Shown in pieces: positions 1 to 64,000 of a DNA stretch of 64,000 bases. Source of the stretch: Armatimonadota bacterium (GTDB taxonomy: Bacteria; Armatimonadota; UBA5829; DTJY01); assembly GCA_025358205.1 (NCBI GenBank), contig JANYKG010000119.1, positions 14,233 through 78,232 of the forward strand. The letters run 5' to 3'. The notes beneath the pieces are model-generated. The model saw nothing but the letters and a program-made list of their open reading frames with translations. It had not been told where the DNA came from and did no database searches. How positions within the stretch are numbered: the first letter of the stretch is position 1; every line of letters starts with the position of its first letter. A program made the translations under genes and the position numbers.

Positions 1-3
1 CGC

Positions 4-360
4 TTAGGCATAACAGAACCTATCCACCTCCATGCCGTCGTAATTGTTCACGCCAGCAGGTAGAGGTCTGATCTTTCTATCGTACTTGCAGCTCTCGATT
101 GCGCCTCTAGCATACGCCAACCGGTCCCATACCTCTTTCGGCGCCGGGAAGTACAAGTTCCCCAAGTTGTTGTTCTCAATGCAAGTTCGTATCTGAACGT
201 CTATCGCGTTCAATACGTGATTGAAAGCTACCTGTGCGGTAGTACCTTCTGCAATCAAGTCGAGCTGAAGGCAGTGTGCCTCCCACTCATTATCAGCTTT
301 CTTCTCTACCAGAACATCAAGATGAAACTTCAGTTCTGTAGATCTGACTTGCCGAGCCAT
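4..360 (-). CDS. HicB-like (UPF0150) antitoxin-domain protein, orphan
   Basis: 118 aa. The motif W-A-C-LDL-AEGTT-QVAF-HVLNAI fits the HicB N-terminal fold pattern. Strong SD (AGGAGGG) 7 nt upstream of the ATG. No hicA-like ORF upstream. Confidence 0.4.
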   Translation of the reverse strand: MARQVRSTELKFHLDVLVEKKADNEWEAHCLQLDLIAEGTTAQVAFNHVLNAIDVQIRTCIENNNLGNLYFPAPKEVWDRLAYARGAIESCKYDRKIRPLPAGVNNYDGMEVDRFCYA

Positions 361-1126
361 TGTGAGACCCTCCTAGTGCGGTGACAGGACTATCAACTGG
401 GTGCTTCTACACGTGTTATTACCCGATCTATTGTCGGCCAGAAACGTGCGCGTCATTAGTCGCTGCAAACTCTCAGTGTAGGCTTTGCAGTAAGCGCGAC
501 CGGCCTTTGACTGGCGCCATGCGCACGGATAGTTCATAGATTCTACAGTACACTCGCTTTTCTGTCAATGCCGACGCAGAAAAACTGGTATTCACACCTG
601 CCGATTTACTATACATTCCGACAGGCGAAATCTCCTCCTATAGCTAATACGCGTGCTTGCCTATCATGGTTCCACTAGATAGGTGATGCTCAGCATCCGC
701 GACCTGGCACCAACTCCACCAGTGGCGATCTGCAGCGCCGTTTGACTGGAGATCCCCGCCGGCGATGATACGCCCTTGCTGGCAGTTCCGACCAGACAGA
801 TCCGCCCTGGCTGGCTTGACACAACAAAGAACAGGGGTTATACTTGGGCTTGGGAGTTATGCAGTCTGGAGATCGTGAGAGAGAGATTACGCCGAAGGCA
901 TAGAGTGTGTCAAGGCAGGAGTGATGCCGTAGACGCCCTTCTTGGGCCCAACGTGTATATCGTATTCCTCTTTCAGCATTCCCTCGTAGCCCCCTGGCGC
1001 TACCAGACAATGTAGACAAACCGATTTTGCGAGTGTGCATCAGAATCCGCACACTCCGCTGCTCCCGAACGGTCGCAACGTTGACCGGGGACGCTCGGGG
1101 GATATTTGTACCAACGAGAATTTCAT

Positions 1127-1202
1127 GGGCCCGTAGCTCAGTTGGCAGAGCAACGCCCTTTTAAGGCGTGGGTCGTGCGTTCGAATCGCACCGGGCTCAC
1201 CA
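1127..1202 (+). tRNA. tRNA-Lys (anticodon UUU), CCA encoded
   Basis: Cloverleaf read by eye: acceptor GGGCCCG/CGGGCTC (one G-U pair), D-arm GCTC/GAGC, anticodon stem ACGCC/GGCGT with loop CTTTTAA, T-arm GTGCG-TTCGAAT-CGCAC, discriminator A then CCA. Confidence 0.9.
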
Positions 1203-1308
1203 TTCTCTTTTCAGTTTCCTTCGCCCCGCTCGATATCGGCGTTCATCTGCGTAAATCGGCGGCTAGTGTGCCAATCCGACTTCCGCAGTCCAAACTCCGC
1301 ACTCCGCA

Positions 1309-2703
1309 CTAGGAAGCGTCCAGCTTGTCCTGTATCCATCGCTTGATGTTCGCCATCGGGATGCGGACCTGCTCCATGGTATCCCGGTCGCGGATGGTGG
1401 CTGCCTGGTCTTCGAGCGAATCGAAGTCCACGGTTATGCACCAGGGCGTCCCGACCTCGTCCTGCCTGCGGTACCGGCGGCCAATGCTTCGCGCCTCATC
1501 GTAGTCCACCGAGAAGCCCTTGCGGAGGTCCTTGTACAGATCCTGCGCGACCGAAGCCAGGTGCTCCTTCTTGGAGAGCGGCAGAACAGCGGCCTTGTAC
1601 GGGGCCAGCCGGGGATGCAGGCGTAGGACGACCTCAGACTCCGCGCCGGCCTCGCCGCGTCCGCCCTCGATCTCCTCGTAGGCATCGCAGAGGAACGCCA
1701 GCAGCCCGCGGTCCACGCCGCCCGACGGCTCGATGACCCACGGGACGAACCGCTCGTTCGTCGCCTCGTCGAAGTAGCTCAGATCCTTGCCGCTGAACTT
1801 GATGTGCTGATTCAGGTCGTAGTCCGCGCGGTTCGCGATTCCCTCAAGCTCGCTCCAGCCGATGGGGAACAGGTACTCGACATCTGAGCAGCCCTTCGCA
1901 TAATGCGCCAGTTCGTCACAGTCGTGCGGTCGAAGCCTCAGGTTCTCCTTCTTGATGCCCAGGTTCACGTACCAGTTGAACCGCTCGTTCAGCCAATACT
2001 CATGCCACTGCTGAGCTTCCTCCGGGCGCGTGAAGAACTCGATCTCCATCTGCTCGAACTCGCGGGTTCGGAAGATGAAGTTGCCTGGCGTGATCTCGTT
2101 TCGGAACGACTTGCCGATCTGCGCGATGCCGAACGGTACCTTCTTGCGGGTTGCCATCTGCACGTTCTTGAAGTTTACGAAGATGCCCTGTGCGGTCTCC
2201 GGGCGGAAATACGTGACCGCCGCGCTCTCCTCCACCGGACCCATATGGGTCTTGAACATGAGGTTGAACTGCTTCATCGGCGTGAGTTCGCCGCCGCAAT
2301 CAGGGCACGCCATCGCCGCCACCGCGAGTTCCAGGCTTTTCAGCTCTTCCGTAGTTCGCGCTGCGCCGTCCTCGTCTTTGGCCATGCTCTCCACCAGGTG
2401 GTCCGCGCGGAACCGGTGCTTGCACTTCTTGCAGTCAACCATCGGGTCGTTGAACGACGATACGTGACCGCTGGCCTCCCAGACCTGCGGGGCCATGAGA
2501 ATAGCGGCATCCAGTCCGACCATGTCATCGCGCTCCTGCACGACGGCCTTCCACCACGCGGCCTTCACGTTGTTCTTCAGCAGAACGCCCACAGGCCCGT
2601 AGTCCCATGTGGAGCCGATGCCCCCGTATATCTCGCTGGACGGGAATATGATTCCGCGCCGCTTGCACAGGTTTACTATGTTTTCCATCTTGTTGTAGGA
2701 CAT
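1309..2703 (-). CDS. glyQS: glycine--tRNA ligase (alpha2 dimeric class II GlyRS)
   Basis: 464 aa. N-terminus [37 protein letters not shown] and class II motifs are characteristic of GlyQS. Promoter-like TTGATG-N18-TATAAT upstream on the minus strand. Confidence 0.93.
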
Positions 2704-2866
2704 GATATCTCCTCGGATGCAGACTGTGGACCGCAGACTGCAGACGACAGTCCGGAATCCGATCCGGCTCTGCTGTCCCTGGTCTGTAGTCTCTCGTCTG
2801 TTGTCTTGGTCAGATTATACCTGATTTCGCGCTGGAGCATCAAGGAGCGCTGAAGGCGCGAAACGT

Positions 2867-3421
2867 TCAGTGGTCGGCCTTGCCGATGACGTTTTTCAAA
2901 TCCGCGATGAACTCATCTGCGTTTTCGGGGCTGATCACTACCTTTCGCCTGGCATCTATGAGGACAGACTGCTTGAGGTTGGTCACGGTGGCGTAGAAGC
3001 CGCCGACCTCCCTCTTCCAGAAGTATCCTGTCACGCTGAAAAGACCGCCGATCCCGAAACTGCGGATGGTCAGAAGTGTGAACTTGAAGCGGCGCACGTC
3101 GCGCACGTCGGCAAGCGGGATGACAGTGCTCCCGAACGGCCACCCACGGTTTATCACGATGGCGTTCTCCCTGATCTCGTATGAGTAGCCCTTTACCTGC
3201 CAAGTGAAGAGCACAATCAGTATCAGAAAGCCCGACTCTGCCAGGGATACCACATCGTGATGGCCGATCAGCACCATCATGACCATCAGGAAGAGCGTCC
3301 AAACGGATATTGTCACCCCCAGCGTTATGCCGTCCATCGGCGCAGCACGATAAGTCTTCATAACAGCCTCCAATCGAACCTTCTCTTGAAATGACGATTC
3401 TTCCTTCATTCCCTTACTCAT
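2867..3421 (-). CDS. membrane protein with bacterial PH domain (YdbS/YdbT-like)
   Basis: 184 aa. Two TM helices followed by a soluble PH-like domain. Weak pattern similarity only. Confidence 0.4.
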   Translation of the reverse strand: MSKGMKEESSFQEKVRLEAVMKTYRAAPMDGITLGVTISVWTLFLMVMMVLIGHHDVVSLAESGFLILIVLFTWQVKGYSYEIRENAIVINRGWPFGSTVIPLADVRDVRRFKFTLLTIRSFGIGGLFSVTGYFWKREVGGFYATVTNLKQSVLIDARRKVVISPENADEFIADLKNVIGKADH

Positions 3422-3460
3422 CAGACACGCGAACGGGCAGGCAGTTGCATTGTAGAAACC

Positions 3461-3486
3461 AGTTCACGTATCACTCATCACTCATC
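3461..3486. repeat. GTGATGAGTGA-family element (agttcacgtatcactcatcactcatc), identical 26-mer at 29305-29330
   Basis: Exact 26-bp match between the two loci, read directly. Confidence 0.85.
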
Positions 3487-3564
3487 CTCCCCGAATCGAG
3501 GATCGAGTCCAACATATTTGCTTGCTTGCGCTCTGTGGTTGTGCTAGAATGAGGCACGTTTCCA

Positions 3565-6195
3565 TTGCATGGGATTAGGACGATCAACCCGGCCTTGTCA
3601 ATAGGGCATCACAGAAGTACATCGGGACTGGGAGAGGGGGCATTTGTGAGGAAAACAGCTCTTATCACCCTTGCTGCAGGAGCCAGCTTGGCTGCGATGC
3701 TTATCATCTCAGCGGTTAACAAGCTGCAGGAAACCGCCGTGCAGCCGGATCCTTTCGCCGCAGTCGCGTGGCTTACGGCGGTCATGGCAATTGCCGTCGC
3801 CGTTGTCATGTTTGCCGAGTACTTCATCCACGGCAGGCAGGCGCACCTCTATCTGGGCAGTTCATTCCTTGCTGTCGGCGTGCTTGGCATTTGGGACGCT
3901 CTCACGTTCCCATACAAGGCAGCCTTCCAGGATGCAAGCCATTCTTGGTCCTATCTACTGATCTGGCAGCTCCAATGGCTTACTCTAGGACTGGGCCTGC
4001 TCTACGGCATGGTTCAGGGTAAGAAGTTCAACGCCAAAGATCAAGTCATCAGCCGATCTGCAGTCGCTGCGCTGATAGGCGTCCTGTACGCAGCGGCAGC
4101 CATTTTCGCCATTACCTCATTTGTCAGCCAGGATGCCGCTTCGGCGGACTGGGTTCCCAGCGCGGGGATGATAGTCAGCCTGGTATGCGTCGGCATATTT
4201 GCGGTTGCGCTTGTGGGATACGGGCGCGGGTCGGTCCACAGAAACAACGCCATCATAACCTGGATGGCTTACGGCCTCATCTTTGGCATGCTCGGCCAAC
4301 TCGCCATGGGACTGTCCAGCCAGCCGAGCGCCGCGCTCTTCTGGTTCGCGAACGTGATGAAGATCATCGTGTTCCTTATGCCGCTGCTGGGCATGCTCGC
4401 AGAACACACCCGCCTTCAGGTCCGGCTGCGCGACCAGGCCTATCACATCACCAACATGGTTCAGTCTCAGCAAGCCGTGACCTCGCTGGTAAATCCTGCT
4501 GACCTGTATGCACGTCTGGCCGAGATCGCTCGACAATCGTTCAGCGCCCGTGCGGCGTGCCTGCTTCAGTTTGAGAAAGACCGGGGCCTGCTCAGGGTCT
4601 CCGGCCACTCCGGGCTTGATGAGGATTCGGTTAAGCGACTGATTTTCCGTCCAGGCGAAGGCCCGGTCGGCGACGCGTTTTCGGACAAGCAGATAGTCGT
4701 CGTCCCGGACCTGCTTGAAGACAGGTCAATGGGTCAGCGGCTGGACGGCATGGGCGAGATCACCACCGGCGTGTTTGCGCCGCTTGTCACCAGGGACGAG
4801 AGCAAGGGCGTGCTCGCGCTCTTCTTCTCTGGTCGGCACACCCACAAGCTCGGCAAGGATCAGCTCAGGCTTCTGGACGTTATTGCGACTCAGGCGGCTA
4901 TGGCGGTGGAGGAGAACAACCTGCGCGATCGCATCTCGGACTCCTCGCGCACGTCCGGCGGATATGCCCAGGAACTGGAGATGGTGTGGGAGATCGGCAG
5001 GGCGGTCGGCTCCGAGTTGGACCTGCACACCCTGGTCGCCACGCTTTCGGACAAGCTTAAGGGTGCAGTTGCAGCCACCGAGTGTTCGGTGTTGCTGTTC
5101 GAGCCTGATCTGGTCGGCATGAAGATACTGGGCAACAAGAAGCTTACCCGCTACCACAGCGCCGCAGAGCACGTAGACCAGTGCGATGCGGTGGCCGTCA
5201 CGGTCGCGCGCCGGAACGAGGCCGTCATCGTAAATGATGTGCCGAACAGTTGCCACTGCAAGTTCCCGGAGTTGCAGTGCGAGGACGGCGGGGTTCACCA
5301 TCTGCTGTGCGTGCCCATGAACCTGCGCGGGTTCACGGGGGCCATCAGCGTCTTCCGGCGCAACGGCGATGCATTCGGCGAGGGCGAGAAGCGGCTGCTG
5401 ATGAGGTTGGCGCCGGTGGTTGCGGCGGGGCTTCGGAACGCCGAGCTTTACGAACGGGAAGCTTCCATCGCGCGAAACCTTGAGGAGAGCCTCAGGAGCC
5501 GAGTGGAGCAGGAGTTGACCGGCATCGCGGTCAGCGGCGCATATCAGGCAGCGTGGGATGAGTCGCTGGTCGGCGGCGATTTCTACGATGTGATTGACTT
5601 TGGAAACGGCAAGTACGGAGTGGCTATCGGCGACGTCTCGGGCAAGGGCGTGGAGGCTGCGGTGTACACCGGCATGACCAGGTACATGATTCAAGCCTAC
5701 TCCGCTGATGATATTGACCCGGTGTACGTGGCATCCAAGCTGAACGCAGCCCTTTGCCGCTACACGCCGATTGGGAAATTTGTCACTGTTGTCTACGGCG
5801 TGGTGGACACAGACGCAAAGACGCTCACCTACGTGAACGCGGGTCACGAGACGCCGTTCATCCACCGCAGGGAGACCGGCAAGCTGGATACCCTGGCATC
5901 AACCGGCCCGGCTGCGGGCGCGATTGAAGAAGGCCAGTACACATCTGAGACCGTAGACTTCGGTCACGGTGATACTCTTGTACTGTACACCGATGGGGCG
6001 ACCGAGGCACGGCATGACGGCAAGTTCCTGGGTACGGACGGACTGCAGAAGATGCTCATCGAGCTGGTTCCGAAGCATCCAGACGATCTGCCGGAAGCGC
6101 TGATTGCCGCTATTAAGGCCTACGCGAAGGGCCGCCTGCGCGACGACATTGCGGTGCTGACCGTGACCGCGAAGAAGCCCGGGGCGTTGTTCTAG
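3565..6195 (+). CDS. membrane-anchored GAF-domain PP2C-type serine phosphatase (RsbU/SpoIIE family)
   Basis: 876 aa. N-terminal multi-TM region, central GAF-like regions, and a C-terminal PPM/SpoIIE domain (GDFYDV...GDVSGKG...DGATEA). A GTG at 3646 preceded by a G-rich SD is an alternative start. Confidence 0.8.
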   Translation: MHGIRTINPALSIGHHRSTSGLGEGAFVRKTALITLAAGASLAAMLIISAVNKLQETAVQPDPFAAVAWLTAVMAIAVAVVMFAEYFIHGRQAHLYLGSSFLAVGVLGIWDALTFPYKAAFQDASHSWSYLLIWQLQWLTLGLGLLYGMVQGKKFNAKDQVISRSAVAALIGVLYAAAAIFAITSFVSQDAASADWVPSAGMIVSLVCVGIFAVALVGYGRGSVHRNNAIITWMAYGLIFGMLGQLAMGLSSQPSAALFWFANVMKIIVFLMPLLGMLAEHTRLQVRLRDQAYHITNMVQSQQAVTSLVNPADLYARLAEIARQSFSARAACLLQFEKDRGLLRVSGHSGLDEDSVKRLIFRPGEGPVGDAFSDKQIVVVPDLLEDRSMGQRLDGMGEITTGVFAPLVTRDESKGVLALFFSGRHTHKLGKDQLRLLDVIATQAAMAVEENNLRDRISDSSRTSGGYAQELEMVWEIGRAVGSELDLHTLVATLSDKLKGAVAATECSVLLFEPDLVGMKILGNKKLTRYHSAAEHVDQCDAVAVTVARRNEAVIVNDVPNSCHCKFPELQCEDGGVHHLLCVPMNLRGFTGAISVFRRNGDAFGEGEKRLLMRLAPVVAAGLRNAELYEREASIARNLEESLRSRVEQELTGIAVSGAYQAAWDESLVGGDFYDVIDFGNGKYGVAIGDVSGKGVEAAVYTGMTRYMIQAYSADDIDPVYVASKLNAALCRYTPIGKFVTVVYGVVDTDAKTLTYVNAGHETPFIHRRETGKLDTLASTGPAAGAIEEGQYTSETVDFGHGDTLVLYTDGATEARHDGKFLGTDGLQKMLIELVPKHPDDLPEALIAAIKAYAKGRLRDDIAVLTVTAKKPGALF

Positions 6196-6249
6196 GGAAG
6201 GTGTTTGGTGGTAGGCGCTAGGTGTTAGGGAATACCAGGGGAGGCTGCC

Positions 6250-6663
6250 ATGTGGAAATGTGATAACTGCAACACCGAATTGGAAGACGCCATTGATCCA
6301 TGCTGGAAGTGCGGGACAGGCAAGGACGGAACACCGGCTCAAGACCCGGCGGTCTTTGACCGCAACCGACAGGATGCACTCGAACTGGAAGTGGACCCCG
6401 GTGATGGCGCTCAACTACTTGTCCGTCCGCGTAATTTCTATGATCTTGTAGCCGATGGTCTCTTTGTGGTAGCGGGCATCATCGTAATCGCAACCATCGT
6501 TATGGCCATCGTGGCGGCAGCGCGCAATCACATGTCTGAGTACCTCCTGTCAGGATTGCTCACGCTGATATCCGGGATACCCATCGTTCTTTTAATTGTC
6601 GCGATTGCTGCACTTCTCCGACTAGCCCTGGACATCGAATGGAACACCCGACGCAGGGACTGA
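6250..6663 (+). CDS. zinc-ribbon membrane protein, hypothetical
   Basis: 137 aa. N-terminal CxxC-x12-CxxC (MWKCDNCN...CWKCGTG) and C-terminal TM helices. SD AGGGGAGG 6 nt upstream. Confidence 0.5.
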   Translation: MWKCDNCNTELEDAIDPCWKCGTGKDGTPAQDPAVFDRNRQDALELEVDPGDGAQLLVRPRNFYDLVADGLFVVAGIIVIATIVMAIVAAARNHMSEYLLSGLLTLISGIPIVLLIVAIAALLRLALDIEWNTRRRD

Positions 6664-6676
6664 TTTTCGACTGGCC

Positions 6677-8815
6677 TCAGATTTCGTAGCTGCCACCGGC
6701 CTGCACTCTCACCATCTGGGTGCCGCCATCCGCCATGCGTATGCGCAGCGCTCCTGCTGACCGCTCGGCGGGGCGAACCGTTATGCTCCACTTGTCGCCC
6801 GCCTTCGATACATCCAGCCTGAACCCTGCCCAGTGGAAGTTCGTCACCGGAGCCAGCGGGAGAGTGCCATCGAACGACATCATGTCCACGCCTCGGACGG
6901 TCAGCAGCATGCCCAGCGCCTCGCCTGCCCCAACGTTCGATGAGATCAGCGGGGTGGATACCATGCCCTGGTCCGCGCGCGCCGGATTGCCGGTTTCCAC
7001 GTTGATGCACTCCCAGACGCTCGGCCAGCGCAGGAGCATTCTGAGCGTGCTATCGAGGGCATCGTCCTGCAGGTCCGGGTAGTAGTTCCCAGCGCCGATG
7101 ACGCCCATTGCGCACGACTTCGGCCAGGCTGGTCCACGCCAGTAGTGGTTCGCTTCGTACTCGAACTCGCCGGGCGCGACCGTGTGGATGCCGTATTGCC
7201 CGATCAGCCGGCGGTAGTTTTCCTTAGCCGCCGCTGCCTTCTCCTCGTCCACCAGTCCGTATGCAAACGGGAACAGACCGTCCACGCCGACGCGAGTGTC
7301 CAGTGTGCCGTCCTCGTGCAGAACACCGTACCAGTTGCGCGCCGAATCCCAGAGAATCTCGTCCATCGCCTGTTGGGTCTTCTCTGCCTCCGCGAGCCAG
7401 CGCTCAGTCTCGCCGGTGTCTAGAATCTCGGACATGCGCGCGAGGGACTGCTCGTACCGGCACCGTTCGGCGGCATAGATCGCCGGATAGCAGTAGCTTT
7501 CCTTCACACCGTCCACCCCGTAGGTCACCTTTTCAAAGACCGGTGTGGTGTCCAGCCCGGTATCGAACGATGCGATAACGCCCCAGAGGTGGAGGTTGCG
7601 GAAACACTCATCGCGCGATTTGCAGAGGTAGTCGTAGAAGCGAACGAGCTTCGGGTACCAGGCTTTCAGGCACTCGTAGTCGCCGGTCACGTCCGCATAG
7701 CGCAGGCACACCCACGGGATGTGCGGCGTCTGCGTGATGTTCCGCCTGGACCACCCCGCCCCAAGCACCTCGTCGGAGAGATAGATAGCGTGCGTGATGA
7801 AGCCGTCTTCTCGCTGGTTGTCCATGAACAGGTTCAGCGCCTGACGGATGTGGACCGAAGTGTACTCCGTGTTCTGGTCGGAATGCCACTCAGAGGAGTC
7901 CAGTCCCCAGAGCCAATAGCCTCGGTAAACGGGCAGCGCCTCGCAGACCATATGGCCGAATCGCGGGCTGTCGTAGTAGTTCAGCTTCACGACCCACCAG
8001 CACTTGTAGTACGCCCGACGCTCATCCGGCGAGGCGAAGTCGGCGCTTGGGAGAGTGTGGAACCACGCGTCCCAGCGCTCGCGGATTGGCGTTTCCAGGT
8101 AGGATGTACCGCAGGCCGAACGCGCGGCACCTGGGTCGCCGAACGACAGGCCGATCGAGATCGTTCGTGGATCGTTCCTCTTAAGCGAGAGCTTGAACTC
8201 CAGCACGAGATAGCGGGTCCCGTCAGAGTGTCCAGCTAGGCCGCACGCCTTGATCGCGGCTTCGGCGTCATCCATGGAGTCGAAGGCCCCCCAGGAGTCC
8301 GCCTGCGCGCAGAGAGTGGCGCCGCCAAGGTCAAAGCGCCCTTCGCTTGCCTTCACCTCGCCCAGCCCGCCGGCCGCCCGGAGAGCGACGTAAAGGCTCT
8401 TCTCGCGCCCATGAATCCCCAGGTAGTCAACATCGAGTTGCCAAGTGAACGCGTTCTCCACCGCTCTGCCAAAGCTCTCGCGGATGCTGACGCCGGGTTC
8501 GGAGAAAGCCGCCGTGCGCCGGACGAGATCGGGATAGTATTCCCTCTCGTCCCAGACGAAGGTCGAGCGGGATAGCGGGGTAATGAATCCCGGTCCTGTC
8601 CACGGAGCGATGAACAACTCGAAGGAAGGCGCATCGTCGTAGCTGCTCGAAGTTCGGTCGTCGAAGCTCCAGCCGACTGTCCCGGTGTTCATCGGATAGG
8701 CGTACAGGATGGTGGAATCGCTCGGCTTCAGGGCGACTGCGGTTCTGCGCGGAAGAGAATCATCAAAAGTCTCTCCAAGTGATTCCCAGATGCTCGCGTT
8801 GGAATGTGTGTTCAT
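6677..8815 (-). CDS. (alpha/alpha)6-barrel glycoside hydrolase, GH63/GH37-like (possible mannosyl- or glucosylglycerate hydrolase)
   Basis: About 712 aa. The YWRGPAWP motif resembles the trehalase/GH63 signature. The ORF track start at 8863 overlaps glxK; the internal ATG at 8815 gives an ATGA-type overlap with the glxK stop. Confidence 0.55.
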   Translation of the reverse strand: MNTHSNASIWESLGETFDDSLPRRTAVALKPSDSTILYAYPMNTGTVGWSFDDRTSSSYDDAPSFELFIAPWTGPGFITPLSRSTFVWDEREYYPDLVRRTAAFSEPGVSIRESFGRAVENAFTWQLDVDYLGIHGREKSLYVALRAAGGLGEVKASEGRFDLGGATLCAQADSWGAFDSMDDAEAAIKACGLAGHSDGTRYLVLEFKLSLKRNDPRTISIGLSFGDPGAARSACGTSYLETPIRERWDAWFHTLPSADFASPDERRAYYKCWWVVKLNYYDSPRFGHMVCEALPVYRGYWLWGLDSSEWHSDQNTEYTSVHIRQALNLFMDNQREDGFITHAIYLSDEVLGAGWSRRNITQTPHIPWVCLRYADVTGDYECLKAWYPKLVRFYDYLCKSRDECFRNLHLWGVIASFDTGLDTTPVFEKVTYGVDGVKESYCYPAIYAAERCRYEQSLARMSEILDTGETERWLAEAEKTQQAMDEILWDSARNWYGVLHEDGTLDTRVGVDGLFPFAYGLVDEEKAAAAKENYRRLIGQYGIHTVAPGEFEYEANHYWRGPAWPKSCAMGVIGAGNYYPDLQDDALDSTLRMLLRWPSVWECINVETGNPARADQGMVSTPLISSNVGAGEALGMLLTVRGVDMMSFDGTLPLAPVTNFHWAGFRLDVSKAGDKWSITVRPAERSAGALRIRMADGGTQMVRVQAGGSYEI

Positions 8816-9951
8816 TGTCCGTCTCCTTTGACGATTTGTGCTGCCGCCTTCATTGCGGCGCATGAGAGTAGTTCGGATGCACGGGCGAAGGCCTCGATCA
8901 GCGGTATCGGCTCGGTGACTATCGGCAGCACCGCCACTGCGCCGTGGTTGAGGAGTTCGCGCCCATCGGGTTCGACGCTTCCGGCCAGCGCAAGGACCGG
9001 CACCTCCGCTGATCTCGCCGCGCGAAGCACCCCGTTGATGGTCTTGCCCTGAAGGGTCTGCGCGTCTATCTTGCCCTCGCCTGTGATGACCAGCGATGCG
9101 CCGTTCAAGTGGTCGGCGAAGTGTGTGGCGTCCAGAACGATCTCGATGCCGGACTTCAGACCTGCCCCAAGGAACGCGACCGAGGCCGCACCCAGTCCGC
9201 CCGCCGCGCCCGCACCTGGTAGAAGCTCCACGTCAACGCCGAGGTCTCGCCGAATCACCTCAGCCAGGTTGTGCAGCCCGGCGTCAAGCCCCGCGACCAT
9301 CTGCGGACTCGCGCCCTTCTGCGGGCCGAAAACGGCGGATGCGCCTCGTGCGCCGGTGAGCGGGTTGTCCACATCGCAGGCAACGACGATCTCTGTCTCG
9401 CCGATTCTGGTGTCAAGATTGGAAAGGTCTATCGAGCGGATTCGGGCAAGTTCTCCGCCGCCGAAGCCGACCTCGTTGCCGTCCGTGTCCGTGAAACTTC
9501 CGCCCAGCGCCTGTGCCGCCCCTACTCCGCCGTCGTTGGTCGCACTTCCGCCGATGCCCAAGATCAGCTTCCGGCAGCCGGAGTCGAGTGCGGCTTTGAT
9601 TAACTCGCCTGTTCCGTAGGTGGTTGTGCGCATGGGGTTCCTGAGGTCGTCAGGTACGAGCGGCAGGCCGGACGCAGCGGCCATCTCAACAACCGCAGTC
9701 TCACCGTCGCCCAGGATGCCGAAGAAGGATTCGATCTTGTTTCCGAGCGGATCGGTCGCCTCAGCCGGAACGACACGCCCACCGGTCGCCTTCACCAGCG
9801 CCTCGACCGTGCCCTCACCGCCATCCGCCAGCGGGATGAGCGCCAACTCGGCATCGGGCAGTGCGCGGCGCACCCCGGCGGCGATGGACTCCGCGGCCTG
9901 AGTCGCAGTTAGACTGCCCTTGAAAGAATCCGGTGCGATGATGATTTTCAT
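8812..9951 (-). CDS. glxK: glycerate kinase
   Basis: 379 aa. MKIIIAPDSFKGSLTA...ADGGEGTVEAL is the classic GarK/GlxK N-terminus. Its start overlaps the iolB stop by 4 nt. Confidence 0.85.
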   Translation of the reverse strand: MKIIIAPDSFKGSLTATQAAESIAAGVRRALPDAELALIPLADGGEGTVEALVKATGGRVVPAEATDPLGNKIESFFGILGDGETAVVEMAAASGLPLVPDDLRNPMRTTTYGTGELIKAALDSGCRKLILGIGGSATNDGGVGAAQALGGSFTDTDGNEVGFGGGELARIRSIDLSNLDTRIGETEIVVACDVDNPLTGARGASAVFGPQKGASPQMVAGLDAGLHNLAEVIRRDLGVDVELLPGAGAAGGLGAASVAFLGAGLKSGIEIVLDATHFADHLNGASLVITGEGKIDAQTLQGKTINGVLRAARSAEVPVLALAGSVEPDGRELLNHGAVAVLPIVTEPIPLIEAFARASELLSCAAMKAAAQIVKGDGQ

Positions 9952-10697
9952 GCCGGTGTGTGGTGTATGCGCGGCGGATACACCTCTCCCGCGAGGACGC
10001 TGGTGCAGTACACAGTGCTGCCGGGCGATGCGCCGATGACGTGATAGCCCCTGGGTATCACCACCGTGTCGCCGTCAGCCACCTCGTAGGATTCGTTCAT
10101 CGGGCACGGGTCGGTTGCTCCCGTGTACACATGTACCAGTCCAAACCCTTGAGCAGAAGTGACACGGAAATGGCAGATTTCTTCGTGAGGAAACTCGGTA
10201 GACGGGTTGAATGCATCATGTTTGTGGGGAACCTTCTCGCCGTCCGTGGAAATGATGGCATGTGTGACGATCAGCCTGCAGCCTGTCAGCGTGCCGTCCG
10301 CCGGGCCGAATATACCCGGACTGCCGGAGCATTCCACCTTCGCCGAAGCTTCGGCGGACAAGCCAACCGGTGCGGAGAACATGCCGATCTCGACCGGGCA
10401 ATGCGTAGTGCGTATTGCGTACTGCGTGTTTGGGGGAAGGATAAAGATCGGTCGGCTCTCGCTCAGGCTCATCGGCGGAATGCCGTCTATCTCCAAGTCA
10501 GCCGTTCCTGAGTATACGACCAGCGCCTGCTCGCACTTACTTGTCTTGCCCGACCACTCACCGGAGGACAGGCGAAGCAGGCCGAACTCCAGATGCCGCA
10601 GACCCATCTCTCCGCGCCTTACGACCTTGGAGTAGCCCTTGCGCCGCACCCCGGCTCTTATCAGCAGGTTTTCCTTGCACTCCCTTATGCCGCTCAT
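9948..10697 (-). CDS. iolB: 5-deoxy-glucuronate isomerase (IolB, cupin)
   Basis: 249 aa. The C-terminal block PHKHD...GQGFGLVHVYT...VVIPRGYHVIGASPGSTVYCTSVLAG aligns by eye with B. subtilis IolB (PPHKHD...QGFVFQRVYT...VIVPAGYHPVG...YYLNVMAG). Confidence 0.7.
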   Translation of the reverse strand: MSGIRECKENLLIRAGVRRKGYSKVVRRGEMGLRHLEFGLLRLSSGEWSGKTSKCEQALVVYSGTADLEIDGIPPMSLSESRPIFILPPNTQYAIRTTHCPVEIGMFSAPVGLSAEASAKVECSGSPGIFGPADGTLTGCRLIVTHAIISTDGEKVPHKHDAFNPSTEFPHEEICHFRVTSAQGFGLVHVYTGATDPCPMNESYEVADGDTVVIPRGYHVIGASPGSTVYCTSVLAGEVYPPRIHHTPA

Positions 10698-10766
10698 AGC
10701 GAAAGGTTCCTGGTGTCAGGTGTCAGGAACCCGAAACCGGGAACCCGACACCCGTTACCCTATATC

Positions 10767-11690
10767 TCAGAGTCTCGCCCACGCCTCGTTCAGTACCCGC
10801 TTGGCGCCTGATACCACGATGTCGCTATCCTCGCCCGGCAGGGGCTTAACTTCAAAGCTGACCACCGGCATGGATGTTGGCAGGTCCTTATTGAAGAACC
10901 CGATCTCCATGAGGTTATCCAGGAACTCCACCACCTCGTCCACGTCGTTCAGGCCGCAGTCGCAGCCGAACGCCGGGTGCTGGTCGCCATACGCCGGTCC
11001 CTGACACTCATCAAGCACGCAGTTGCCGATGTGTGTGTGTACCAGATACGGGGCCGCCGTGGAAATCATATGCTTGATAGACTCATTCAGCATCGGCTGA
11101 TGGCTGAGGTCCACCGTCAGACCGAAGTTCTGGCACTCCGCCGTTACTCTCTTGGCCAGCGCAACGGCCTCGGAGGTCGGGCCTATCAGGCACTTCTTGT
11201 CTATGTCATAGTCAAAAGTTTCGAGCGAAACCACGAGATTGCCCTTCGACGCCGCGTACTTGCACACCTGAATCAGCGAATCCGCAAGCCGATCCACGGC
11301 CGCAGCCTTGTCGCCGTCCGCAGGTACGGGGCCGCTGAGGACCGCGAGTATCTTCGCACCAAGCTCGTATGCCTGGTCAACGGAATTCTTGCACTGATCC
11401 ACCGCCTTCTGTCGCTCGGTGGAATCGGCGGCGTTGAGGTCCAGCTTCTGGCTGAGGAGCGGCGGCTGACCGGCGAAGACCACATCCACATGTGCAGTCT
11501 TCAGCATCTTCGCGGCCTCCGCGCGGACGGCGTCGTCCTTCATCCAGGTCACTTCCACCGCGCCGAAGTACTCATCATCAAGGATTTTCTTGAGTGTTTC
11601 CAGTATCGGACCCTCACCCTTCATCACCTGCGGGTAGGCCATGGGGTGGATAATGCCCGTGTGGAAGTATTTTGCGATTGGTTCGTTCAT
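10767..11690 (-). CDS. sugar phosphate isomerase/epimerase (xylose-isomerase-like TIM barrel; IolE/IolI-like)
   Basis: TIM-barrel metal-dependent isomerase pattern. The track start at 11732 lies inside the -10 box of the upstream promoter. The ATG at 11690 (MNEPIAKY) has SD GGAGGA 8 nt upstream. Confidence 0.7.
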   Translation of the reverse strand: MNEPIAKYFHTGIIHPMAYPQVMKGEGPILETLKKILDDEYFGAVEVTWMKDDAVRAEAAKMLKTAHVDVVFAGQPPLLSQKLDLNAADSTERQKAVDQCKNSVDQAYELGAKILAVLSGPVPADGDKAAAVDRLADSLIQVCKYAASKGNLVVSLETFDYDIDKKCLIGPTSEAVALAKRVTAECQNFGLTVDLSHQPMLNESIKHMISTAAPYLVHTHIGNCVLDECQGPAYGDQHPAFGCDCGLNDVDEVVEFLDNLMEIGFFNKDLPTSMPVVSFEVKPLPGEDSDIVVSGAKRVLNEAWARL

Positions 11691-11726
11691 GAATGGTTCC
11701 TCCTGTTCTGTTTGGCCAGCTGCTGC

Positions 11727-11756
11727 TAGCACAAATTATAGTCCCGTGCCTGAGGG
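11727..11756 (-). promoter_or_regulatory. sigma70-type promoter, TTGACA-N18-TATAAT (minus strand)
   Basis: Read directly: minus strand shows cTGTTTGACAccccctcaggcacgggacTATAATttgtg, about 40 nt upstream of the 11690 start. Confidence 0.5.
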
Positions 11757-11856
11757 GGTGTCAAACAGTTGGCTGGTTTGTCGCGGAGAATACGGATAAA
11801 GGTAATCCAAACTTGCTGAGCCGTATATTTCAGAGACATTCATGTGATATGCAATA

Positions 11857-14295
11857 TCAGATCTGGCGTTCTTCTTCCTCGCGAGCGCGTTTGATTTCCT
11901 CATACTTTGCCCGCACGCTCTTGGCATTCGGCAGGAGTTCGAGCGCCTTCAGGCAGGAGCGCTCCGCTTCATCCCGTCTCCCCAAGGAGTGGTAGCAGCC
12001 AGCTAGATGCGAATGAGCCCAGCCATCGTTGGGGTCTTCTCGGACGGACAGTTCACCATATCTAAGCGCATAGTCCATTTTGCCCAGATTGGCCATTTCG
12101 CGAGACCGACTGCAGTAGTAGCTGGATCTCTCGTCGGCTTCTGCCATTCGCTCTGCTGCCATTCTGTCGAGTCTGTACATCTCATCCCAATTCCCCTGCT
12201 CCCGCTCAATAGTCGCCAATGACGCCGGGAAATTCAGCTCCTGCGGGTTCTGTTCTGCACCCTTGCGCAGTATCCACTTGGCGGTATATGGCGCAGGATC
12301 TTCCGTGTCGCCGATATTACCCTCATTTTCTTCCATAGATGCCCACTTGAACCACGTCTGGAAGTCGATTCGGCCAGTCTTGATCGCCGTCCGCAGTAGC
12401 CATCTAGCAGTGTACTCGGCGGGGCATTCCCTATCTCCGATGTTGCCCTGCTCCCTCTCAAAGAACGCCCAAACTTCCCAATAGGGCACCTCTGGTTTGG
12501 CAGCAGTGAGTCCGATTCTGAATACTGTACGAGCGCCATCGACATCGCCACGACCACCCAGGAACCGCGCATACCCCGAGATATCTGAGGCATCCCAAGC
12601 AAAACGTTTGACTACGCGCAGTAGAACCTGAATGTCGTACCTGCAAGCCCGGGTCAGCAGATCTGATCCCAGCTCCAAGTCGGGCCAGCGATGAACATTG
12701 GGTAGCAGTTTCTCAGAACCTGTCATCGCCCATACCAACTGCTCAGCCAATGCTTCATCTGATTGGTCCATTTCAGCAATTATCCGCTCATACCAGCCGA
12801 ACTCTCCCCCCGCTTCATGTTCGAAGATGACGTTAGCGACAACGGGATGACGAGTTATCACATTATCATCAGCGAAGGTCAACTCAACAAGACCATGTGT
12901 TTTGGAGAGAACTTGGTCTTCTATGAAGATATGCTCTCCGATCAGGCGGCTAAGAAGGGATCTTGGCATTCGGAGGTCGAAGCGGTGAAGTGCGCTGACG
13001 TAGGTACAGGCCTTGCGAACAACATCACCATTGGCGGAACGGAGCTTTCGGAGTTCATCGACCACATGCTGATCGAATCCTTGTCCACCCTTTGCCTCAA
13101 TCAAGGCGACGAGGAGTTGTCTGTTCGCACGCATGGAAAGCTGGTAAACCTGCTGGTCTCTGCTTAGTCCGGCGAGTTTCCCAAGGCTCGTGGGCATGCG
13201 GCATTCGTTTTCAGAGAGCTTGTCGAGGAGTGCTTCGATGTCGGTCGGGCTCATATGGCCGAGATCGATCTTCCTAAGATCGGCGTACGAGCCTACGTTC
13301 AGTTTCAGTCCGTCCCATAGGGAGGTAATCGCTGCCGAAACCACGATGGGCCGGATCGGGAAGTCCCTCAACCGCTCCAAAAATCCGCTGACCGCGTCAG
13401 GACCGAATAGCATGATGCTGTCGACGAAGATGTAGACCAGCGAGTCCTTCGGGAGGTGGTCGAACTGCTCGGCAGAAAGGTCATTCCTGCCGGGTTTGTG
13501 CCAGAAAACCTCGTTGCGCCCGGAGCGGACCAACTCGGCGGCGACTCGACGCAAGACGGTGGACTTCCCCTCGCCGCTCAGCCCGGCGAGCACCGCGAAT
13601 GAGACTAGTGCTCCATTGCACTTCTCAGCCTCGATCACGAAGTCCCACAGCTCGCCGATGATCTCCCGCCGGGCGTCGAGGTTGTCGTGGATGTCCTTCC
13701 AGTCGGCGACCGCACCGTTATAGAACTCGCTCTCGGTCTTCGTAGGCAGCTTGTCCTCGCTCAGTCGCTCGCTCACGAGGTCGAAGTCGGTCAAGAGGTC
13801 GAGCACCTCCCGCTCGATCCGCTGGTTGTTCGGCAGGAGGAAGTTTGCATTGAGAAGCGACTTGTTCTCGGGCTTCAGCAGAAGGTTCATGATTGCGGGG
13901 GCGTCAAACAGCTCGATGATGAGCCCGGAGTATTTCTCCCGCAGGCCCCCGAGCCACCTGTGGTCGTCAAGTGAGAATTCGAAGGGAACGCAAAGAGTCC
14001 AAATATCCGGATCTTGGGTCTCAATCACGCGTTCTAATGATTTGATGGCCTGTTCCTTCTGACTCCTACCAAGGCCCGTGGGAAAGTGCTTCACCTGCCA
14101 GACGAGTAGCTTTTCATCCGTGCGCTCCTGCTTTGGGGTATCGAGCGGCCCCCTGAAGATGTCAACTCCTTCATCACCGCCCTTGCCTTCGACAGGGACT
14201 ATGAAGACGTCGCCAGCCTTGAGGAGTTGGCCGCAGAGTTCCTCGAAGCGCTTTGGGCTAAACAGCTTGAGTTGATCGTGAAGAGAGTACGGCAT
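11857..14295 (-). CDS. STAND-like P-loop NTPase with N-terminal Mrr-like PD-(D/E)xK nuclease domain and C-terminal TPR-like repeats (Avs-like candidate defence protein)
   Basis: 812 aa. N-terminus FEELCGQLLKAGDVFIVPVEGKGGDEGVDIF...LLVWQVKHF matches the Mrr_cat pattern (FEDLV...GDGGIDL...QCKRW). Walker A GLSGEGKST; Walker B-like LVYIFVDS. C-terminal repeat of about 41 aa (EREQGNIGDRE / EENEGNIGDTE). The gene is real with high confidence; the function is inferred. Confidence 0.6.
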   Translation of the reverse strand: MPYSLHDQLKLFSPKRFEELCGQLLKAGDVFIVPVEGKGGDEGVDIFRGPLDTPKQERTDEKLLVWQVKHFPTGLGRSQKEQAIKSLERVIETQDPDIWTLCVPFEFSLDDHRWLGGLREKYSGLIIELFDAPAIMNLLLKPENKSLLNANFLLPNNQRIEREVLDLLTDFDLVSERLSEDKLPTKTESEFYNGAVADWKDIHDNLDARREIIGELWDFVIEAEKCNGALVSFAVLAGLSGEGKSTVLRRVAAELVRSGRNEVFWHKPGRNDLSAEQFDHLPKDSLVYIFVDSIMLFGPDAVSGFLERLRDFPIRPIVVSAAITSLWDGLKLNVGSYADLRKIDLGHMSPTDIEALLDKLSENECRMPTSLGKLAGLSRDQQVYQLSMRANRQLLVALIEAKGGQGFDQHVVDELRKLRSANGDVVRKACTYVSALHRFDLRMPRSLLSRLIGEHIFIEDQVLSKTHGLVELTFADDNVITRHPVVANVIFEHEAGGEFGWYERIIAEMDQSDEALAEQLVWAMTGSEKLLPNVHRWPDLELGSDLLTRACRYDIQVLLRVVKRFAWDASDISGYARFLGGRGDVDGARTVFRIGLTAAKPEVPYWEVWAFFEREQGNIGDRECPAEYTARWLLRTAIKTGRIDFQTWFKWASMEENEGNIGDTEDPAPYTAKWILRKGAEQNPQELNFPASLATIEREQGNWDEMYRLDRMAAERMAEADERSSYYCSRSREMANLGKMDYALRYGELSVREDPNDGWAHSHLAGCYHSLGRRDEAERSCLKALELLPNAKSVRAKYEEIKRAREEEERQI

Positions 14296-14481
14296 TTGGA
14301 ATCACCTTGGCAACGCTGTAAGATGGATTGCCTGCTCGCGATAAGTGTATCACTTGGTCCGCCAGCGGTCAACGGCCATCGGGATCGTACTTTTCAGACC
14401 AATCTCCCATATGTTCCTGTAGACCCCCGGCCTCCGAAACGGGTATACTGTGAATGATGGTCCGACCTGCCGATAATCGTA

Positions 14482-15213
14482 GTGTACGGTAATACTACCA
14501 GGATGGCGAACATGGAACGATTGAGTCTACGAACGATCCGATATCTTCTTGCGGCGCTTGTGCTGCTTGTTATGTTTGCGGGATGCGGCGGCGGTGGCGG
14601 TGGGTCATCAAGCAGTCAACTGCCCGATACCGGCATCTTCACGCCCAATTACATCTCGTCGCTGAATGGCCTGTTTCATTGGGATCATCTGCCGTTGCGC
14701 ATCCATTTTTCGCTTCCCGGCAACTGGAACACCCTCTATGCATCCAACCCAGACTTGCAGGTGGATGCCGGAAACGAATGGAATCAGCCCGGTCTCCAGG
14801 CGCTTGTCAGCACTGTCGGGTCAGGGGCGGATGTGGAGGTAACCTTCGTCAGCCAGAGTTCGCTTGGCGGCAACACCCAGGGAATAACTCGATACACCTA
14901 TGACGCTTCCACGTCGCAGATGGCAACCGCCTCCATCAAGGTTGCCCTTGACGATGGGTCGGGACACAACCTCGCGGCGAACGATATACAGTCCGTGATA
15001 GCTCATGAGATCGGTCATGCACTGGGCATCGGCGGCCACAGCCCGAACTCCAGCGACCTGCTCTATCCATCCCTCGTATTCGGCGCAATCAGGTACCCTT
15101 CGCAGTTGGATTTCAACACCATCATGACCGCGTACTCCGGCTACTTCGGCCGCTCCGTGCCGCCGACCAGGTCTATTACCACACCTGACATGCGCACAGC
15201 GGAGATCGAGTAA
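14482..15213 (+). CDS. secreted lipoprotein zinc metalloprotease, matrixin/M10-like (HExxHxxGxxH)
   Basis: Lipobox LVMFAGCGGGGGG. Motif HEIGHALGIGGHS. True start probably at 14509 (MANMERL). Confidence 0.65.
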   Translation: MYGNTTRMANMERLSLRTIRYLLAALVLLVMFAGCGGGGGGSSSSQLPDTGIFTPNYISSLNGLFHWDHLPLRIHFSLPGNWNTLYASNPDLQVDAGNEWNQPGLQALVSTVGSGADVEVTFVSQSSLGGNTQGITRYTYDASTSQMATASIKVALDDGSGHNLAANDIQSVIAHEIGHALGIGGHSPNSSDLLYPSLVFGAIRYPSQLDFNTIMTAYSGYFGRSVPPTRSITTPDMRTAEIE

Positions 15214-15216
15214 GGC

Positions 15217-15486
15217 ATGAGTCCGTATGAGATCACCATGCTCGTCTGTTTCGGCGCCAGTTGGCCGTTCTCGGTTCACAGGACGTGGAAGACTAAGAAC
15301 GTTGTGGGCAAAAGTCCGGTCTTTCTGTCGCTGGTCATCATCGGCTACATCGCGGGCATAGTACACAAACTGGTCTACAAGCCGGACGCCGTGGTCTGGC
15401 TCTACGTGCTGAACGCTCTCATGGTCTCTGCCGACCTTTGCCTGTGGATTCGATACAGGAACCGCGCGCTGGGAATGGAAAAATGA
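15217..15486 (+). CDS. small membrane protein, hypothetical
   Basis: 89 aa with 3 predicted TM helices. Begins 3 nt after the upstream stop, so likely translationally coupled. Confidence 0.4.
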   Translation: MSPYEITMLVCFGASWPFSVHRTWKTKNVVGKSPVFLSLVIIGYIAGIVHKLVYKPDAVVWLYVLNALMVSADLCLWIRYRNRALGMEK

Positions 15487-15745
15487 GACACAAACCGTCC
15501 ATTACCAAGAAGTCCTGAGCCTGGTCGAAGGGCGTATCGAGGGACCATCCAGGCTGTTGCCACAGTCTCTTCATCCCTGCGTCCGGGGAACGCAACCATA
15601 AAGGTTGCGGCTACAGGTTACTCGGGATTCGGAAATCCCGTGCCAACATTATCGTATGCTTCTCGGCGTTCCGTGCATGATCTCGGGGAAAGCCCGAAGC
15701 GCTGCACCAAGAAACCAATGCAGGAACACAACATTTGCATACATG

Positions 15746-15775
15746 TTGACTAACGCCTCGCCCAACTGCTATAGT
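15746..15775 (+). promoter_or_regulatory. candidate sigma70 promoter, TTGACT-N18-TATAGT
   Basis: Read directly. It lies inside the 5' part of track ORF 15605-17764, which argues that the membrane protein starts downstream of it. Confidence 0.4.
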
Positions 15776-15811
15776 GAGGCCGAACAACGATCTTCTCCGC
15801 AGGACGGGTAC

Positions 15812-17764
15812 TTGACAAACGCACCAAAACTCCGCGCAGGCATCGGCTTCCGGGCGATACTTCTCGGCCTGCTGCTGATACCCATCAACTGCTACTGGGT
15901 CACCATGACCGAGATCAAGTTCTGCAGCAATGACAGCACCTGCGTATCACTGTTCATGACTGTCGTCACCATCCTCTTCTTTCTCACGCTGCTGAACATC
16001 CTGGTCGCCAAGCGGTTTCCCGGTGCGGCGCTGAACCAGGCGGAGTTGATGGTCGTCTATATCATGCTCAGCATATCAACCGCCATGTGCGGGCACGATA
16101 TGATGGGAAATCTGCTGCCAAACCTGATAAACGTCTTCTACTTCAACACGCCGCAGAATGGGTGGGATAAGTTCCACCACTTCATACCCACATGGTTCGC
16201 GCCAAGAGACAAGGAGATTCTGCGCGGGTTCTACGAGGGCAGCAGCACACTGTACACCGCGGCGCACCTGAAGGCGTGGGCGATACCTATGGCGGTGTGG
16301 ACCAGCTTCCTGATGGTCATCGGCTACATCATGCTCTGCACAAACACCATCGTCCGCAAGCAGTGGGCGGACCGCGAGAAGCTCACGTTCCCCATCATTC
16401 AGATGCCGCTTGAGATGACCAAGGACGCGGGCATGTCCGGCTTCTTCTCGAACAAATACCTCTGGATCGGATTTGCCATCCCGCTTGTGCTGCAGTCGCT
16501 GAACGAACTCAACTTCTTCTATCCCAACGTGCCATCTGTGCAGATCAAGCTGCTGGATATGGGGCAGTTCATCACCACGCGCCCGTGGAACGGAGTAGGG
16601 TGGTTCCCCATTGCCTTCTATCCGTTTGCCATCGGTCTGGCGTTCTTTCTGCCTGCGGATCTCTCGTTCAGTTGCTGGTTCTTCTACCTCTTCCGCAAGG
16701 CGATGGACGTGTTCGCGGTAGGCATGGGCTGGCGTGATCCGGGCGCGAGTCCGGCCATGCAGAGGTTCCCGTACTTCGCGGAGCAGTCCGCCGGCGCATG
16801 GATAGCTCTCTCGCTCATTATGGTCTACTCCAGCCGTAAGTACCTGTGGCAGGTGATACTCCGCGCGATGGGTAAGGACTCGGAGCTTGATGACACGATG
16901 GAGCCGATGTCATACCGGTCGGCGATCATCGGCATTCTCATCGGGTTGCTGCTGATCTTCATGTTCTGCCAGGCGGCGGGGATGGATTGGTACGTACCCA
17001 TCATCTTCTTCGCGCTGTATTTCATCGTGTGCATCGCCATCACCCGCATACGCGCGGAACTGGGGCCGCCCGCGCATGAGCTGAACTTCTTCCGGCCAGA
17101 GGAGATAATGACCGCCGCGTTCGGCACCCAGGCGCTGGGCGCGCAGAACATGACGATAATGACCTACTTCTACTGGTTCAACCGCGGCTATCGAAACCTG
17201 GTGATGCCGCACCAGTTGGAGGCCTTCAAGATCGGCGAGGTAGCAAAGGCGAACAACCGGAAGATAGCGGGTATCATCATGCTGGCGACGTTTGTGGGCA
17301 TAGTGGCCACATTCTGGGCGCTCCTGCACATGTACTACATCAACGGCGCCGCCACCGCCAAGATACAGGCGGGCTACCGCACCGGCATCGGCAGCTATGC
17401 GTTCGACCGGCTGAACGGGTGGGTGATAAATCCGAAGCGTGTGGACACTTCAGGGGTCAGCTTCATGTTCATCGGCGCTGCGATTGCGCTCGTCCTGACC
17501 CTCATGAAGGGGCAGTTCCTCTGGTGGCCGTTCCACCCCATCGGCTACGGCCTCGCGGTGAGTTACGCGATGGACTACTTCTGGTTCACCACGCTGATCG
17601 GCTGGGGGTGCAAGGCGCTCACCACGCGGTACGGCGGCATCAAGATGTACCGTCAGGCACTGCCGTTCTTCATGGGCCTCATCCTGGGCGACTATGTGAC
17701 AGCAAGCCTCTGGGGTCTGGTCGGCTGGGCGCTGAACGTGACGACCTACCGGACGTTCATCTGA
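15812..17764 (+). CDS. large polytopic membrane protein (about 14 TM), hypothetical
   Basis: Long hydrophobic ORF with no recognisable catalytic motif. Start chosen at in-frame TTG 15812 (MTNAPKLRAGIGFRAILLG...) downstream of the predicted promoter; this start is uncertain. Confidence 0.5.
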   Translation: MTNAPKLRAGIGFRAILLGLLLIPINCYWVTMTEIKFCSNDSTCVSLFMTVVTILFFLTLLNILVAKRFPGAALNQAELMVVYIMLSISTAMCGHDMMGNLLPNLINVFYFNTPQNGWDKFHHFIPTWFAPRDKEILRGFYEGSSTLYTAAHLKAWAIPMAVWTSFLMVIGYIMLCTNTIVRKQWADREKLTFPIIQMPLEMTKDAGMSGFFSNKYLWIGFAIPLVLQSLNELNFFYPNVPSVQIKLLDMGQFITTRPWNGVGWFPIAFYPFAIGLAFFLPADLSFSCWFFYLFRKAMDVFAVGMGWRDPGASPAMQRFPYFAEQSAGAWIALSLIMVYSSRKYLWQVILRAMGKDSELDDTMEPMSYRSAIIGILIGLLLIFMFCQAAGMDWYVPIIFFALYFIVCIAITRIRAELGPPAHELNFFRPEEIMTAAFGTQALGAQNMTIMTYFYWFNRGYRNLVMPHQLEAFKIGEVAKANNRKIAGIIMLATFVGIVATFWALLHMYYINGAATAKIQAGYRTGIGSYAFDRLNGWVINPKRVDTSGVSFMFIGAAIALVLTLMKGQFLWWPFHPIGYGLAVSYAMDYFWFTTLIGWGCKALTTRYGGIKMYRQALPFFMGLILGDYVTASLWGLVGWALNVTTYRTFI

Positions 17765-17992
17765 CGAGTGATACGTGAGCTGGGTCCGGTAGCTTCCCTT
17801 CCGACTTGGATGTTGGAAGTTCGACGTTGGTCCGCTGCGGCGGATCGATGTTCGTTTCTGCCGCTCCCATACTCCCATACTGCATTCTTGCAGGAACTCC
17901 TCACCATTCGGCGGAATAGTAAGCAGTCGTAAGTGGCGTTAGGGCAGTGATCTGCGCCCGGTGGAGCGCCTTCTTCGCACGAGGAGCAATCT

Positions 17993-18913
17993 GTGAAACA
18001 GAGAACCCGCATTGCCGTAGCGATTATGATCGGCTTGTACTCCTGGAATTTCTTCGCCGCATTGGCCTCTGTGCTCATGGAGAAGAGCCGTGGGACTCTT
18101 TTCGAGACAGCGGAGTTTGCGTTCGGTGCTATCCTCGGCGCGCTTCTCAATGCTGCCATTGTCATCGGCTGCATCTACCTGCTTAAGAACCGCAGATGGG
18201 CCTGGACCATGCTCGTCTGGCTGACGGCCGCCTTCACCTTAGGTATGCTGAGCACGGGTCTGTCAATGGTAACGGATATGACTTGGGGATCGTCTACAGA
18301 AGTCGGCTCAACCTTATTCCCCTGGCTCATGGTATTCCTGCCGATCCCCTTCGGTTGGGTAAGTATCCCAGCGCTTATCATTCTGCTCACCGATAAGCCG
18401 GTGGGGTGGAGAAAGCCCAAAGTCATACCTGTTTCTTCAACCCAGGTTCCCGGCGATCTTAAGCGGCGAACACGTGTGATCGCTTGGATATATCTCGTTG
18501 TGTCAGGCATGAGATTCTTCAGCCTGCCACTCTATATGGTCATGTTCAGAGATAAGCCCGGGTCATGGCTGTCCGGCTTACCGGAAGCCTTTCTTTGGGT
18601 GCTTTGGCTAGGACTAATGCAGAAGCGTATCTGGTCATGGTGGAGTTTGGTTGCAACATACGCCGGTTTGTCAATGTGGTATGTTTGGAGTATCGCACAT
18701 GCGCCCGCGTATTATGCCGCCCATCACAAGGTCGTCGCGCAGCCGTGGCATGCGATGCTCCCCGGCGCCGTAACGCTCATCCTGATGCTACTGATTCCCC
18801 TCTGGGCGCTGCTCACCGATAGACCATCCGGCTGGACCATTCCACCATCCTCTGCCGCCAAGGCTTCGGCGGACAAGTCCGAAATCCGAAATCCGCGATC
18901 CGAAATGAGGTAG
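17993..18913 (+). CDS. polytopic membrane protein, hypothetical
   Basis: 306 aa with multiple TM helices. The C-terminal tail SADKSEIRNPRSEMR is encoded by a [GAAATCC]n heptamer array. Confidence 0.5.
   Translation: MKQRTRIAVAIMIGLYSWNFFAALASVLMEKSRGTLFETAEFAFGAILGALLNAAIVIGCIYLLKNRRWAWTMLVWLTAAFTLGMLSTGLSMVTDMTWGSSTEVGSTLFPWLMVFLPIPFGWVSIPALIILLTDKPVGWRKPKVIPVSSTQVPGDLKRRTRVIAWIYLVVSGMRFFSLPLYMVMFRDKPGSWLSGLPEAFLWVLWLGLMQKRIWSWWSLVATYAGLSMWYVWSIAHAPAYYAAHHKVVAQPWHAMLPGAVTLILMLLIPLWALLTDRPSGWTIPPSSAAKASADKSEIRNPRSEMR
18878..18908. repeat. heptamer array [GAAATCC]x4
   Basis: tccgaaatccgaaatccgcgatccgaaatga, at the 3' end of membrane protein gene 17993-18913. Confidence 0.85.
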
Positions 18914-18915
18914 CC

Positions 18916-19989
18916 ATGTTCACACACAAATCATTCATCAGAGGCGGGAGTGGGGGATGGAGCCACTACCAGGGGCCGTTCCCGCATCAGCTTCCGGACG
19001 GGCGGGTGATCCTGCTCTATTGCGCGTACAAGGAGCAGGAGACCTTCCTGGACAACGCGATCTACTACTGCTTCACCACCGACAAAGGTGAGACGTGGAC
19101 ACCGCCCGAGATCTTCATGACCGCACCGGGCGCGAACGTATCTCACATCACCATGGTCAACCTGAAGGGCACGCAGAAAGTCCTCCTGTTCTGGCGCGAG
19201 ACCTTCTTCAAGGGCGCATCGGACGACAGCAAGACCGTGAGCAGCATCAAGGACTACGCGCGGTCGGTGGCCCGAATCTTCGTGCGCACGTCCGAGGACT
19301 CGGCACGCACGTGGAGCGCTCCCCGGCAGATTGACATGCTCGGCGAGGTCGCGCACGGGAGGTTCTTCTACGGAGGCCCGCTGGTCCCACAGCAGATCAT
19401 AAGTGGACGCATCATCCTGCCCTTCACCTATCTGCACGAGGACGGTTACAGTCACGTCGCGTCGTTCATGACCTCGAACGACAGCGGCGAGACCTGGGCG
19501 AAGGGTTACGACATCGTGATTCCGGTCCCGCGCGGCGCGATGGAACCGACGCCGGTCGAGCTTTCACGCGACCACCTCTACTGCCTCTTCCGCACGAAGA
19601 GCGGGTTTCTGTGGGAATCTACCTCATCGGACGGCGCGTTGACCTGGACCGAGCCGAAGCAGACAACCATCCCGTCGCCGGAGTCCATGCCGCAGCTCCT
19701 CAAGCTGAAGAGCGGGAACTGCCTGCTTGTGTGGAACAGCCAGTCGTCGGTGGAGAACTACCCGCGCTGGCCGTTGACCGCCGCACTCTCCACGGACGGG
19801 TGCAAGACCTGGGCGTTCAAGCGTGACATCGCCACGGAGACCGGTCGCAATCAGCTCAGCAACCACGGCATCACTCAGCTAGACGACGGGCGCATACTCC
19901 TCGCCCTCTCTCACTACCATGCTCTGAAGCCGACCTCGAGCGACATAGAGACGGTGGTTTTCGACGAGGATTGGGTAAAGAACGGCTGA
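18916..19989 (+). CDS. BNR/Asp-box repeat glycosidase (sialidase-like, GH33-like)
   Basis: 357 aa. Five SxDxGxTW-type Asp-boxes (TTDKGETWT, SEDSARTWS, SNDSGETWA, SSDGALTWT, STDGCKTWA). Confidence 0.7.
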   Translation: MFTHKSFIRGGSGGWSHYQGPFPHQLPDGRVILLYCAYKEQETFLDNAIYYCFTTDKGETWTPPEIFMTAPGANVSHITMVNLKGTQKVLLFWRETFFKGASDDSKTVSSIKDYARSVARIFVRTSEDSARTWSAPRQIDMLGEVAHGRFFYGGPLVPQQIISGRIILPFTYLHEDGYSHVASFMTSNDSGETWAKGYDIVIPVPRGAMEPTPVELSRDHLYCLFRTKSGFLWESTSSDGALTWTEPKQTTIPSPESMPQLLKLKSGNCLLVWNSQSSVENYPRWPLTAALSTDGCKTWAFKRDIATETGRNQLSNHGITQLDDGRILLALSHYHALKPTSSDIETVVFDEDWVKNG

Positions 19990-20026
19990 TCAGACAGCAG
20001 TACCATCTGACCATTCGACCATTTCC

Positions 20027-20752
20027 CTACGGCTTCTCCGTCCCTGCTTTCAGAGCATTCAGATACTCCTGCGCGCGCTTGATGCGTTCTTCGGTCACCG
20101 GATGAGTCAGGAATATCTGCTCGAACTTTGACGGATGGTTCTTCTGTATCTTCAGCAAAGTATCGAAGAAATTCACCAGTCCCTGAGCGTCCCAGCGCTG
20201 GCACCGATACATGTACTTCACCCCAAGCTTATCGGCCTGGAACTCCTGCACCCGGCTCCACCGCAAAAGCTGAACATTCGCAAAGACGCCTGCCACCTGC
20301 TGCACGTCGCCCTTGGTAAGTGTGCCTATCAGTATCTGCGCCTGAAGCTCGCGTCCCATCATCTGCGCATGGTGTCGCGCTGCTATGTGGCCTACCTCAT
20401 GCGCTATCACGCCCGCCAGTTCGTCCGGTTTGCCCTTAGTTTCGTCAATGAGTCCCTTGTATACATACACCCAACCACCGGGCAGCGACACCGCGTTCAC
20501 GTCCTTCTGGTCCAGTATCTTGAAGGTATATTCGAGATCGGGTCGGTCGGAACACTTCGCGATAGCCTGGCCCATGGTGTTCACCATGTCATTGAGCTGG
20601 GCGTCTTTGACTATGCCGTACTTGCTCTCGATCTCCTTGGATGACTGCTTGCCGATCTCTATCTCCTGGTTTGTGCTTACCATGCCTTTGGGATTGCATC
20701 CGCCAAGCACAACCGCCAGCAGTATCGCCGCCAAAATACTCAGGTGTTTCAT
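20027..20752 (-). CDS. M48 family zinc metallopeptidase lipoprotein
   Basis: Lipobox LGGC. Motifs HEVGHIAARH and a downstream E; the TPR-less BepA/YfgC-like peptidase core. SD GGGAGG. Confidence 0.8.
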   Translation of the reverse strand: MKHLSILAAILLAVVLGGCNPKGMVSTNQEIEIGKQSSKEIESKYGIVKDAQLNDMVNTMGQAIAKCSDRPDLEYTFKILDQKDVNAVSLPGGWVYVYKGLIDETKGKPDELAGVIAHEVGHIAARHHAQMMGRELQAQILIGTLTKGDVQQVAGVFANVQLLRWSRVQEFQADKLGVKYMYRCQRWDAQGLVNFFDTLLKIQKNHPSKFEQIFLTHPVTEERIKRAQEYLNALKAGTEKP

Positions 20753-20757
20753 GGGTA

Positions 20758-21165
20758 TTATCCTCCCTTGCCTTTTCCCTGCGATGAGTCCACGTTTTTC
20801 CAGAGTTTGTCTATCACGCCGCGGGTTTCGGTCAGCGCCCGCTCAACCTTGTTCAGTCCGTCCACGTAAGGTTGAGTGGAATCACGTCCGGCACTCTCCA
20901 GCATGGAAAGCCCTTTGTTCAGCTCGGCATCCGCGCGCTTGAAGTCGCCCTTCATGGCATATTTCTTTGCCAGGTCAATGTGCTTCTGAGCTTTGGCGAT
21001 AGGCGAGGAGCTTGCTGCAGACTTCCCGCTTTTCGCTGCCTGAAGCGCGGTGACCTGCGCGTTCAGCAACCTCACGTCGCGCCTTAACGCCGAGACCTGC
21101 TGCGCATTCCAGACTACAATTCCCAGCACAATCAGCGAGAAGATCACCGATATCAAGTGACGCAT
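20758..21165 (-). CDS. membrane-anchored coiled-coil protein, hypothetical
   Basis: 135 aa. N-terminal TM helix, coiled-coil-like heptads, Gly/Lys-rich tail. Good SD. Confidence 0.45.
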   Translation of the reverse strand: MRHLISVIFSLIVLGIVVWNAQQVSALRRDVRLLNAQVTALQAAKSGKSAASSSPIAKAQKHIDLAKKYAMKGDFKRADAELNKGLSMLESAGRDSTQPYVDGLNKVERALTETRGVIDKLWKNVDSSQGKGKGG

Positions 21166-21195
21166 AAGCCTACCCCCTCGTATACATTATACCAT

Positions 21196-23940
21196 TCATT
21201 TCTGTGCCGGTTCCGTGTAAGGTCCGGCTATCACCAGCGTGTACTTGTTCGGCCGCAGATATTTCTTCGCGGCGGCATTCACCTGCGCGAGCGTGACTCC
21301 TCTGTAAAGCGACTGGTATTTCCTGATGTAATCCATGCCCAGCCCGTAGAACTCCGCGCCGTGCAAGGTCTGCGCTATGGACGCGTTGTCCACAAGCCGC
21401 CTGGCCGGGAACGACCCCGCAATGTAGTCCACCGCGCGCTGCACCTGATCCGCTGTCTCACCATTGTCGCGAATCTTGGCAACCTCGTCCTTCAGTGCCT
21501 TGATGGCTTTGTCCACGTTCTTCGCATTTGTGCCCAGGTAGGCATACCACGCGCCGGCGCCGAGTCCCGCGTCGAAAGTGGTATAGACGTTGTAGACCAG
21601 ACCCATTTCGTCGCGTATCTTATATCCGAGCTGGCTGCCAAGCGCACCACCGCCGCCCAGAGAGTAGTTCATGATGGTCGCCGCGTAGAAATCGGGGTCG
21701 GATCGCTTGAGCTGACCGGCATAACCAAGCAGCACGCTGACCTGGGACTTATCCGGCATGGGGATGACCTTTTTCACATCTTCTGTCTGAACCGGAACAG
21801 TGGATATCTGCGGTCGTGTGGCTGGTCCCGTCGGCTGCCATTCGCCGAAGCGCTGCTTCACCCCTGCAACGGCGGCTTGCGGGTCTACGTCGCCTACTAT
21901 CACAAGGATAGCGGTTTGCGGGCCGTAGTGCGCCTTGTAGAAGGCAAGAACGTCATCCCTGGTGACGGCCTTGGTATCGGCGGTCTCTTCATCCAGGGTT
22001 AGCGCATGCAGCGGGTGGCCTTTGGGGAAGACCGCGCCTGAGAACGCGCGGAAAGCCATGGCGTCAGGGTCATCCTGCTCTTGCTTGATGCCGGAGAGCC
22101 TGCGCGCCGTCAGCTTGTCGAACTCGGTCTGCGGGAAGTTGGGGTTCCGCAGGGTGTCGGCCAGGATGTCCAGCAGCAGGTCGAAGTGCTTTGATAGAGA
22201 GCGTCCTGAGAACGAGGCGGACTCCGTGTCCGCGCTCGCCCCGATGCTCATGCCCACGAAGTCTTTCTCCTGCGCGATCTGGTCGGCTGTTCGCTTGGTG
22301 GTGCCTTTCTGCAGGAGTCCGGCGGTGATCTGCGCGAGACCGCTCTTGCCCTCGGGATCGAGAAGGCCGCCTGCGTTGAGGCTGCCCTGAATGGCCACGG
22401 TGGGGTTGCTTCTGTTCGGGTAGACGATCACCACCAGGCCGTTGTCGAGAACAACGCGGGTAGGCGCCACTAATTTCGGATTTCGGATTTCGGATTTCGG
22501 ATTTGTCCGGAGTTTGGAGTCTGGAACTTGGAATTTGGAACTTGGAGCTTGCAGGCTGTCCCGCTTGTACGCACAGTACCTGTTCCCATCCCACTGTTCA
22601 CTGTTCACTGATAACTGTTCACTGGTGCGCTGCTTCACCTCCGGCACGAAAGTCACCACATTCATATTCTTCTCGGTCAGGTACTTCTGCGCCACCCGCT
22701 GGATGTCCGCTTTGGTCACCTTACGCACGTTCGCGAGATATGTGTCCAGGAACCGCCATGACTTGATGGTCTCGAAGTAGCCCAACTGCTCAGCCTGATC
22801 CGTCACGCTGTCGTTCCCATAGATGAACGAGGACTCCAACTGGTTCACCGATTTCTGAAGCTCCTGGTCGGTGATCGGCTCGGATTTGATCTTCTCAATC
22901 TCGGCCAGCATCGCCGTCTGCACGTCCGCCAACTTCACGCCGTCCCGCGCCGTCGCACCCAACAGGAAAAGGTCGGGGTCGCGGTTGGTGGTCGAGGACG
23001 CATATTCAGAGGTGACGAGCTGGGTATCTACCAGTTCCTTGTACAGACGACTGCTCGCCCCGCTGTCAAGAACCATCTGAATGATATCGAGCGCGTATGA
23101 GTCAGGGGCGCCTATCGCCGGAGTGTGGTAGCCGATAAGTAGCCTATCTGCCGCGCCGGCTTTGGTTATCACCGATTCCTGCTTGCCGAATTGCGCCGCT
23201 TCAACTGAGGTTACCTTCGGAGGCGTCGGACCCTTTGGTATCTTGCCAAAATACTTGTTCACAAGCGCTAACGCCTTATTGGTATCGAAGTCGCCTACTA
23301 TCACCATCGTGGCGTTGCTCGGCCCGTAGTTCGATTTGTAATACTTGTAGAGGTCGTCGCGAGTCAGGCTGCGAACATCGTTGCTCCAGCCGATTGTGGG
23401 CCAGTGGTAAGGATGCTCCTTGAATGCCAGCGCGTACATCTGGTAGTACATCAGGCGGTCGGGGTCGTTCTCATCGCCCTCCAGTTCGGAGAGCACCACG
23501 GTTTGCTCGGACTTGAACTCCTTGGCGTCAATCACGCTGTTCACCATGCGGTCCGCCTCGATCTTCATGGCCAGTTCCAGGTTGTCGCTGGAGAGCGCCT
23601 CCCAGTAGTACGTCCAGTCCTTCCAGGTGGCCGCGTTGATGATGCCGCCCTTCTGCTGGATGAGCCTGTCTATGTCGCCCTTTTTGAGCGTCTTGGTGCC
23701 CTTGAACTGCATGTGTTCCAGCAGGTGAGACATGCCGGTCTTGCCGAACGGTTCGTTCCGCGAGCCGACCTTGTACCAGACGTTGAAAGCCACCACCGGC
23801 GCGGCATGGACTTCCTTGGTCAGCACCTTCAACCCGTTCGGCAGGACGGTCTCCTTGACCAGTGCATCGGCGCCGAAAGCAGACTGTGCGATGAGTAAGA
23901 TGACCCAGATGATAGTCAACCGAAAAGCTCGTGTTCTCAC
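21196..23940 (-). CDS. fused two-module M16 (pitrilysin/PqqL-like) zinc peptidase
   Basis: 914 aa. Signal peptide; inverzincin motif HLLEHMQFKGT in module 1; module 2 lacks HxxEH. The inter-module linker (SSKFQVPDSKLRTNPKSEIRNPK) is encoded by the heptamer repeat arrays at 22473-22552. GTG start. Confidence 0.8.
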   Translation of the reverse strand: MRTRAFRLTIIWVILLIAQSAFGADALVKETVLPNGLKVLTKEVHAAPVVAFNVWYKVGSRNEPFGKTGMSHLLEHMQFKGTKTLKKGDIDRLIQQKGGIINAATWKDWTYYWEALSSDNLELAMKIEADRMVNSVIDAKEFKSEQTVVLSELEGDENDPDRLMYYQMYALAFKEHPYHWPTIGWSNDVRSLTRDDLYKYYKSNYGPSNATMVIVGDFDTNKALALVNKYFGKIPKGPTPPKVTSVEAAQFGKQESVITKAGAADRLLIGYHTPAIGAPDSYALDIIQMVLDSGASSRLYKELVDTQLVTSEYASSTTNRDPDLFLLGATARDGVKLADVQTAMLAEIEKIKSEPITDQELQKSVNQLESSFIYGNDSVTDQAEQLGYFETIKSWRFLDTYLANVRKVTKADIQRVAQKYLTEKNMNVVTFVPEVKQRTSEQLSVNSEQWDGNRYCAYKRDSLQAPSSKFQVPDSKLRTNPKSEIRNPKLVAPTRVVLDNGLVVIVYPNRSNPTVAIQGSLNAGGLLDPEGKSGLAQITAGLLQKGTTKRTADQIAQEKDFVGMSIGASADTESASFSGRSLSKHFDLLLDILADTLRNPNFPQTEFDKLTARRLSGIKQEQDDPDAMAFRAFSGAVFPKGHPLHALTLDEETADTKAVTRDDVLAFYKAHYGPQTAILVIVGDVDPQAAVAGVKQRFGEWQPTGPATRPQISTVPVQTEDVKKVIPMPDKSQVSVLLGYAGQLKRSDPDFYAATIMNYSLGGGGALGSQLGYKIRDEMGLVYNVYTTFDAGLGAGAWYAYLGTNAKNVDKAIKALKDEVAKIRDNGETADQVQRAVDYIAGSFPARRLVDNASIAQTLHGAEFYGLGMDYIRKYQSLYRGVTLAQVNAAAKKYLRPNKYTLVIAGPYTEPAQK
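22473..22552. repeat. heptanucleotide tandem arrays: [ATTTCGG]x4 followed by [ARYTTGG]x6 (reverse complements GAAATCC / TTCCAAN)
   Basis: Seen directly; in frame within the M16 peptidase linker. Confidence 0.85.
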
Positions 23941-24098
23941 TGTATTATCCCCCGCGGTATGGCATGGTTTTGAATCGCCCCATTATATCAGAAAGCAGTT
24001 TGCTGATGCAGAGCATTCATCCCTGAATCTTTTGCTCAAATCTCCCGATAATAAGTGGTAACCCGGTAAAACTACCGGCATGAGAGCGGGGAGAGCAG

Positions 24099-24806
24099 AT
24101 GGAAGAGCAAAAGTACACCAGAAAACGTTTGATGCTGTTCAAGGAACTGGGCGCGGCAGCGGCTGTTCGAGCTGCTGATGCAGTCGGCCGCATGATGGGC
24201 CAGGCTGTTCCGGTCACCGAGATCAACTCAGGTCTCATTCGGCTTGATACGCTGATGAGATCCGACCATCCCGATCAGGAAGCTGTGGCGGTATGCACTC
24301 GCGTGCAGGGTAGCGCACCGGGCTATGCGGTCTTTATGTTCCCGTACAGCCACGTTCCTGAGCTTGTGTATGCAATGGGGTCTCAGTACTCGCACGGGCC
24401 AGTGAACATTGACCCGCTGTATGTGCTGCAAGACCTGGGTGATATGCTCATCTCCTCCGCGCTGGATGAGCTGGCCGATAGAACCGGGCTTATCATTCGT
24501 CCCACAAACGTTCAGGTGATAGTGGACATGGCGGCGGCGGTTGTGTCATCGCTGGCGGCGGTGGGGCTGCAGAGCGTGGACAGAGCGCTGACGGTGGGAT
24601 TCCACTTCGGCGGCGATCCGGGCATTATGGACGGGTTGTTCCTCTATCTGCCGGAGCCGGGCAGCCTGGAAGCCATCGAGAGCGCGTGCAGCAGGAACGA
24701 TATTCGCCGCATCCCCATGCACGTCGGCGACATGACATATGCCGACGTTCAGCTTCTGCGCACCAAGCTGGCGCACGAATCCATTCACGTCAACTCGATA
24801 CAGTAG
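24099..24806 (+). CDS. CheC/CheX-like protein, orphan
   Basis: 235 aa. Two internal repeats resembling the CheC E-x-G-N-I-G-AATALS pattern (LFKELGAAAAVRAADAVGRMMG; ADRTGLII...AAAVVSSLAAVG). No chemotaxis genes nearby. Confidence 0.4.
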   Translation: MEEQKYTRKRLMLFKELGAAAAVRAADAVGRMMGQAVPVTEINSGLIRLDTLMRSDHPDQEAVAVCTRVQGSAPGYAVFMFPYSHVPELVYAMGSQYSHGPVNIDPLYVLQDLGDMLISSALDELADRTGLIIRPTNVQVIVDMAAAVVSSLAAVGLQSVDRALTVGFHFGGDPGIMDGLFLYLPEPGSLEAIESACSRNDIRRIPMHVGDMTYADVQLLRTKLAHESIHVNSIQ

Positions 24807-24898
24807 ACGGTTCAATTTCATAGACACAGCAAACGGGGCCTGCGGACATGTCCACAGACCCCGTTCTACTTTACCTCGCGAGTACACCCTTCACCGCG

Positions 24899-25099
24899 CT
24901 ATTGTAGCACAGCCTCCAGGCGCGTTATCCTGTCAAGTCTCACTTCCTTCTCGTCCCCGATTAGGTACTCTCCGTAGAGCGGGACGCACAGGACATCTTC
25001 CACCCGCATAACTTCGCTGAACATATGCTCAGCATTATCGAACCAGCTTACCAAACAGTTTTTTCCAATGAAGCCCGCCGCTTCTTTTATACTCATTTT
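24899..25099 (-). CDS. small hypothetical protein
   Basis: 66 aa from the internal ATG (MSIKEAAGFIGK...) with SD GGGGGAG. The longer track ORF start lacks an RBS. Confidence 0.3.
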   Translation of the reverse strand, partial: KMSIKEAAGFIGKNCLVSWFDNAEHMFSEVMRVEDVLCVPLYGEYLIGDEKEVRLDRITRLEAVLQ

Positions 25100-25572
25100 G
25101 TCTCCCCCACGATAGCCCCGGTCAAACAAAGCTTCAGTCAGCGCCCCACGTAGGGTTTGTGCCATCGAACATCGCGCCATGCGCCTGAGAGGAATACGGG
25201 TTTCGTCAAAGGAAGACAGTCTGGAGACTAGAGACCACAGACCGGAGGCCTAAACTGAACCGGCGAGGATGACGACGCACTCACTGTGTCGGTTTCGTCC
25301 TGTGCTGAGGGATTATGACCTTCAGCTTGATCGGGCAGCATGAGCGCTCCAATTGCTTATGTAAAGCGTCAGTGACGCGCCTCCACCACTACCGCCAAGG
25401 CACACATTACCCCACATTCTGCAAGCCCAGTTTGAACGGTGTGGGGTAAAGAAAGCTGCGGGAATCCCCATAATACTAACAGGTATCGAATCATTGAAAA
25501 AATAGTAGTAAATATCATTTAGTATCAGGAGTCGGCAACGCGCGTTAAGAACGATTGATTCACGAGGGGCTG

Positions 25573-25601
25573 TTGACACCCTTTTGGCACTGTGCTATCA
25601 T
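25573..25601 (+). promoter_or_regulatory. near-consensus sigma70 promoter, TTGACA-N17-TATCAT, with AT-rich UP-like element upstream
   Basis: ttgacacccttttggcactgtgctatcat, preceded by an AT-rich tract at 25470-25555. About 200 nt upstream of the yabE-like start. Confidence 0.55.
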
Positions 25602-25809
25602 ACACACCCTGCCGGTTAGCCCGGTCGGGAACACTACAAATTCATATCGGATCTCGGTTCTGTCACACGCTTTCCCGCTCCCGATTAGACGGGTGTCACG
25701 GCGCTTCTACCCCGGTTATTACTCTCAGTGTCATACTGTTAAACAGGCACGAGTCCGGGCGAAAGAGGCGTCCAAGAAAATGCTCTGCATTTTCGAAGGA
25801 GATTGCATT

Positions 25810-26661
25810 ATGTTACGAAACGACACTAAGAACAACACTCGGTTGCATTCCGCAGCACGTATTAGCTTGATGTTCGCGAAGGTGGTCTGCGCTGTCATCG
25901 CCATCCTGCTGATGACTTCGGTTGTGCTTGCAGGCTCGCAGGACAGACCTGCCGCTAAAGTCACCATCTCGGTTGACGGCCAAACCTGGGAGTGGGTCTC
26001 CACTCAGAAGACAGTCGGCAGCGCACTAATGGAAGCCGGGATAACTCTGAACACCTCTGATCGAGTGCTACCGGGTCTGAATGTGAACCTCGGACCGGGC
26101 ATGCGCGTTAAGGTCACCCGCATAGAGGACAAGGTCATCTATAAGAAGGAGAACGTCCCCTTCAAGTCCATAGTCAAGTTCAACCCTCAGATCACCGGCA
26201 GGCGAGTAGTGCAAGAAGGCAAGGCCGGCGAGAAAGAAGTCCAGTATGTCTACCGCTACAAGGACGGCGTGAAAGTGGCGGAGAGGGTTTCCGGCTCCAA
26301 AGTCACCAAGCAGCCGGTTTCGCAGATCGTGGCAGTATCTCATCCGTCCATGCTTGCCTCACGCGGCGGCTCTTATGTCCGACACCTCACAATGTACGCC
26401 AGTGCCTACACGCCTTTCCATTGCGGCGGTAGCGCGAGTGGAAACTGCGCCATGGGATTCCGCGCAGGCAAAGGCGTGGTTGCCGTTGACCCCCATGTCA
26501 TCCCGCTAGGCACCAAGCTGTACGTAGAAGGCTACGGTGTGGCTATGGCTGCGGATACCGGCGGCGCAATCAAGAGAACTCGCATTGACCTGTGCTTCGA
26601 CTCCTACGGCGAGGCAATGAATTATGGTCGCCGCACTGTGACAGTCTGGATTCTGGAGTAG
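25810..26661 (+). CDS. YabE-like cell-wall protein (DUF348 - G5 - 3D domain architecture)
   Basis: Start at ATG 25810 with SD GGAG 9 nt upstream. Signal/TM anchor, G5-like middle region, and a C-terminal 3D domain (YASAYTPFHCGG...GKGVVAVDP.VIPLGTKLYVEGYG...DTGGAI). Confidence 0.75.
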   Translation: MLRNDTKNNTRLHSAARISLMFAKVVCAVIAILLMTSVVLAGSQDRPAAKVTISVDGQTWEWVSTQKTVGSALMEAGITLNTSDRVLPGLNVNLGPGMRVKVTRIEDKVIYKKENVPFKSIVKFNPQITGRRVVQEGKAGEKEVQYVYRYKDGVKVAERVSGSKVTKQPVSQIVAVSHPSMLASRGGSYVRHLTMYASAYTPFHCGGSASGNCAMGFRAGKGVVAVDPHVIPLGTKLYVEGYGVAMAADTGGAIKRTRIDLCFDSYGEAMNYGRRTVTVWILE

Positions 26662-26689
26662 TGTCCTCAGTTTTCACAAGCCAACACTT

Positions 26690-27550
26690 ATGAATATTGA
26701 CCTCACGTCGCCGGTGCAGCTTAAAGAGTTGCTCCGGCGTCACAATTTCTACGCCCGGAAGCGGTACGGTCAGAACTTTCTTGTTGACCGAAACATCGTC
26801 AACAAGATATTGGATGCCGCCGATATCAGCGAGGGCGACCCCGTTCTGGAGATCGGACCCGGCGTCGGCACTCTCACCCAGGCCATCGCACAGCGCGGCG
26901 CGTACCTCGTTGCCGTGGAGATTGACCGGGACGTCATTCCCATCCTCGAAGAAAGCCTGGCTGGGCTGACCAACGTCAAGGTCGTACACGCCGATATCCT
27001 CAGCCTTAGCCTGCCGGACTTCCTACGCGAGCATTTCGGCGACGCAAAGGTTAAGGTTCTCGGCAACCTGCCGTACTACATCACCTCGCCCATCATCGCT
27101 CAGGTCATCGAAACGCGCGGGTGCGTCGAGCGGCTGGTGATGATGGTGCAGAAAGAGGTCGCCGACCGAATCAAGGCGTCACCGGGGACCAAGGATTTCG
27201 GTTCCATGAGCGTTTTCGTGCAGTACCACGCCGCCCCGGAGATCATCGCGCAGGTGTCTCGAAACGTCTTCCTCCCGCCGCCGGACGTGACCAGCGCGGT
27301 TATGCGGCTCACCCCGCTTGCACAGCCGCCGGTGACCGTGCCGAGCGAGAAGCTGTTCTTCGATGTGGTTCACTCTGCATTCGGCCAGCGCCGAAAGACC
27401 CTGCTGAACAGCCTGTCCGATACCCCTTCACTGTGCCTCACCAAGGAGAAGGTTTCGCAGGTCCTGCACACCGCCGGGATAGACCCCAAACGCCGCGCGG
27501 AGACCCTCTCGCTTGAGGAGTTTGCCCTCATTTCACGCTCCATTGGTTGA
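26690..27550 (+). CDS. rsmA: 16S rRNA (adenine1518/1519-N6)-dimethyltransferase
   Basis: YGQNFLVD...LEIGPGVGTLT SAM motif and KsgA-family length. Confidence 0.9.
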   Translation: MNIDLTSPVQLKELLRRHNFYARKRYGQNFLVDRNIVNKILDAADISEGDPVLEIGPGVGTLTQAIAQRGAYLVAVEIDRDVIPILEESLAGLTNVKVVHADILSLSLPDFLREHFGDAKVKVLGNLPYYITSPIIAQVIETRGCVERLVMMVQKEVADRIKASPGTKDFGSMSVFVQYHAAPEIIAQVSRNVFLPPPDVTSAVMRLTPLAQPPVTVPSEKLFFDVVHSAFGQRRKTLLNSLSDTPSLCLTKEKVSQVLHTAGIDPKRRAETLSLEEFALISRSIG

Positions 27551-27581
27551 CATTCCGTACATGTAAACCTATACTTACGGT

Positions 27582-28484
27582 GTGGAATCAAGTGCCAAAA
27601 CCGCCGTCGTGTACTCGTATGCGAAGATAAATCTCACGCTGGATGTACTCGGAATCAGGCCGGACGGTTATCATGCCATCGAGAGCGTGATGCAGACCGT
27701 TGGCCTGCACGACACGCTGACCTTAACCCCTAGGGATGATCCCGGCATAAACATCATCTGCAGCACACCGGGGATACCGACCGACGAGCGGAACCTGGCG
27801 CACAAGGCAGCGTCTTTGATGCTTGCCAAATGCGGTGTTGGGATTGGGTTGGATATCCATATGGAAAAACGAACACCCAGCGAGGCCGGTCTGGGCGGTG
27901 GAAGCAGCAATGCGGCGGCCGTTCTGACAGGGCTGCACAAGCTCCTGGATTTGGTGGTCGGCCCGGATGAGATGCTCGGCATTGCAGCGCAGATCGGTTC
28001 AGATGTGCCGTTCTTTCTGGCTGGTGGAACCGCGCTGGTACGGGGGCGCGGCGAAGAAGCGCTGCCGCTGCCGGACATGCCCGAGGCGTGGATTGCCATA
28101 TTGAAGCCGTCGTTCGGCGTCTCCACACCGTGGGCCTACAAACGGTTGGATGAGATGCGAACCATCGCCCGTGAACGTTCTGACGCGTCGAAGCGTATGA
28201 CAAAGTGCATACGCGCGGGCGAATGGGACTGCATACCGGAGCTGTTGAGCAACGACCTAGAACTACCGGCGCTGGAACGTCACCCGCAGATCGGGCGACT
28301 CAAGAACGAGCTTCTCAATGCCGGAGCGAGCGCGGCGCTGATGTGCGGAAGCGGCTCTGCGGTGTTCGGTTTGTTCGACAGTGAGAGTCAGGCGCAGGCA
28401 GCAGCGAAGTCCCTGGCCAAATCTGATATACAGACGTTCGTGGTGAGGACTATTTCCAGTCGGGAGAGACCGAAAAATGGCTGA
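27582..28484 (+). CDS. ispE: 4-diphosphocytidyl-2-C-methyl-D-erythritol kinase
   Basis: AKINLTLDVLG...GYH...GHSM-kinase motifs (PSEAGLGGGSSNAAAVL). Conserved ksgA-ispE synteny. Confidence 0.9.
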   Translation: MESSAKTAVVYSYAKINLTLDVLGIRPDGYHAIESVMQTVGLHDTLTLTPRDDPGINIICSTPGIPTDERNLAHKAASLMLAKCGVGIGLDIHMEKRTPSEAGLGGGSSNAAAVLTGLHKLLDLVVGPDEMLGIAAQIGSDVPFFLAGGTALVRGRGEEALPLPDMPEAWIAILKPSFGVSTPWAYKRLDEMRTIARERSDASKRMTKCIRAGEWDCIPELLSNDLELPALERHPQIGRLKNELLNAGASAALMCGSGSAVFGLFDSESQAQAAAKSLAKSDIQTFVVRTISSRERPKNG

Positions 28485-29262
28485 TCAGAAGAACGGAATC
28501 CCGGCAGTGGTACTCGCGGGTGCGCTTGCCGAGCCTGAGATGAAGGCGAAGTACGGCATAGAAAACCGCGCCGAGTTACCCATCGGCGGCAAGTCCATGA
28601 TTCAGCACGTGCTGGACGCGCTTCTTGCATCGCCAAGCGTGGGCGGCATCACGGTGGTCGGCGAGGTGGCATGCGAAGGCGCGGAGAGAATCATTCCGTC
28701 TGCGGGCAGCCTGGTAGACAACCTCCTGGCGGGGGTTCAGGCTTGCGGCAAAGAAGGCGGCATGGCGCTGATGGTGACATCCGATATCCCGATGCTGTCA
28801 TCAGAAGCCCTGGAGGATTTCATCGCCAAGTGCGGCGAGACCGAGGCGGATTTTTACTACGCAATCATATCCAAGGAGACGAATGACGTAAGGTTTCCCG
28901 GCATGGAACGAACCTACTGCAAGCTGGCGGAAGGCACGTACACCGGCGGAAACGTCATGCTGCTGAACTCACGGGTGATAGTGGAGAACGCCGGGCTGAT
29001 AACCGACTTGATGGCCGCAAGGAAGAAACCTCTCAAACTTGCTGGTATAATAGGAATGCGGTTCCTGGTTCGGGCGGTGCTTGCGCAGACCGTGTGGCCG
29101 GGCGCCCTGAAGATATCGTTCGCGGAGCAGACTGTGGGGCGAATAGTACATGCGAGGCTGAAGGCGGTTCCGACAACTTACGCCGAGATTGGGGCCGATG
29201 TGGACAAGATGGAGCACGTGGAGTTCGCAGAAGCGGCGATGGGGATGACCCGTGATAAGTGA
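28477..29262 (+). CDS. nucleotidyltransferase-fold protein (NTP_transferase superfamily, divergent Gly-rich loop)
   Basis: 261 aa. AVVLAG...ELPIGGKSMIQHVLD resembles sugar/cofactor nucleotidyltransferases but lacks the canonical GxGxR. Overlaps the ispE stop by 8 nt. Its stop TGA is embedded in a GTGATGAGTGA element. Confidence 0.45.
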   Translation: MADQKNGIPAVVLAGALAEPEMKAKYGIENRAELPIGGKSMIQHVLDALLASPSVGGITVVGEVACEGAERIIPSAGSLVDNLLAGVQACGKEGGMALMVTSDIPMLSSEALEDFIAKCGETEADFYYAIISKETNDVRFPGMERTYCKLAEGTYTGGNVMLLNSRVIVENAGLITDLMAARKKPLKLAGIIGMRFLVRAVLAQTVWPGALKISFAEQTVGRIVHARLKAVPTTYAEIGADVDKMEHVEFAEAAMGMTRDK

Positions 29263-29330
29263 TGAGTGAACAGCCCCGGGTGATCAGAGATGGCCTCGGA
29301 AGACAGTTCACGTATCACTCATCACTCATC
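29259..29330. repeat. inverted pair of GTGATGAGTGAAC elements forming a long hairpin at the 3' end of the NTP-transferase gene
   Basis: Left arm gtgatgagtgaacag, right arm cagttcacgtatcactcatcac. The stop codon TGA is part of the left arm. Confidence 0.75.
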
Positions 29331-29353
29331 AGAGAAGGTGACCTGAAATAGCA

Positions 29354-31249
29354 ATTCTGGAATCAATAACCAGTCCTGCTGATCTCAAGAAGCTCTCATC
29401 GGAGCAGTTGAGAGCGCTCGCGGTGGAAATTCGCGAGGAGGTCATTGAGCAGGTCTCCAAACTGGGAGGGCACCTCGCGTCGAACCTTGGCGTGGTGGAG
29501 CTAACGCTTGCCTTGTACACCGCCTATGACCTGCCTGCTGATACCGTCATCTGGGACGTCGGCCACCAGTGCTACACCCACAAGCTGCTCACCGGCAGAT
29601 ACGGCAGCTTCGATACGCTTCGGCAGTTCGGCGGGATCAGCGGGTTCCCCAAACGCGATGAAAACCCCTACGACCGCTTTGGCGCGGGCCATGCCAGCAC
29701 GTCCATATCGGCGGCGCTGGGTTTCGCAAAAGCTCGCGATCTGAAGGGCGGCTCGGAGCACGTGGTGGCGGTGATAGGTGACGGCGCACTTACCGGCGGC
29801 ATGGCATGGGAGGCGCTGAACAACGCCGGTCATCTGAGGACTAACCTCATGGTGGTGCTGAACGACAACGAGATGTCCATCTCAAAGAACGTCGGAGCCA
29901 TGAGCACCCACCTCAGCAAACTCCGCATGCAGCCGCTTTACAGGAAAGTTGAGCATAAAGCCAAGGATGTGATATCCAACCTGCCGATGGGCGAGGCTAT
30001 TTCACGAACCGCAGAGGGTCTGCTCCACGGCGTAACACACCTCATGGCCGCGCAGACCGGTATCATATTCGAGGAACTGGGCTTTAAGTATTTCGGACCG
30101 ATTGACGGCCACGACACGGACCTGCTGATCGAGGTGTTTCGGAATCTGCGGACTTTTGAAGGCCCGGTGCTGGTGCATGTGCTGACGAAAAAGGGCAAGG
30201 GCTACGAGCACGCGGAGAAGAATGCTCGGCTGTTCCACGGCGTATCGGCGTTCCAAGTGGAGAACGGCGCGGCGCGGAAGATATCCGGTGGCAAGAGCTT
30301 CACCGATGTCTTCTCGGAAGCCGTCATCGAGTTGGCCGAACAAGACGACCGCGTCGTAGCCATCACTGCGGCCATGCCCGACGGGACCGGTCTGCAGCGC
30401 TTTGCCGAGAAATTCCCGACCCGGTTCTTTGACGTCGGCATCGCGGAACAGCACGCGGTGACCTTTGCAGCGGGGCTGGCGGCCGGTGGATTGCGTCCGG
30501 TGTTTGCGGTCTACTCCACATTCCTGCAGCGCGCTTACGATCAGATTGTCCATGATGTCTGCCTCCAGAATCTGCCGATTGTTTTTGCTATAGACCGCGC
30601 GGGGCTGGTGGGCGATGACGGCCCTACTCACCACGGCGCTTTCGACCTCTCCTTCCTTCGGCACGTGCCGAACATGGTGGTTGCCGCCCCCTCCGACGCG
30701 CGCGAGCTTAAGGAAATGCTGGCGCTGGCGCTAACCCACGATGGCCCGTTCGCTATACGATACCCTCGCGGGTTGTGCCCAGACTCGACGACCGGCTCAG
30801 TTGCGCCCGTGGTAATCGGCAAGTCAGAGGTTCTTGTGGACGGCGACGATGTGTGTGTAATAGCGATCGGCTCGGCTGTGGGCATCGCGGTCGAGGCAGT
30901 GGATTTGCTGCGCGCACAGGGAATCTCCGCGGCGCTAATCAATGCGCGTTTCGTGAAACCGCTGGACGAGGAGACCATTCTCTTATACGCTAAGCGCACT
31001 AGGCGTGTAGTGGTGGTTGAGGAAAACTCCGTGCAGGGCGGATTCGGAAGCGCAGTGGCGGAGCTTCTGTCGGAAGAGCGTCTTTCCGACGTTGCGATCA
31101 GGCAGATCGGGCTGCCTGATGAGTTTGTGGGCCAGGGCGCTCAGATGCTCCTCCGCCAGTTCCACGGTCTCACCCCGGAACACATTGCGAGGACTGCTGC
31201 CGAGATGGTGGTGCAAGTTTCCTCACAAGGCGCAGGACGAGACGATTAG
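29354..31249 (+). CDS. dxs: 1-deoxy-D-xylulose-5-phosphate synthase
   Basis: [16 protein letters not shown]...[17 protein letters not shown] and TPP-binding GDG motifs. The conserved N-terminal block [14 protein letters not shown] lies upstream of the TTG at 29408. There is no ATG or GTG between the in-frame stop at 29339 and 29408, so the start was placed at ATT 29354; this is uncertain. Confidence 0.85.
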
Positions 31250-31460
31250 GGAGCCGTCTCAACCGCTCAACTTCCCTTCAGCTAGACCCAACTGCACACG
31301 GGATCTCATGTGATGAGACGATCATTTCGCACAAAACGGCCAGCCTGCTAAACGGGTCACCAACTTTCTTTGGCGAATTTTGTAGAAATGATCCGAATGG
31401 CACGATTCTTGCAGGTATTATTACCAGAAAGAAACATTCTTTCTCCTTCCATACCTTGAG

Positions 31461-31491
31461 CCCATTGCAACACGCAGTGGGCCATTTTTTT
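31461..31491 (+). terminator. intrinsic terminator-like hairpin (CCCATTGC-AACAC-GCAGTGGG) followed by a T7 run
   Basis: Read directly. Downstream of dxs (stop 31249). Confidence 0.5.
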
Positions 31492-31613
31492 GCGCTAGAC
31501 TGAAGGTGAAAACAAGTTTTTTCTCGCAATGCGCGGAAAAACGGGGCGAATGGCATGATTCTTGCAGGTATTATTACCAGAAAGAAACATTCTTTCTCCT
31601 TCCATACCTTGAG

Positions 31614-31644
31614 CCCGCTGCAACACGCAGTGGGCCATTTTTTT
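31614..31644 (+). terminator. second copy of the terminator-like hairpin plus T7
   Basis: Stem CCCGCTGC/GCAGTGGG with one mismatch, then TTTTTTT. Confidence 0.45.
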
Positions 31645-31685
31645 GGCAGGAAGGCTTGCTTCTGCGGTGCCACCTACGGGGTAAC

Positions 31686-32879
31686 TTAGTCGGAGAACCT
31701 GATCCTCAGATTGCCGTTTATCACTTTCAGCATGATATTGGCGCCTCCCGTCCCGAACTCCAGATGGATGTGCTCCTCGGACGGATGGTCGGACTGCACG
31801 CCGGTCAGGTTTTCGATGTGGCCGGAAGTTACGGAGGCGTCCACCAACGCGGACGAACTTCTGGGGAGCGAAAGAGTCAGGTCTTTTCCGGTAGTCTCTA
31901 CTGAGAGCGCCCCGCCTTTTGCCGACGAAAGGGTTACATTCACTTCTCCGTTCAGCGCCTTGACCGCATGCGTACCGGAGACCAGTGGCAATCCGTCAAT
32001 GGTCACAGGGGCGCCCGTGGAGACTACGCTCAGCTTTGCCGGGAGGGAGGTCGGATTTGAACTGAATGTGACCAGTAGCGATCCCTCGGTCGGTTCAAGC
32101 AATACCGGGACAGCGCACGGCAGCGATAGGTCTGCGACAGCCAGCTTCGGAGTGAGTGTTAACACCAGTCGGTCATCCACTCTCGTCAACTCCCCGGTGT
32201 CGTTTATGCCGTCCACCACGCTAAGTTTGGCGGTATTTCTGCCCACCAGCCGGGCGTTGATATCAGATCTGGTGGACTTGATGTCCAGCGATTGGGATGG
32301 CGGTACGGATATCGGCTGATCTGCAGGAATCCTCAGCGAACCGCTTGCTGCAGGAGTGGGCGCTTCCGGCGTCGCCCCCGCTACCACTCGCTGGAAGAGA
32401 CCTGGCAGCCTGACCGCAGGGTTAGACATTTTGGCTGGATCCAGCGCGCCGAAAATGCGCACAATGGTAGCCTGGCGATTAGCCTTACCGGGCGGATCGA
32501 TCTGAATGATCAGCATACCGTTCTTCTCGTTATATAGTATAGCCGCTCCGCTCTTGTCCTCAAGACTACGAACGACAGTTTTCCAGCTTTGCGCGGCTAT
32601 GTATTTGTCGTAGAAGCCGAGTATGTCGGCGGAGCTTGTCTTCGTATCTATGGAATACATGTTTGCACTGATCTGCTTCAGATCAGCGATGCCAAGCCAT
32701 TGTCCGTATTCGTGAGCCAGCGTGTCGAGTATGGCTCCCTCCGGCAGGTTGATCTCAGTGACAAGTTTGGATTCGAGCGGTACGGGGACGTCCATCTGCA
32801 GAAGCTCAGCCGCTCCGCACGCGCACGCAAGCAACGCAACAACAATGCACGCCAAGATAACGCCAATGCTTACCTTCAT
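31686..32879 (-). CDS. secreted DUF4097-like (putative adhesin / beta-helix) protein of the ECF module
   Basis: Signal peptide. The C-terminal repetitive beta-strand region is typical of YvlB/DUF4097 proteins found downstream of sigma/anti-sigma pairs. Confidence 0.5.
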   Translation of the reverse strand: MKVSIGVILACIVVALLACACGAAELLQMDVPVPLESKLVTEINLPEGAILDTLAHEYGQWLGIADLKQISANMYSIDTKTSSADILGFYDKYIAAQSWKTVVRSLEDKSGAAILYNEKNGMLIIQIDPPGKANRQATIVRIFGALDPAKMSNPAVRLPGLFQRVVAGATPEAPTPAASGSLRIPADQPISVPPSQSLDIKSTRSDINARLVGRNTAKLSVVDGINDTGELTRVDDRLVLTLTPKLAVADLSLPCAVPVLLEPTEGSLLVTFSSNPTSLPAKLSVVSTGAPVTIDGLPLVSGTHAVKALNGEVNVTLSSAKGGALSVETTGKDLTLSLPRSSSALVDASVTSGHIENLTGVQSDHPSEEHIHLEFGTGGANIMLKVINGNLRIRFSD

Positions 32880-33655
32880 GGTTGATTCACTCCATTCACG
32901 TCCGTGTCTGTTCCGGCAGGCAGCGGCGGCTTTGATGTCAGCAGATCAACCGCCTCCTGCAGTTTGCCTCGAAGCTTCTCCACATTCTCGTTCATGGCCA
33001 GTCCGGCCTCACCGATGTTGTCCTTCACGCGCTCTTCGCTGCCGATTGCGGAGTCCATCGTTCCGGGTATGCTCGCAGGTGGCGCTGCGATAGTCAACTC
33101 ACCAACGCCAGGAACAACCGGCGTCTTGGTGGGGGCCGGAGCGGGTTTCATCGCTACCATTGAGGTATGCTTGTGTACCCGCCTGATGTGCCGCACAACG
33201 GGTTGCACGTCAGCGTTGGCTACAATCTTCGGCTCCACAACCGGTTGAACCTGCTTCACGGGTTGCGTCACTTTGGCCGTGATCGGGGCTTGCAGAGGGA
33301 CGCTCTCCGGGACTCGACCCTGATTGACTATCAGCATAACCGCCACCACGGCAACAGCCGCCATACCGGTGAGCGCGGTGCCAAAGTATCCAGATCTCTT
33401 GCGCACCGGTCGGCCCACTTGAGGGCTGCTCGCGACCAGATCCTGCAGTTTGTACGCGAACCTCTGTGCCAGCAGTTCGGACGGCTCTTCGTCGCCCCAA
33501 GCTGCCATAACGCCTCTCAGCGATGACACGGAGGCTTTCTCCTTCGCGCATGCCTCGCACTTGCCGAGGTGCAGTGTCAGAGCCAGTTCCTCGCGCGGCG
33601 TCAGTTCGCCGTCGAGTTCTGCGGATATCAAGATTTTCGCTTTGTTACATTTCAT
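32876..33655 (-). CDS. zf-HC2 anti-sigma factor, single TM
   Basis: N-terminus MKCNKAKILISAELDGEL...HLGKCEACAKE is the zf-HC2 motif. One TM helix. Its 4-nt overlap is with the start of the downstream DUF4097 gene (31686-32879); a 36-nt gap separates it from the upstream sigma factor gene. Confidence 0.7.
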   Translation of the reverse strand: MKCNKAKILISAELDGELTPREELALTLHLGKCEACAKEKASVSSLRGVMAAWGDEEPSELLAQRFAYKLQDLVASSPQVGRPVRKRSGYFGTALTGMAAVAVVAVMLIVNQGRVPESVPLQAPITAKVTQPVKQVQPVVEPKIVANADVQPVVRHIRRVHKHTSMVAMKPAPAPTKTPVVPGVGELTIAAPPASIPGTMDSAIGSEERVKDNIGEAGLAMNENVEKLRGKLQEAVDLLTSKPPLPAGTDTDVNGVNQP

Positions 33656-33691
33656 GGTCTTACCGCCTAAATCACGTACCGGCCGTTCATT

Positions 33692-34288
33692 CTACGGGGC
33701 CAGGTACTTCAGTCTTTCTCTCAGTTTCTGTCTGGCCCGAAATATCAACACCTTCACGCTGCCTATCGGGCAGCCCAGCGTTTCTGCAATCTCTTTGTAT
33801 TCCATCCCCTGATACTCTCGCAGCATTATGGCCGTGCGCTCCTTGTCCGGGAGCGACTTGATGGCCACCTGCAGTTCCTCGCGCAACTCCATGCGCAGAA
33901 GATGCTCCTCCACCGGCGATTCCAGTGAAGCGGGCGGCAGTTCCACCTGATCTTCTTCAGAGAAGGTTTCCGCCATATCCGCTACGGGCATCTCAGGCCT
34001 GCGAGCTGCGTGCCTCAGATGATCCCTGCACTGGTTCCCGGCCACCGAGTACAGCCAGGTTGTGAACTTCGCGTTCGACCCGTTGAACGTGTGCCCGAAC
34101 CTGCACAGCTTGATGAACGTCTCCTGCACCAGGTCTTCTGCGATCTCACGGCGTCCCACCATGCGATAGAAGAAGTTGAAGAGCGGCTTCTGGAACCGGC
34201 CAAAAAGCTCTTCCATGGCGCCGGTATCACCGGCTTGGAATCGCGTCATCAGCTCTTCGTCTGTCTCGCGTATGGTATTCGACGCCAT
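33692..34288 (-). CDS. ECF RNA polymerase sigma factor
   Basis: Region 2 (LVQETFIKLCRF...TWLYSVAGNQCRDHLR) and region 4 (LREYQGMEYKEIAETLGCPIGSVKVLIFRARQKLRE). The start is one of the clustered Met codons at 34288-34297. Confidence 0.8.
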   Translation of the reverse strand: MASNTIRETDEELMTRFQAGDTGAMEELFGRFQKPLFNFFYRMVGRREIAEDLVQETFIKLCRFGHTFNGSNAKFTTWLYSVAGNQCRDHLRHAARRPEMPVADMAETFSEEDQVELPPASLESPVEEHLLRMELREELQVAIKSLPDKERTAIMLREYQGMEYKEIAETLGCPIGSVKVLIFRARQKLRERLKYLAP

Positions 34289-34547
34289 TTGCATCATAGG
34301 TGTATACGTCCGAGTGTGTCGAAAGTTAACAAGATCAGGCACAAATACAGGCTTATTCCCACGTTTCTTTGTGCTAGCAGTTGTCTGATAAAGTCCATTG
34401 GGACGATCGCGCAGGACTTTTGGCGTCAGGCTAGGCGAGACGCGCAGGCCATATACGCACAGATATGGACAAGCGGCTCAACAACGCATGGCGCCAAAAG
34501 GACAATCGAGCACCCGAGACGACTTTATCCGGCGGCTGCTAGACCGC

Positions 34548-34572
34548 ATTATTCACGAACAACGTGAATAAT
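34548..34572. promoter_or_regulatory. perfect 10-bp inverted repeat ATTATTCACG-aacaa-CGTGAATAAT (candidate operator) within a nest of related palindromes
   Basis: Read directly. Followed by TGAATAAT...ATTATTCA and ATGGATT...AATCCAT inverted repeats through about 34620. Lies in the divergent region between the ECF sigma and glcF-like genes. Confidence 0.45.
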
Positions 34573-34743
34573 ACTCTGAAGGCTATGGATTATTCAGTTC
34601 ATGAACAATCCATGCTAGCAACAGTTTACGCGAAATGCGCACTCCAGTCCAGTGCCGGCCCAATCGGGTATTAGGGAGGTTTTCGGGGTGCGTTGACCGA
34701 ACAAGGAATGATATGGCTTTCTCGTTGGTCACGAAAGTACAAT

Positions 34744-36006
34744 ATGCTGGATAAACTCGAACAGATAACCATTAGCTGCATGAAGTGCGGCAACTGCAAG
34801 TCCGTCTGCCCCACTTTCCGAGAACTGGGTGACGAAGGCATCTCGCCGCGTGGTCGCGTACGCCTGATTCGCGGGATCGCCTCCGGTGAGGTGGAGCTTT
34901 CTGCGCGGTACAAGGAACTGGTGGGGACATGCTTGAACTGCCGGGCGTGTGCGGACGAGTGCCCCAGCGGCATAGAGCCGAATGCAGCGGTGCTTCAGGC
35001 CAGGCAGCACATGGTGTTGGAAAAAGGTCTGCCCGCCGTGAAGCGCGCTATCTTTCGCGGGGCCATGCGCGGTCGTCGGCTTTTCCCGGCCAGTTCCAAA
35101 CTGCTGGGCCTGCTGCAGCGCGCCAGCATGATAGGCAAACCGGGCAATCCGCTGCGCAAAGCGTTCCCCTGGGTGGGTCTGCCGCAGGACAAGAATATCC
35201 CCTACTTCGCGCTGAAGAGCGTACTCGACCGATTCCCAGAAGTGATGCCGGTGGAGAACAGAAAATTCCGCGTTGCGTACTTCGTGGGCTGCGGCGCGAA
35301 CCTGATCTCCCCGGAGATTGGCAACGCGGTTGTCGGCCTGCTAAACCACTACGGCGTTGAGGTGGTGATACCGCACAAGCAAATGTGCTGCGGCACCCCG
35401 ATCTTCAACTCCGGCGATTTCGAGGGCGCGGCATACTTCGCCCGCCGAAACATCAGCGCATTCGGCAGACTGGATGTGGACGCGATCATCACGGCGTGCG
35501 GCTCTTGCGGACTCTCGCTCAAACACGAGTGGAAAGACCTGCTTGGGCTGGACGTGCCGGACAACATCGCCAACAAGGTTGTTGATATATCCGAGTTTCT
35601 GGTGGACTGGCTGGGCATAACGGAACTGGGAGCGCCCGGTGACAAGCCTTACTCGGTCACGTACCACGATCCATGCCACCTTGCGAGGGGGATGGGCGTG
35701 CGAACCCAGCCCAGGAAGCTGCTGACCTCGGCGGCGGGCGGCGGGTACACCGAGATGAAGGAAGCGGACTGGTGCTGCGGAGGCGCGGGGGCATACAGCG
35801 TTTACTATCCTGATATGTCGCGCAGAATAGGAAATACCAAGGCCGAAAACGCGGCAGCGTCCGGCGCGGACGTGGTGGCCACCGGATGCCCTGTGTGCAT
35901 CATCCAACTTAGAGAGATGCTTGAGAGGGCGGGATCGGCGCAGAAAGTGTCTCACACCGCATGCCTGCTGTGGGACGCGGTACACGGCAAACCGGCGGGA
36001 GGTTGA
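34744..36006 (+). CDS. Fe-S oxidoreductase, GlcF/GlpC family (two 4Fe-4S ferredoxin motifs plus two CCG domains)
   Basis: CMKCGNCKSVCP and CLNCRACADECP, plus CCGTP...G and CCGGAGAY. Start chosen at MLDKLEQ. Confidence 0.75.
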   Translation: MLDKLEQITISCMKCGNCKSVCPTFRELGDEGISPRGRVRLIRGIASGEVELSARYKELVGTCLNCRACADECPSGIEPNAAVLQARQHMVLEKGLPAVKRAIFRGAMRGRRLFPASSKLLGLLQRASMIGKPGNPLRKAFPWVGLPQDKNIPYFALKSVLDRFPEVMPVENRKFRVAYFVGCGANLISPEIGNAVVGLLNHYGVEVVIPHKQMCCGTPIFNSGDFEGAAYFARRNISAFGRLDVDAIITACGSCGLSLKHEWKDLLGLDVPDNIANKVVDISEFLVDWLGITELGAPGDKPYSVTYHDPCHLARGMGVRTQPRKLLTSAAGGGYTEMKEADWCCGGAGAYSVYYPDMSRRIGNTKAENAAASGADVVATGCPVCIIQLREMLERAGSAQKVSHTACLLWDAVHGKPAGG

Positions 36007-36007
36007 C

Positions 36008-37099
36008 ATGAAAGTTTACGTTGCGGCAACCAGACAAAATGACGGCAAAACGATTGTATCCCTGGGGCTGATTGCAGCGTTTCTGCAGAGGAACAAGAAG
36101 ATCGGCTATATCAAACCTGTGGGGCAGCACTATGTGGAAGTTGACGGCCACAAGGTAGACGAAGACGCCGTGCTGGTGAAAGAAACCTATGACATCCCCG
36201 GCGAGCTTCATGACATGTCGCCGGTCGCCGTACCCCGTGGGTTCACGGAGGCGTACATCACCAACCCGAACAGGGCCGCTCTGGCCAGCAGCATCCTCGT
36301 CTCGTTTGACCGAGTATCCGAGGACAAGGATTTCGTGCTGATAGAAGGAACCGGCCATGCGGGCGTAGGCTCGGTGTTTGACATGTCGAATGCGGACGTG
36401 GCCAGCATGACTGATGCGAAGGTGATACTGGTGTCATCCGGCGGGATAGGAAAGCCGATAGACGAGATCATGCTGAACAAGGCGCTCTTCGACAGCCGGG
36501 GCGTGAGGATACTGGGCGCCATCATCAACAAGATTCAGCCGGATAAATACGAGAAGATCGCACCGCTGGTGACTAAGGGACTGCAGCGTAAGGGTATCGA
36601 GGTGCTGGGCGTTATGCCTTATGTGCCTGTGCTGTCCAACCCGACCATCGCCGAACTGCTGGCGGACATGGAAGGCGAGATGCTTAGCGGGGCCACGAAC
36701 CTGCGCAGTGTGGTGAAACGCACGCTCATCGGGGCAATGCCTCCGCACGAGGCGCTCCACTATTTCAACGACGGCACGCTGCTGATCACTCCCGGCACGC
36801 GCGAAGATATGATACTGGCGGCGCTCGGGGCATGCGGATTCGGAAACGACCTGTCATGCATCGCAGGCATCGTGCTTACAGGCGGCATACGTCCTCACGA
36901 GCGCATCATGGACCTGATAAACAGAAGCAACATCCCGGTAATCAGCGTGCCGGACGATACCTTCACCGTGGCAACGAAGATCAACAATCTGATAGTGAAG
37001 GTTAGGCCCGGCGAGACGGCGAAGATCGCGGCCAGCGAAGAGGTTGTGGCGAAGTATGTGGACATAGACCGCATCACAAGCATGCTTGCCGAAACCTGA
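36008..37099 (+). CDS. phosphotransacetylase N-terminal-like protein (BioD/CobQ-type P-loop fold plus DRTGG domain), no PTA catalytic domain
   Basis: MKVYVAATRQNDGKT resembles the Pta N-terminus. IVLTGGIRPHE is the DRTGG motif. Begins 2 nt after the glcF-like stop; SD GGGAGG. Confidence 0.6.
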   Translation: MKVYVAATRQNDGKTIVSLGLIAAFLQRNKKIGYIKPVGQHYVEVDGHKVDEDAVLVKETYDIPGELHDMSPVAVPRGFTEAYITNPNRAALASSILVSFDRVSEDKDFVLIEGTGHAGVGSVFDMSNADVASMTDAKVILVSSGGIGKPIDEIMLNKALFDSRGVRILGAIINKIQPDKYEKIAPLVTKGLQRKGIEVLGVMPYVPVLSNPTIAELLADMEGEMLSGATNLRSVVKRTLIGAMPPHEALHYFNDGTLLITPGTREDMILAALGACGFGNDLSCIAGIVLTGGIRPHERIMDLINRSNIPVISVPDDTFTVATKINNLIVKVRPGETAKIAASEEVVAKYVDIDRITSMLAET

Positions 37100-37165
37100 G
37101 CCACGTGGAAACTCTTTACAAGACCGGGAAGATACTGTATAATGCGGTGTCTTCAGCTTCGGCAT

Positions 37166-37240
37166 GGGCGGTTAGTTCAGGGGGAGAACGCCTCGTTGAC
37201 ACCGAGGAGGTCACTGGTTCAAATCCAGTATCGCCCACCA
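37166..37240 (+). tRNA. tRNA-Val (anticodon GAC), CCA encoded
   Basis: Acceptor GGGCGGT/ATCGCCC, D-arm GTTC-AGGGGGA-GAAC, anticodon stem CCTCG/CGAGG with loop TTGACAC, T-arm ACTGG-TTCAAAT-CCAGT, then ACCA. Confidence 0.88.
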
Positions 37241-37431
37241 CTCCTTTTCATTCCACCCGCATTTCTGCAGTACGCGTTGTGTCGCGTCCGTGCGTCAGAG
37301 CGTCCGGGCGATTAGCTCATCCTGTTCAGCATGTGAGAGCCTGGCAAACAACGCGTTGAAGCAGGCGATTCCGGCCGAGCCAGGATCACTGATCGGATTC
37401 ACTAAAATCCGCGCCAACCGACTATCGAGAA

Positions 37432-39093
37432 TTGCACACTATATTCCTGAAAGCCCGAGAAGCCCGGAGGAACGTCTTGAGATCACGAACCGCCCAGAAG
37501 TTGATAGCCGAGTACCTGGGAAAGGTGACCGGCTTCGCGCATCTGAAGATGGCAGACCCCCACGATGCGGAGGACCTGGCGCAGGACATTATGCTCCAGC
37601 TCATCGCCAGTCTGAACCGGGGCGCCGAGGTGAAGAACCTCGACGCCTACGTGTGGAAGGTCTCGTGCAACGTCCTGAACAGGAGTCTTCGACGCAAGCT
37701 CCACGTGACCTACGTAGGGCTGACGGGGCTGGAGCAGATCGAGGACAACACCCTCGGCCTGCTGCTGAGCCAAGAGGAAGAGGCGCTCGTCAGGCGTGAA
37801 GTGGCCCTTCTGTCGTCAGTATATCGCGACGCGGTGGTGCGTTTCTACTACGAGGGCCAGAGCGTGCGGAAGATCGCCCAGGCTCGCGGGATCAGCGAGG
37901 GCACCGTGAAATGGTGGCTTTTTGAGGCTCGCAAGGAATTGCGGAAAGGGGTGGAAATGATGCGACCGAATGGAGAGCGGAGTCTGAGACCGGGCCACCT
38001 TGGCTTGGCGATCAATGGCAGTGCGGGGAGGAACGGTGAGCCGTTCAGACTCGTGAATGGAAACCTACTGGCCCAGAACATCCTGCTGGCGGCGTACGAG
38101 AAGCCAATGGACGAGGCCGCGCTATCGCAAGAGTTGGGGGTGGCGCGCCCCTACGTGGAAGGCGAGGTTGACCTGCTGGTTGCGGCAGAACTGCTGACGA
38201 AGGTCGGCGGGGATACCTTCCAGACAGACTTTGTAATATCGCGTGCCGAGATGCGAATGGAAGCTGCGGAGATAGTCGAGCGGGTCTATCAGGAGATCAA
38301 GGGCGAGCTGGATGCCTTCATCGACGACCAGATACTTCTGCTGATGCAGCCTCAATCAAACGAGGCCAATTTCTCAGCCGAGCGCATAAGGTGGGTAGCG
38401 GTCCTCATTGTAGTGAAGATGCTATCACAGACGACCTACAGGAAGATCATGGACCCTGTGCCGACTCCCGAACGCCCGGAATGCGGCAGGTGGATCGCTC
38501 TAGGTTTCGCGCATGGTGAGGATCCGCAACCAAATAACGCTATGAGGTACGGCCACAACGGCCCCATGTCGGGCTACTTCGGCGATGGCGGAAGATATGG
38601 AGTTGGGCTCCTGTTGCATCAGTTCAGCGGATTGAATCTCGATGAGACAGGGCAGCAGTTGTTCAACACAGGAGGTGCGACCGTCTCCATGTGCATGGAC
38701 CTGGCGAAAGGTCAACTTAACGAAGAGGCTTTGGGCGAAGTCGAGAAGCAGGTGTTGGCAGAGGCGATCCGCTGGCGCTTGATCGTGCGAAAAAATGGGG
38801 TGCTCAAACCTAACTACTTGTTCGTGCCCAAGGTTTGCATGAGCGCCATAGAGGAATCTTGCGCGCAGTTCGGCGAGCGTCACCTGGGACAGTTGCGCGA
38901 GATGATTGAAGGCGTAAGCGCAGTCGTGCGTAAGCACTCCCCGGAACACGTCGGGTGGCAGGTAGCAACGTACAGCAATACCTTCTACTGCCAACTGATG
39001 CCGATGCTGCTTGATGACTACTACATAGAGGGCCGTCTCTCTCAACCTCGTGAGGAGGACAAGCACCTGCTCTCGTTCTACCTTTCGGGCTGA
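37432..39093 (+). CDS. ECF-type sigma factor fused to a roughly 370-aa soluble C-terminal extension
   Basis: Region 2 (DPHDAEDLAQDIMLQL) and region 4 (SVRKIAQARGISEGTVKWWLFEARKELR), followed by a long domain of unknown function with no TM helix. TTG start. Confidence 0.65.
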   Translation: MHTIFLKAREARRNVLRSRTAQKLIAEYLGKVTGFAHLKMADPHDAEDLAQDIMLQLIASLNRGAEVKNLDAYVWKVSCNVLNRSLRRKLHVTYVGLTGLEQIEDNTLGLLLSQEEEALVRREVALLSSVYRDAVVRFYYEGQSVRKIAQARGISEGTVKWWLFEARKELRKGVEMMRPNGERSLRPGHLGLAINGSAGRNGEPFRLVNGNLLAQNILLAAYEKPMDEAALSQELGVARPYVEGEVDLLVAAELLTKVGGDTFQTDFVISRAEMRMEAAEIVERVYQEIKGELDAFIDDQILLLMQPQSNEANFSAERIRWVAVLIVVKMLSQTTYRKIMDPVPTPERPECGRWIALGFAHGEDPQPNNAMRYGHNGPMSGYFGDGGRYGVGLLLHQFSGLNLDETGQQLFNTGGATVSMCMDLAKGQLNEEALGEVEKQVLAEAIRWRLIVRKNGVLKPNYLFVPKVCMSAIEESCAQFGERHLGQLREMIEGVSAVVRKHSPEHVGWQVATYSNTFYCQLMPMLLDDYYIEGRLSQPREEDKHLLSFYLSG

Positions 39094-39213
39094 TCCTGCC
39101 TGCGCCGTTGCAGTTCGACGAGAACATGCCGACATGATTCGCCGCCCGGCCTGGAGACCGTTCGTGGAAGTTATCAGTGAACGGTGGGCTGGAATCGGTC
39201 TTCCGTTGACTGG

Positions 39214-40122
39214 TTACTGCTCATTGATAACTGATTCGTCCTCTGCCATCTCGGCTGCTTTTCGCCGCTTCTTGATCTGCCGGGCGCGGAAGGCGAAGAC
39301 CGCCAAGACCGCCATCAGGCCCGAGACCAGCGAGGTGAGAATGCGCATCGTCCGTGCCGTGCCGTATTTATCCCAGAGGTACTTCTGCCAGTCATCGTCG
39401 AACTGCTCCGGCGTTCGGCCAATGCTGTTGAAGAGCGCGGTCGGGAACAGCTCGCCCTTCTCCAGTTCGCCAAACAGGTCAAGCAGCGACTGAGGGCTGT
39501 ATGTGTCCGCCATGTATTTCACCGCCGAATAGCTCTCCACATATGCCGTGGACAGACCATCATCGTCCGTGGGAAATGCGCGGGATAGCTTGGCGAGGGG
39601 GATGATGTGCCCGCCGCCCGCGGTATCGGCCAGCTTGTCCGCGTCGTTGCCGGTCCAGTCGCCCGCCCAGTATTTCGCAAGGCCTTCGTGCATCCAGATC
39701 GGCAACCGGGTCGCGCTGCCCTTCAGCCGCTGGTAGGTGAAGATATGGACCAGTTCGTGCGGTATCACACCCGCCACTGATGTGAATGCCCCGGAAGCGT
39801 CCACCTGGATTCTTCGCAGTCGAACGTGCGCCAGCCCGACGATGCTGCTGCCGGGAGCGTATCCGGTGGCGGCGGAAAAAGCGCGCCGGTCGGGGTAGAG
39901 GTAGATCGGCACCGTGCCGACCGAGGTCAACTGCATCTTCTGTGCGAGGATCGCCTGCCATTTCTCGGCGGTGTCGCCCGCCCACTGCGCGACGGACTCA
40001 TCGCCGGCGGTGTAGTAGATCATGAAGTGGTTGGTCCGCATCACGCGCCACTGCACATCGGCCCGGGCGCATTGCCCGAGCAGTGTGAGCAGAACCATCA
40101 TTGTGACGAGCAGCCGTTTCAT
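39214..40122 (-). CDS. secreted peptidase-MA-like zinc metalloprotease (HExxH) with C-terminal TM anchor
   Basis: Signal peptide; HELVHIFT...MHEGLAKY; C-terminal hydrophobic helix and a basic tail. Confidence 0.5.
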   Translation of the reverse strand: MKRLLVTMMVLLTLLGQCARADVQWRVMRTNHFMIYYTAGDESVAQWAGDTAEKWQAILAQKMQLTSVGTVPIYLYPDRRAFSAATGYAPGSSIVGLAHVRLRRIQVDASGAFTSVAGVIPHELVHIFTYQRLKGSATRLPIWMHEGLAKYWAGDWTGNDADKLADTAGGGHIIPLAKLSRAFPTDDDGLSTAYVESYSAVKYMADTYSPQSLLDLFGELEKGELFPTALFNSIGRTPEQFDDDWQKYLWDKYGTARTMRILTSLVSGLMAVLAVFAFRARQIKKRRKAAEMAEDESVINEQ

Positions 40123-40153
40123 GATATCGGCAGTCTAGCACATCCTAGGGAAA

Positions 40154-40190
40154 ACTTCCAACATTCAACTTCCAACCTCCAACATCGAAG
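40154..40190. repeat. heptamer array [TTCCAAC]x5 (cttccaacattcaacttccaacctccaacatcgaa)
   Basis: Seen directly; intergenic, upstream of the 40282 start. Confidence 0.85.
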
Positions 40191-40281
40191 GGCAGATGCC
40201 CGTCACCCAACAAAGGAGCCAGGCATATCCGAGTCGAACGTTATGCCAACGGATCTCGTATTCCAAGAAGAGGTAGTTCAC

Positions 40282-42042
40282 ATGAAAACAATCTGTGCAG
40301 CGGCTCTGATACTGCTGATCTCAGCTTCTGTACTCGGGGCTGCTCAATCGAAGAGGAGTGAAACGATGATGACACCTAGTGCCGGGCGCATCATAGTCGT
40401 GCCGGACCAGGCGAGTCCGGTCGTGCTGTATGCCGCGAAGGAGCTTCAGTATTTCCTCGGCGAGATCAGCGGAACCAAGCCGATCATCGCGAAGGAAAGC
40501 AAGTCGGACGGCAAATCCGCGTTCGTGATTGGCCCATGCAAGCGCAGTGTGGATGTACAGAAATCGCTCAAAGGTCTCCGCGAAGACGGCGTACTTATCA
40601 AGTCCGTGGGCAACGACATCGTGCTCCTCGGTCAGAACGACCGCGGGCAGCTCTACAGCGTCTACGTGCTGCTAGAAAAATTCATGGGCGTGGAGTTCCT
40701 AGCGCGCGACTGCACCGTTATCCCCAAGAGGAGCAAGATAGTGCTGTCGGAGATAGACTACGCTTACTCGCCGCCGTTCATGTACCGTGAAACGCTCTAC
40801 TGGGACAGCTTCCCGAAGGAGATCGCCACGCGTCAGCGGCTGAACGGCCCATACGCGAAGGTCGGCGCCGACGTAGGCGGGAAGATACAGATATTCCCCT
40901 ACGTCCACAGTTCCGCCAAGCTCGTCCCGCCGTCGAAATACTACGCAGAGCATCCCGAATACTTCAGCCTGATCGGTGGCAAGCGGACGAACCAGACCGT
41001 CCATGGCCAGCTCTGCCTCACGAACCCGGATGTCCTCAAGATCGCGACTGCTGAGGTGATGAAGTGGATCAAGGAAAACCCGGATGTCCCTATCTTCGAC
41101 GTCTCGCAGAACGACGGAAACGGCGCGTGCGAGTGCGACAAGTGCATGGCGGTCGTCAAAGAGGAAGGCTCGCAGCACGGCCCGATCATGCGGTTCGTGA
41201 ATGCGATTGCTGACGAAGTAGCGAAAAAATACCCAGACAAGTGGATCGAGACGCTGGCATACGCGTACTCCACAAAGCCCGGCTCGATCACCCTGCCGCA
41301 CAAGAATGTCATCATCCGCCTGTGCCACGCGGGCTGCTTCTTCCACGGGTTCGAGCAGTGCGGGCTGGGCGCAAACTTCGCCAACTATATCAACGAATGG
41401 AGCAAGCAGACCGACCGGATCTTCATCTGGCACTATGCCACCAACTTCGCGCACTACATCGCGCCGAACCAGAATCTGAACGGGCTGGCCAAAGACATTA
41501 AATACTACGCCTCGCACAAGGTCAATGGGTTGATGATTCAGGGCGACTACGAGAGTCCGGGCGGTGAGCTGGCCGAACTGAGGCAGTACCTGTCCGCACG
41601 GCTCATGTGGGACCCCAGCCTCGACCCGATGGAGATCAGGCGAGAGTTCTGCCAGGGTTACTACGGCGCGGCGTCGGCAGACGTGCTGACGTACCTGGCG
41701 CTGATGGACAAGACGGCGGCAGACCCGACCAGGCACGCGTTTGCCGCGTGGGACCCGAAGACCACTATGCCCGACACCGTGCTCGCGGACGGCCTGAAGC
41801 TGATCGAACGCGCTCGGAAGCGGTCACTGACCCCGGAGCAGGCTGGTCGGGTGGACAGGCTCTTCCTGCCGATGTGGTACATGCAGTTGACCTATCCTGA
41901 TGCCTACGGATTCGACGTGTCCAAAGCCCCCGCCGTCGTCAAGGAATTCAGGCGCGTCGTCAAGGCAAGCGGCATCACCCGTATCCGCGAAGGCGGCGAC
42001 ATCGAAACTTGGCTGAAGGAGATGGAGACGAAGTATCCCTGA
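40282..42042 (+). CDS. secreted DUF4838-like putative glycoside hydrolase (GH20-related fold)
   Basis: Signal peptide from ATG 40282 (SD AAGAAGAGG). CECDKC motif. Overall resemblance to DUF4838 proteins. Its stop TGA is embedded in a GTGATGAGTGA element. Confidence 0.45.
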   Translation: MKTICAAALILLISASVLGAAQSKRSETMMTPSAGRIIVVPDQASPVVLYAAKELQYFLGEISGTKPIIAKESKSDGKSAFVIGPCKRSVDVQKSLKGLREDGVLIKSVGNDIVLLGQNDRGQLYSVYVLLEKFMGVEFLARDCTVIPKRSKIVLSEIDYAYSPPFMYRETLYWDSFPKEIATRQRLNGPYAKVGADVGGKIQIFPYVHSSAKLVPPSKYYAEHPEYFSLIGGKRTNQTVHGQLCLTNPDVLKIATAEVMKWIKENPDVPIFDVSQNDGNGACECDKCMAVVKEEGSQHGPIMRFVNAIADEVAKKYPDKWIETLAYAYSTKPGSITLPHKNVIIRLCHAGCFFHGFEQCGLGANFANYINEWSKQTDRIFIWHYATNFAHYIAPNQNLNGLAKDIKYYASHKVNGLMIQGDYESPGGELAELRQYLSARLMWDPSLDPMEIRREFCQGYYGAASADVLTYLALMDKTAADPTRHAFAAWDPKTTMPDTVLADGLKLIERARKRSLTPEQAGRVDRLFLPMWYMQLTYPDAYGFDVSKAPAVVKEFRRVVKASGITRIREGGDIETWLKEMETKYP

Positions 42043-42067
42043 TGAGTGACGAGTGATGAGTGAACTG
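42039..42067. repeat. GTGATGAGTGA-family element (ctgatgagtgacgagtgatgagtgaactg) with TGA in all three frames
   Basis: At the stop of the DUF4838-like gene. Confidence 0.8.
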
Positions 42068-42085
42068 CAGGTGGGGGTCTGAGCA

Positions 42086-43633
42086 ATGAACGAAAAGATC
42101 ATCCTGGTGATGCTGATGGTACTGATGCTGGCTGCATATGCCCCTGCGGCCGACAAAACCATGCTGTTCGTGGACGACCACGACGTACTGTATCGCTCGG
42201 GCACGGAGCGCGTGCAGAACCCCGCAAAGCGCTTTGCCGGTAACCCAATCATCAAGCAGGATAAGCCCTGGGAAGCAGCCATCGCGTGGGTGACCGTCCA
42301 CCGCAACGCGGCGACCGGCAAGTATCAGTTGTGGTATCAGGCCTATGCCGGCGTTCGCGCGAAGGACAAACGCTTCAGGTGCGTTGTCTGCTACGCTGAG
42401 TCGAACGACGGCATCCGTTTCACCAAGCCGGACCTCGGGCTATTCCCGTTCAACGACGTGAAGAACACGAATATCGTTCTCATCGCGAACGCTGGCCATT
42501 CTGACCGGTATGCGAACGCGGTGGTTTTCGATCCTCTGGACAAAAACCCGGACCGCCGGTATAAGATGGCGTACACTGACTTCGCGATGGACGGCGGCAA
42601 GGAGTACCCCGGTCTCAACGTCGCCTTCTCACCTGACGGAATCCATTGGACCAAGTACCCCAAGGCGCCCGTGCTTCGGACGAGCTACGGTGACCTGGAA
42701 AGCCCCGTGCCTTTCACTGACGAGACCGGGCGGAAGTGGTGGGATAACCCGCTCTCCATGGCTGACGCTGTTGACGTGTTCTACGACCCAGTGCGCAAAG
42801 TGTTCGTAAACTACGCCAAGATGTGGATAGACGGACCGGCAGGCGGGATGTACTGGAAGCACGCGATGGGCAGAACTGAGAGCAAGGATTTCATCCACTG
42901 GACGGACGCCGAACTGGCGCTCACGCCGGACGACCTGGACGCGCCGAGCGTCGAATTCCACACCTCACCGGTGTTCTACTACAACCGCCGCTACTTCTGT
43001 CTGAACCAAATCCTGAACCGTGGGGTCGGCGGCGGGGTGATTAACATCGAGTTGATGGTCAGCCGCGATGGATACGCCTGGGACCGCCCGTTTCGCAAGG
43101 AGTTCTTCCTGCCGCGTGGTGAGGCCGGTCAGTTCGACAGCGGCTCGGTCTTCACGAACTCGACGCCGGTTGTTCTGGACAACGAGATCCGCTTCTACTT
43201 CGGCGGCTACGGATCAGGAGCCACCGGCGGCGATGACGAGAACATGCAGAGCGGCATTGGTTTCGCGACCATCCAGCGCGACCGGTTCGCGGGAATCAGG
43301 CCCATGGCGAAGAGCGACCAGGCCACGCTTCGGAAACCTCTGGAGCACATCGGGCAGGTCACGCTCAAGCCGGTGGACCTGAGCAATGTCAAGAACATTT
43401 CGCTCAACGCGGATGCGTCGAACGGTTCCATTCGCGTGGAACTGCTGAACTCACGAGGGCGCAGGATACGCGGTTTCTCCGCGGACGATTGCGAACCGGT
43501 GAAGGGCGATTCCCTCGCACACAGAGTGGCGTGGAAAGGCAAGGCGCCGGCCGATCTGCCCCACACAGAGTACATGATACGGATACATTTGGACAATGCG
43601 ACCGTCTACGCAATCAGTCTTGATTCACACTAA
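42086..43633 (+). CDS. secreted beta-propeller glycoside hydrolase-like protein (GH43/GH130/GH32 superfamily)
   Basis: Signal peptide. Pattern-level similarity only. Confidence 0.4.
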   Translation: MNEKIILVMLMVLMLAAYAPAADKTMLFVDDHDVLYRSGTERVQNPAKRFAGNPIIKQDKPWEAAIAWVTVHRNAATGKYQLWYQAYAGVRAKDKRFRCVVCYAESNDGIRFTKPDLGLFPFNDVKNTNIVLIANAGHSDRYANAVVFDPLDKNPDRRYKMAYTDFAMDGGKEYPGLNVAFSPDGIHWTKYPKAPVLRTSYGDLESPVPFTDETGRKWWDNPLSMADAVDVFYDPVRKVFVNYAKMWIDGPAGGMYWKHAMGRTESKDFIHWTDAELALTPDDLDAPSVEFHTSPVFYYNRRYFCLNQILNRGVGGGVINIELMVSRDGYAWDRPFRKEFFLPRGEAGQFDSGSVFTNSTPVVLDNEIRFYFGGYGSGATGGDDENMQSGIGFATIQRDRFAGIRPMAKSDQATLRKPLEHIGQVTLKPVDLSNVKNISLNADASNGSIRVELLNSRGRRIRGFSADDCEPVKGDSLAHRVAWKGKAPADLPHTEYMIRIHLDNATVYAISLDSH

Positions 43634-43648
43634 CACAGGAGAGCGGAC

Positions 43649-45259
43649 TTGCAGTACAGATTCAAGCTACTTGTTTCTCTGGCGGCGATACTCGCCTTGG
43701 GCGCTGGGTTGCCCGTTCCCTCAAGAGGGGCCAACATGACGACTATTCGGATTGATATTCACGATCAGAAGCAAGTGATGCACAGCTTCGGCGCGTCGGA
43801 TTGCTGGAGTTGCCAGTTCGTGGGTGAGTACTGGCCGTTGGAAAAGCGCAAGGCCATCGCCGACCTGCTGTTCAGCATGGAAACGGACAGCAAAGGCAAT
43901 CCCAAGGGAATCGGGCTGTCCATGTGGCGCTTCAACGTCGGGGCGGGTAGCGCCGAGCAGGGTGACGCCAGCCGGATCAACTCCGAGTGGCACCGTGCCG
44001 AGTGCTTTCTTACCCCGGATGGCACGTGGGATTGGCAGAAGGAGCGCGGACAGCAGTGGTTCCTTCAGGCCGCACATGACCGCGGCGTGCCGTACCTTCT
44101 CGCCTACGCTATCTCCCCGCCGGTGCAGTACACGCTCAACGGCATCGCGCACTCGGATGCAGGACGCCATACTCTGAACATCAAACCGGACGCGATGCCG
44201 GACTTCGCCTCGTTCCTCGTTGACGTGGCCGAGCACTTCCACAGGAAGGGGCTGAACCTCGACTACATCAGCCCCGTGAACGAGCCGCAGTGGGGCTGGG
44301 GCAGCGCCAAGCAGGAGGGATCACCGGCAAGCAACGCCGATATCGCCGAACTCAGCAGACTGATTGCAGGCGGGTTGGAGGATAGAGGGCTGCCGTCCAA
44401 GGTCGTAATCGGTGAAGCCGGGAGTCTGGACTTCCTGACAGAGAGGAAGGAGGAGGTCAGCGGCGATCAAGTGAAGGCGTTCTGGGACTCGGCGTCGCCG
44501 TGTTATCTGGGAGGCGTGCAGGACGTGGCGCACATCATATCCGGTCACAGCTACTTCAGAACCTGGCCGGTGTCCAAGCAGATATCCACCAATGAGCGAA
44601 TCCACGAGGTGATCGCCCAGACCGACCCGAATCTCGCGTTTTGGCAGACTGAGTTCTGCATCCTGGAGGCAAATCCCGAGATCGGCGGAGGCTGGGGGCG
44701 CGATCTAAGCATGGACACCGCGCTCTACGTGGCAAGGGTGATTCACAACGACGTCGCCATCGCCAATGCCACGCATTGGGCCTGGTGGCTGGCGATCTCA
44801 CAGTCGGACTACAAGGACGGACTGGTCTACATTGACTTTGCGGATGACTACGAGCCTGGCAAACGGCCCGGGAACACCGACGCGTTGAAATACGACGGGA
44901 AGGTGCTGCCCTCAAAACTGCTCTGGACGCTGGGCAACTTCTCGCGGTTTGTCCGCCCCGGCATGGTGCGGGTCGGAGTCTCATACGACGATAACCGCTC
45001 GCCGTTGGATGCAGCAAACACCCTCATGATCTCGGCGTATCTGGACAAGAAGACTCGCCAGTTGGCGGTCGTACTTGTCAACAGCGAGAACAAGACCCAG
45101 GCGGTACACCTGGCTGATATCAAGGTTCAGCGCGGAGTCTTCGCGAGCTACACAACCTCGGATACCAGCAACCTGCGGAAAAGCTCCATGCGCGCGAATA
45201 GGGTGTCCATCCCGCCCAGGTCGGTGGTGACGCTGGTAGGCCATCTTGAGGACAAGTGA
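43649..45259 (+). CDS. secreted GH30 family glycoside hydrolase (glucosylceramidase/xylanase-like)
   Basis: TTG start with SD AGGAGAG. Signal peptide. GH30-like blocks MHSFGASDCWS and YISPVNEPQWGW (NEP acid/base). Confidence 0.7.
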   Translation: MQYRFKLLVSLAAILALGAGLPVPSRGANMTTIRIDIHDQKQVMHSFGASDCWSCQFVGEYWPLEKRKAIADLLFSMETDSKGNPKGIGLSMWRFNVGAGSAEQGDASRINSEWHRAECFLTPDGTWDWQKERGQQWFLQAAHDRGVPYLLAYAISPPVQYTLNGIAHSDAGRHTLNIKPDAMPDFASFLVDVAEHFHRKGLNLDYISPVNEPQWGWGSAKQEGSPASNADIAELSRLIAGGLEDRGLPSKVVIGEAGSLDFLTERKEEVSGDQVKAFWDSASPCYLGGVQDVAHIISGHSYFRTWPVSKQISTNERIHEVIAQTDPNLAFWQTEFCILEANPEIGGGWGRDLSMDTALYVARVIHNDVAIANATHWAWWLAISQSDYKDGLVYIDFADDYEPGKRPGNTDALKYDGKVLPSKLLWTLGNFSRFVRPGMVRVGVSYDDNRSPLDAANTLMISAYLDKKTRQLAVVLVNSENKTQAVHLADIKVQRGVFASYTTSDTSNLRKSSMRANRVSIPPRSVVTLVGHLEDK

Positions 45260-45417
45260 TCGGCGATGAAACACCGTGCCAAACGCGGGCGCAGCGCCGC
45301 TTGGCGGAAACCCGAATAATTATTCGAGTATAATCGATAGTTTCGCTGGTCGCCTACTACGGTAAAATGGGGGATCACCAGCCCGCCGTTCGTCAATATG
45401 GACATCCCAATCCTACT

Positions 45418-45446
45418 TGGCATGAGTACATGATTGCGCTATAATG
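45418..45446 (+). promoter_or_regulatory. sigma70 promoter, TTGGCA-N17-TATAAT, upstream of mrr
   Basis: Read directly. The 14-bp perfect palindrome CGAATAATTATTCG at 45314-45327 lies further upstream. Confidence 0.45.
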
Positions 45447-45490
45447 CAGGCATCGTGATAGACCTTCTATCTGGCTGAGTAGAGACGAAC

Positions 45491-46420
45491 ATGCCTGTTC
45501 CCGATTTCCAGCAGTTCTTCAGACCCATTCTGATTCTGATGAGCGATGGTGTTCCTCGCACTGCAGACGATGTCGAACAGGTGCTCGTAACGCAGTTCAA
45601 GATAGCCCCAGAAGACCAGGATGAATTGCTGCCGAAGGTCAACCGGACTCGGCTTCGCAGCAATGTGCTCTGGGCGCTTACCTATCTCAAACAGGCAGGC
45701 CTGTTGCTAGCGCCTAAGCGTGGGGTCACCCAAATTACCTCCCGCGGCACTGATTATGCTAAGCGGGCTCCGAACCCTTTGAAGATACCAGCTTTGACCG
45801 AGTTTCCGGAATTCGTCGAGTTCCAGAGAAGATCCAAACCTACTAAGAAACCATCTGAACCCAAACAGAAACTGCTACTGGACGACATCGTTAATGCTGA
45901 AACGCCCGAGGAACGGATAAGTTCGGCCCACTTGGAACACAACGCCGCACTCGCGCAAGAAGTACTGAGTAGTGTTAAGAGCATGTCTCCGGCATTCTTT
46001 GAGCAACTGATCGTAGACCTGATGCTGAGACTAGGATACGGGGGCGCTGGGGCGGAGTCCGGCCAGACACTTGGTAAGTCGGGCGATGGTGGCGTAGATG
46101 GTGTCATAAGCCAGGACAAACTTGGGCTTGAGAAAATCTACCTTCAGGCTAAGCGGTGGACTGACGTGAAGGTGGGAAGCAAGGACGTGCAGGCGTTCGT
46201 AGGTGCGCTGACCGGGCAAGGTGCGCTAAAGGGAGTATTCATCACGACTTCCGCGTTCACCAAAGAGGCGACCCAATACGTCAAGAATATCCCAAACATC
46301 AAGCTGTCTCTGATAGATGGTCTTCAACTTGCTGACCTTATGATAGAATATGACCTTGGAGTTGCCGTCGTGGCGCGCTACGATGTCAAGCGTGTGGATT
46401 CCGATTTCTTCGGCGACTGA
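45491..46420 (+). CDS. mrr: Mrr-type modification-dependent restriction endonuclease (Mrr_N winged helix plus Mrr_cat)
   Basis: FEQLIVDLMLRLGY...GKSGDGGVDGVI...YLQAKRW catalytic signature and N-terminal wHTH. Confidence 0.85.
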   Translation: MPVPDFQQFFRPILILMSDGVPRTADDVEQVLVTQFKIAPEDQDELLPKVNRTRLRSNVLWALTYLKQAGLLLAPKRGVTQITSRGTDYAKRAPNPLKIPALTEFPEFVEFQRRSKPTKKPSEPKQKLLLDDIVNAETPEERISSAHLEHNAALAQEVLSSVKSMSPAFFEQLIVDLMLRLGYGGAGAESGQTLGKSGDGGVDGVISQDKLGLEKIYLQAKRWTDVKVGSKDVQAFVGALTGQGALKGVFITTSAFTKEATQYVKNIPNIKLSLIDGLQLADLMIEYDLGVAVVARYDVKRVDSDFFGD

Positions 46421-46434
46421 CGAGCGTTGGATGC

Positions 46435-46959
46435 TCAGACCTTCCGGCTGTCATATGCCCAGTGGAGGAGCGCCTGGCGTTGCTTTCGTCGGCAGTTCAG
46501 GTCATAGGGCATGCAGTTGCCCTTAATCTGGGCGATGTGCCGGACCATCGCCTTCCACCTGCCTATCTGCCGCTCGTCATCAGGGCAGCGGCGGCCCATG
46601 TAGTAACGGCAGTACCACTGAAACCAACCACGCGGGTCCTCGTGGTATATCCAGCCCTTGGACTGCCAGTAGGTCAGCGGCGTGGATGCGTTGACCCCGA
46701 AGTAGTTCAGCTCAGGGTTGTGGAACTCGTGGCAGAGTCTGGCGTGCGCAAACCATCCCTCGGGAAATTCGCGACGGCAGTCGGTCATGTACTTACCGCC
46801 GAAGACGCCCAGTTCCAGCATCTCAGCCGGGGCTAGTTCCGGCTTGAAATCGGGGTGGAAGTTCTCTCCCACCGGCTCCACCAGCGAGTATGTGTACCCC
46901 GTCTGCATGATATCGTTGACGATGACCTGAATGTGTTTCATGTCGAACCCACTCCGCAA
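46435..46959 (-). CDS. conserved hypothetical protein (Cys/Trp-rich)
   Basis: 174 aa. WFQWYCRYYMGRRCPDDERQIGRWKAM. No family recognised. Convergent with mrr. Confidence 0.4.
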   Translation of the reverse strand: MRSGFDMKHIQVIVNDIMQTGYTYSLVEPVGENFHPDFKPELAPAEMLELGVFGGKYMTDCRREFPEGWFAHARLCHEFHNPELNYFGVNASTPLTYWQSKGWIYHEDPRGWFQWYCRYYMGRRCPDDERQIGRWKAMVRHIAQIKGNCMPYDLNCRRKQRQALLHWAYDSRKV

Positions 46960-46993
46960 CGACCAGATCGCTAGCCTCGTGTATCGTACTCGT

Positions 46994-47072
46994 TGATCCT
47001 ACTCGTACTCGGTCTCTTCGAACTAGAATCATTCATGAGTACGAGTACGATATGCGAGTCACGCCTATCAAC
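46994..47072. repeat. GAGTACGAGTA-family inverted repeat (ctactcgtactcgg ... atgagtacgagtacg)
   Basis: Seen directly. The 15-mer cgttgatcctactcg recurs inverted at 63662-63676. Confidence 0.7.
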
Positions 47073-47086
47073 TTCTGACTCAAGCC

Positions 47087-48340
47087 TCACTTCGCCGGAA
47101 GCAGGAACAGCCGGCCTTCACCCGCGTCCAGACCGATCTGCAGGCCGGGCATCTCCGGCGAGTCATCGCGGACGGGCTTCTGCTTGCCGTCAGCCGCGTC
47201 AACCTCAATCACCTTGGCATCCGGCGTGTCAAACTCCACCGTCGGCCATGACGTGTAGTTGGGATCGTAGTTGTTGAGCAGGACCGCGCGCCGACCGTCC
47301 TTGTGCTTGAACACGCCAATCAGGAAGTCGCCGTTTGTGATGCTCTTGATGGGCGAATCCGCAATCGCTTTTGCGGGATTCTCGCCAGATTTGACGCGAA
47401 TAACGCTCTCACTGGTAAGCGCCATAAGCGTCGGCCCCAGGTTCTTCAGCCCCGCGTTGATGCGCTTCGCCTGCTCGTAGTGCCGCGTCTTCAGCCCCTC
47501 CGCGGTGATGATCGCGCCGCCCTTGGGGAACTCGCCCCCGCCAGCCGCGCCCTTGCCGGGCGTCCAGTAGCAGAAGTACAACACGCCCTTCGCGCCGTAT
47601 GCCACCGATGTGTACACCTGCCAGCGAATCTGCGACTCGGTGGGATCGTAATGCGGGCCGAAGGGCATGGTGTTGAAGAAGTTCCAGAATGGCACGTTGC
47701 ACTCCACGGAGTACTTGCGCATCACGGCCAGGTTGTTGCAGTACCCCTCGCGCCCGTCCGCAGTCGGGGTCATCAGCGGGTAGTAGTCCATGGAGAGCAC
47801 GTCGAGGCTGGCTTCTTTGGCGTATCGTTCAATGTACTCATCGTAACTCTTTGTGCCCAACCACTGCAACGAAGCATAGTCCGGCAGCAGGTTGACGTAC
47901 GCCAGCTTGCCTGGGTGGGTCTTGTGCAGGGCGTCAACCCGATTCTTGATATCGGGGAGGCCAGCCGCGCCCGGTTCATCCACGAGATGGTATCCCCAGC
48001 AGGTGGGGTTCTTGGCGGTGTTGAAGGGCGCTTTGCCGTCTTTCCCCGGAGTCTCAGAATCCGGCTTGATGATGGCCACCAGCCCGTACTTCTTGCACAG
48101 TGCGAGCTGCTTCTTGATATCGGCCTCGGTCTGCGGGCCGAACGCGCCGTGAACCACGGTGAAGTTCGCGTCGGCGATCTCCTTGTAACGCGCGTCCGTG
48201 ATCTGATCAGCAGGCGGATCAACCCAGAAGCCAATGGCGAACCGGTCTTGCACAAATCTGTCCGACTTCACAGCGGACTGCGCAGTTCCGGCCATAACCA
48301 TCAGCGTCGCGGCGATCATCAGAAGCGTAACCATCTTCAT
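47087..48340 (-). CDS. secreted TIM-barrel glycoside-hydrolase-like protein, hypothetical
   Basis: Signal peptide. No definitive motif. Confidence 0.35.
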   Translation of the reverse strand: MKMVTLLMIAATLMVMAGTAQSAVKSDRFVQDRFAIGFWVDPPADQITDARYKEIADANFTVVHGAFGPQTEADIKKQLALCKKYGLVAIIKPDSETPGKDGKAPFNTAKNPTCWGYHLVDEPGAAGLPDIKNRVDALHKTHPGKLAYVNLLPDYASLQWLGTKSYDEYIERYAKEASLDVLSMDYYPLMTPTADGREGYCNNLAVMRKYSVECNVPFWNFFNTMPFGPHYDPTESQIRWQVYTSVAYGAKGVLYFCYWTPGKGAAGGGEFPKGGAIITAEGLKTRHYEQAKRINAGLKNLGPTLMALTSESVIRVKSGENPAKAIADSPIKSITNGDFLIGVFKHKDGRRAVLLNNYDPNYTSWPTVEFDTPDAKVIEVDAADGKQKPVRDDSPEMPGLQIGLDAGEGRLFLLPAK

Positions 48341-48372
48341 TGTCCCTCTCCTTCTCCTATCCGTGTTCCCAC

Positions 48373-48400
48373 ATCTGATATCTGAGATTTGAAATCATCT
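48373..48400. repeat. heptamer array (atctgatatctgagatttgaaatca) of the GAAATCY family
   Basis: Seen directly; intergenic upstream of the GH-like gene. Confidence 0.7.
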
Positions 48401-48436
48401 TCGGAAAGAGCGGACGGGGACGTCCGCGCTCCCATG

Positions 48437-51400
48437 TCACTCGACCCACACTACTTCTTTGCCCAGGAGCCGCTCAAGCTCTCCGAGACACCTGGTGGAC
48501 GGGTCTATGCGATGCTCAACCGAAACCCTTCTGGTCGACCCGTTCTGCGCGACGTGGAAGAAGACCGGGTTTTCGCCGGGATACGCGCCCAGCACTGTCT
48601 GTAAGTGTACAAGGTCCTTGCGTGGAAGCGAGCCGATCTTGATATTCACAGCTTTCGGTCCGCCGTTGCCGTTCCCATTTCCGTTGAATGCAGTGGCTAT
48701 CGGCAGGATGGAGTCGCAGATGATGCCTACCTCACCGCCCTCTTCATCGCCGTTCGCGCGCTCCCTGCGGTTTGCCTTACCGCGCACCAGCACGATGCTG
48801 TCCTCAATCAGGTGCTGGATGCACTCTTCATACAGCTTGGGAAAAATCGTGACATCAATGCTGCCCCTCAAATCTTCGATGGTAGCAAACGCCATAAGCT
48901 GGTTTTTCCTGGTCGTGATCTTCTTGACCCGAACCACCATCCCGGCGACAACCACATCTTCCTTCTCGGCTTTTTCCTTAAGTTGGTCGCTGGTCACATT
49001 TACGAGTTTTTCCAGCTTCTCCTGATACTGCATCAGCGGATGATCGGAGACGTAGATGCCGAGGAGATCCTTCTCCATGGCGAGCATTTCATCCGTGGAC
49101 AGCGCGGTCACCTGCGGAAGCACGGTAGGCTCCAGATACGACGGCTCGTCCTCCGCGATCATTGCGTCGAAGAGCGAACCCTGGCCGTTTCGCCTGTCGC
49201 GCTGGTCCCTGGCCGCCGATGTCACCGCGTCCTCCAGCACAAACAGAAGCTGCGCGCGGTTGTTATTTATGCCGTCGAATGCGCCGATCTTGATCAGGCA
49301 TTCAACGGCGCTCTGCGGTACGGTACTGCTGTTCACGCGGCGGCAGAACTCGTGCAGCGAGGTGAACGGCCCGTCCTCCTGCCTTATCTGCGCAATCGCC
49401 TCCACCACGCCGCGTCCAACGCCCTTCACAGCCGCCAGCCCAAACCGTACCGCGTTGTCCTCCACCTCAAAATCACACCCGCTGGCGTTGACATCGGGCG
49501 GCAAGACGTGTACGCCAAGCCGCTTGGTGTCATCCATGTACATGGCGAGGTTGTCCTTGTTGTCCATGTTCGCGGTAAGCAGAGCGGCGTAGTATTCCAC
49601 CGGGTAGGTGGACTTCATATAAGCGGTTCGGTAAGCCACAAACGCGTAGCACACGGCATGAGCCTTGTTGAACGCGTATCCGGCAAACGGCTCGATCTGA
49701 TCGTATATCTGATCGGCTATTTTCCGGTCAATACCCCTGTTCTTCGCACCCTCGACGAACTTGGTCCGCTGCTCGTCCATGACCTCTTTGCTCTTGCTGG
49801 ACATGGCCTTCCGCAGGACATCCGCCTGGCCCATGGTGAACCCCGCGATGACGTTGGCGATACGGAGAACGTGTTCCTGATAACAGATTACGCCGTAGGT
49901 CTCCGCTAGAACCGGCTCCAGATCGGGGTGTAGGTATGTGATGGGAGTAAGACCGAACTTTGACCTCACAAACGTTGGAATGAATGCCATTGGGCCTGGG
50001 CGGTACAGAGCCACGATAGCCGCGAGTTCCCTCACCGAGTTCGGCTTAAGGTCTACGACGTTCCGCCGCATCCCGGCGCTCTCAAGCTGGAACACACCGT
50101 TCGTATCGCCCCGCCCCAACATCTCGAAGGTCTTGGCATCGTCCAGCGGGATGTCCAGGATGTCTACATCTATCCCGTGGCTCTTCTTCACGTTTACGAC
50201 GGCATTGGCCAGAATCGTGAGGTTAGCCAGACCTAAAAAGTCCATCTTCAGCAGACCGACCTTCTGGATGTCTTTCTTGGCGAGCTGCGCGACTACCTCG
50301 CCCTTGCCGCCAAAGTGCAGCGGCACGTGGTCGGTCAGCGGGTCCTTGCAGATGAGCACGCCTGCCGCGTGTACGCCCACGCTGCGGTTAAGGCCCTCCA
50401 GCGATCTGGCTGTGTCTATCAGCCGCCTGATCTCCGCGCTGCCTTTGTAAGCAGCCTTCATCTCCGGATTTTCTTCAATCGCCTGGTCAATGGTCACGCC
50501 CACCGTTTGGGGGATCATGTTGGATATCCGGTTCACGTCCGACAGTTCCATGCCCAGCACGCGCCCGCAGTCCTTCACCGCCGCCCGCGCCTTCAGACTG
50601 CCGAATGTCGCTATCTGGCCGACGCGGTCCTTGCCGTACTTGTCAATGACGTACTGAATGAGATCGTCCCGGCGGTCGTCCTGGATGTCCAGGTCCACAT
50701 CAGGCATCTCGATGCGCTCCGGGTTCAGGAACCGTTCAAACGTAAGGCCGTACTCTATGGGGTCAACGTCCGTGATGCCCAGCGCATAGCACACAAGGCT
50801 GCCTGCCGCCGATCCGCGAACGCCGACGTGGATGCCCTGCTTTCGGGCGAAATCAGTGAAGTCGCGCACGATCAGCATGTAGGTCGCAAATCCACACTGG
50901 TTGATGATGCCGCATTCGTAGTCGAACTGCTTCTGATAGGACTCGGAGATGCTGCCGCCCATCTTCGCAAGCAGCCCGGCCTGCGCTTCACGCACCATGA
51001 AGTCGTCCGGCGTGAGTTCCACCGGTATGCCGGGGTCGGGCAGCATGGATCGCCCGAAATCGAACTTGATGTTGCACCGGTCGGCTATCTCCAGGGTGTG
51101 CGCAAGGGCCTCAGGGATATGGCCGAACAGACGCGCCATCTCCTCCTGGCTTTTCATGTAGAACTCTTGTGATCCGAACCGCATACGCTTCGGGTCGTCC
51201 AGCGCGGAGTTGGTCTGGATGCACAGGAGTACATCGTGCGGCTCAGAGTCGGCCTTGTTCGTGTAGTGGATGTCGTTTGTCGCGACGAGCTTCAGCCCGG
51301 TCTTCTCGGCGAGAGAAATCATCGCCTCGTTGGTCGGCTTCTGCTCCGGCAGGTAGTGTTCCTGAAGTTCGAGGTACAGGTTGTCCTTGCCGAAGATGTC

Positions 51401-51905
51401 TACGTACTCGCCCAGCGACCGCTCGGCCTGCGCACTGTTGTTCTGCAGGATGAAGTGAGGCACCTCGCCGCCGAGGCACGCCGTGAGCGCGATCAGCCCC
51501 TTGCTGTACTGGCTCAGCAGTTCCTTGTCCACGCGCGGCTTGTAGTAAAACCCCTCCTGCCACGCGGTGCTCACCAGTTTGATGAGGTTCTTGTAGCCGC
51601 TCTCGTCCTCCGCGAGCAGCACCAGGTGATACTGTTCCTTGTCCAGGCGGCCCTCTTTGTCATGCCGGGTTCGCGGGGCGACGTAGACCTCGCAGCCGAG
51701 GATCGGTTTGATGCCCTTCGACTTCGCCTCGCTGTAGAACGTGATGTTGCCGAACATGTTTCCGTGGTCGGTGATGGCCAGCGAGGGCATTTCCATCTCC
51801 ACTGCACGGCTGACGAGATCGGGTATCCGAGAGGCGCCGTCGAGCAGGCTGAACTCGGTGTGCGTGTGCAGATGTATAAAGCCTGGTGATGCCATTCCTA
51901 ACCTT
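48437..51905 (-). CDS. dnaE: DNA polymerase III alpha subunit
   Basis: PHP-domain start MASPGFIHLHTHTEFSLLDG and the polymerase core. The start was moved to ATG 51905 because the track start adds about 43 non-conserved residues. Confidence 0.93.
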
Positions 51906-52184
51906 GCCCCGGGTGGTAGACTTCCTATAGAAAACTTCACGAAAAAGAAGGGTCTTTCCTGCAGGCGATGCACCGTTTTGGAAAGTACGGCTGAACAATT
52001 TGAGGTGGTCAATCCAGCCTGCACTCATTGTACAGCTTCGGGTGGCAACTGTCTACGCTTCAGCCGGTAAAACATGGTGAATTTCGTATCACATTTTCGC
52101 TAGGGAATGGTTTGCCAGCCGATTTGCCGATAATATGGGGTATAGGCGTCAGGCATGTGATATAATGAATCCGAGGAGACCGGT

Positions 52185-53534
52185 ATGACTGTTGCTACCA
52201 GAGCGCTGATAATCTGTCTGATCGTGTTGTGCGCGTCCGCATTCGCGGCTGAGGCCGTCGCGCCTTCGGACGTGAAGGTGACGGCGGAGGGCTTTGCAGC
52301 GTGTCCATCGGGCGCGGACAAGTCATCGTGCCGACACGCCGCGCTGGCGGATGCACTGAGACGCGCGGTGGAGAACGCGGTCGGCGTGACGGTGGAAGGC
52401 CAGACCCGCATCAAGAACTTCATGTCAGCGGAGGACACGGTGCGCATGAGTTCGGAAGGTTTCGTCCGCGATTACGCGATTGTGGGTGAGGGACTTGCGG
52501 ACGGCATGTACCGCGTGAAGATTGATGCCGTCGTCGCGCCGGGTAAGCCCGCGGATTCGCTCAAGCGCGCGTGTACCAAGCTGCGTGACGGTCCCAACCC
52601 CAAGTTCGGCGTGGAGATCGAGGGCCTGGCTGGAACCAAGATATCGAACGAACTGGCGGCTCTCGGTCTGACTGTCACCACAAAGAAGCCTTCAATCATC
52701 ATCAAAGGGTCGGTCAGTACATCACCGGCAGGCGAGCGGTTTGGCGAGATGATCTTCTACGCATACGGCGGGTCTACTGAGTTCTCCGTGGTGGAGTCAA
52801 AATCCGGCATGGTCATCCCGTCGGTTGACGTTACTCTCGCACAGCCGATACCCGGTGACAGCAACGACGAGTCCAAGAGCGGCGCCGTGCGGGCGGTATG
52901 CTCCCAGTGGATCGAGCGCAACATACCAATCATCGCAAGCGCGCTGCTTGACCCCGGTGAGCCTGTGGATATCCCCGCCGATACTCACATATCCTCCGAG
53001 GCTATCGAGTTCACGAGCGATCCATCGGCCTCGAACCTGATTCCCTCGGTGGGCGAACGGCTCATCCTAAAGGCCGAGGATATCTCCGCACTGGCTGCCA
53101 AGCTGAAGACCGCGGTTGATGCTTCTCAGGAGTTCGGAACGAAGCCGGTGGACATAGCTGTTTCGCGGTTCAAGGGGATCGGCATATCCAACCCGGCCTC
53201 AGTGGAGGACGTGCTGGAGGATTTAGGCACCGCGCTGGTGAAAACCGGAGTGTTTCGACTTGTGGAACGAACGCAGCTTGACCAGGTGCTTCGCGAGTTG
53301 AAGATACAGAGTTCCGCGCTTGTGGACAGCGCGACTGCCAAGAAGCTCGGCAAGCTGGTCGGCGCGCGGGCGGTGCTGGTCGGCAGCATTTCCGACCGCA
53401 AGGACTGCGTGGTTATCAACGCCAGGCTGATCAACACCGAAACCGGGTTGGTGGGCATTGCGGAAAGCATTGTGATAGACAAAGAGACTGAGCCGAAACC
53501 GAGAATCCTTCGCGCCGGTCCAGGGGGACTCTAA
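52185..53534 (+). CDS. secreted two-domain protein: LPP20/FlgP-like N-terminal domain plus CsgG/LpoB-fold C-terminal domain
   Basis: Signal peptide. LRRAVENAVGVTVEGQTRIKNFMSAEDTVRM fits the LPP20 pattern. The C-terminal LVERTQLDQVLRELKIQSSALVD...GKLVGARAVLVGSIS fits the CsgG-family pattern. Confidence 0.5.
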   Translation: MTVATRALIICLIVLCASAFAAEAVAPSDVKVTAEGFAACPSGADKSSCRHAALADALRRAVENAVGVTVEGQTRIKNFMSAEDTVRMSSEGFVRDYAIVGEGLADGMYRVKIDAVVAPGKPADSLKRACTKLRDGPNPKFGVEIEGLAGTKISNELAALGLTVTTKKPSIIIKGSVSTSPAGERFGEMIFYAYGGSTEFSVVESKSGMVIPSVDVTLAQPIPGDSNDESKSGAVRAVCSQWIERNIPIIASALLDPGEPVDIPADTHISSEAIEFTSDPSASNLIPSVGERLILKAEDISALAAKLKTAVDASQEFGTKPVDIAVSRFKGIGISNPASVEDVLEDLGTALVKTGVFRLVERTQLDQVLRELKIQSSALVDSATAKKLGKLVGARAVLVGSISDRKDCVVINARLINTETGLVGIAESIVIDKETEPKPRILRAGPGGL

Positions 53535-53575
53535 TGTTGAATGTTGAATGTTGGACGTTGAGTGTTGGACGTTCC
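53534..53575. repeat. heptamer array [RYGTTGR]x6 (reverse complement TTCCAAC family)
   Basis: atgttgaatgttgaatgttggacgttgagtgttggacg. Confidence 0.85.
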
Positions 53576-54388
53576 GTCCGCCTGTGTCTGGCTGTTGCAC
53601 TGTTGCTTGTTTCTGCGACCACATCCTTCGCCGCCGACCCCCCGACCGTGGAGCGTGTAAGCGGCGGGTGGATCAACTGGGAGAAGCAGGTCATGAAGGC
53701 GGTGGGCCACGGCGTGCTGCCCGGCGATGCGGCAAACCAGGCGCAGGCAAAGCTGATGGCACGGCAGGCGGCAGTCGCCGATGCGTACAGGAACCTGGCA
53801 TCGGTCACCAAAGGCGTCCGCGTGACCGGTCAGACCAGCGTAAAGAACTTCATAACAGAATCGGACGACGTGCGTCTGAAGGTCGAGGGCTTCATCCGCG
53901 GGGCTGAAGTTATCAGCGAGAAGCAGCTTGAGGACGCATCGTTTGAGGTGATCCTGCAGGCTCCACTGACCGGCGAAGGTGGCCTGATCTCCGGCCTGAA
54001 GGATGAACTGCTGACATCAAGCCCGGTGTTCGCAGGCAGCAGCGGCGACCCATCGGGTCTGCTGATAGACGCGACTGGTCTGGGCGTTCTTCCCGCCATG
54101 AGCCCGAAGATCTACGACGAGGACGGCAAAGAGGTCTACGGCACGGTGTACTGCTCGCCGGACTTCGCGATCGAGGTCGGCATCGTCGGTTATCCCCGAA
54201 GAATGGAACAGGCGCTGAAGTCCGACCGGATTGGGAAGAGTCCGCTGACCGTGAAGGCGCTGAGGCGCGGCGCCAAGTTCGCGACCGACGTGGTGGTCAG
54301 CAACGCCGACGCCGCCCGCATCCGAGCCGCCGACGCCAAGTCCGGCTTCCTCTCCCGATGCTCCGTGGCTATTTTCCTGGGCAAGTAG
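53534..54388 (+). CDS. secreted LPP20-like protein
   Basis: ARQAAVADAYRNLASVTKGVRVTGQTSVKNF is a second LPP20-like pattern. The first 14 codons are encoded by a [ATGTTGR]n heptamer array, so the start is uncertain. Confidence 0.5.
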   Translation: MLNVECWTLSVGRSVRLCLAVALLLVSATTSFAADPPTVERVSGGWINWEKQVMKAVGHGVLPGDAANQAQAKLMARQAAVADAYRNLASVTKGVRVTGQTSVKNFITESDDVRLKVEGFIRGAEVISEKQLEDASFEVILQAPLTGEGGLISGLKDELLTSSPVFAGSSGDPSGLLIDATGLGVLPAMSPKIYDEDGKEVYGTVYCSPDFAIEVGIVGYPRRMEQALKSDRIGKSPLTVKALRRGAKFATDVVVSNADAARIRAADAKSGFLSRCSVAIFLGK

Positions 54389-54554
54389 ACCGACTGTAGC
54401 CGCACCCTTTACGGGTGCGTTTGGCCACACCGGACGCAGGCATGAAGCCTGCGACTACAAAGGTACGTACCCCGCTCCGCGTTTGGCCCATCCCGCCCAG
54501 CGGGTACAGGTGGGTATCCCCAGCGGGGTATCAAACAAACCAAGGAGACAACTT

Positions 54555-54920
54555 ATGCCAAGAGTAGTGCATTTCGAGATCAACGCAGACGACCCGGGGA
54601 GGGCGTCGGCGTTCTACAGCAACGTGTTCGGATGGAAGATTCAGAAATGGGACGGCCCGATGGAGTACTGGTTGGTGGACACAGGCGAGGGTGAAATGGG
54701 GATCAACGGCGGTCTCCTGAAGCGCTCGTGCCCCGAGGCCACGACCGTCAACACCGTGGACGTTCCCTCGTTCGATGAGTATGAGAAGAAGATCCTTGCG
54801 GTCGGCGGTACGGCGGTCATGCCGAAGACCGCCATTGTGGGTATGGGCTACATGGCGTACTTCAAGGATACCGAGGGCAACATCTTCGGGATCATGGAGA
54901 TGGACGAAAGCGCGAAGTGA
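54555..54920 (+). CDS. VOC (glyoxalase/bleomycin-resistance fold) family protein
   Basis: 121 aa. MPRVVHFEINADD...FGWK fits the VOC pattern. Perfect SD AAGGAG. Confidence 0.8.
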   Translation: MPRVVHFEINADDPGRASAFYSNVFGWKIQKWDGPMEYWLVDTGEGEMGINGGLLKRSCPEATTVNTVDVPSFDEYEKKILAVGGTAVMPKTAIVGMGYMAYFKDTEGNIFGIMEMDESAK

Positions 54921-55199
54921 TCGAACTCCGGTCTCGCGAATAGATATCCGATAACTTCATGAATAATAAGGGGCGCCGGTGGAGTACTACTCAATCTCCA
55001 TCGGCGCCCCTCAAAGCAGGTACACACAGCAACGGCCTTTGTGGAGGCACGCTTGCCGAGGCCCCGCAGGTACTAACCATTATGGCAGCGATTGTTTTCT
55101 GCATTAGGGTATCGCCGGAAAACAGGTATTCTGGCCTACATGTCGCATATCTCCATTAGAACCTATCCCCAAACATGAGCGAGAAACGGGTTTTCAGTT

Positions 55200-55493
55200 A
55201 TGACCAAGCGGATGCAACTATCAGTGTTTCTGGTAATTCCCGGCGTCGCGTGGGCGCTGGTGTGCGGATATTACGCGCTGAAGGACTGGTCGCACCTTCA
55301 GGCCGCCTATCACGCCTACCATACGCTGGCCGGCACGAACGCCGATCTCCGCGCTTTGTTCGTTGCATACTCGGCACAGGACATCCACAGGATCAACCTG
55401 TTCGCGGATGGGGTATGGGCGCTTCTCGGGCTGGTTCTGGCAGGAATCGGGCTTCATGGACTGTACCGTGCGGCAGACTCACGATTAGCATAA
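55200..55493 (+). CDS. small two-TM membrane protein, hypothetical
   Basis: 97 aa with two hydrophobic helices. Weak RBS. Confidence 0.25.
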   Translation: MTKRMQLSVFLVIPGVAWALVCGYYALKDWSHLQAAYHAYHTLAGTNADLRALFVAYSAQDIHRINLFADGVWALLGLVLAGIGLHGLYRAADSRLA

Positions 55494-55510
55494 AGATAGA
55501 GGAGAAGACA

Positions 55511-56440
55511 ATGGTCAAAGACGACATCATCTGGGCGAATCTGATTCATTTGAGCACGAATCTGTGGATTGACCGCGAACAGGAGCCGTGGGACTGCGAC
55601 AAGGTCGTGCAACCCTACCTGCGCTTCGACACTGAGGTCTGGAACGAGTCGGTCGCCAAGATGGTCGAGGCCGGGATGAACATGGTGGTCATAGATATCG
55701 GCGACGCTGTGCAGTACGAGAGCCACCCGGAGATCGCCATCGAGGGCGCATGGTCCCCCGCGCAGCTTAGAGCAGAGTTGGCGAAACTCAGGGAACTCGG
55801 GCTTGAGCCGATTCCGAAGCTGAACTTCTCCGCGTGCCACGATGCCTGGATGGGCAAGTACTCGCGGATGGTCTCGACGGACACATACTACGGAGTGTGC
55901 AAAGATCTGATCGCGGAGGCGATTGACCTCTTCAACAAGCCCAGGCTCTTCCACCTGGGCATGGATGAGGAGACCTACCCACACCAGCAGCACTTCGCAT
56001 ATGTAGTCTGCAGGCAGTTTGACCTGTGGTGGCACGACCTCTACTTCTTGTTCGAGCAGGTAGAGAGCGGCGGCTCGCGTCCGTGGGTCTGGTCCGACTA
56101 CGAGTGGCACTACCCGGAGATCTTCTTCGATAAGATGCCGAAGTCGGTGATGCAGAGCAATTGGTACTACGGCGAGTCCTTCGACCCAAGCCACACCTAC
56201 GTCAAGGCCTACCTCGACCTGGAGGAGCATGGGTACGACCAGATACCGACGGGTGCAAACTGGTCATGCGATACGAACTTCGGAGACACCGTGAAGTTTG
56301 CAAAGGAGAACATCGCGCCCGAACGGCTGAAGGGGTTCCTGCAGACGACGTGGCAGCCGACCACACCGCGCTGGCGCGAGACACATATGAGGGCGATAGA
56401 CCAGGTGGCGGCGGCGAAGAAGTGGTGGGAGAGCAGATAG
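55511..56440 (+). CDS. GH20-like catalytic-domain protein (beta-hexosaminidase-like TIM barrel)
   Basis: ATG 55511 with SD AGAGGAG. LFHLGMDEE resembles the GH20 H-x-GGDE catalytic block. Confidence 0.45.
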   Translation: MVKDDIIWANLIHLSTNLWIDREQEPWDCDKVVQPYLRFDTEVWNESVAKMVEAGMNMVVIDIGDAVQYESHPEIAIEGAWSPAQLRAELAKLRELGLEPIPKLNFSACHDAWMGKYSRMVSTDTYYGVCKDLIAEAIDLFNKPRLFHLGMDEETYPHQQHFAYVVCRQFDLWWHDLYFLFEQVESGGSRPWVWSDYEWHYPEIFFDKMPKSVMQSNWYYGESFDPSHTYVKAYLDLEEHGYDQIPTGANWSCDTNFGDTVKFAKENIAPERLKGFLQTTWQPTTPRWRETHMRAIDQVAAAKKWWESR

Positions 56441-56476
56441 GCCGCCGATGACCGCGGATGGGAAGGTGGAACAGAA

Positions 56477-58942
56477 ATGAACAGAAGAGCTTTCGGGATA
56501 GTAGCTATTCTGGCGATGATGTGTATAGCACCTGGCGTTCAAGCTAGTGCAGCGGCTAAGCCGTGGGTGATTGCTGAGAACGGCAAGGCGAAGGCGGCGA
56601 TCGTGATTCCGAAGGACGCGAGCGCACCGGTACGCGTCGCAGCGGACGACCTGCAGAAGTACGTCGCGCTGATCTCCGGCGCGAAACTGCCGATCCATGA
56701 GGCGGCTGGGTCAACCCCGCTCGTCTTCACGGATACCACTGTCATTCTGATCAACCCCGCGGGAGATGGACTCCCGGAGCCGGACGGATCGTTCATCATC
56801 CGCACGGAGCGCGAATCAGGTCGTCCGCCGACCATCCGCATCACCGGCAAGGGGGCCGTCGGCGCCATGTACGGCACATACACCCTCATCGAGAAGCTCG
56901 GCGTGCGGTTCTTCCACCCGGAGCAGGAGTACGTCCCCAAAAGCCATGATCTGCAGGTCGGCGAGATGAACATCACTCAGTCGCCCGCGTACAAATCGCG
57001 CGGCATCCAGCAGCACACTCTGCACCCCATCGAGTACACGGATATCCTGATGGCCACGCCGTCTGACGAGAACCTCCAGCGCGCCTATCGGTACGTGGAA
57101 TGGCACGCAAAGAACCGACAGAACTACCTCTTCTGGTGGTGGGTTGACCTGTACGACGTTTCCGCGCGGCGCGAGTATGTCAACAAGATCGTGCGATATG
57201 CGCATGACAGGGGCGTGAAGGTCGGGCTGGTGGTGGGAATGCCCTTCCGCCAGCAGCACTCCTACAATCTGCTGAAGTGCGACGCATGCCTGTCCGACAC
57301 CGCAACGTGGACCACATGCCTGCACCAGGGGGTTGACGAGATCGCCAGCCTGGGGATTGACGCGATGTGCGTCTTCTTCGGCGAGAACGAGGTCAGCCCG
57401 TTCAAGAAGGCCGAGGGGTGTACGGATACCGCGTCCCCGGTGAAGGTCACCGTCGAGCGGGTGGAAGCCCTGCGGACCTACGTGAAGGCGAAGTACCCGA
57501 ACATCTTCATCACGCTCTGGGTACACCCGACCGCCGGTACGCCGGGCGATGAATCCTGCCCGAGGTTCTTCTTCCTGCCGAAGCTCTGCTCGCCCGATGT
57601 CGGAGCGGCGGTTCACACCACGCAGTTCTACGACCTGGTGAACCCTGCGCCGACCTACGGCAACACGGACTTCTCCGCGCTGAGGGACTTCGCGCTGGAG
57701 CAGGCGAAGGTCCGGCCGGTGTGGTATTGGCCGGAGACCGCCTATTGGTGCGGTTTCGATATTGACACGCCGATGTACTTCCCGCTGTACATCAAATCCC
57801 GCTGGGTGGATGCGAACCTGCTCGCAGGCAAGGCTGAGGGGCACATCACATTCAGCAGCGGCCTTGAGTGGATGTACTGGCTGAACGATTATGCCGTGGC
57901 GCGGTTCGGCTGGAACCCGAAAACTTACGGCGTGGACGAGGTATTGGGTGACTATGCCTCCATCTTCGGACCGAAAGCCGGCGGCGTGGTGACGAGCGCC
58001 CTGAACGATGTGATCGCGGCGAACGAGCTGTACCTGATACAAAAATCGAGCAAGCCGGGATACAACATGATGGAGCTAATCACTCCGCTTCTCTCCAACC
58101 GAAACTTCGGGAACGTTGAGGGGAAGTCATCCGCCGAGATCAAGGAGCTTCAGTCCAACTACCTGACTGATCTGAAGGCGCTGGCGGAGAGCTACGGCCG
58201 CGCGTATACAAAGCTGAAGTTGGTTGAGGGGAAGGTCACGCCTCAGGCAAAGCCATGGTTCGACGAGCTGCTCGACACGATGCAGATCGCCAACCTACGC
58301 TGTGTGCATCAACTCAAGGCCTACGAGGCTGTAACCAAGTTCGCGTTGGAGGAGACGACCAGCAAAGACATCCCGGCCATGGACGACAAGGTGGTCACTG
58401 AGTTGTTGGCGATTCAGACTCAGGCCAAGGAGATCGTGTCGCGGCGTCAGGCTGAGTACCGGTTCCCGCACGGTGACGGCAATCCGTTCTATCGGTACTT
58501 GCCGACAGTGGGCGAATGGAAACCGACAACTGACTACCTGGAGACGCTCACCGGTTCCGAGTCCGCATTGGTGAATGAAGGTGTCACCAGGCCCATCCGC
58601 TGCACTCGCGGGCGGATAGAGGTAGTCGGCGACGTGGGTCTGACGCGCACGGTGACAGTGACGGTACCCGATGATTACCCGGTTGACAGAACGCTAAGGC
58701 TGATGATGACCGTGAGCGATACGGACTCGGCGACTGAGGGCGTGATGATCATCGCGGGCAAAGAGTATCCGCTTCCGATGAGCGGAGACAGTAAGAAGAT
58801 TGCGGCGCAGTTCGACCTACCGCCTGGAACCTTCAAGCACGGTGCGAATGAGGTGGTCTTCCGCTTCGATGACACGGTCGGCGGAACTACTCGGGGGTTC
58901 TACGTCTACTCGGTGGTCCTGGCCGTGCCGAAGGGAGACTGA
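56477..58942 (+). CDS. secreted large hypothetical protein (putative carbohydrate-active enzyme)
   Basis: 821 aa with signal peptide. No definitive motif. Confidence 0.4.
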   Translation: MNRRAFGIVAILAMMCIAPGVQASAAAKPWVIAENGKAKAAIVIPKDASAPVRVAADDLQKYVALISGAKLPIHEAAGSTPLVFTDTTVILINPAGDGLPEPDGSFIIRTERESGRPPTIRITGKGAVGAMYGTYTLIEKLGVRFFHPEQEYVPKSHDLQVGEMNITQSPAYKSRGIQQHTLHPIEYTDILMATPSDENLQRAYRYVEWHAKNRQNYLFWWWVDLYDVSARREYVNKIVRYAHDRGVKVGLVVGMPFRQQHSYNLLKCDACLSDTATWTTCLHQGVDEIASLGIDAMCVFFGENEVSPFKKAEGCTDTASPVKVTVERVEALRTYVKAKYPNIFITLWVHPTAGTPGDESCPRFFFLPKLCSPDVGAAVHTTQFYDLVNPAPTYGNTDFSALRDFALEQAKVRPVWYWPETAYWCGFDIDTPMYFPLYIKSRWVDANLLAGKAEGHITFSSGLEWMYWLNDYAVARFGWNPKTYGVDEVLGDYASIFGPKAGGVVTSALNDVIAANELYLIQKSSKPGYNMMELITPLLSNRNFGNVEGKSSAEIKELQSNYLTDLKALAESYGRAYTKLKLVEGKVTPQAKPWFDELLDTMQIANLRCVHQLKAYEAVTKFALEETTSKDIPAMDDKVVTELLAIQTQAKEIVSRRQAEYRFPHGDGNPFYRYLPTVGEWKPTTDYLETLTGSESALVNEGVTRPIRCTRGRIEVVGDVGLTRTVTVTVPDDYPVDRTLRLMMTVSDTDSATEGVMIIAGKEYPLPMSGDSKKIAAQFDLPPGTFKHGANEVVFRFDDTVGGTTRGFYVYSVVLAVPKGD

Positions 58943-58955
58943 CAAGGTTGAGGAC

Positions 58956-59948
58956 ATGAAGTATCTCAGATCTCCAGCAGGATGGGACGAGAACCAGCCG
59001 AATCCCTTCACACCGGACGGGATCTACGGCCCGGAGTGGAGCGTCTTTCGCCTGCGTGACGAAGACGACGATAGGATAGCTAACGGCAGGCCGGGCGGTG
59101 CGTTCTGTGGCAAGGTGCCGGACAGTGGCGATGAGTCCCACTTGGAGCAGCAGCGTGGTCAGGGACCATACTGCTTCGTTATGGGGCGAGGCATATTGGA
59201 CATTGAGGCCAGGTACGCGGATCTGCTGAGAGGCGAGTTGCTCCGTGACTACAAGATTTGCATGCCGCCCCCTCCAGGTGCGGCCCCAGTCACATTCGTC
59301 GGCCGGTGCTTCACGAGCATGGAAACGCGACTCGCCGACTTCCTGAAGTATGAAACGGACCACGGGCGCAGAGTCATCGTCTCCTTCCCGCCGGACGTGG
59401 ATGCCGATTCCGTGGTTCGGCGAGCGGTCGAGTGTACACCCGACCGCTCGACCGTAAGGCCGGACGATCCCTTGTGGTGGGTACACTCGACATCGGTGGA
59501 GAATTGGGCGAAGATCAGGGGGTGCGGGGAACTGCGCTCGCACGAGAGGCTGAGACGTGAGGATCTGTCTCGCGGGGCTGTCGGATTGTTCGTCTTCGGA
59601 GAACCCGCGGACTACGCGGAATACGTCATGCTAGCATGGGCGCTGTGGGTGTCGCCTGAGCACGTGGTTTCGTCCCAGCAGAAGGGCCGTCTCATCACCG
59701 AGGAAGACACCCCATACACACCGGGCGTCCGTCTGTACTTCGACGGTCACCGGATCATCCGTGATGGCCTGGCTATATCGGACGGACTGCACATGCTGAA
59801 GGTGCATGACCACCTCTCACTGGAGCCATATCTGGTGGCGGCGATCGGTGCCCGGGACGTTGATCCGTCCGGAGAAGTGGAGGTCTGGACTCCGTGGACT
59901 TTCCTGAACCGGGCGAATGACTGCTTTGCATCACGGAATAACGTTTGA
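58956..59948 (+). CDS. hypothetical protein
   Basis: 330 aa, soluble, Cys/Trp-containing. No family recognised. Confidence 0.45.
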   Translation: MKYLRSPAGWDENQPNPFTPDGIYGPEWSVFRLRDEDDDRIANGRPGGAFCGKVPDSGDESHLEQQRGQGPYCFVMGRGILDIEARYADLLRGELLRDYKICMPPPPGAAPVTFVGRCFTSMETRLADFLKYETDHGRRVIVSFPPDVDADSVVRRAVECTPDRSTVRPDDPLWWVHSTSVENWAKIRGCGELRSHERLRREDLSRGAVGLFVFGEPADYAEYVMLAWALWVSPEHVVSSQQKGRLITEEDTPYTPGVRLYFDGHRIIRDGLAISDGLHMLKVHDHLSLEPYLVAAIGARDVDPSGEVEVWTPWTFLNRANDCFASRNNV

Positions 59949-60037
59949 CCGCGTCGGACGTTGTGTGATTGCTTGACCGTACTCACCTTCCGATGTACGA
60001 TGTATGTAGGTTCGCATTCGTCAGGTGTGGAGGCATC

Positions 60038-60259
60038 ATGCATCAGGTAACAATCGGTGATAAGTACCAGGTGACTATCCCGAAGGAGATTCGGGAGAAG
60101 CTGGGTATCAAGCCGGGACAGAGAGTTCTGGTGACTGCGTCAGGCGGCGGCATCACGATTCAGCCCGAACCCGGCGGCGGATCCGATGACCGGTTGACCC
60201 AGATCACTCATCACGTATCACGCAGCCCTGACACCTGGAACCGGACACCCGGAACCTGA
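60038..60259 (+). CDS. AbrB/MazE/SpoVT-family swapped-hairpin DNA-binding protein (antitoxin-like), orphan
   Basis: MHQVTIGDKYQVTIPKEIREKLGIKPGQRVLV is the classic looped-hinge-helix pattern. The ATG at 60038 gives about 74 aa. Confidence 0.6.
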   Translation: MHQVTIGDKYQVTIPKEIREKLGIKPGQRVLVTASGGGITIQPEPGGGSDDRLTQITHHVSRSPDTWNRTPGT

Positions 60260-60260
60260 A

Positions 60261-60303
60261 GAGAGTACGAGTAAGAGTACGAGTAGGAGTAAGAGTACGA
60301 GGG
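60261..60303. repeat. hexamer tandem repeat [GAGTAM]n (gagagtacgagtaagagtacgagtaggagtaagagtacgagg)
   Basis: Seen directly, between the abrB-like gene and hydF. Confidence 0.8.
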
Positions 60304-60316
60304 GTACAGGCAAGAC

Positions 60317-61624
60317 ATGGGAATGAATCAGACGCCATCCGGGGAGCGGATGCATATATCCATATTCGGGCGGAGGAACTCGGGCAAGAGCAGCCTGATC
60401 AATGCGCTGACGGGCCAGAAGCTCGCCATCGTGTCAGACGTCGCCGGCACCACAACCGACCCGGTCGCGAAAGCGATGGAGATACTGCCGATTGGGCCGG
60501 TGGTTATCACCGATACCGCCGGGATTGACGACGTGGGGGCGCTCGGCGAGCTGCGGGTGGAGAAGACGCTGCGGGTACTGGAGAAGACCGACCTGGCCGT
60601 TCTCATCATCGAGGCAGGGAGCGAACCCGGCGAGTGGGACAACAAGCTCGCGGGCATGGTAAAGGAGCGCAAGCTCCCCATGCTGGTCGTCGAGAACAAG
60701 ATTGATCTGGTGCGGACACGTGATTTGAAATCTGAAATTCGAGATTTGAAATCCCAAGTCGGGACCTGGGCCGAAGCCCACGAACTGCCCTACGTCGCCG
60801 TTTCCGCCACGACCGGCGAGAACATCGAGGGCCTGAAGCAGTGCCTCATCACCAATGCGCCCGAGGGGTTCGCCGAGCCGACCATCATCGGCGACCTGAT
60901 CAACCCCGGCGACATCGTTGTCCTCGTCGTCCCCATAGACAAGGCCGCGCCGAAGGGACGGCTCATCCTCCCGCAGGTGATGACCCTCCGCGACGCGCTG
61001 GATAACGACGCATACTCGGTAGTCGTGAAAGAACGCGAGTTGAAGAACGCGCTGGAGAACCTGAAGAACAAGCCCAAGATCGTCATCACCGACTCACAGG
61101 CGTTCCTGAAGGTCGCTGCGGACACCCCGAAAGACATCTGGATGACCAGTTTCTCCATCCTCATGGCGCGGTACAAGGGCAACCTGGAGGAGTTCGTCGC
61201 GGGCGCTCGTGCCCTCAAGAACCTGAAGATCGGCGACAAGGTGCTCATCTCTGAGGGCTGTACGCACCATCGGCAGGGCGATGACATCGGCAAGGTGCAG
61301 ATTCCGCGGTGGCTGCGTCAGGCAGTCGGCGGTGAGCTGGAGTTCGGCTTCAGCTCGGGCATCGAGTTCCCGGACGACATCGCGAAGTACAACGTCATCA
61401 TCCACTGCGGCGCGTGTACACTCAACCGGCGCGAGGTGTGTTTCCGGCAGAAGTCGGCCAAGGACGCAGGTATCCCGATGACTAACTACGGCGTCACCCT
61501 GGCTTATGTACACGGCATACTGGACCGCGCACTCGATCCGTTCCCGTTGGCAAAGGCGCTGTGGGAAGAGTCACCGGATAAGCCCGTGAGACCGAAGCTC
61601 AAGATCCAGCGAACGAGTGGCTAG
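60317..61624 (+). CDS. hydF: [FeFe]-hydrogenase maturation GTPase HydF
   Basis: G1 GRRNSGKSS, G3 DTAG, G4 NKID. The C-terminal cluster motif CTHH...HCGAC and a long block alignment with Thermotoga HydF (PQVMTLRDALD...VVKERELK...ITDSQ...PMTNYGV). Confidence 0.85.
   Translation: MGMNQTPSGERMHISIFGRRNSGKSSLINALTGQKLAIVSDVAGTTTDPVAKAMEILPIGPVVITDTAGIDDVGALGELRVEKTLRVLEKTDLAVLIIEAGSEPGEWDNKLAGMVKERKLPMLVVENKIDLVRTRDLKSEIRDLKSQVGTWAEAHELPYVAVSATTGENIEGLKQCLITNAPEGFAEPTIIGDLINPGDIVVLVVPIDKAAPKGRLILPQVMTLRDALDNDAYSVVVKERELKNALENLKNKPKIVITDSQAFLKVAADTPKDIWMTSFSILMARYKGNLEEFVAGARALKNLKIGDKVLISEGCTHHRQGDDIGKVQIPRWLRQAVGGELEFGFSSGIEFPDDIAKYNVIIHCGACTLNRREVCFRQKSAKDAGIPMTNYGVTLAYVHGILDRALDPFPLAKALWEESPDKPVRPKLKIQRTSG
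60742..60775. repeat. heptamer array (gatttgaaatctgaaattcgagatttgaaatccc), GAAATCY family, in frame within hydF
   Basis: Encodes RDLKSEIRDLKSQ between the G4 and G5 motifs. Confidence 0.8.
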
Positions 61625-61627
61625 TCC

Positions 61628-62643
61628 TCAGCAAAGCAAACCGGACTTCTCGGCGAACTCCCGGAGGTCTACCTCGCTGCCGGTGCGGGACGATTCGATG
61701 ATTCCGAACGCCATCATCAGCGTCTTCACGTTGTCCGCAAGCGAGCACTCCGGTTCACGGTTCTCTTCGATGGACGCGGTGAACTCGCGCAGCACGTCAT
61801 ACCGCGTGTGCGTGGCGTTGATCTCCGGCCCGGCGGTATCCGTCCGCCCGCCGTCCGCGAAGACGCTCGACTTAACGCCGTCAGTCCAGAGCGAGCCTTT
61901 CTCGAACTCCAGGTCCCAATGGCCGAACCAGTCGGTTTCGTTCCGCCGCGCCGACCAGCCCGAGAAGTAGTTCACGCGCTTGCCGCCGGGGAAGGTGAAC
62001 AGAGACTCCACGCAGCCGTTGCACTTGCACCAACTCCAAGGCGGGTTCCAGCCCTTCGCCAGCACGCTCTCAGGCTCCGAGCCGATGACAAAGCGCATGG
62101 TGTCCAGGTGGTGGATGCTCATGGCGAGAATCATGGCGTCTTCCATGGTGGCGACATGGGCGCCGGGCATGTTGAGAGCCATGTGATATAGGACATTCAT
62201 GTATCCGAGGTCGCCCAACCCACCGGCGACGACCGCCTCGCGCATGGCCTTCGCGCCGGGGAACCACCGGTAGCCCTGTCCGACCATCAGCTTCACTCCG
62301 CAGGTCTTGTGCCGATCCAGAACCATGCGAAGCTCGTCGGTAGTGGAAATTAGTGGTTTTTCCGCCAGCACGTGAAGCCCGGCATCCATGGCGGCGGTGA
62401 TGTCATCTGCGCGCGCGGCAATAGGCGGTGTGAAGATGAATGCGGCATCGGCCTTAGTCTGCCGTATCGCATCGCCCAGGGTCTTGTGGCACCGGCTCGG
62501 ATCAGCCCCGAGTTCGTCCACAGCCCGTTTCAGCGCGGTTTCGTTCACATCCACCCATGCGGATATCTCCCATCCGCTATCGCGCAGAACCTGCACCCAT
62601 GACCATCCCCATCCGCCCAGTCCGACGACTATTCCTTTCATGC
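61628..62643 (-). CDS. Gfo/Idh/MocA family NAD(P)-dependent oxidoreductase
   Basis: MKGIVVGLGGWG Rossmann start and EKP motif. SD GGAGGTG 7 nt upstream of ATG 62643. Confidence 0.8.
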
Positions 62644-62834
62644 CTGCACCTCCGTTGCACCAGTTTAGCAGAGTGCATCGCCTGTGAAAAGCCATCGCCG
62701 ATATTGTGGATCGAAAGGCAAATGCCAGGTTTTCTTAACTTCGGCAGATAATTTTCTTGAAATAGGTGTATAATAGAGATAACAGAGGTGTCGGCGAAGG
62801 TCATCGGGCAACCGTGCCTCGGAGGAATCCCACT

Positions 62835-63527
62835 ATGTATATCATGAGTCCCGACCGCATGGCGCTGAACCTGGATGCGCTGAATGATGCGCTGCTCTCC
62901 GACAAAAAGCTTACGAAGGCTGAGAAAGAACCGGCCGCGAAGTGGATTGCCGGACGCCAGGGATTGAGGTTTTCCTACGCGGGAATGCCAGCGCCTACGG
63001 ACATCGAATATACCGAAGGTGTGCGAGTCTACACCGGCGAGCCAGCCAAACCCGGCGTAACCACCGGTCACATCCTGGGTGAAGAAGCCTGCCGTGTGCT
63101 GATAGTCCTGAATATTGACGATCATTTCGTGGAGGGCGCTCTGGCAAAGGCAACCCAGGGGATGATGAGCAAACTGCTCCTACCGTCTGGTGAGCCGAAC
63201 CCCGAAACCATGGGCGAGTACTGCTGCGGCATCTGCACTGTAGCATACTGGCGGCACCTGTCCGTCGGCGGTCTGCAGGATTCTAAGACGCGCCTGGCCA
63301 GAGGCATGGAGTTGCTGAAAGAGAATCGCAAAGGCAACGGCCAGTGGAAGAAGTTTCCGTTCTACTACACGCTACTTGCTATCAGCGAGGTTAATACGCC
63401 CGCAGCGGTTGAAGAGATGCAGTACGCTGCGCCGGTTCTTGAGCGGTTCCTAAAGCGCGCCGAGGTAGACGACATCTACGAACAGCGCCGCCGCGCCCTC
63501 GCCGCCCGCGTGCTAGCGAAGATCTAG
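62835..63527 (+). CDS. hypothetical protein
   Basis: 230 aa. SD GGAGGA 8 nt upstream. No family recognised. Confidence 0.45.
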   Translation: MYIMSPDRMALNLDALNDALLSDKKLTKAEKEPAAKWIAGRQGLRFSYAGMPAPTDIEYTEGVRVYTGEPAKPGVTTGHILGEEACRVLIVLNIDDHFVEGALAKATQGMMSKLLLPSGEPNPETMGEYCCGICTVAYWRHLSVGGLQDSKTRLARGMELLKENRKGNGQWKKFPFYYTLLAISEVNTPAAVEEMQYAAPVLERFLKRAEVDDIYEQRRRALAARVLAKI

Positions 63528-63712
63528 TAATCCAGTTACTCCCTTCTCCTCTTATCGGGTCGCACCCGCAAGCCGCGCGGCGGTTGTGCGCGGCGAAAGG
63601 GAGAAGGGCCGGGGATGAGGGTCTGCTCCCGCCGAGTACCCTTCGACAAGCTCAGGACAGGCGAGTAGGATCAACGAGTAAGGCTCACGAGAATGGTCCC
63701 GCCATCAGCCAT

Positions 63713-63782
63713 AGACCATTCTGACCATTCTGACCATCTGACCATTTCCCCGGTAGACCATTCCCCGTGGACCATTCTCTCA
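63713..63782. repeat. tandem GACCATTCT-like repeats immediately upstream of the promoter -35
   Basis: agaccattctgaccattctgaccatctgaccatttcc...gaccattcc...gaccattctc. Confidence 0.75.
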
Positions 63783-63789
63783 TGCCGAC

Positions 63790-63818
63790 TTGACACCCCC
63801 GCCTCAACCGCCTATCAT
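63790..63818 (+). promoter_or_regulatory. near-consensus sigma70 promoter, TTGACA-N17-TATCAT
   Basis: ttgacacccccgcctcaaccgcctatcat. Same TTGACAccc / TATCAT form as the 25573 promoter. Confidence 0.5.
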
Positions 63819-63874
63819 TCGGATAGAGCCTGTCCACGAGGCGGGCAATACTCAGAAGAGGCAGGCGACCGCAC

Positions 63875-64000
63875 ATGTTGAGAATCATCTTCCTGCTGGT
63901 GATACTTTCCATGATCCCCTTGACCACCTATGCCGATTTTACATTCGTTCAGATCAGCGACACGCATGTCGGCGTGAAGCAGACCGCGTACAATGCGCGG
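63875..64000 (+). CDS. metallophosphoesterase (calcineurin-like), 5' partial at window edge
   Basis: Signal-like N-terminus, then the FVQISDTHVG phosphoesterase motif I. Confidence 0.5.
   Translation, partial: MLRIIFLLVILSMIPLTTYADFTFVQISDTHVGVKQTAYNAR

Follow-up and report, generated by a model that had tools for sequence, protein, structure and literature searches.

An Mrr-like nuclease/nSTAND5 NTPase/HAT-TPR repeat protein from an Armatimonadota bacterium is a candidate single-gene Avs-like antiviral STAND protein

INTRODUCTION

The STAND superfamily was reportedly defined by Leipe et al. in 2004 by a Walker A/B P-loop, helical and winged-helix domains with a nucleotide-facing histidine, and C-terminal repeats. 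Sensors of this kind that combine a nuclease, a switch, and repeats and resemble NLRs are already well known in bacteria, and the protein described here comes from a rare branch of them. Binding of a phage protein makes Avs proteins oligomerize, and cell death requires their effector domains (PMC13581612). Avs3 and Avs4, for example, are activated when they bind the portal or terminase of a phage and oligomerize (PMC13581612). In their 2026 survey, Lee et al. distinguish 589 clades of prokaryotic STAND proteins, nSTAND among them, together with 684 sensor clusters and named families that include Avs7 to Avs24 (PMC13581612). In that survey, sensor clusters were defined with a 400-aa limit, and Avs proteins were recognized either by enrichment beside known defense systems or by a defense-type effector (PMC13581612).

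Avs2, Avs3 (SeAvs3; PDB code 8DGC), and Avs4 (EcAvs4; PDB code 8DGF) resemble our protein in joining a nuclease effector at the N terminus to a STAND NTPase and a TPR-like sensor; however, they comprise about 1,500 to 2,000 residues with large, irregular sensors, whereas our protein ends in a short, regular HAT/TPR array. [quoted passage not shown] The two solved Avs5 chains have 833 and 768 residues and our protein has 812, so the statement in an earlier note on this DNA that the protein is much shorter than described Avs families does not hold. In contrast to our protein, Avs5 carries a SIR2 (NADase) effector and an nSTAND3 NTPase. The 812-aa protein has an Mrr-like nuclease and an nSTAND_NTPase5 domain, and because it matches neither SIR2_2 nor nSTAND3, we treat Avs5 as its nearest structural neighbor only and not as its family.

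RESULTS

The window analyzed here is a 64,000-nucleotide stretch of contig JANYKG010000119.1 (assembly GCA_025358205.1). In the list of open reading frames, a complete CDS with an ATG start occupies positions 11857 to 14295 of the minus strand and encodes the 812-aa protein. It aligns over its full length with seven relatives, and its start, MP(Y/F)SL, is common to all full-length relatives. An identical protein is recorded in NCBI and Logan. The earlier note had read this ORF as a three-part protein made of a nuclease, an NTPase, and repeats, and Pfam bears this out with one domain for each part.

The predicted effector is an Mrr-like PD-(D/E)xK nuclease domain at aa 1 to 152 (13840 to 14295, minus strand). 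Pfam Mrr_cat matches it at aa 12 to 108 (23.2 bits; cutoff, 21), and its best profile match is the PADLOC model of the Lamassu effector LmuA (PDLC03851; E = 1.2e-10; profile positions 29 to 168 of 343). Both nuclease motifs proposed earlier are in place. The G-x-GGD-x-G-x-D motif (GKGGDEGVD), with the predicted catalytic residues D41 and D45, lies at aa 37 to 45 (14161 to 14187, minus strand), and W-Q-V-K, which corresponds to the (D/E/Q)-x-K nuclease motif, lies at aa 66 to 69 (14089 to 14100, minus strand). The invariant residues of the domain are F17, E18, G40, D41, G43, D45, Q67, and K69, of which E18, D41, D45, Q67, and K69 are invariant across 22 relatives of 25 to 74% identity. In the predicted structure, a helix at 14 to 28 is followed by three strands, a helix at 77 to 94, and a strand at 98 to 102 (pLDDT of about 85 to 93). 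Thus, the alpha-beta-beta-beta-alpha-beta order of the PD-(D/E)xK core, a fold that the earlier note expected of the N terminus, is seen in both predicted models (full length and aa 1 to 520). A PDB sequence search with the profile of this domain gave no significant match. Collectively, motifs and models identify the domain as a predicted nuclease of the PD-(D/E)xK type that is Mrr-like but divergent.

The earlier note had likened this domain to a genuine Mrr encoded elsewhere in the window. That protein (45491 to 46420) matches PADLOC mREase_IV at 2e-78 and is a true type IV restriction enzyme. The likeness stands at the level of the motifs and not beyond it, as BLASTP gives an E value of 0.065 and hhalign aligns only 38 columns with a probability of 40%. 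Bona fide Mrr consists of an N-terminal winged-helix DNA-binding domain and a C-terminal Mrr_cat domain in about 300 aa. Here, the nuclease sits N-terminally, the Mrr N-terminal domain is missing, and PADLOC mREase_IV gives no match; we therefore rejected a true Mrr restriction enzyme. Closer sequences are found among Acidobacteriota Mrr-like proteins of ~570 aa (33 to 36% identity over aa 4 to 155), which carry the same N-terminal domain without a P-loop; one of them adjoins a type II methyltransferase. These proteins, the Mrr_cat assignment, and the genuine Mrr in the window would all fit a restriction enzyme of the Mrr type (type IV-like) that depends on NTP and reads modified or foreign DNA directly, in which the NTPase regulates cleavage and the repeats serve self-assembly only. 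We consider such an enzyme distinctly unlikely, since the NTPase, with its winged-helix RH motif, belongs to the STAND switches rather than to the McrB-type GTPases or helicase motors, and the protein has no recognizable DNA-binding or modification-reading domain like the winged-helix N-terminal domain of true Mrr. In addition, the fast expansion and contraction of the repeats described below is more in keeping with a protein sensor that diversifies than with a structural function. Lamassu was rejected as well: only the nuclease domain matches LmuA, which, like the ~570-aa proteins, has neither a P-loop nor a repeat sensor, and the SMC-like LmuB that Lamassu needs is missing both here and from the loci that were checked.

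The STAND NTPase module extends over residues ~189 to 497. Its NBD (aa 189 to 345; 13261 to 13731, minus strand) includes a pre-P-loop motif, FYNG..DW.DI...DA.R, in which W199, D207, and R210 are invariant in the subfamily alignment. Pfam nSTAND_NTPase5 (PF25199) matches at aa 189 to 322 with 73.7 bits (cutoff, 34; E = 1.8e-20; profile positions 1 to 132 of 145), and the alpha/beta P-loop fold is modeled at a pLDDT of 85 to 94. The profile search thus places the NTPase in a STAND family rather than among housekeeping ATPases, which was one outcome that the earlier note had allowed for. The suggestion that the protein is an undescribed variant is not supported, as the NTPase is already curated in Pfam and STAND clades have been surveyed (PMC13581612). 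The Walker motifs were located as proposed. Walker A, GLSGEGKST, is at aa 238 to 246 (13558 to 13584, minus strand), with G243 and K244 invariant in the family and G..GK invariant among 54 wider nSTAND5 relatives; Walker B, YIFVDS, is at aa 288 to 293 (13417 to 13434, minus strand), with D292 invariant. The helical and winged-helix domain (aa 350 to 497; 12805 to 13248, minus strand) is modeled as helices at 350 to 437 followed by an H-H-E-E-H unit at 445 to 495. Its R482-H483 motif (12847 to 12852, minus strand) occurs in every sequence covering the site and is invariant in the 54 wider relatives, and the winged-helix histidine may contact the nucleotide. With Walker A and B, helical and winged-helix domains that include R482-H483, the structural neighbors given below, and C-terminal repeats, the protein has the features of the STAND superfamily. 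The nuclease, Walker A/B, and RH residues are invariant down to 25% identity, indicating that both activities are under selection.

The residue after D292 is S, K, R, or N and not acidic in the family, with DD found only in the two most distant relatives (P0033 and P0040). The sensor-1 position is occupied by T324, whereas roughly half of the family members carry arginine there. The lack of a second acidic residue in Walker B and the replacement of the sensor-1 arginine suggest that the nucleotide is probably a bound cofactor or switch that is not rapidly turned over. EfAvs5 binds ATP without hydrolyzing it (PMC11897194), which fits the degenerate Walker B of the 812-aa protein; EfAvs5 retains the arginine of its TTR motif, however, whereas T324 stands at the corresponding strand end here (PMC11897194).

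Comparison of the predicted structures to the PDB pointed to Avs proteins. The model of aa 1 to 520 has a pLDDT of 86.5 and a pTM of 0.65, and the full-length model has a pLDDT of 75. Foldseek matched the former to EfAvs5 (2.6e-11) and Avs4 (1e-8), followed by SAMD9, MalT, NLRP2, NRC3, and CED-4, and the latter to EfAvs5 (3.7e-10), SAMD9, Avs4, and Avs3. Avs5 is the best solved-structure match for both the NTPase module and the whole protein, and EfAvs5, SAMD9, the AVAST5 filament, and Avs4 all rank above generic AAA+ ATPases. Human SAMD9 (PDB code 9ZJR) is much larger and multidomain, with only 15% identity and other effector and sensor domains. At the sequence level, a PDB search with the N-terminal 520 aa returned only chance P-loop matches, without significant similarity to the solved Avs5 chains. 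The Avs1 to Avs5 models of PADLOC-DB v2 gave no full-length match and none to the NTPase or sensor; the only match was a weak one of the nuclease domain to the Avs2 N terminus (E = 3.3e-4; model positions 19 to 106 of 1504). nSTAND5 relatives likewise match PADLOC models through their effectors only.

The predicted sensor is an alpha-solenoid of about seven helical hairpins at aa 544 to 812 (11860 to 12666, minus strand), composed of three 42-aa HAT-like repeats and canonical TPRs, with helix pairs modeled at a pLDDT of 84 to 94 over aa 670 to 800. The earlier note had described TPR/Sel1-like repeats of 41 aa that are visible as ~123-bp DNA repeats around 12290 to 12500. The TPR assignment stands (Pfam TPR_2 at aa 760 to 790, 28.6 bits with a cutoff of 27; TPR matches span 722 to 810), whereas no Sel1 family in Pfam matches at E values up to 1. 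Instead, the repeats are HAT-like half-TPRs with profile matches to Clf1, crooked-neck (Crn), and Prp6. HAT Pfam families match relatives of the protein, and the PDB matches of the family-wide profile are dominated by TPR/HAT proteins. The measured period is 42 aa or 126 nt, with three units at aa 587 to 628, 629 to 670, and 671 to 712 (12160 to 12537, minus strand) that are 21 to 38% identical in amino acids. At the DNA level, the proposed repeats are present as these three units, which are weak and invisible to Tandem Repeats Finder, which reported no DNA-level repeat in the gene; a repeat search found only one 19-nt match at a spacing of 252. Nonetheless, the units are 42 to 47% identical in nucleotides, whereas in-frame fragments drawn at random from the gene are 27 ± 4% identical (maximum, 40%). 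Thus, the 126-nt repeat is real but decayed.

The family consensus, YTARWLFRKA..DP....WQAWA.ME..QGNIG, was derived from an alignment of full-length relatives. In three relatives, by contrast, the repeats have expanded recently in tandem at the DNA level; examples are 126 bp repeated 6 times at about 80% identity and 120 bp repeated 2.9 times at 94%, the latter in a Bryobacteraceae gene. Against the 3 units found here, a paralogue has about 17. The sensor of the 812-aa protein measures about 270 to 315 aa, with the higher value counted from the end of the winged helix, and so lies below the 400-aa limit of the 2026 survey, although this may depend on where the end of the NTPase is set; its size makes an "enveloping" recognition of a phage protein less certain (PMC13581612).

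Degeneracy of this kind raises the question of whether the copy in the window has become a relic, decaying or inactive, that perhaps still binds nucleotide but no longer signals. The Walker B and sensor-1 residues, the repeats, which are degenerate compared to those of relatives, and a 16-aa insertion of low confidence at aa 527 to 551 (seen in the alignment and the model) agree with such a fate. We nevertheless consider it very unlikely. The ORF is intact and of full length and keeps all invariant catalytic and P-loop residues, and the Walker B feature is common to the whole subfamily and thus ancestral rather than a sign of decay. Moreover, the families of EfAvs5, which does not hydrolyze ATP, and of KpAvs8, whose Walker motifs are degenerate, are both reported to be active in defense or triggered cell death.

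The combination of Mrr-like nuclease, nSTAND5, and repeats is extremely rare and patchy across phyla, with about 20 clusters at 50% identity among 1.84 billion representatives. It forms a small subfamily of the PF25199 clade, to which the protein belongs by the curated threshold; all 54 sampled nSTAND5 relatives also match PF25199. Members of this clade share the pre-P-loop W...D..R, the Walker motifs, and the winged-helix RH, and TPR/HAT C termini are common (31 of the 54). The clade swaps its N-terminal effectors and includes SIR2-, Cap4-nuclease-, TIR-, and metallophosphatase-nSTAND5-TPR proteins. Unlike our protein, most sampled members bear SIR2 (28/54; others have Cap4-like endonuclease, TIR, HNH, or protease domains) and have about 1,030 aa. 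Some SIR2-nSTAND5 relatives lie on conjugative Klebsiella plasmids between IS elements; these are not Avs5, because only their SIR2 domains match solved structures and PADLOC models. A literature search found no experimental study of either the Mrr/nSTAND5 subfamily or the nSTAND5 clade.

The genomic contexts of the relatives vary. One Armatimonadetes genome encodes two paralogues, of which the first is next to a DUF4258/MqsA toxin-antitoxin pair and the second lies close to IS66; another relative adjoins NikA, resolvase, and serine recombinase genes, and another adjoins HTH-XRE and SymE. Toxin-antitoxin or mobile-element neighbors occur in 4 of about 8 contexts, a sample too small for statistics. 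No recurring partner gene was seen across the contexts examined, and no match was found in phage genomes. These neighbors, together with the plasmid-borne SIR2 relatives, would suit a protein that serves in conflict or programmed death by the same logic but is not triggered by phage. It might sense plasmid or other mobile-element proteins, serve mobile elements as an addiction or exclusion module, or respond to a perturbed host factor (guard type). Sensing that depends on a host factor has been documented (EF-Tu for Avs7 and DnaJ for bNACHT25; PMC13581612). We regard a nonphage trigger as unlikely, although it is the alternative to which we give the most weight. Like several others, the copy in the window is chromosomal and lies amid ordinary genes without mobile-element genes nearby, and the characterized effector-STAND-TPR proteins cited in PMC13581612 and PMC11897194 are all antiphage.

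In the window, the gene is surrounded by sugar-catabolism, peptidase, and membrane-protein genes. As the earlier note observed, no defense gene is nearby: there is none among the nine flanking genes (6.7 to 20 kb of the window), and no PADLOC model matched them. Upstream lies a divergent intergenic region of 186 bp. A promoter-like site there (TTGACC, 17 nt, TACACT, with TG ahead of the second hexamer; 14344 to 14372, minus strand; 9/12 matches in a consensus scan) may be the promoter of the STAND gene. The GC3 of the gene is mildly atypical (0.66 versus about 0.73), which is unconvincing as a signal of foreign origin and does not demonstrate recent acquisition.

Genes for an isomerase, KduI, and glycerate kinase begin 124 bp downstream on the same strand. 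This arrangement, the HAT repeats, which are typical of RNA-processing scaffolds, and the MalT match in Foldseek could be taken to mean that the protein is a MalT/AfsR-like signal-transducing STAND protein or an RNA-metabolism HAT scaffold, cotranscribed with the sugar-isomerase operon. Such a housekeeping or regulatory role is highly improbable. A consensus scan places a perfect sigma-70 promoter (12/12 matches) of the operon's own between the STAND gene and the isomerase, and we rejected both a housekeeping ATPase and a MalT-type regulator, since this STAND NTPase carries a nuclease with invariant catalytic residues in place of a DNA-binding output domain. In addition, none of the 80 metagenome loci that encode an orthologue of the flanking isomerase contains the STAND gene. 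At the closest of these loci (76% identity for the isomerase), conservation is missing on the other side as well; the 80 loci thus show a lack of fixed synteny rather than a clean insertion. The orthologues are therefore not syntenic core genes, a possibility raised by the earlier note; they are rare, and their context differs each time.

DISCUSSION

We propose, with a probability of roughly 70%, that the 812-aa protein is a stand-alone, Avs-like (bacterial NLR-like) antiviral STAND protein. Profile searches, family conservation, and structure prediction with fold search support the nuclease effector, STAND NTPase, and repeat sensor with Avs-like logic that the earlier note had proposed, and the three parts are joined in a single polypeptide, which is the architecture of the Avs class. 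Of the two features used to recognize Avs proteins in the 2026 survey, a defense-type effector is present (the LmuA/Avs2-like nuclease), and a defense-island context is absent in the window (PMC13581612). This absence counts against a defense role, as do the absence of a PADLOC Avs match to the NTPase or sensor and the absence of a match in phage genomes.

We infer the ligand, the oligomeric state, the activation of the nuclease, and the antiphage function as follows. The resting monomer would be autoinhibited, with the nucleotide held between the P-loop domain and R482-H483 of the winged helix and the HAT/TPR solenoid folded back onto the NTPase. Once the solenoid has bound a ligand from an invader, most likely a protein of a phage, the NTPase module would be released, and the protein would then assemble into either a closed oligomer, as in Avs3 and Avs4, or a filament, as in Avs5. 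The oligomer would bring Mrr-like domains together into active dimers, and these would degrade DNA indiscriminately and abort the infection.

A more speculative reading, which we think has a modest chance of being right, is that the rare Mrr-nuclease/nSTAND5 subfamily is a distinct Avs family of poorly studied soil and sediment phyla (Armatimonadota and Acidobacteriota), whose sensor is a short, regular HAT array that diversifies by tandem expansion and contraction. Recombination-driven diversification has been proposed for fungal and animal NLR repeats. If the same were true here, recombination would generate recognition specificity, unlike in the fixed, irregular TPR-like sensors of characterized Avs families. 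The ligand of such a family might belong to a class that has so far been assigned to no Avs and, because HAT repeats occur in RNA-processing scaffolds, could by analogy be a nucleic-acid-bound protein.

The picture of STAND-based defense is unchanged by this protein, as its architecture, NTPase family, and logic have all been described previously. If functional, however, it would extend the known NLR-like (Avs) proteins of bacteria by a nuclease-armed nSTAND5 branch, from phyla in which immunity has hardly been studied by experiment. As a single-gene system of 812 aa, it would be convenient for mechanistic work, and the recent expansions of HAT-like repeats in its relatives suggest a tractable model of how specificity changes in repeat sensors.

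Domain architecture and the N-terminal nuclease

The STAND gene is an open reading frame of 812 codons on the minus strand (window 11857-14295), and the start of its product (MPYSL...) is common to all full-length relatives. An earlier note on this DNA had read the product as a nuclease, a STAND NTPase, and C-terminal repeats, and Pfam backed each of the three parts with a score above the curated cutoff: Mrr_cat at aa 12 to 108, nSTAND_NTPase5 (PF25199, here nSTAND5) at aa 189 to 322 (E = 1.8e-20), and TPR_2 at aa 760 to 790. The quoted motifs also lay where that note had placed them, namely, GKGGDEGVD (aa 37 to 45) and WQVK (aa 66 to 69) in the nuclease, Walker A GLSGEGKST (aa 238 to 246), and Walker B YIFVDS (aa 288 to 293).

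PADLOC matched the N-terminal domain to the effector domain of the Lamassu protein LmuA (1.2e-10) and also to the N terminus of Avs2. Residues F17, E18, G40, D41, G43, D45, Q67, and K69 were absolutely conserved among 22 sequences, down to 25% identity, and both AlphaFold models (aa 1 to 520 and full length) gave the domain the order helix, three strands, helix, strand. Together with the Mrr_cat match, these observations support the nuclease assignment. A rival reading, for which the Mrr_cat match could also speak, is that the protein is an NTP-regulated restriction enzyme of the Mrr type. When the domain was compared with the genuine Mrr of the window (45491-46420), BLASTP gave an E value of 0.065 and hhalign aligned 38 columns only; as judged by sequence, the two are only distantly related.

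The same nuclease domain, without any P-loop, was found in Acidobacteriota proteins of ~570 aa, one of which adjoins a methyltransferase gene; thus, the domain behaves as a mobile module. In these proteins (loci L007 [9995-14254], L008, L010, L011, and L012), it is fused to an uncharacterized C-terminal region of ~430 aa. Downstream of the L007 gene come those for a Type II methyltransferase (PADLOC 1.9e-65) and a mad8-like ATPase, an arrangement suggestive of a defense module, or of one resembling restriction-modification, that has yet to be described.

The NTPase module and its nearest structural neighbors

The model of aa 1 to 520, built on 22 sequences (pLDDT 86.5, pTM 0.65), contains a P-loop alpha/beta domain, a helical domain (350 to 437), and a winged-helix-like unit (445 to 495). 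A Foldseek search of the PDB with this model returned EfAvs5 at the top (2.6e-11) and Avs4 next, with SAMD9, MalT, NLRP2, NRC3, and CED-4 lower. The full-length model (pLDDT 75, pTM 0.41) retrieved EfAvs5, SAMD9, Avs4, and Avs3 among TPR proteins. Invariant throughout the family were W199...D207..R210 before the P-loop, Walker A, the Walker B residue D292, and R482-H483 of the winged-helix unit; given the model and what is generally known of STAND proteins, we infer that R482-H483 may correspond to their signature histidine.

Two features depart from the textbook. The residue following the Walker B Asp is S, K, R, or N instead of an acidic one, and only about half of the family members have Arg at sensor 1, where the STAND protein has T324. 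ATP turnover by the STAND protein is accordingly expected to be low. Such departures could be taken for those of an inactive relic. EfAvs5, however, binds ATP but does not hydrolyze it (PMC11897194), and the Walker motifs of KpAvs8 are degenerate (PMC13581612), so weak or absent hydrolysis is compatible with function; the reading frame of the STAND gene is, moreover, intact.

The protein is a member of Pfam nSTAND_NTPase5 and, by analogy, would work in the manner of an Avs. The solved structure nearest to it is that of Avs5, a protein of equal size, so the earlier suggestion that it is much shorter than described Avs families is not supported. Identity with Avs5 was ruled out, since Avs5 joins a SIR2 effector to an nSTAND3 NTPase. 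Avs1 to Avs5 as modeled by PADLOC were excluded, as the match is limited to the nuclease domain; Lamassu was ruled out because the STAND gene is without LmuB, and a true Mrr was rejected. A recent survey recognized 589 STAND clades and 90 or more families (Lee et al. 2026, PMC13581612).

Family and distribution

Among 5.8 billion proteins, a word-indexed search turned up only eight relatives of full length. Full-length relatives come from an Armatimonadetes MAG, whose closed genome encodes two paralogs, from Bryobacteraceae, and from a contig assigned to a Halobacteria bin. The paralogs, of 743 aa and 1385 aa (L001 and L002), lie 1.6 Mb apart on the 5.37-Mb chromosome of an uncultured Armatimonadetes (OY970325.1) and differ mainly in repeat number. 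The relative from the archaeal bin (L005; CAZOEM010000135.1, a 6,966-bp contig), whose gene includes a masked stretch in the record, is 39% identical over query residues 1 to 806 and reflects either cross-domain transfer or misbinning.

In an exhaustive HMMER search with aa 1 to 520 against 1.84 billion cluster representatives, ~20 clusters could be aligned along the full extent of nuclease and NTPase together, and several hundred more (458 at E below 1e-10) matched the NTPase module only, behind N-terminal regions of differing length. All 54 sampled NTPase-only relatives matched PF25199. Their effectors were SIR2 in 28, with a Cap4-like endonuclease, TIR, HNH, and protease among the rest; 31 carried TPR repeats, about ten of these being HAT repeats. 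Such exchange of effectors on an unchanging NTPase is the pattern by which the 2026 survey called STAND clades defense-associated (PMC13581612).

Distant SIR2-nSTAND5-TPR relatives occur on conjugative Klebsiella plasmids, flanked by IS elements. In all, nine Klebsiella plasmids had a match, with 25.6 to 25.8% identity to the query among the matches listed. On the Klebsiella pneumoniae plasmid pKPC2_090249 (CP043374.1; L093 5305-8439), the gene for a 1044-aa protein, annotated only as "SIR2 family protein," lies near qnrS1, between ISNCY, IS3, and ISKra4 elements. No PADLOC model matched the NTPase of this protein, which had no sequence similarity to the solved Avs5 chains. The phage genomes searched for the family gave no match.

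Genomic context

Nine genes flank the STAND gene: those for a GH-like hydrolase, a glycerate kinase, a KduI/IolB protein, a xylose-isomerase-like TIM barrel, an M10-like lipoprotein, a small protein of 89 aa, a DUF6785 membrane protein, a 306-aa protein, and a BNR protein. The 89-aa and 306-aa products were without a Pfam match. PADLOC models matched none of the nine, in agreement with the earlier claim that no defense gene is nearby. The remainder of the window held isolated weak PADLOC matches only, plus the Mrr gene. A pooled scan of 36 other ORFs, outside 6.6-20 kb, gave single-member matches to mad2 (1.8e-26), LeoBC (1.5e-7), and LeoA (1.1e-6), which imply no complete system. The Mrr gene (45491-46420, plus strand), solitary and 31 kb from the STAND gene, encodes a genuine Type IV restriction enzyme of the Mrr type, matched over its full length (PADLOC mREase_IV, 2e-78); its GC3 of 0.59, against about 0.73, is the lowest among the real genes of the window and suggests horizontal acquisition.

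A promoter-like site lies upstream of the STAND gene. Between its stop codon and the xylose-isomerase-like gene is a perfect sigma-70 consensus (TTGACA, 18 nt, TATAAT; 12/12 matches; 11735-11764, minus strand), predicted to serve the isomerase operon. The STAND gene seems to form a transcription unit by itself. For the xylose-isomerase-like gene, the mechanical GTG start (11732) is probably placed too far upstream: homologs align from residue 10 to 15, and a public gene call of 307 aa agrees with a start at Met 15 (around 11690).

A further rival reading gives the protein a role in housekeeping or regulation. Orthologs of the flanking isomerase were examined at 80 metagenome loci, and none of these had the STAND gene, so that it cannot be a core gene of fixed synteny. 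At the nearest of these loci the other flank was unconserved, so a clean insertion is unproven. The distant member P0024 (979 aa; L097 10001-14261) has, like the STAND gene, an AP_endonuc_2 (xylose-isomerase-like) gene directly beside it, along with an operon for sugar catabolism. This neighbor differs in type, however, and is encoded on the other strand, so the likeness is probably coincidence.

The surroundings of the relatives differ at each locus. One copy of the Armatimonadetes paralog pair adjoins a DUF4258/MqsA toxin-antitoxin pair, and the other is near IS66 transposases and a 23S-rRNA-IVP protein; another relative adjoins NikA, resolvase, and serine recombinase genes, and yet another has genes for a SymE-like toxin and an XRE regulator at its side. 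Still others lie among ordinary metabolic genes. The toxin-antitoxin and mobile-element neighbors would suit a rival reading of non-phage conflict or addiction, against which the window copy and several others have no mobile-element genes nearby.

Repeats, sensor evolution, and proposed mechanism

We found three repeat units of 42 aa (126 nt) each at aa 587 to 712 (window 12160-12537, minus strand), rather than the 41-aa, 123-bp period described earlier. The units are 42 to 47% identical in nucleotides, versus 27 ± 4% for in-frame segments taken at random from that gene, so the repeat is real but decayed at the DNA level; Tandem Repeats Finder did not detect the 126-nt units. The Sel1-like label did not hold: the family profile matched HAT-repeat proteins (Clf1, crooked-neck, and Prp6) and TPR proteins, and neither Pfam nor family-profile searches gave a Sel1 match.

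Copy number ranges from about 3 in the STAND protein to about 17 in the 1385-aa paralog, P0002. Genuine DNA tandem repeats were present in the sensors of three relatives: P0002 (L002 12326-13230; 126 bp, about 6 copies, 78 to 83%), the Bryobacteraceae gene (L006 11732-12078; 120 bp, 2.9 copies, 94%), and P0020 (L094 12961-13231; 102 bp, 2.6 copies). They indicate a recent expansion of the HAT/TPR array in these relatives. With the range of copy number, they mark the sensor as the fast-evolving part, as would be expected of a recognition domain.

From the domain composition, residue conservation, structural neighbors, and family behavior observed here, an Avs-like mechanism is most likely (probability about 0.7); each of the four rival readings faces specific counter-evidence. 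By analogy with Avs3, Avs4, Avs5, and Avs7, from which ligand, oligomeric state, nuclease activation, and defense phenotype are all drawn, binding of a ligand to the solenoid would relieve autoinhibition, and the nucleotide-bound NTPase would then oligomerize, perhaps to a tetramer like those of Avs3 and Avs4 or to a filament like that of Avs5. The oligomer would bring the Mrr-like domains together, leading to DNA degradation and abortion of the infection. The STAND protein is a well-supported but unsurprising defense candidate. Its family is most interesting for the expanding HAT-repeat sensor, which makes the candidate modestly more noteworthy.

Follow-up and report, generated by a model that had tools for sequence, protein, structure and literature searches.

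Short tandem heptamer repeats (STRRs) have long been known in cyanobacteria. Arrays of this very kind, to which TAACTGA or GGGAATC repeats in other phyla also belong, punctuate the 64-kb stretch of DNA analysed here (the window), even though it belongs to a MAG of an uncultured Armatimonadota bacterium and not to a cyanobacterium. This raises the question of whether such arrays are switches, slippage by-products, selfish elements, DNA sites or elements of the transcript. They are best read as STRR-like interspersed heptamer repeats under constraint at the RNA or translation level, with a putative function.

Unit families and extent

In its typical form, the element consists of ~4 tandem 7-base units spanning ~30 nt. 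Such arrays occupy ~14 boundaries of genes or domains in the window, lying at the edges of genes or, within proteins, in tails and disordered linkers, and fall into at least six unit families. The main family reads (AATCCGM)4-AAT and the second one (family B) TTCAASG/TTCCAAC, the units seen in the window being AATCCGM, TTCCAAC/TTCAACG, GAACAGT, ATCACTC/TGAGTGA, TGCAGAC, GGTGTCA/GACACCC, GAGTAC(G) and GACCATT. According to Tandem Repeats Finder (TRF), most arrays are imperfect (70–92% matches) and some show 14-nt super-periods; all of the 60 units compared, from 14 arrays, share the TCC core, while unit positions 2 and 7 vary.

A sequence-only reading had listed seven loci with 4–10 copies of two recurring unit types. 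TRF and direct reading recover period-7 arrays at 18878–18906, 22473–22504, 40153–40183 and 53533–53573; the loci at 48373–48400 and 60742–60775 are real but degenerate (TRF score <30), the second being the tandem duplication within hydF described below, and 63713–63782 is no heptamer array, having periods of 9 and 14–15 (GACCATTCT). Copy numbers come to ~4–6, and both unit types are indeed widespread but share the window with the further families. The list also lacked a third array in the M16 linker (22592–22624, CACTGTT x4.7) and those at 1271–1308, 2716–2809, 3460–3486, 6199–6233, 10400–10427, 10712–10753, 17762–17881, 20002–20026, 29252–29331, 42040–42065, 46985–47059 and 60200–60301.

Elements along the window

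An AATCCGM-family array on the minus strand (1271..1308; mRNA sense TGCGGAG TGCGGAG TTTGGAC TGCGGAA GTCGGAT, the G-rich strand) starts 0 nt past the TAG stop of a class II aminoacyl-tRNA synthetase gene (1309–2703, minus). The spacer upstream of this gene holds an inverted pair (2716..2809, minus; TGCAGAC-type at 2716–2752, GTCTGTA-type at 2781–2809), predicted to fold into a long imperfect hairpin (-42.7 kcal/mol, z = -2.7). TRF places an ATCACTC-family element (CAGTTCACGTATCACTCATCACTCATC; 3460..3486, plus) in a divergent spacer, and AGGTGTT x4.4 (6199..6233, plus) fills the 54-nt spacer that separates a SpoIIE/GAF gene, whose stop is at 6195, from the following ORF, whose ATG is at 6250. 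Only one clear array of the window, TGCGTAC x3.7 (10400..10427, minus), lies in what looks like normal coding sequence, within the N-terminal half of a KduI/IolB-like ORF. Mutually pairing GGTGTCA, GAACCCG and GACACCC arrays (10712..10753, minus; predicted hairpin -32.7 kcal/mol, z = -3.4) lie in a 69-nt spacer between two co-directional genes.

Downstream of a DUF6785 gene (17762..17881, plus), a TGAGTGA-family copy that provides the stop codon of this gene (17762–17783) is followed by a TTCC/GGAA-type hairpin (17793–17830) and an 8-mer array, CTCCCATA x2.2 (17864–17881), the reverse complement of TATGGGAG arrays in the M16 linkers of relatives. The GAAATCC/AATCCGM array at 18878–18906 (element 18835..18906, plus; TCCGAAA x4.1 by TRF) encodes the tail of a membrane protein, ..KSEIRNPRSEMR up to the stop, and 9 nt separate its end from the ATG of a BNR_2 gene; ahead of the array lies a 35-nt window-specific insert of ACCATTC-like units and a small hairpin (GCCGCCAAGGCTTCGGCGG). 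Directly past the stop of an M48 peptidase gene, a convergent spacer carries an 8-mer array (20002..20026, minus; mRNA sense AATGGTCG AATGGTCA GATGGT).

A single 914-aa ORF has two M16 peptidase halves, and the linker that joins them consists of three arrays translated in-frame (22473..22624, minus), reading in gene sense GAACAGT x4.7 (22592–22624), TTCCAAR x4–6 (22509–22551; TRF: TGGAACT x4.3 at 22514–22551) and a perfect GAAATCC x4.6 (22473–22504; TRF: ATTTCGG x4.6), so that the two unit types do adjoin at 22473–22552, as had been noticed. The linker peptide is ..SEQLSVNSEQ..SSKFQVPDSKLRTNPKSEIRNPK... Further on, an inverted pair (29252..29331, plus) combines a TGAGTGA copy providing the stop codon of the upstream gene (29252–29271) with an ATCACTC copy (29304–29331) in a predicted hairpin upstream of dxs (-43 kcal/mol, z = -4.0).

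AACTTCC x4.4 (40153..40186, plus), predicted to be unpaired as RNA (0.80), lies in the divergent spacer between a Peptidase_MA gene and a DUF4838 glycosidase-like gene. The DUF4838 gene stops at the first TGA of TGATGAG x3.4 (42040..42065, plus); this array has stops in all three frames, and the next ATG comes 20 nt on. Inverted GAGTAC(G)-type arrays form a predicted hairpin at 46985..47059 (minus), and a degenerate 4-unit array (48373..48400, minus; mRNA sense GATTTCA AATCTCA GATATCA) separates the dnaE stop from the ribosome-binding site of the next gene. AATGTTG/GACGTTG x5–6 (53533..53573, plus), the inverted counterpart of 40153–40176, begins where the stop of a CsgG-like gene overlaps the start of an LPP20-like gene (TAATG), and it encodes residues 1–13 of the lipoprotein precursor.

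Between a MazE-like ORF and hydF (60200..60301, plus), an ATCACTC-family copy (60200–60223), GACACCY/GGAACCK x4 (60230–60256) and the hexamer array AGAGTA x6.7 (60262–60301) lie side by side, all identical in the independent assembly L001. Within hydF itself, GAAATCY-like heptamers make up a 21-nt (7-codon) tandem duplication, RDLKSEI / RDLKSQV (60719..60760, plus), in a segment 8 residues longer than its counterpart in Thermotoga HydF structures. The last element (63662..63779, plus) joins a GAGTA-family copy (63662–63691) to the GACCATTCT array (63714–63779), with its periods of 9 and 14–15 rather than 7.

Enrichment over chance and over other genomes

The heptamers exceed what composition predicts: the window holds 7 strong period-7 arrays against 0.03 expected from Markov-3 shuffles, while each remaining period from 2 to 18 yields 0–1 arrays, except 14, a harmonic of 7. 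Intergenic DNA has a lag-7 identity of 0.291 versus ~0.25, and a period-7 signal marks 10/32 intergenic spacers versus 0.6 for coding controls. For 10 of 17 arrays, the nearest ORF end is at most 60 nt away, against an expectation of 15.6% (p = 6e-5). Nor are they assembly artefacts, as two independent Logan assemblies (L001, L085) are 100% identical over five arrays.

Array density in the window (0.11/kb) is ~20-fold above that of control loci from mixed phyla (0.006/kb over 1.41 Mb) and, as the likening to STRRs implied, lies within the range that the same detector gives for cyanobacterial loci met by chance rather than chosen as a sample (0.1–0.27/kb). The latter carry HIP1 at 0.6–1.3/kb along with TAACTGA, CCCCAGT and CAACAGT arrays. 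Such a density had been called unusual outside heterocystous cyanobacteria, which fits the controls but goes too far in other respects: the literature reports heptamer over-representation in Xanthomonas, Burkholderia, Actinobacteria and Beggiatoaceae (PMC4692102; PMC4679880, citing Mrazek 2007), and the units of the window recur in an Acidobacteriota MAG and ~200 IMG/VR contigs.

Recurrence at unrelated loci

Unrelated loci and unrelated organisms share these units. Among IMG/VR contigs, which may include host DNA, more than 120 match AATCCGM x3 and 77 match TTCAASG x3, compared to 3 for a composition-matched control, and one contig of the Acidobacteriota MAG, filled with AATCCGM arrays, packs 12 arrays into 12.5 kb. 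The flanks bear no relation to each other, and unit numbers peak at four (three units: 37; four: 90; five: 16). Exact copies occur as well: 27 nt shared by positions 3460–3486 and 29304–29330 of the window, 33 nt shared by window positions 18856–18888 and the non-orthologous site 1810–1842 of L166, including 21 nt of non-repeat flank, and 21 nt common to L168 and L169. Exact copies of 27–33 nt at non-orthologous loci are compatible with recombination.

These observations bear on the idea that the arrays are a neutral by-product of slippage with a polymerase-determined 7-nt bias, accumulating in unconstrained sequence without function or mobility. Heptamers are, according to the same sources, the most abundant long class of simple sequence repeats in many bacteria, with a polymerase footprint as a proposed explanation (PMC4679880, PMC4692102, citing Mrazek 2007); the placement in spacers and disordered linkers agrees with this, and the 14-nt super-periods suggest local duplication. 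However, slippage should amplify arbitrary heptamers, whereas a small set of units turns up again in different loci, genomes and phyla, 25- to 40-fold or more above the composition-matched control. Copies that take in flanking sequence, a unit number that peaks at four instead of decaying, strand-specific placement and array identity above that of 4-fold sites (see below) likewise make a purely neutral origin improbable.

A selfish mobile micro-element of no benefit to the host, comparable to REP/REPIN or the small dispersed repeats of cyanobacteria, would account for the unrelated flanks, the discrete size, the exact non-orthologous copies and the insertions that adjoin arrays and are absent from relatives. 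The strand rules described in the next section would then be purifying filters against harmful peptides and untranslated C-rich RNA, e.g. Rho loading: in-ORF copies are almost confined to the strand with hydrophilic peptides, and the order of arms in inverted pairs, together with the scarcity of untranslated C-rich copies, fits avoidance of rut-like RNA. Yet no RAYT or other transposase is seen in the 64-kb window, single arrays are direct repeats rather than palindromes, and orthologous arrays persist over large divergence. A filter alone does not predict the tight abutment to stop codons (0–12 nt) or a family B strand behind stops that is not the G-richer one. We consider a solely selfish element conceivable, though rather unlikely.

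Strand-specific placement and RNA folding

Strands were assigned with a caller trained on the codon usage of the window and validated on two other contigs. Placement depends on the strand: in mRNA, it is the G-rich strand of AATCCGM that comes directly after a stop codon (26/40 vs 5/39; Fisher p = 2e-6), whereas the C-rich strand is the one found within an ORF (13/27 vs 2/25; p = 0.002), where it is translated into a hydrophilic heptapeptide repeat, KSEIRNP or PQSAIRN, as in the M16 linker of the window. Family B is strand-specific too (10/22 vs 1/18), but its strand behind stop codons is not the G-richer one, and neither G.U pairing nor C/G content explains its rule. Inverted pairs place the G-rich arm first in 12:1. 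Such placement points to a constraint at the RNA or translation level.

Taken together, neither orientation prevails with respect to the flanking genes (27 vs 25), which leaves room for a role of the DNA itself, be it as tandem sites bound by a nucleoid or regulatory protein or as recombination hot spots (Chi-like sites or homology patches). This would suit the lack of an overall transcription bias, the excess of divergent over convergent spacers (11 vs 4) and the invariant TCC(G) core at 7-bp spacing, and has a precedent in the TTTTGAT heptads of the ctxAB promoter (bioRxiv 10.1101/2021.05.14.444153); 40-nt inverted copies 3.5 kb apart and a break in synteny with L082 and L083 at the array that follows the synthetase gene would fit recombination. 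Duplex sites, however, hardly explain a strand-specific context at stop codons and ORFs, many copies lie within coding linkers or 30–60-nt operon spacers, and with a 7-bp spacing, neighbouring sites would point to different sides of the helix, so that we give this reading little credence.

As RNA, (AUUKCGG)4AUU is predicted to fold at -6.4 to -8.1 kcal/mol and the C-rich strand at 0 to -1.6 kcal/mol, although hairpins from one array alone are weak and do not outperform composition-preserving shuffles (z = -0.8 to -1.4). Over the 80 nt past stop codons, predicted folds reach -21.6 versus -11.1 kcal/mol, and inverted arrays in the window have z = -2.7 to -4.0.

The account we favour, and hold to be somewhat probable, is that of multi-family tandem-heptamer elements that spread by copy-and-paste, act as RNA behind stop codons, ride along as passengers in ORFs and are not switches. 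They would arise by slipped-strand mispairing with the reported heptamer bias, spread through ectopic conversion or an unknown mobilisation, and survive only where transcript and protein tolerate them. Behind stop codons, they may act as small intercistronic or 3′-end structures, either G.U-paired hairpins whose arms comprise two units each or, where two arrays are inverted, Watson–Crick hairpins. Such structures could have a part in protecting or processing the mRNA upstream of them, or in adjusting how the following cistron is translated. For STRR hairpins in the hupS–hupL spacer, a role in transcript stabilisation or translational coupling has been proposed (PMC2670836). In-ORF copies would be tolerated as harmless heptapeptide repeats.

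Stability in relatives

The elements are stable, not hypervariable. Orthologous 5-unit arrays follow the same synthetase gene in L082 and L083, as at 1271..1308, and an orthologue of the 20002..20026 array, with 4 units, follows M48 in L169. The 18835..18906 array matches L083 at 33/35 and L082 at 28/35 positions, at 4-fold identities of 0.58 and 0.56, respectively. The array at 48373–48400 is conserved in a relative, and the adjoining 31-nt GC-rich hairpin (48408–48433) is absent from L084; in the place of the 46985..47059 hairpin, L084 has a PIN_3/RHH toxin–antitoxin pair.

Arrays compared base by base keep their place in relatives close to saturation at 4-fold sites (38–68% identity), and orthologous arrays share unit-specific variants, position by position. 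The elements are also better conserved than neutral sites: array identity is 0.72–0.94 against 0.38–0.67 at 4-fold sites (P 1e-2 to 6.5e-8) in five of seven comparisons, the remaining two (0.77, 0.68) being non-significant (P about 0.15). As non-orthologous family members are as alike as orthologues (31/35 and 29/35), this 'conservation' may reflect a family consensus kept up by copying, not selection on the individual site.

Such stability bears on the suggestion of the sequence-only reading that the arrays mediate phase variation, with slippage in unit number shifting frames or promoter spacing and thereby turning genes on and off. A heptamer is not a multiple of three, and a one-unit change would shift the frame in the M16 linker, hydF and the lipoprotein N-terminus; one tract of 4.6 units is perfect, and M16 linkers differ between species in unit number, from 2 to 9. 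Against this, arrays of ~4 mostly imperfect units adjoin housekeeping genes (dnaE, aminoacyl-tRNA synthetase, hydF, dxs, M16) instead of surface or restriction genes, independent assemblies from other samples are identical, three arrays keep unit number and positional variants at 4-fold identities of 0.56–0.68, and unit number peaks at four over more than 100 unrelated loci rather than spreading. We therefore regard contingency loci as highly unlikely.

Arrays had also been said to occur both between and inside ORFs, which holds, in-ORF copies lying in disordered or terminal segments in the strand with hydrophilic peptides. In 25 Armatimonadota homologues, too, the M16 linker contains these array-encoded peptides (KSEIRNP, STFNVQR, QSTVNSQ, ESGRVGE and MGVWEYGS, all array-derived), and the underlying arrays are confirmed at the DNA level in L166–L169.

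Nature and statistics of the arrays

The heptamer arrays of the window are real, non-random interspersed repeats of the STRR kind, found here in a new host lineage and built from previously undescribed unit families. To our knowledge, interspersed heptamer repeats, known since 1990 and over-represented in many bacteria, have no established function or spreading mechanism; the cyanobacterial STRR (short tandemly repeated repetitive) sequences were reportedly described by Mazel et al. in that year. STRR sequences are also mentioned in two papers used here for comparison (PMC2670836, PMC4692102). As the sequence-only reading proposed, the arrays resemble them: the units are 7-bp tandem repeats, several families (at least six recurring ones) are dispersed through the same genome, most copies are intergenic and some lie in genes, hairpins are possible between cistrons (as in the STRR example hupS/hupL), and the density is comparable to that of cyanobacterial loci scanned with the same detector. 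The window shows the phenomenon in Armatimonadota.

Unlike classical STRRs, the arrays comprise ~4 units, and the main units, AATCCGM (= GAAATCC; family A) and TTCAASG (family B), are not classical STRR units. The host also differs, as the closest relatives of its DnaE (59–71% identity) and the homologues of its M16 peptidase come from MAGs labelled Armatimonadota, and HIP1 occurs at 0.02/kb vs 0.6–1.3/kb in cyanobacterial loci. This departure from a cyanobacterial host is a taxonomic limit, not a mechanistic one.

Tandem Repeats Finder (TRF) reports 17 arrays of period 7 (or 14) in the window. Four of the seven loci listed from sequence alone are among them (18878–18906; 22473–22504 with 22514–22551; 40153–40183; 53533–53573), two more (48373–48400 and 60742–60775) are visible but degenerate, and the last, 63713–63782, has periods of 9 and 14–15 rather than 7. 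Copy numbers, put at 4–10, measure ~4–6. Chance is ruled out as the origin of the arrays: seven strong period-7 arrays compare with 0.03 in Markov-3 shuffles, and other periods yield 0–1 arrays each, the harmonic 14 excepted. Assembly artefacts are likewise ruled out because five arrays are 100% identical in independent Logan assemblies from other samples.

The signal is concentrated between genes. Intergenic self-identity at lag 7 is 0.291 vs ~0.25, coding DNA shows 3-nt periodicity only, and a period-7 signal is present in 10 of 32 spacers vs 0.6 in coding controls. Ten of the 17 arrays have an ORF end within 60 nt (p = 6e-5); together with in-ORF copies in linkers and tails, this bears out the earlier statement that arrays occur both intergenically and inside ORFs.

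Unit families are more numerous than the two first recognised, with at least six of 2–6 copies each dispersed over the 64 kb: AATCCGM, TTCCAAC/TTCAACG, GAACAGT, ATCACTC/TGAGTGA, TGCAGAC, GGTGTCA/GACACCC, GAGTAC(G) and GACCATT. Grouping units by single linkage at one mismatch chained unrelated units together and was rejected. Outside arrays, single k-mer enrichment in the window is modest, with z of 3.5–5.6 only for the GAAATCC, ATCACTC, TCCGCAC and GACCATT classes and none for TTCCAAC.

Arrays at gene boundaries and within genes

Several short gene–gene spacers are filled by arrays (at 6199, 10712, 42040, 48373 and 60230–60301), and start codons lie 9, 15 and 16 nt from the arrays at 18878, 60262 and 6199, respectively. 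RNA folding predicts long inverted-pair hairpins at 2716–2809 (z = -2.7), 10712–10753 (z = -3.4), 17765–17860 (z = -3.1) and 29252–29331 (z = -4.0). The stop codons of three genes are supplied by TGAGTGA-type arrays (42040–42065, 29252–29271 and 17762–17783), which contain a stop in every frame; repeats thus help to define where genes end in this genome. A TAATG stop/start overlap at 53532–53536 likewise comes from an array, which also codes for residues 1–13 of a lipoprotein precursor. The C-terminal tail of a membrane protein, KSEIRNPRSEMR, is encoded by one array, and hydF carries a 21-nt duplication in a stretch that exceeds its counterpart in solved HydF structures by 8 residues. Since arrays make in-frame low-complexity linkers, tails, N-terminal extensions, starts and stops, gene calls in these genomes are affected, a practical consequence for annotation.

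Canonical sigma-70 promoters and intrinsic terminators are as frequent at arrays as in shuffles. A role as unstructured ribosome standby sites was considered and rejected: it holds only for arrays whose sense strand is C/A-rich (unpaired probability 0.5–0.8 vs 0.39), whereas G-rich or inverted arrays are paired.

Translated copies are also found in a double M16 peptidase (21196–23940, minus strand; 914 aa), whose two halves are joined by an in-frame linker of three translated arrays. This protein of ~900–1000 aa, with two M16 + M16_C pairs per chain, is conserved across Armatimonadota, and in the window and 25 homologues (54–72% identity) the 59–115-residue linker consists almost wholly of translated 7- and 8-nt arrays. 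The homologues' linkers contain the peptides KSEIRNP, STFNVQR, QSTVNSQ, ESGRVGE and MGVWEYGS, and the underlying DNA is (GAAATCC)n, (TTCAACG)n, (CAGTCAA)n, (TATGGGAG)n and 8-mers such as GGGAGAGT at locus L168 or GAGTGGGC at L169. Unit number ranges from 2 to 9 among species; arrays therefore grow and shrink over long times with the frame kept.

Units are also common to non-orthologous loci. An exact 27-nt copy links 3460–3486 and 29304–29330 within the window, an exact 33-nt match, 21 nt of it non-repeat flank, links 18856–18888 to the M16 linker of L166 (a relative's locus), and L168 and L169 have an exact 21-nt match. The L166 unit CAACAGT occurs in a cyanobacterial locus (L144) as well. 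A vocabulary held in common with cyanobacterial loci was nevertheless discarded: one exact unit, CAACAGT, vs ~0.2 expected and two near ones are not above chance by a hand estimate.

Stability and conservation in relatives

Contigs of relatives, found via protein clusters, retain individual arrays. The array upstream of the BNR_2 gene consists of four units both in the window and in two such contigs, L082 and L083, and its identities in the three comparisons among them (33/35, 28/35 and 30/35) exceed those at 4-fold coding sites (0.58, 0.56 and 0.67; P = 2e-6, 3e-3 and 1e-2, in that order). That positional orthology is kept is evident from the unit-specific variants common to the orthologues. 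The same three sequences share a five-unit array directly 3′ of the synthetase stop codon, and the array downstream of dnaE is retained in a further contig, L084. The GAAATCC array of the M16 linker matches L169 at 34 of 39 positions (4-fold identity 0.45; P = 6.5e-8), and an 8-mer array 3′ of M48 is identical at 28 of 39 (4-fold 0.38; P = 1.6e-5). Non-orthologous family members are equally alike (31/35, 29/35), and it is the family consensus that is maintained, possibly through selection or through copying.

These data speak against phase variation, which had been suggested from the frame-shifting unit length. The arrays do resemble the phase-variable SSRs of host-adapted pathogens (PMC12721329) in being short tandem units, not multiples of three, in 5′ regions or ORFs. 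Unlike those, the tracts here are short, imperfect, length-stable and beside housekeeping genes: arrays are identical across independent assemblies, three arrays show no change of unit number in L082, L083 and L084, one perfect tract of 4.6 units stands beside arrays with 70–92% matches, and the neighbours are dnaE, aaRS, hydF, dxs, M16 and glycosidase genes rather than surface, virulence or restriction genes.

Rearrangements and insertions are seen next to some arrays. Synteny with L082 (4518–4556) and L083 (370–410) is lost precisely at the array that follows the tRNA synthetase gene (1271–1308), past which both contigs carry a vapBC-like pair, then a membrane-protein gene and the BNR_2 gene; in the window the latter two lie 16 kb away on the opposite strand. 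Toxin–antitoxin modules (MazE-like, VapBC/PIN, RHH + PIN_3, HicAB) recur beside arrays (window 59969–60259; L082 4591–5226; L084 3167–3812; L167, a relative's M16-linker locus, 4972–5411), and in L084 such a module sits where the window carries an inverted-array hairpin. GC-rich hairpin insertions of 31–35 nt adjoin arrays at 18840–18877 and 48408–48433 and have no counterpart at the equivalent sites of L082/L083 and L084. One such insertion and its array match the non-orthologous L166 locus of another organism exactly over 33 nt. The insertions resemble the small dispersed repeats of cyanobacteria (Elhai et al., in 2008), which are said to nest in heptamer arrays.

Unit number and strand rule of two families

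Regularities of AATCCGM were drawn from 114–150 non-redundant loci among the matches listed. Unit number peaks at four (three units, 37 loci; four, 90; five, 16; six or more, 7), the element terminates in AAT for a total of ~31 nt, and the flanks are unrelated to one another. As gene context from longest ORFs proved too noisy for GC-rich contigs, a codon-model strand caller was used instead, with right/wrong/no-call counts on three contigs of 391/2/7, 291/0/9 and 210/2/88.

With this caller, orientation relative to flanking genes is unbiased (27 vs 25), yet position is strand-specific. When the G-rich strand (ATTKCGG) is in the mRNA, 26 of 40 arrays begin -6 to +12 nt from the upstream stop codon, as opposed to 5 of 39 for the C-rich strand (Fisher p = 2e-6); for single arrays the after-stop count is 24/38. 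Conversely, C-rich-sense arrays lie in one continuous ORF at 13 of 27 co-directional loci, encoding ..NPKSEIRNP.. or ..PQSAIRNP.., and G-rich-sense arrays at 2 of 25 (p = 0.002). In inverted pairs the G-rich arm comes first by 12:1. The distance to the next start codon is mostly 14–86 nt, with three longer; it is the preceding stop codon to which arrays of this family are closely tied. The window conforms, with the G-rich strand at 0 nt after the synthetase TAG and the C-rich strand translated in the M16 peptidase and the membrane-protein tail. TTCAASG follows a strand rule of its own (10/22 vs 1/18 after stop codons), and its unit number also has a mode of four, with a broader spread. A filter for Rho avoidance would suit the behaviour of family A as well as the 12:1 arm order; it fails for family B and was rejected.

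For two unit families there are now testable regularities: the four-unit mode, unrelated flanks, occurrence in lineages far apart, a conservation that exceeds that of neutral sites, and the strand rule. Together they argue against pure slippage noise as well as phase variation.

Distribution beyond the Armatimonadota

Control DnaE loci of mixed phyla carry 0.006 arrays/kb, and M16-related loci hold 32 period-7 arrays vs 1–11 at other periods. The low-GC, HIP1-rich loci among the latter are cyanobacterial and bear classical STRR-type and TAACTGA arrays at 0.1–0.27/kb, serving as a positive control for the detector. Searching with (KSEIRNP)6 led to an Acidobacteriota MAG contig (L170; GCA_036006905.1) whose 12.5 kb hold 12 arrays of period 7, among them (AATCCGM)15 and inverted copies. 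Two of its spacers, at 8750–10180, are nearly all AATCCGM/ATTKCGG arrays of up to 15 units with inverted sets, which score in Rfam as generic long hairpins, and a 66-aa ‘hypothetical protein’ has been called over one array.

In IMG/VR, three tandem AATCCGM units occur in at least 120 contigs and three TTCAASG units in 77, compared with 3 matches for the composition-matched control TACCGAM; ATCACGM, akin to a window family, gives 32, and the chance expectation for these queries is roughly estimated at <1. The fetched loci contain 420 and 263 further period-7 arrays vs 19–42 at periods 6, 8 and 9. AATCCGM and TTCAASG do not co-occur among the IMG/VR loci listed (0/120 and 0/77), which suggests that they differ in host range, even though the window and its relatives' M16 linkers carry both. 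The literature searched returned nothing for unit 14-mers or Armatimonadota heptamers. Together with the four-unit mode and the stop-codon strand rule, the cross-phylum presence makes the function of such repeats directly testable.

Comparison with other repeat systems

The closest parallels beyond STRRs are the TAACTGA repeats, present in 2–6 copies at hundreds of loci in Beggiatoaceae, Cyanobacteria and Bacteroidetes (MacGregor 2015, PMC4679880). These, too, are short sets of one heptamer at a fixed place relative to gene ends, beside genes of no functional class and in a patchy cross-phylum spread without known transfer mechanism, and post-transcriptional roles have been proposed for them. 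TAACTGA sets include stop codons and are mostly located just a few nt before a start codon (PMC4679880), whereas AATCCGM has no stop in any frame, one strand abutting stops and the other being translated. The GGGAATC/GGGGAYT repeats of Xanthomonas and Nostoc (Rehm et al. 2015, PMC4692102) likewise form intergenic arrays and inverted pairs, occupy the same loci in related species and show no tie to gene classes. Their runs of three to four G form G-quadruplexes and their length is very variable among close relatives (PMC4692102); the units here have GG at most and length is kept in the relatives compared. By the criterion of at least four runs of at least 3 G/C at 7-nt spacing, AATCCGM, TTCCAAC, GAACAGT and ATCACTC, with GG or CC at most, are not G-quadruplex formers.

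REP/REPIN elements (PMC3116915) and the small dispersed repeats of cyanobacteria share the many-copy, extragenic character of ~20–40-nt elements at gene ends and the occurrence as singlets and hairpin-forming inverted doublets, as well as the small hairpin insertions beside heptamer arrays. Unlike them, single elements here are direct repeats rather than imperfect palindromes (the C-rich strand has a folding energy of 0 kcal/mol, and hairpins of this kind arise only from inverted pairs), many copies are translated, and the ORFs of the 64-kb window include no RAYT (Y1 transposase). Borg tandem repeats (PMC9879509) also occupy gene ends and ORFs and are translated into low-complexity hydrophilic linkers, but their in-ORF units are multiples of three and fast-evolving, whereas the 7-nt units here give 7-residue peptide repeats and are old.

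Possible origin and function

The arrays are stable, conserved, copied or maintained as families and placed strand-specifically. They may have originated by slipped-strand mispairing, for which a heptamer bias has been proposed (Mrazek 2007, as cited in PMC4679880 and PMC4692102), and may have spread by ectopic conversion or some form of mobilisation. In-ORF copies would be passengers filtered for harmless peptides; the opposite strand of AATCCGM arrays would encode ISDFGFR or IADCGLR.

After-stop copies, we infer, act at the RNA level. (AUUKCGG)4AUU is predicted to fold into a hairpin with two units per arm via G·U pairs (-6.4 to -8.1 kcal/mol), and its complement is predicted to be unstructured (0 to -1.6 kcal/mol); single-array hairpins are no more stable than composition-matched shuffles. 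A fold of two units per arm confined to the G-rich strand would account for the strand rule of AATCCGM and for its four-unit mode alike, though not for the rule of family B. Located 0–12 nt behind a stop codon, the predicted hairpin would be opened by the terminating ribosome. Its possible effects are protection or processing of the mRNA upstream, or tuning of the cistron that follows. STRR hairpins between hupS and hupL have been proposed to play a comparable role (PMC2670836).

A bolder reading, which we regard as unlikely, is that (AATCCGM)4 and its sister families are a discrete, sequence-specific cis element shared by Armatimonadota, Acidobacteriota and other distantly related phyla of soil and sediment, as well as by their mobile DNA, with a conserved recognition factor or a dedicated copying mechanism, acting strand-specifically behind stop codons as a new 3′-end or intercistronic signal in termination, processing or translational coupling. 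If true, the 35-year-old STRR puzzle would gain a testable function.

Gene content and candidate small RNAs

The genes of the window are ordinary chromosomal ones (dnaE, class II aaRS, ksgA, ispE, dxs, hydF, glycosidases, ECF sigma factors, Mrr, toxin–antitoxin), with no transposase among them. Two loci are defence-like and bear no relation to the repeats: a protein with Mrr_cat, a STAND NTPase (nSTAND5) and TPR (11857–14295, minus strand) and a separate full Mrr restriction endonuclease (45491–46420, plus strand).

At gathering score, Rfam 15 finds two tRNAs in the window and no match to an array, and meaningful sub-threshold matches over arrays are absent from both the window and L170. In a region without credible ORF, two tandem 99-nt units on the plus strand (31394–31492 and 31547–31645; 97% identical, 153 nt apart) look like a candidate pair of tandem small-RNA genes. 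Both fold well (-30.9 kcal/mol, z = -4.3), have a single-stranded, anti-Shine–Dalgarno-like UCUCCUUCC and end in a GC-rich hairpin with a U-run, and they give sub-threshold Rfam matches to mmgR/suhB (E = 0.02–0.07).

Follow-up and report, generated by a model that had tools for sequence, protein, structure and literature searches.

How does a repeated unit of seven nucleotides, a length which is not a multiple of three, come to be read in frame inside a peptidase, a GTPase and a membrane protein, and is it the DNA or the peptide that is kept there? The question is raised by one stretch of 64,000 nucleotides, called the window hereafter, in which a preliminary description had proposed that the same DNA element was absorbed into unrelated proteins. 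The arrays are best read, with a probability of roughly 0.8, as heptanucleotide simple-sequence repeats (SSRs) of the cyanobacterial STRR/LSSR type, which would be tolerated only in permissive protein segments, and, judged from the sequence, it is the 7-nt unit that accounts for part of the M16 linker, the hydF insert and the membrane-protein tail. This kind of array is already known, the example is new and the occurrence is widespread. The features are collected in Table 1.

Table 1. Repeat arrays of the window and the genes in which they lie (positions are those of the window).
Feature	Position	Strand	Basis or reading
Possible extra case: KduI/IolB-like ORF 9948-10697	10272..10427	-	Candidate in-gene arrays
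Polytopic membrane protein, family unassigned by Pfam	17993..18913	+	ORF
C-terminal tail of the membrane protein, AKASADKSEIRNPRSEMR and stop	18857..18906	+	21-nt "head" GCCAAGGCTTCGGCGGACAAG, then (AARTCCG)-type array, ~4.5 units
Two-module (fused) M16 zinc peptidase gene, 914 aa	21196..23940	-	ORF and translation
Inter-module linker, aa 437-490	22471..22632	-	~55% repeat arrays; predicted disordered
Perfect (AAATCCG)4.6 = (ATTTCGG)4.6 on the forward strand, 32 nt	22473..22504	-	Read as NPKSEIRNPK
Degenerate (AGTTCCA)-type = (TGGAACT)-type array, ~6 units	22510..22551	-	Read as APSSKFQVPDSK; TRF periods 7 and 14
(AACAGTG)4.7 = (CACTGTT)4.7, one variant unit	22592..22624	-	Read as SEQLSVNSEQW
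(AATGTTG/GACGTTG) array	53533..53573	+	Spans the CsgG-like stop and the candidate ATG of the LPP20-like gene
MazE/AbrB-like gene, 73 aa	60038-60259	+	Gene call and PF04014 match on the identical Logan contig L015
Tail LTQITHHVSRSPDTWNRTPGT and stop of the MazE/AbrB-like gene	60201..60256	+	Encoded by (ATCACKY)3 and (GACACCYGGAACC)2 arrays; translation
hydF, [FeFe]-hydrogenase maturation GTPase	60317..61624	+	Pfam HydF_dimer, HydF_tetramer, MMR_HSR1
hydF insert between G4 (NKID) and G5 (VSA)	60719..60760	+	Read as RDLKSEI/RDLKSQV

The window holds seven period-7 arrays against a mean of 0.03 in 30 Markov-1 shuffles, and five period-14 arrays against none in the shuffles; AAATCCGAAATCCG occurs eight times with up to two mismatches, where 0.49 occurrences are expected and none of 100 shuffles reaches eight. 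As in STRR-type repeats, the 7-nt copies stand head to tail (by TRF and by our own scan, e.g., the perfect 4.6 units at 22473-22504), 12-13 of the 21 arrays lie outside ORFs, in 9% of the window, and unit families recur at dispersed loci: AAATCCG at three, ATCACTC at four, the CAACATT/AACTTCC type at two and the GACACC/GGAACC type at two. Families of the window's arrays were also found again in relatives, in the DNA of M16 linkers. In the KduI/IolB-like ORF there are period-7 arrays at 10272-10294 and 10402-10427 and a diverged copy of the head at 10342-10362, and its Pfam and PDB matches are confined to residues 154-239. The array at 40153-40183 was ruled out as coding; the true gene start there is the downstream MKTICAAAL signal peptide.

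The M16 peptidase matches PF00675 and PF05193 twice each, that is, it has two Peptidase_M16 plus M16_C modules, the first with and the second without the HxxEH motif, and its closest named homologues belong to Armatimonadota metagenome-assembled genomes (MAGs). The ORF is stop-free through three period-7 arrays and gives the peptide APSSKFQVPDSKLRTNPKSEIRNPKLVAP, preceded by RTSEQLSVNSEQW; the array had been described as an in-frame inter-module linker, and the translation bears this out, with the third array (22592-22624) lying beyond the part first described. In the AF2 model (mean pLDDT 88) residues 437-488 fall below 50 and are without secondary structure. The 120 M16 homologues listed are 845-996 aa long with a query coverage of 96-100% in most, including the 60 aligned; split-gene orthologues would rank below these 120 best matches and hence lie outside the sample. 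Across 61 orthologues the linker segment is hypervariable (56-116 residues) and its peptides fit several different repeat units, and an AYRP-like motif is conserved within it. The exact product had no match in the contig look-up, and a search of genome contigs gave one close match (L001), ending just before the linker, and nine distant ones, mostly from Bacteroidota.

DNA was compared for four M16 orthologues with 65-72% amino acid identity (L011, L012, L013 and L014), and their linkers carry near-perfect 7-nt and 8-nt tandem arrays. (AAATCCG)n stands at the 3' end of the linker in all five genes including that of the window, differing in purity and copy number, from about two intact units (degenerate, L013) through 4.6 in the window to about six (L012), and other repeat families lie further 5'. 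Of the linker families, (GTTCAAC/GTTCAAG)n in L011 and L012 is read as STFNVQRST and is the reverse complement of the family at the LPP20 site, and CAGTSAA differs between genomes in copy number, with 4.7 units in the window versus 11 in L013. A perfect AACAGTG unit would give an in-frame TGA, which is avoided by the variant unit at 22592-22624 in the window and by CAGTCAA variants in L013.

In hydF, the product of which matches PDB 5lad and 3qq5 with E ~1e-117, the peptide RDLKSEIRDLKSQ is located between NKID (G4) and VSA (G5). The insert had been correctly placed between these motifs; its position had been given as 60742-60775, and the true array begins about 20 nt upstream. Three degenerate AATCCGA-like units, duplicated in tandem as a 21-nt block which TRF missed, make up the insert, which gives HydF eight extra residues compared with the solved HydF structures and a segment of 49 aa versus 39 aa in baseline orthologues, which are without any insert. 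An orthologue with 81% identity (L016) carries a perfect (AAATCCG)4.7 at exactly the same site. HydF residues 137-143 have an AF2 pLDDT below 50 within an otherwise confident model. Furthermore, the baseline sequence GTG TCA GAA ATC GAG resembles the units which were expanded at the insert site in two relatives.

The membrane protein has no Pfam match, and five homologues were found. Its tail ADKSEIRNPRSEMR, followed by the stop codon, is encoded by the array at 18875-18906, as had been proposed, and an array-derived tail is common to four of the five homologues. Homologue tails such as NPQSEIRDPK and NPQSEIRIPQ come from the same array family in a frame that differs at the end, and the reading frame also differs between the window and L150. 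Moreover, the head plus the first units of the window's tail are identical over 33 nt to the M16 linker of another genome. With this tail and the hydF site of L016, the claim of one element in unrelated proteins holds. At the fourth site, where the first residues of the LPP20-like protein had been assigned to the repeat, the ORF does start within an array (53533-53573), with MLNVECWTLSVGRS at a candidate ATG, and the array would be read as MLNVECWTLSVGR if that ATG at 53534 is used. The candidate ATG overlaps the upstream stop (TAATG) and has GGGGGA 5 nt upstream, and the best homologue begins about 12 residues later, so the start itself stays a candidate.

The predicted frameshift arithmetic was confirmed by simulation: changes of +/-7 or +/-14 nt truncate M16 at aa 443-626 and HydF at aa 142, and +/-21 nt are harmless. 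Length steps among orthologues were also to be looked for, and a 21-nt step is seen in the hydF insert only. Frameshifted alleles, which were likewise to be looked for, and copy-number-variant ones were not seen in contigs with identical flanks or in L015, a Logan contig (SRR22198308) which is 100% identical to the window over hydF and consequently adds no population variation.

The unit is by no means restricted to this window. (AAATCCG) in at least four copies was found in at least 120 metagenome contigs with a GC of 0.30-0.70, and in a viral collection there were only 10 array matches. In-frame arrays lie within Pfam-verified genes for GatA, PNPase, LeuRS, an ATP-dependent DNA ligase, a 5'-3' exonuclease (Pol I exonuclease), a ROK kinase, DnaX, and DnaE-like and class-V aminotransferase proteins; in the DNA ligase, as in the KduI-like ORF, the Pfam match leaves the array region uncovered. 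Among arrays with an open frame of at least 300 nt on both sides, the frame is kept in 21 of 23 in the KSEIRNP orientation versus 6 of 11 in the hydrophobic one (ISDFGFR). The lengths of perfect tracts peak at 31-33 nt, for AAATCCG as well as for unselected other units in the same DNA; assembled arrays of 42, 57 and 69 nt exist, longer arrays interrupted by one base (31+24 nt) occur in L057, L077 and L110, and inverted pairs of arrays in L019, L021 and L032. Contigs with identical flanks from different samples have identical arrays with an identical copy number. Around 84 arrays no flank consensus, conserved ends, terminal inverted repeats or target-site duplication was found, and the 21-nt head is common to only a subset; without a flank consensus, the arrays are not a transposon-like unit of the MITE or REP type. 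A full-text literature search for the repeat or its peptides returned unrelated papers only.

Several other explanations have to be weighed against tolerated simple-sequence repeats. That the picture is an artefact, the M16 gene being in fact a pair of genes on either side of a non-coding repeat spacer or the arrays having been collapsed by assemblers, might be thought of since such arrays are typically intergenic, L001 ends just before the M16 linker and the 32-nt mode lies near widely used k-mer lengths, but its probability is next to negligible: all 61 aligned M16 orthologues keep one stop-free frame through linkers of 56-116 aa with the AYRP-like motif inside, and some assembled arrays reach 42, 57 and 69 nt. 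After collapse the frame would be random, and collapse was rejected as the source of the 32-nt mode because frames are kept (21/23) and the arrays are flanked on either side by Pfam matches, several of which run through them. A functional KSEIRNP-type peptide (e.g., for docking or cleavage), of which the nucleotide repeat would be a by-product, is most improbable, although similar peptides recur at the linker end of many M16 orthologues and in the membrane-protein tail and the strand bias is towards the KSEIRNP reading. Successive units are identical as DNA despite the different frame of each, the same arrays occur in non-coding spacers, the same protein site holds different repeat units in different lineages, the frame of the tail differs between the window and L150, and the regions are modelled as disordered. 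A peptide conserved without nucleotide repeats had been named as the refuting finding for a DNA element; the M16 linker DNA of the orthologues already largely refutes such a motif, as all four carry near-perfect arrays with (AAATCCG)n at the same end, and what is kept is thus a DNA repeat rather than a selected peptide. Phase variation, with non-triplet arrays as slippage-driven on/off switches of their host genes, is very unlikely. As the 7-nt unit within an ORF is not a triplet, slippage does shift the frame, a change of one or two units truncates M16 and HydF, and the -7-nt slip in M16 even ends at a TAG overlapping an in-frame GTG for module 2; however, the tract has only about 4.6 units and is not a long hypermutable tract in a surface or host-interaction gene, the hosts are housekeeping enzymes (PNPase, LeuRS, GatA and HydF), and the frame counts, the constant copy number between samples and the exact match of the SRR22198308 contig over hydF all speak against switching. 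No coexisting in-frame and out-of-frame alleles, nor any other sign of phase variation, were found at the level of assembled contigs.

An active or templated insertion deserves more attention. A dedicated mechanism would place tracts of one heptamer, about 32 nt long, at numerous sites, e.g., by templated synthesis at DNA breaks or by ectopic copying from other arrays, and the in-frame copies would be the survivors. The presence of AAATCCG in at least 120 contigs of such different GC, the 31-33 nt peak shared with unselected units, the identity of head plus array over 33 nt between unrelated genes from two genomes and the inverted array pairs are in its favour. On the other hand, the arrays are without conserved flanks, target duplications and terminal repeats, no associated gene was identified, the broken arrays of 31+24 nt are equally compatible with a stability limit for perfect tracts, and the hydF site has a local seed; we regard this mechanism as improbable. 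The recurrence of AAATCCG in contigs with a GC of 0.30-0.70 and the sharp peak of perfect tracts, in place of a smooth decay, nevertheless go beyond simple slippage and are unexplained by it, and the 33-nt identity between two genomes hints at a transfer of pre-formed segments. In its broader form, a class of dispersed micro-elements with a favoured length near 32 nt, which a templated or otherwise active process common to many lineages would deposit, is still rather unlikely.

Tolerated simple-sequence repeats would work as follows. A few 7-nt (and some 8-nt) units would recur throughout the genome and in relatives, chiefly in intergenic spacers, and replication slippage or template switching at short seeds is the probable source of new arrays and of changes in existing ones, a step which we infer because the baseline hydF sequence resembles the expanded units. 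An array could be fixed where part of a gene tolerates any hydrophilic unstructured peptide, whether between domains, in a surface loop or at either end of the protein, provided that the net length keeps the frame and no new stop codon arises; it would then be translated, three units giving seven residues, e.g., KSEIRNP. Selection would act on frame, absence of stops and strand, not on the peptide, with the hydrophilic reading preferred and variant units taking away in-frame TGA codons. At all three sites (M16 linker, hydF loop and membrane-protein tail) the DNA of orthologues retains near-perfect arrays, and in M16 and HydF the repeat-encoded segments coincide with unstructured stretches of low AF2 confidence, as in Borg proteins. 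Arrays would thus persist for long at orthologous sites while copy number and purity drift, and would be stable tolerated insertions making disordered segments, not on/off switches.

The excess of heptanucleotide SSRs in bacteria and its explanation by polymerase slippage have been described (PMC4679880, PMC4692102). As cited in PMC4692102, the cyanobacterial STRRs of Calothrix, Nostoc and Anabaena are short tandem arrays of 7-nt units, with several unit families per genome at many, mostly intergenic loci and an unexplained mechanism of spread, all of which applies here. Compared with that account, the hosts here are Armatimonadota and other uncultured lineages, the units are others (AAATCCG, AGTTCCA, AACAGTG, CAACATT, GAGTGAT, etc.) and arrays are documented in frame in conserved enzymes; as the homologues come from Armatimonadota MAGs and not from cyanobacteria, the repeats are called STRR-like rather than STRR proper. 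The long SSRs surveyed by Mrazek and co-workers in 2007, as relayed by the same sources (PMC4679880, PMC4692102), also over-represent period 7, with slippage proposed, and in-gene repeats there tend towards unit lengths that are multiples of three, whereas the present non-triplet unit has repeatedly been fixed in frame.

The TAACTGA repeats of marine Beggiatoaceae and cyanobacteria, with 2-6 copies per set, are likewise one heptamer in distant lineages and mainly intergenic; the authors expected such repeats to be tolerated at the ends of proteins or between their modules, and predicted a 7-aa repeat, LSVISYQ, in one orientation (PMC4679880). TAACTGA, however, has stop codons on one strand and its cases within ORFs are mostly hypothetical proteins (PMC4679880), whereas AAATCCG is stop-free on both strands and lies inside well-known housekeeping enzymes. 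The GGGAATC/GGGGAYT repeats of Xanthomonas and Nostoc, heptamer arrays of about four units (26-mers) and about 90% intergenic, also keep their position between related species with variable length and sequence, but they are G-rich and quadruplex-capable, unlike AAATCCG, and have been discussed as regulatory DNA or RNA, not as coding sequence (PMC4692102). The amino acid tandem repeats of Borgs resemble the present arrays as perfect nucleotide repeats in ORFs which yield disordered polar segments, with local seeds suggested and a strong selection on the reading frame (PMC9879509), although the present unit, of 7 nt, is used over again in many genes and genomes; only the 21-nt hydF duplication and a 9-nt repeat in L017 have the Borg-type unit divisible by three. 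Phase-variable SSR loci, e.g., of Haemophilus influenzae (PMC8262952, PMC2651432), share a non-triplet repeat whose slippage would alter expression, and differ from the low copy numbers, the housekeeping hosts and the lack of visible variant alleles here.

For genome analysis, such arrays add to the number and variety of "hypothetical" peptide tails in gene calls from metagenomes, may break contigs and can mislead alignments and domain searches. If the micro-element reading were true, such elements could land in essential genes as well, and conserved proteins could acquire new disordered loops and linkers from them time and again. For the organism itself the window offers a clean natural case of non-coding repeat DNA turning into protein sequence, against the usual expectation that only repeats of triplet-multiple length survive in genes, and it displays the constraints on survival, namely frame, absence of stops, the hydrophilic strand and a permissive site. 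From one 7-nt unit come a linker between domains, a surface loop of a GTPase and the C-terminal end of a membrane protein, and in other uncultured bacteria AAATCCG supplies loops in PNPase, LeuRS, GatA, DNA ligase and the Pol I exonuclease.

The period-7 signal in the window is not a product of chance. Seven period-7 arrays were found by our own scan against a mean of 0.03 in Markov-1 shuffles, and five period-14 arrays against a mean of 0; in addition, period 7 makes up 17 of the 37 TRF rows, and AAATCCGAAATCCG, with at most two mismatches, occurs 8 times where 0.49 are expected. The names of the closest homologues point to an uncultured member of the Armatimonadota as the source. The ORF map leaves 9% of the window uncovered, and 12 of the 21 arrays fall there; the array at 40153 joins them as intergenic if its gene is taken to begin at its true start. 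On the best-supported reading, the arrays belong to the STRR/LSSR type of heptanucleotide simple-sequence repeats, those within genes being tolerated only at permissive sites, provided that frame and stop constraints hold.

In the M16 peptidase, the ORF reads through all three arrays to give RTSEQLSVNSEQWDGNRYCAYKRDSLQAPSSKFQVPDSKLRTNPKSEIRNPKLVAP between two complete modules (PF00675 and PF05193 are each matched twice by Pfam), so the preliminary description was right to regard the heptamers as an in-frame inter-module linker. Perfect AACAGTG units are expected to bring an in-frame TGA; the variant units in translated arrays escape it, which marks selection in favour of read-through. In simulation, a change of ±7 or ±14 nt cuts M16 short at aa 443-626 and HydF at aa 142, and one of ±21 nt does no harm to either, as the frameshift arithmetic proposed earlier had it. 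Directly 3' of the M16 array is AAATTAGTGGCG; after a slip of -7 or +14 nt, module 1 would end at a TAG within it that overlaps the in-frame GTG of module 2 (TAGTG). The slipped gene would resemble a translationally coupled two-gene M16 pair, probably by coincidence.

Coordinates of the arrays and associated features (window positions unless a metagenome or orthologue locus is named)
Feature	Position	Strand	Remark
M16 peptidase ORF	21196-23940	minus	contains the stretch flagged in the preliminary description
(AAATCCG)4.6	22473-22504	minus	perfect; coding strand
AGTTCCA-type array	22510-22551	minus	degenerate, ~6 units
(AACAGTG)4.7	22592-22624	minus	third array, beyond the stretch first flagged
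AAATTAGTGGCG	22465-22475		3' of M16 array
hydF insert	60719-60739 + 60740-60760		21-nt tandem duplication, three degenerate AATCCGA-like units
Repeats upstream of hydF	60200-60316		(ATCACKY)3, (GACACCYGGAACC)2, (AGAGTA/CGAGTA) hexamer array of 6.7 units
MazE/AbrB-like tail arrays	60201-60256
KduI/IolB-like ORF	9948-10697	minus
21-nt head GCCAAGGCTTCGGCGGACAAG	18857-18877; 10342-10362; L013 1811-1831		translated as (F)AKASADK
Octamer array	17864-17881
Inverted (AAATCCG)>=4 pairs	L019 2292-2389; L021 9199-9315; L032 2135-2276		40-90 nt apart

In an alignment of 61 M16 orthologues (48-72% identity), the inter-module segment ranges from 56 to 116 residues and is full of peptides fitting differing short repeat units: KSEIRNP variants adjoining the start of module 2, STFNVQRST, three copies of EQSTVNS, SMGVWEYG, which fits an octamer unit, ESGVRSQ and GDAETRR. 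All four orthologue loci compared as DNA (L011-L014) carry near-perfect period-7 plus period-8 arrays in the linker, and (AAATCCG)n stands at the same linker 3' end in all five sequences (window, 4.6 units; L011, ~4.7; L012, ~6; L013, degenerate; L014, ~3.7). At the 5' end, the CAGTGAA/CAGTCAA family has 4.7 copies in the window versus 11 in L013, and (GTTCAAC/GTTCAAG)n, present in L011 and L012, matches the window array at 53533 in reverse complement. Consecutive units are identical as DNA though each falls in another reading frame, so conservation is at the nucleotide level; a peptide conserved apart from nucleotide repeats, which the preliminary description named as the finding that would speak against an invading repeat, is not what the linkers of L011-L014 hold. 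In the window and in the linkers of L012 and L011, the heptamers are joined by octamer arrays, (TATGGGAG)n and (GGCGAGTG)n, which translate to 8-aa repeats such as YGSMGVWE in several orthologue linkers.

The identity of hydF rests on Pfam and PDB matches. Its NKID-VSA segment is 8 residues longer than in solved HydF structures and, among 52 orthologues, measures 49 aa in the window against a baseline of 39 aa; the repeat insert claimed earlier is thus real, and it shows a 21-nt length step. An 81% identical hydF (L016) has a perfect (AAATCCG)4.7 at the same site, the hydF of L149 has ~4 units of a (GTCAGRA) array, and the hydF of another lineage (L017, P0124) a 9-nt repeat, (CSGATCRGT)4, encoding RIGPIGRISPIG. 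In this comparison the loop is a hotspot at which short repeats of different kinds recur. At the insert point GTG TCA GAA ATC GAG stands in a baseline orthologue (L148), and this seed-like sequence suggests local expansion or microhomology-primed copying. Nearly all of the 117 nt upstream of hydF is a short-repeat mosaic. AlphaFold2 models built from orthologue alignments are confident as a whole (mean pLDDT 88 for M16 and 79 for HydF) but lose confidence precisely at the inserts (M16 residues 437-488, HydF residues 137-143), both of which are coil; what the arrays encode, be it linker, loop or tail, is therefore predicted to be unstructured.

Other genes of the window also carry arrays. Four of five homologues of the membrane protein (49-58% identical) end in NPQSEI(R/P)xP(K/Q), encoded by the same array family as the window's tail, in agreement with the array-encoded tail first described. 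The frame of the final codons differs between homologue and window (TGA vs TAG stop), so at its extreme C-terminus a protein evidently sets no constraint on frame. For the LPP20-like protein, the array does span the upstream stop and a candidate ATG, which is favoured by a TAATG overlap and by GGGGGA 5 nt upstream; however, the best homologue begins ~12 residues later, so translation of the array there is only possible. A perfect AATGTTG array on that strand would bring a TGA every 21 nt. A further case is a 73-aa MazE/AbrB-like protein (gene call, identical Logan contig), whose array-encoded tail is formed by (ATCACKY)3 and the GACACCYGGAACC repeat. Absorption of one array element into unrelated proteins holds for the M16 linker, the hydF loop and the membrane-protein tail. 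The KduI/IolB-like ORF has Pfam and PDB matches at residues 154-239 only, and two period-7 arrays plus a copy of the 21-nt head supply its residues 90-145; a cupin protein may here have taken in repeats in frame. In the membrane-protein tail, as in another genome's M16 linker, the head comes before the AAATCCG array, and head and array are identical over 33 nt in these two unrelated genes of two genomes. The KduI-like ORF, L012, L024 and L033 contain diverged copies, and from these occurrences the head looks like a second dispersed element of small size.

Scanned for exact (AAATCCG)4, metagenome contigs gave at least 120 stretches, and among those listed GC ranges from 0.30 to 0.70. A flank consensus was sought around 84 arrays and none was found; only 10 viral contigs carry an array. 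Many of the listed matches fall within long ORFs, with Pfam-confirmed hosts including GatA-type amidase, PNPase, LeuRS, ATP-dependent DNA ligase, 5'-3' exonuclease, ROK kinase, class-V aminotransferase, DnaE-like, DnaX and TPR proteins, and in several of them the Pfam match continues through the array. Among arrays that have 300 nt or more of open frame on both sides, 21 of 23 read as KSEIRNP (hydrophilic) preserve the frame, versus 6 of 11 read as ISDFGFR (hydrophobic); this indicates that selection acts to keep the frame and that the hydrophilic strand is preferred. Arrays do not differ between contigs that share identical flanks but come from different samples; in a pair with ~89% identical flanks only substitutions differ, at the tract 3' end, giving perfect runs of 32 and 29 nt within regions equal in length and frame. 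In the related loci L025 and L090 (flanks ~89% identical) the gene starts ATG AAA TCG and continues into the array (MKSKIRNPKSEIRN...), a putative array-encoded N-terminus conserved between relatives. Both members of the inverted pair in L019 lie in one DnaE-like ORF and read KSEIRNPKSEI...SDFGFRISDF. In the flanks of L040, L042, L084, L024 and L086 the array forms the loop between the arms of an imperfect palindrome, GTAGCAGCCGACGTAAGGAGGCTCTG ... CAGAGCCTCCTTACGTCGGCTGCTAC, so heptamer arrays are in some contigs joined to a REP-like hairpin element.

The tracts inside genes have little length, they sit in housekeeping genes, and neither out-of-frame nor variant alleles, nor any other evidence of frameshift switching, was found in the identical-flank contigs, the in-frame survey or the Logan contig identical over hydF; phase variation thus has no support. 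Collapse of the arrays by the assembler is countered by frame conservation. Against each of the selected-peptide, mis-annotation and assembly-artefact readings there are specific contrary results.

Perfect AAATCCG tracts in the metagenome loci L018-L137 are most frequent at 31-33 nt (24, 46 and 17 arrays), with a drop to 6, 4 and 4 at 34-36 nt. Other, unselected heptamer units in the same DNA likewise show a second mode, at 31-34 nt, and hardly any longer tracts, longer arrays tend to have a one-base break, such as 31+24 nt (L057, L077, L110), and the window M16 array is exactly 32 nt. A stability cap could produce this peak if misaligned homology (L-7) reached the ~25 nt needed for recombination; a templated process depositing a fixed length could do so too. 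This peak, the sharing of one unit across lineages and the identical 33-nt head-plus-array leave room for a more novel mechanism, which we consider unlikely. For simple-sequence repeats, the bacterial excess of 7-nt units and its explanation by polymerase slippage are described in two reports (PMC4679880, PMC4692102).

The closest known kinds are the cyanobacterial STRRs, the GGGAATC-type heptamers of Xanthomonas and Nostoc (PMC4692102) and the TAACTGA repeats of Beggiatoaceae, whose authors had foreseen that such repeats would be tolerated between modules and at the ends of proteins (PMC4679880). Borg tandem repeats likewise make disordered regions in ORFs; however, unlike the arrays here, their within-ORF units are all divisible by three and nearly all unique (PMC9879509). 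A full-text literature search for the AAATCCG unit or its peptides gave nothing relevant. The heptanucleotide repeats are extended here to a new phylum, and their in-frame fixation inside conserved enzymes is unusually well documented.
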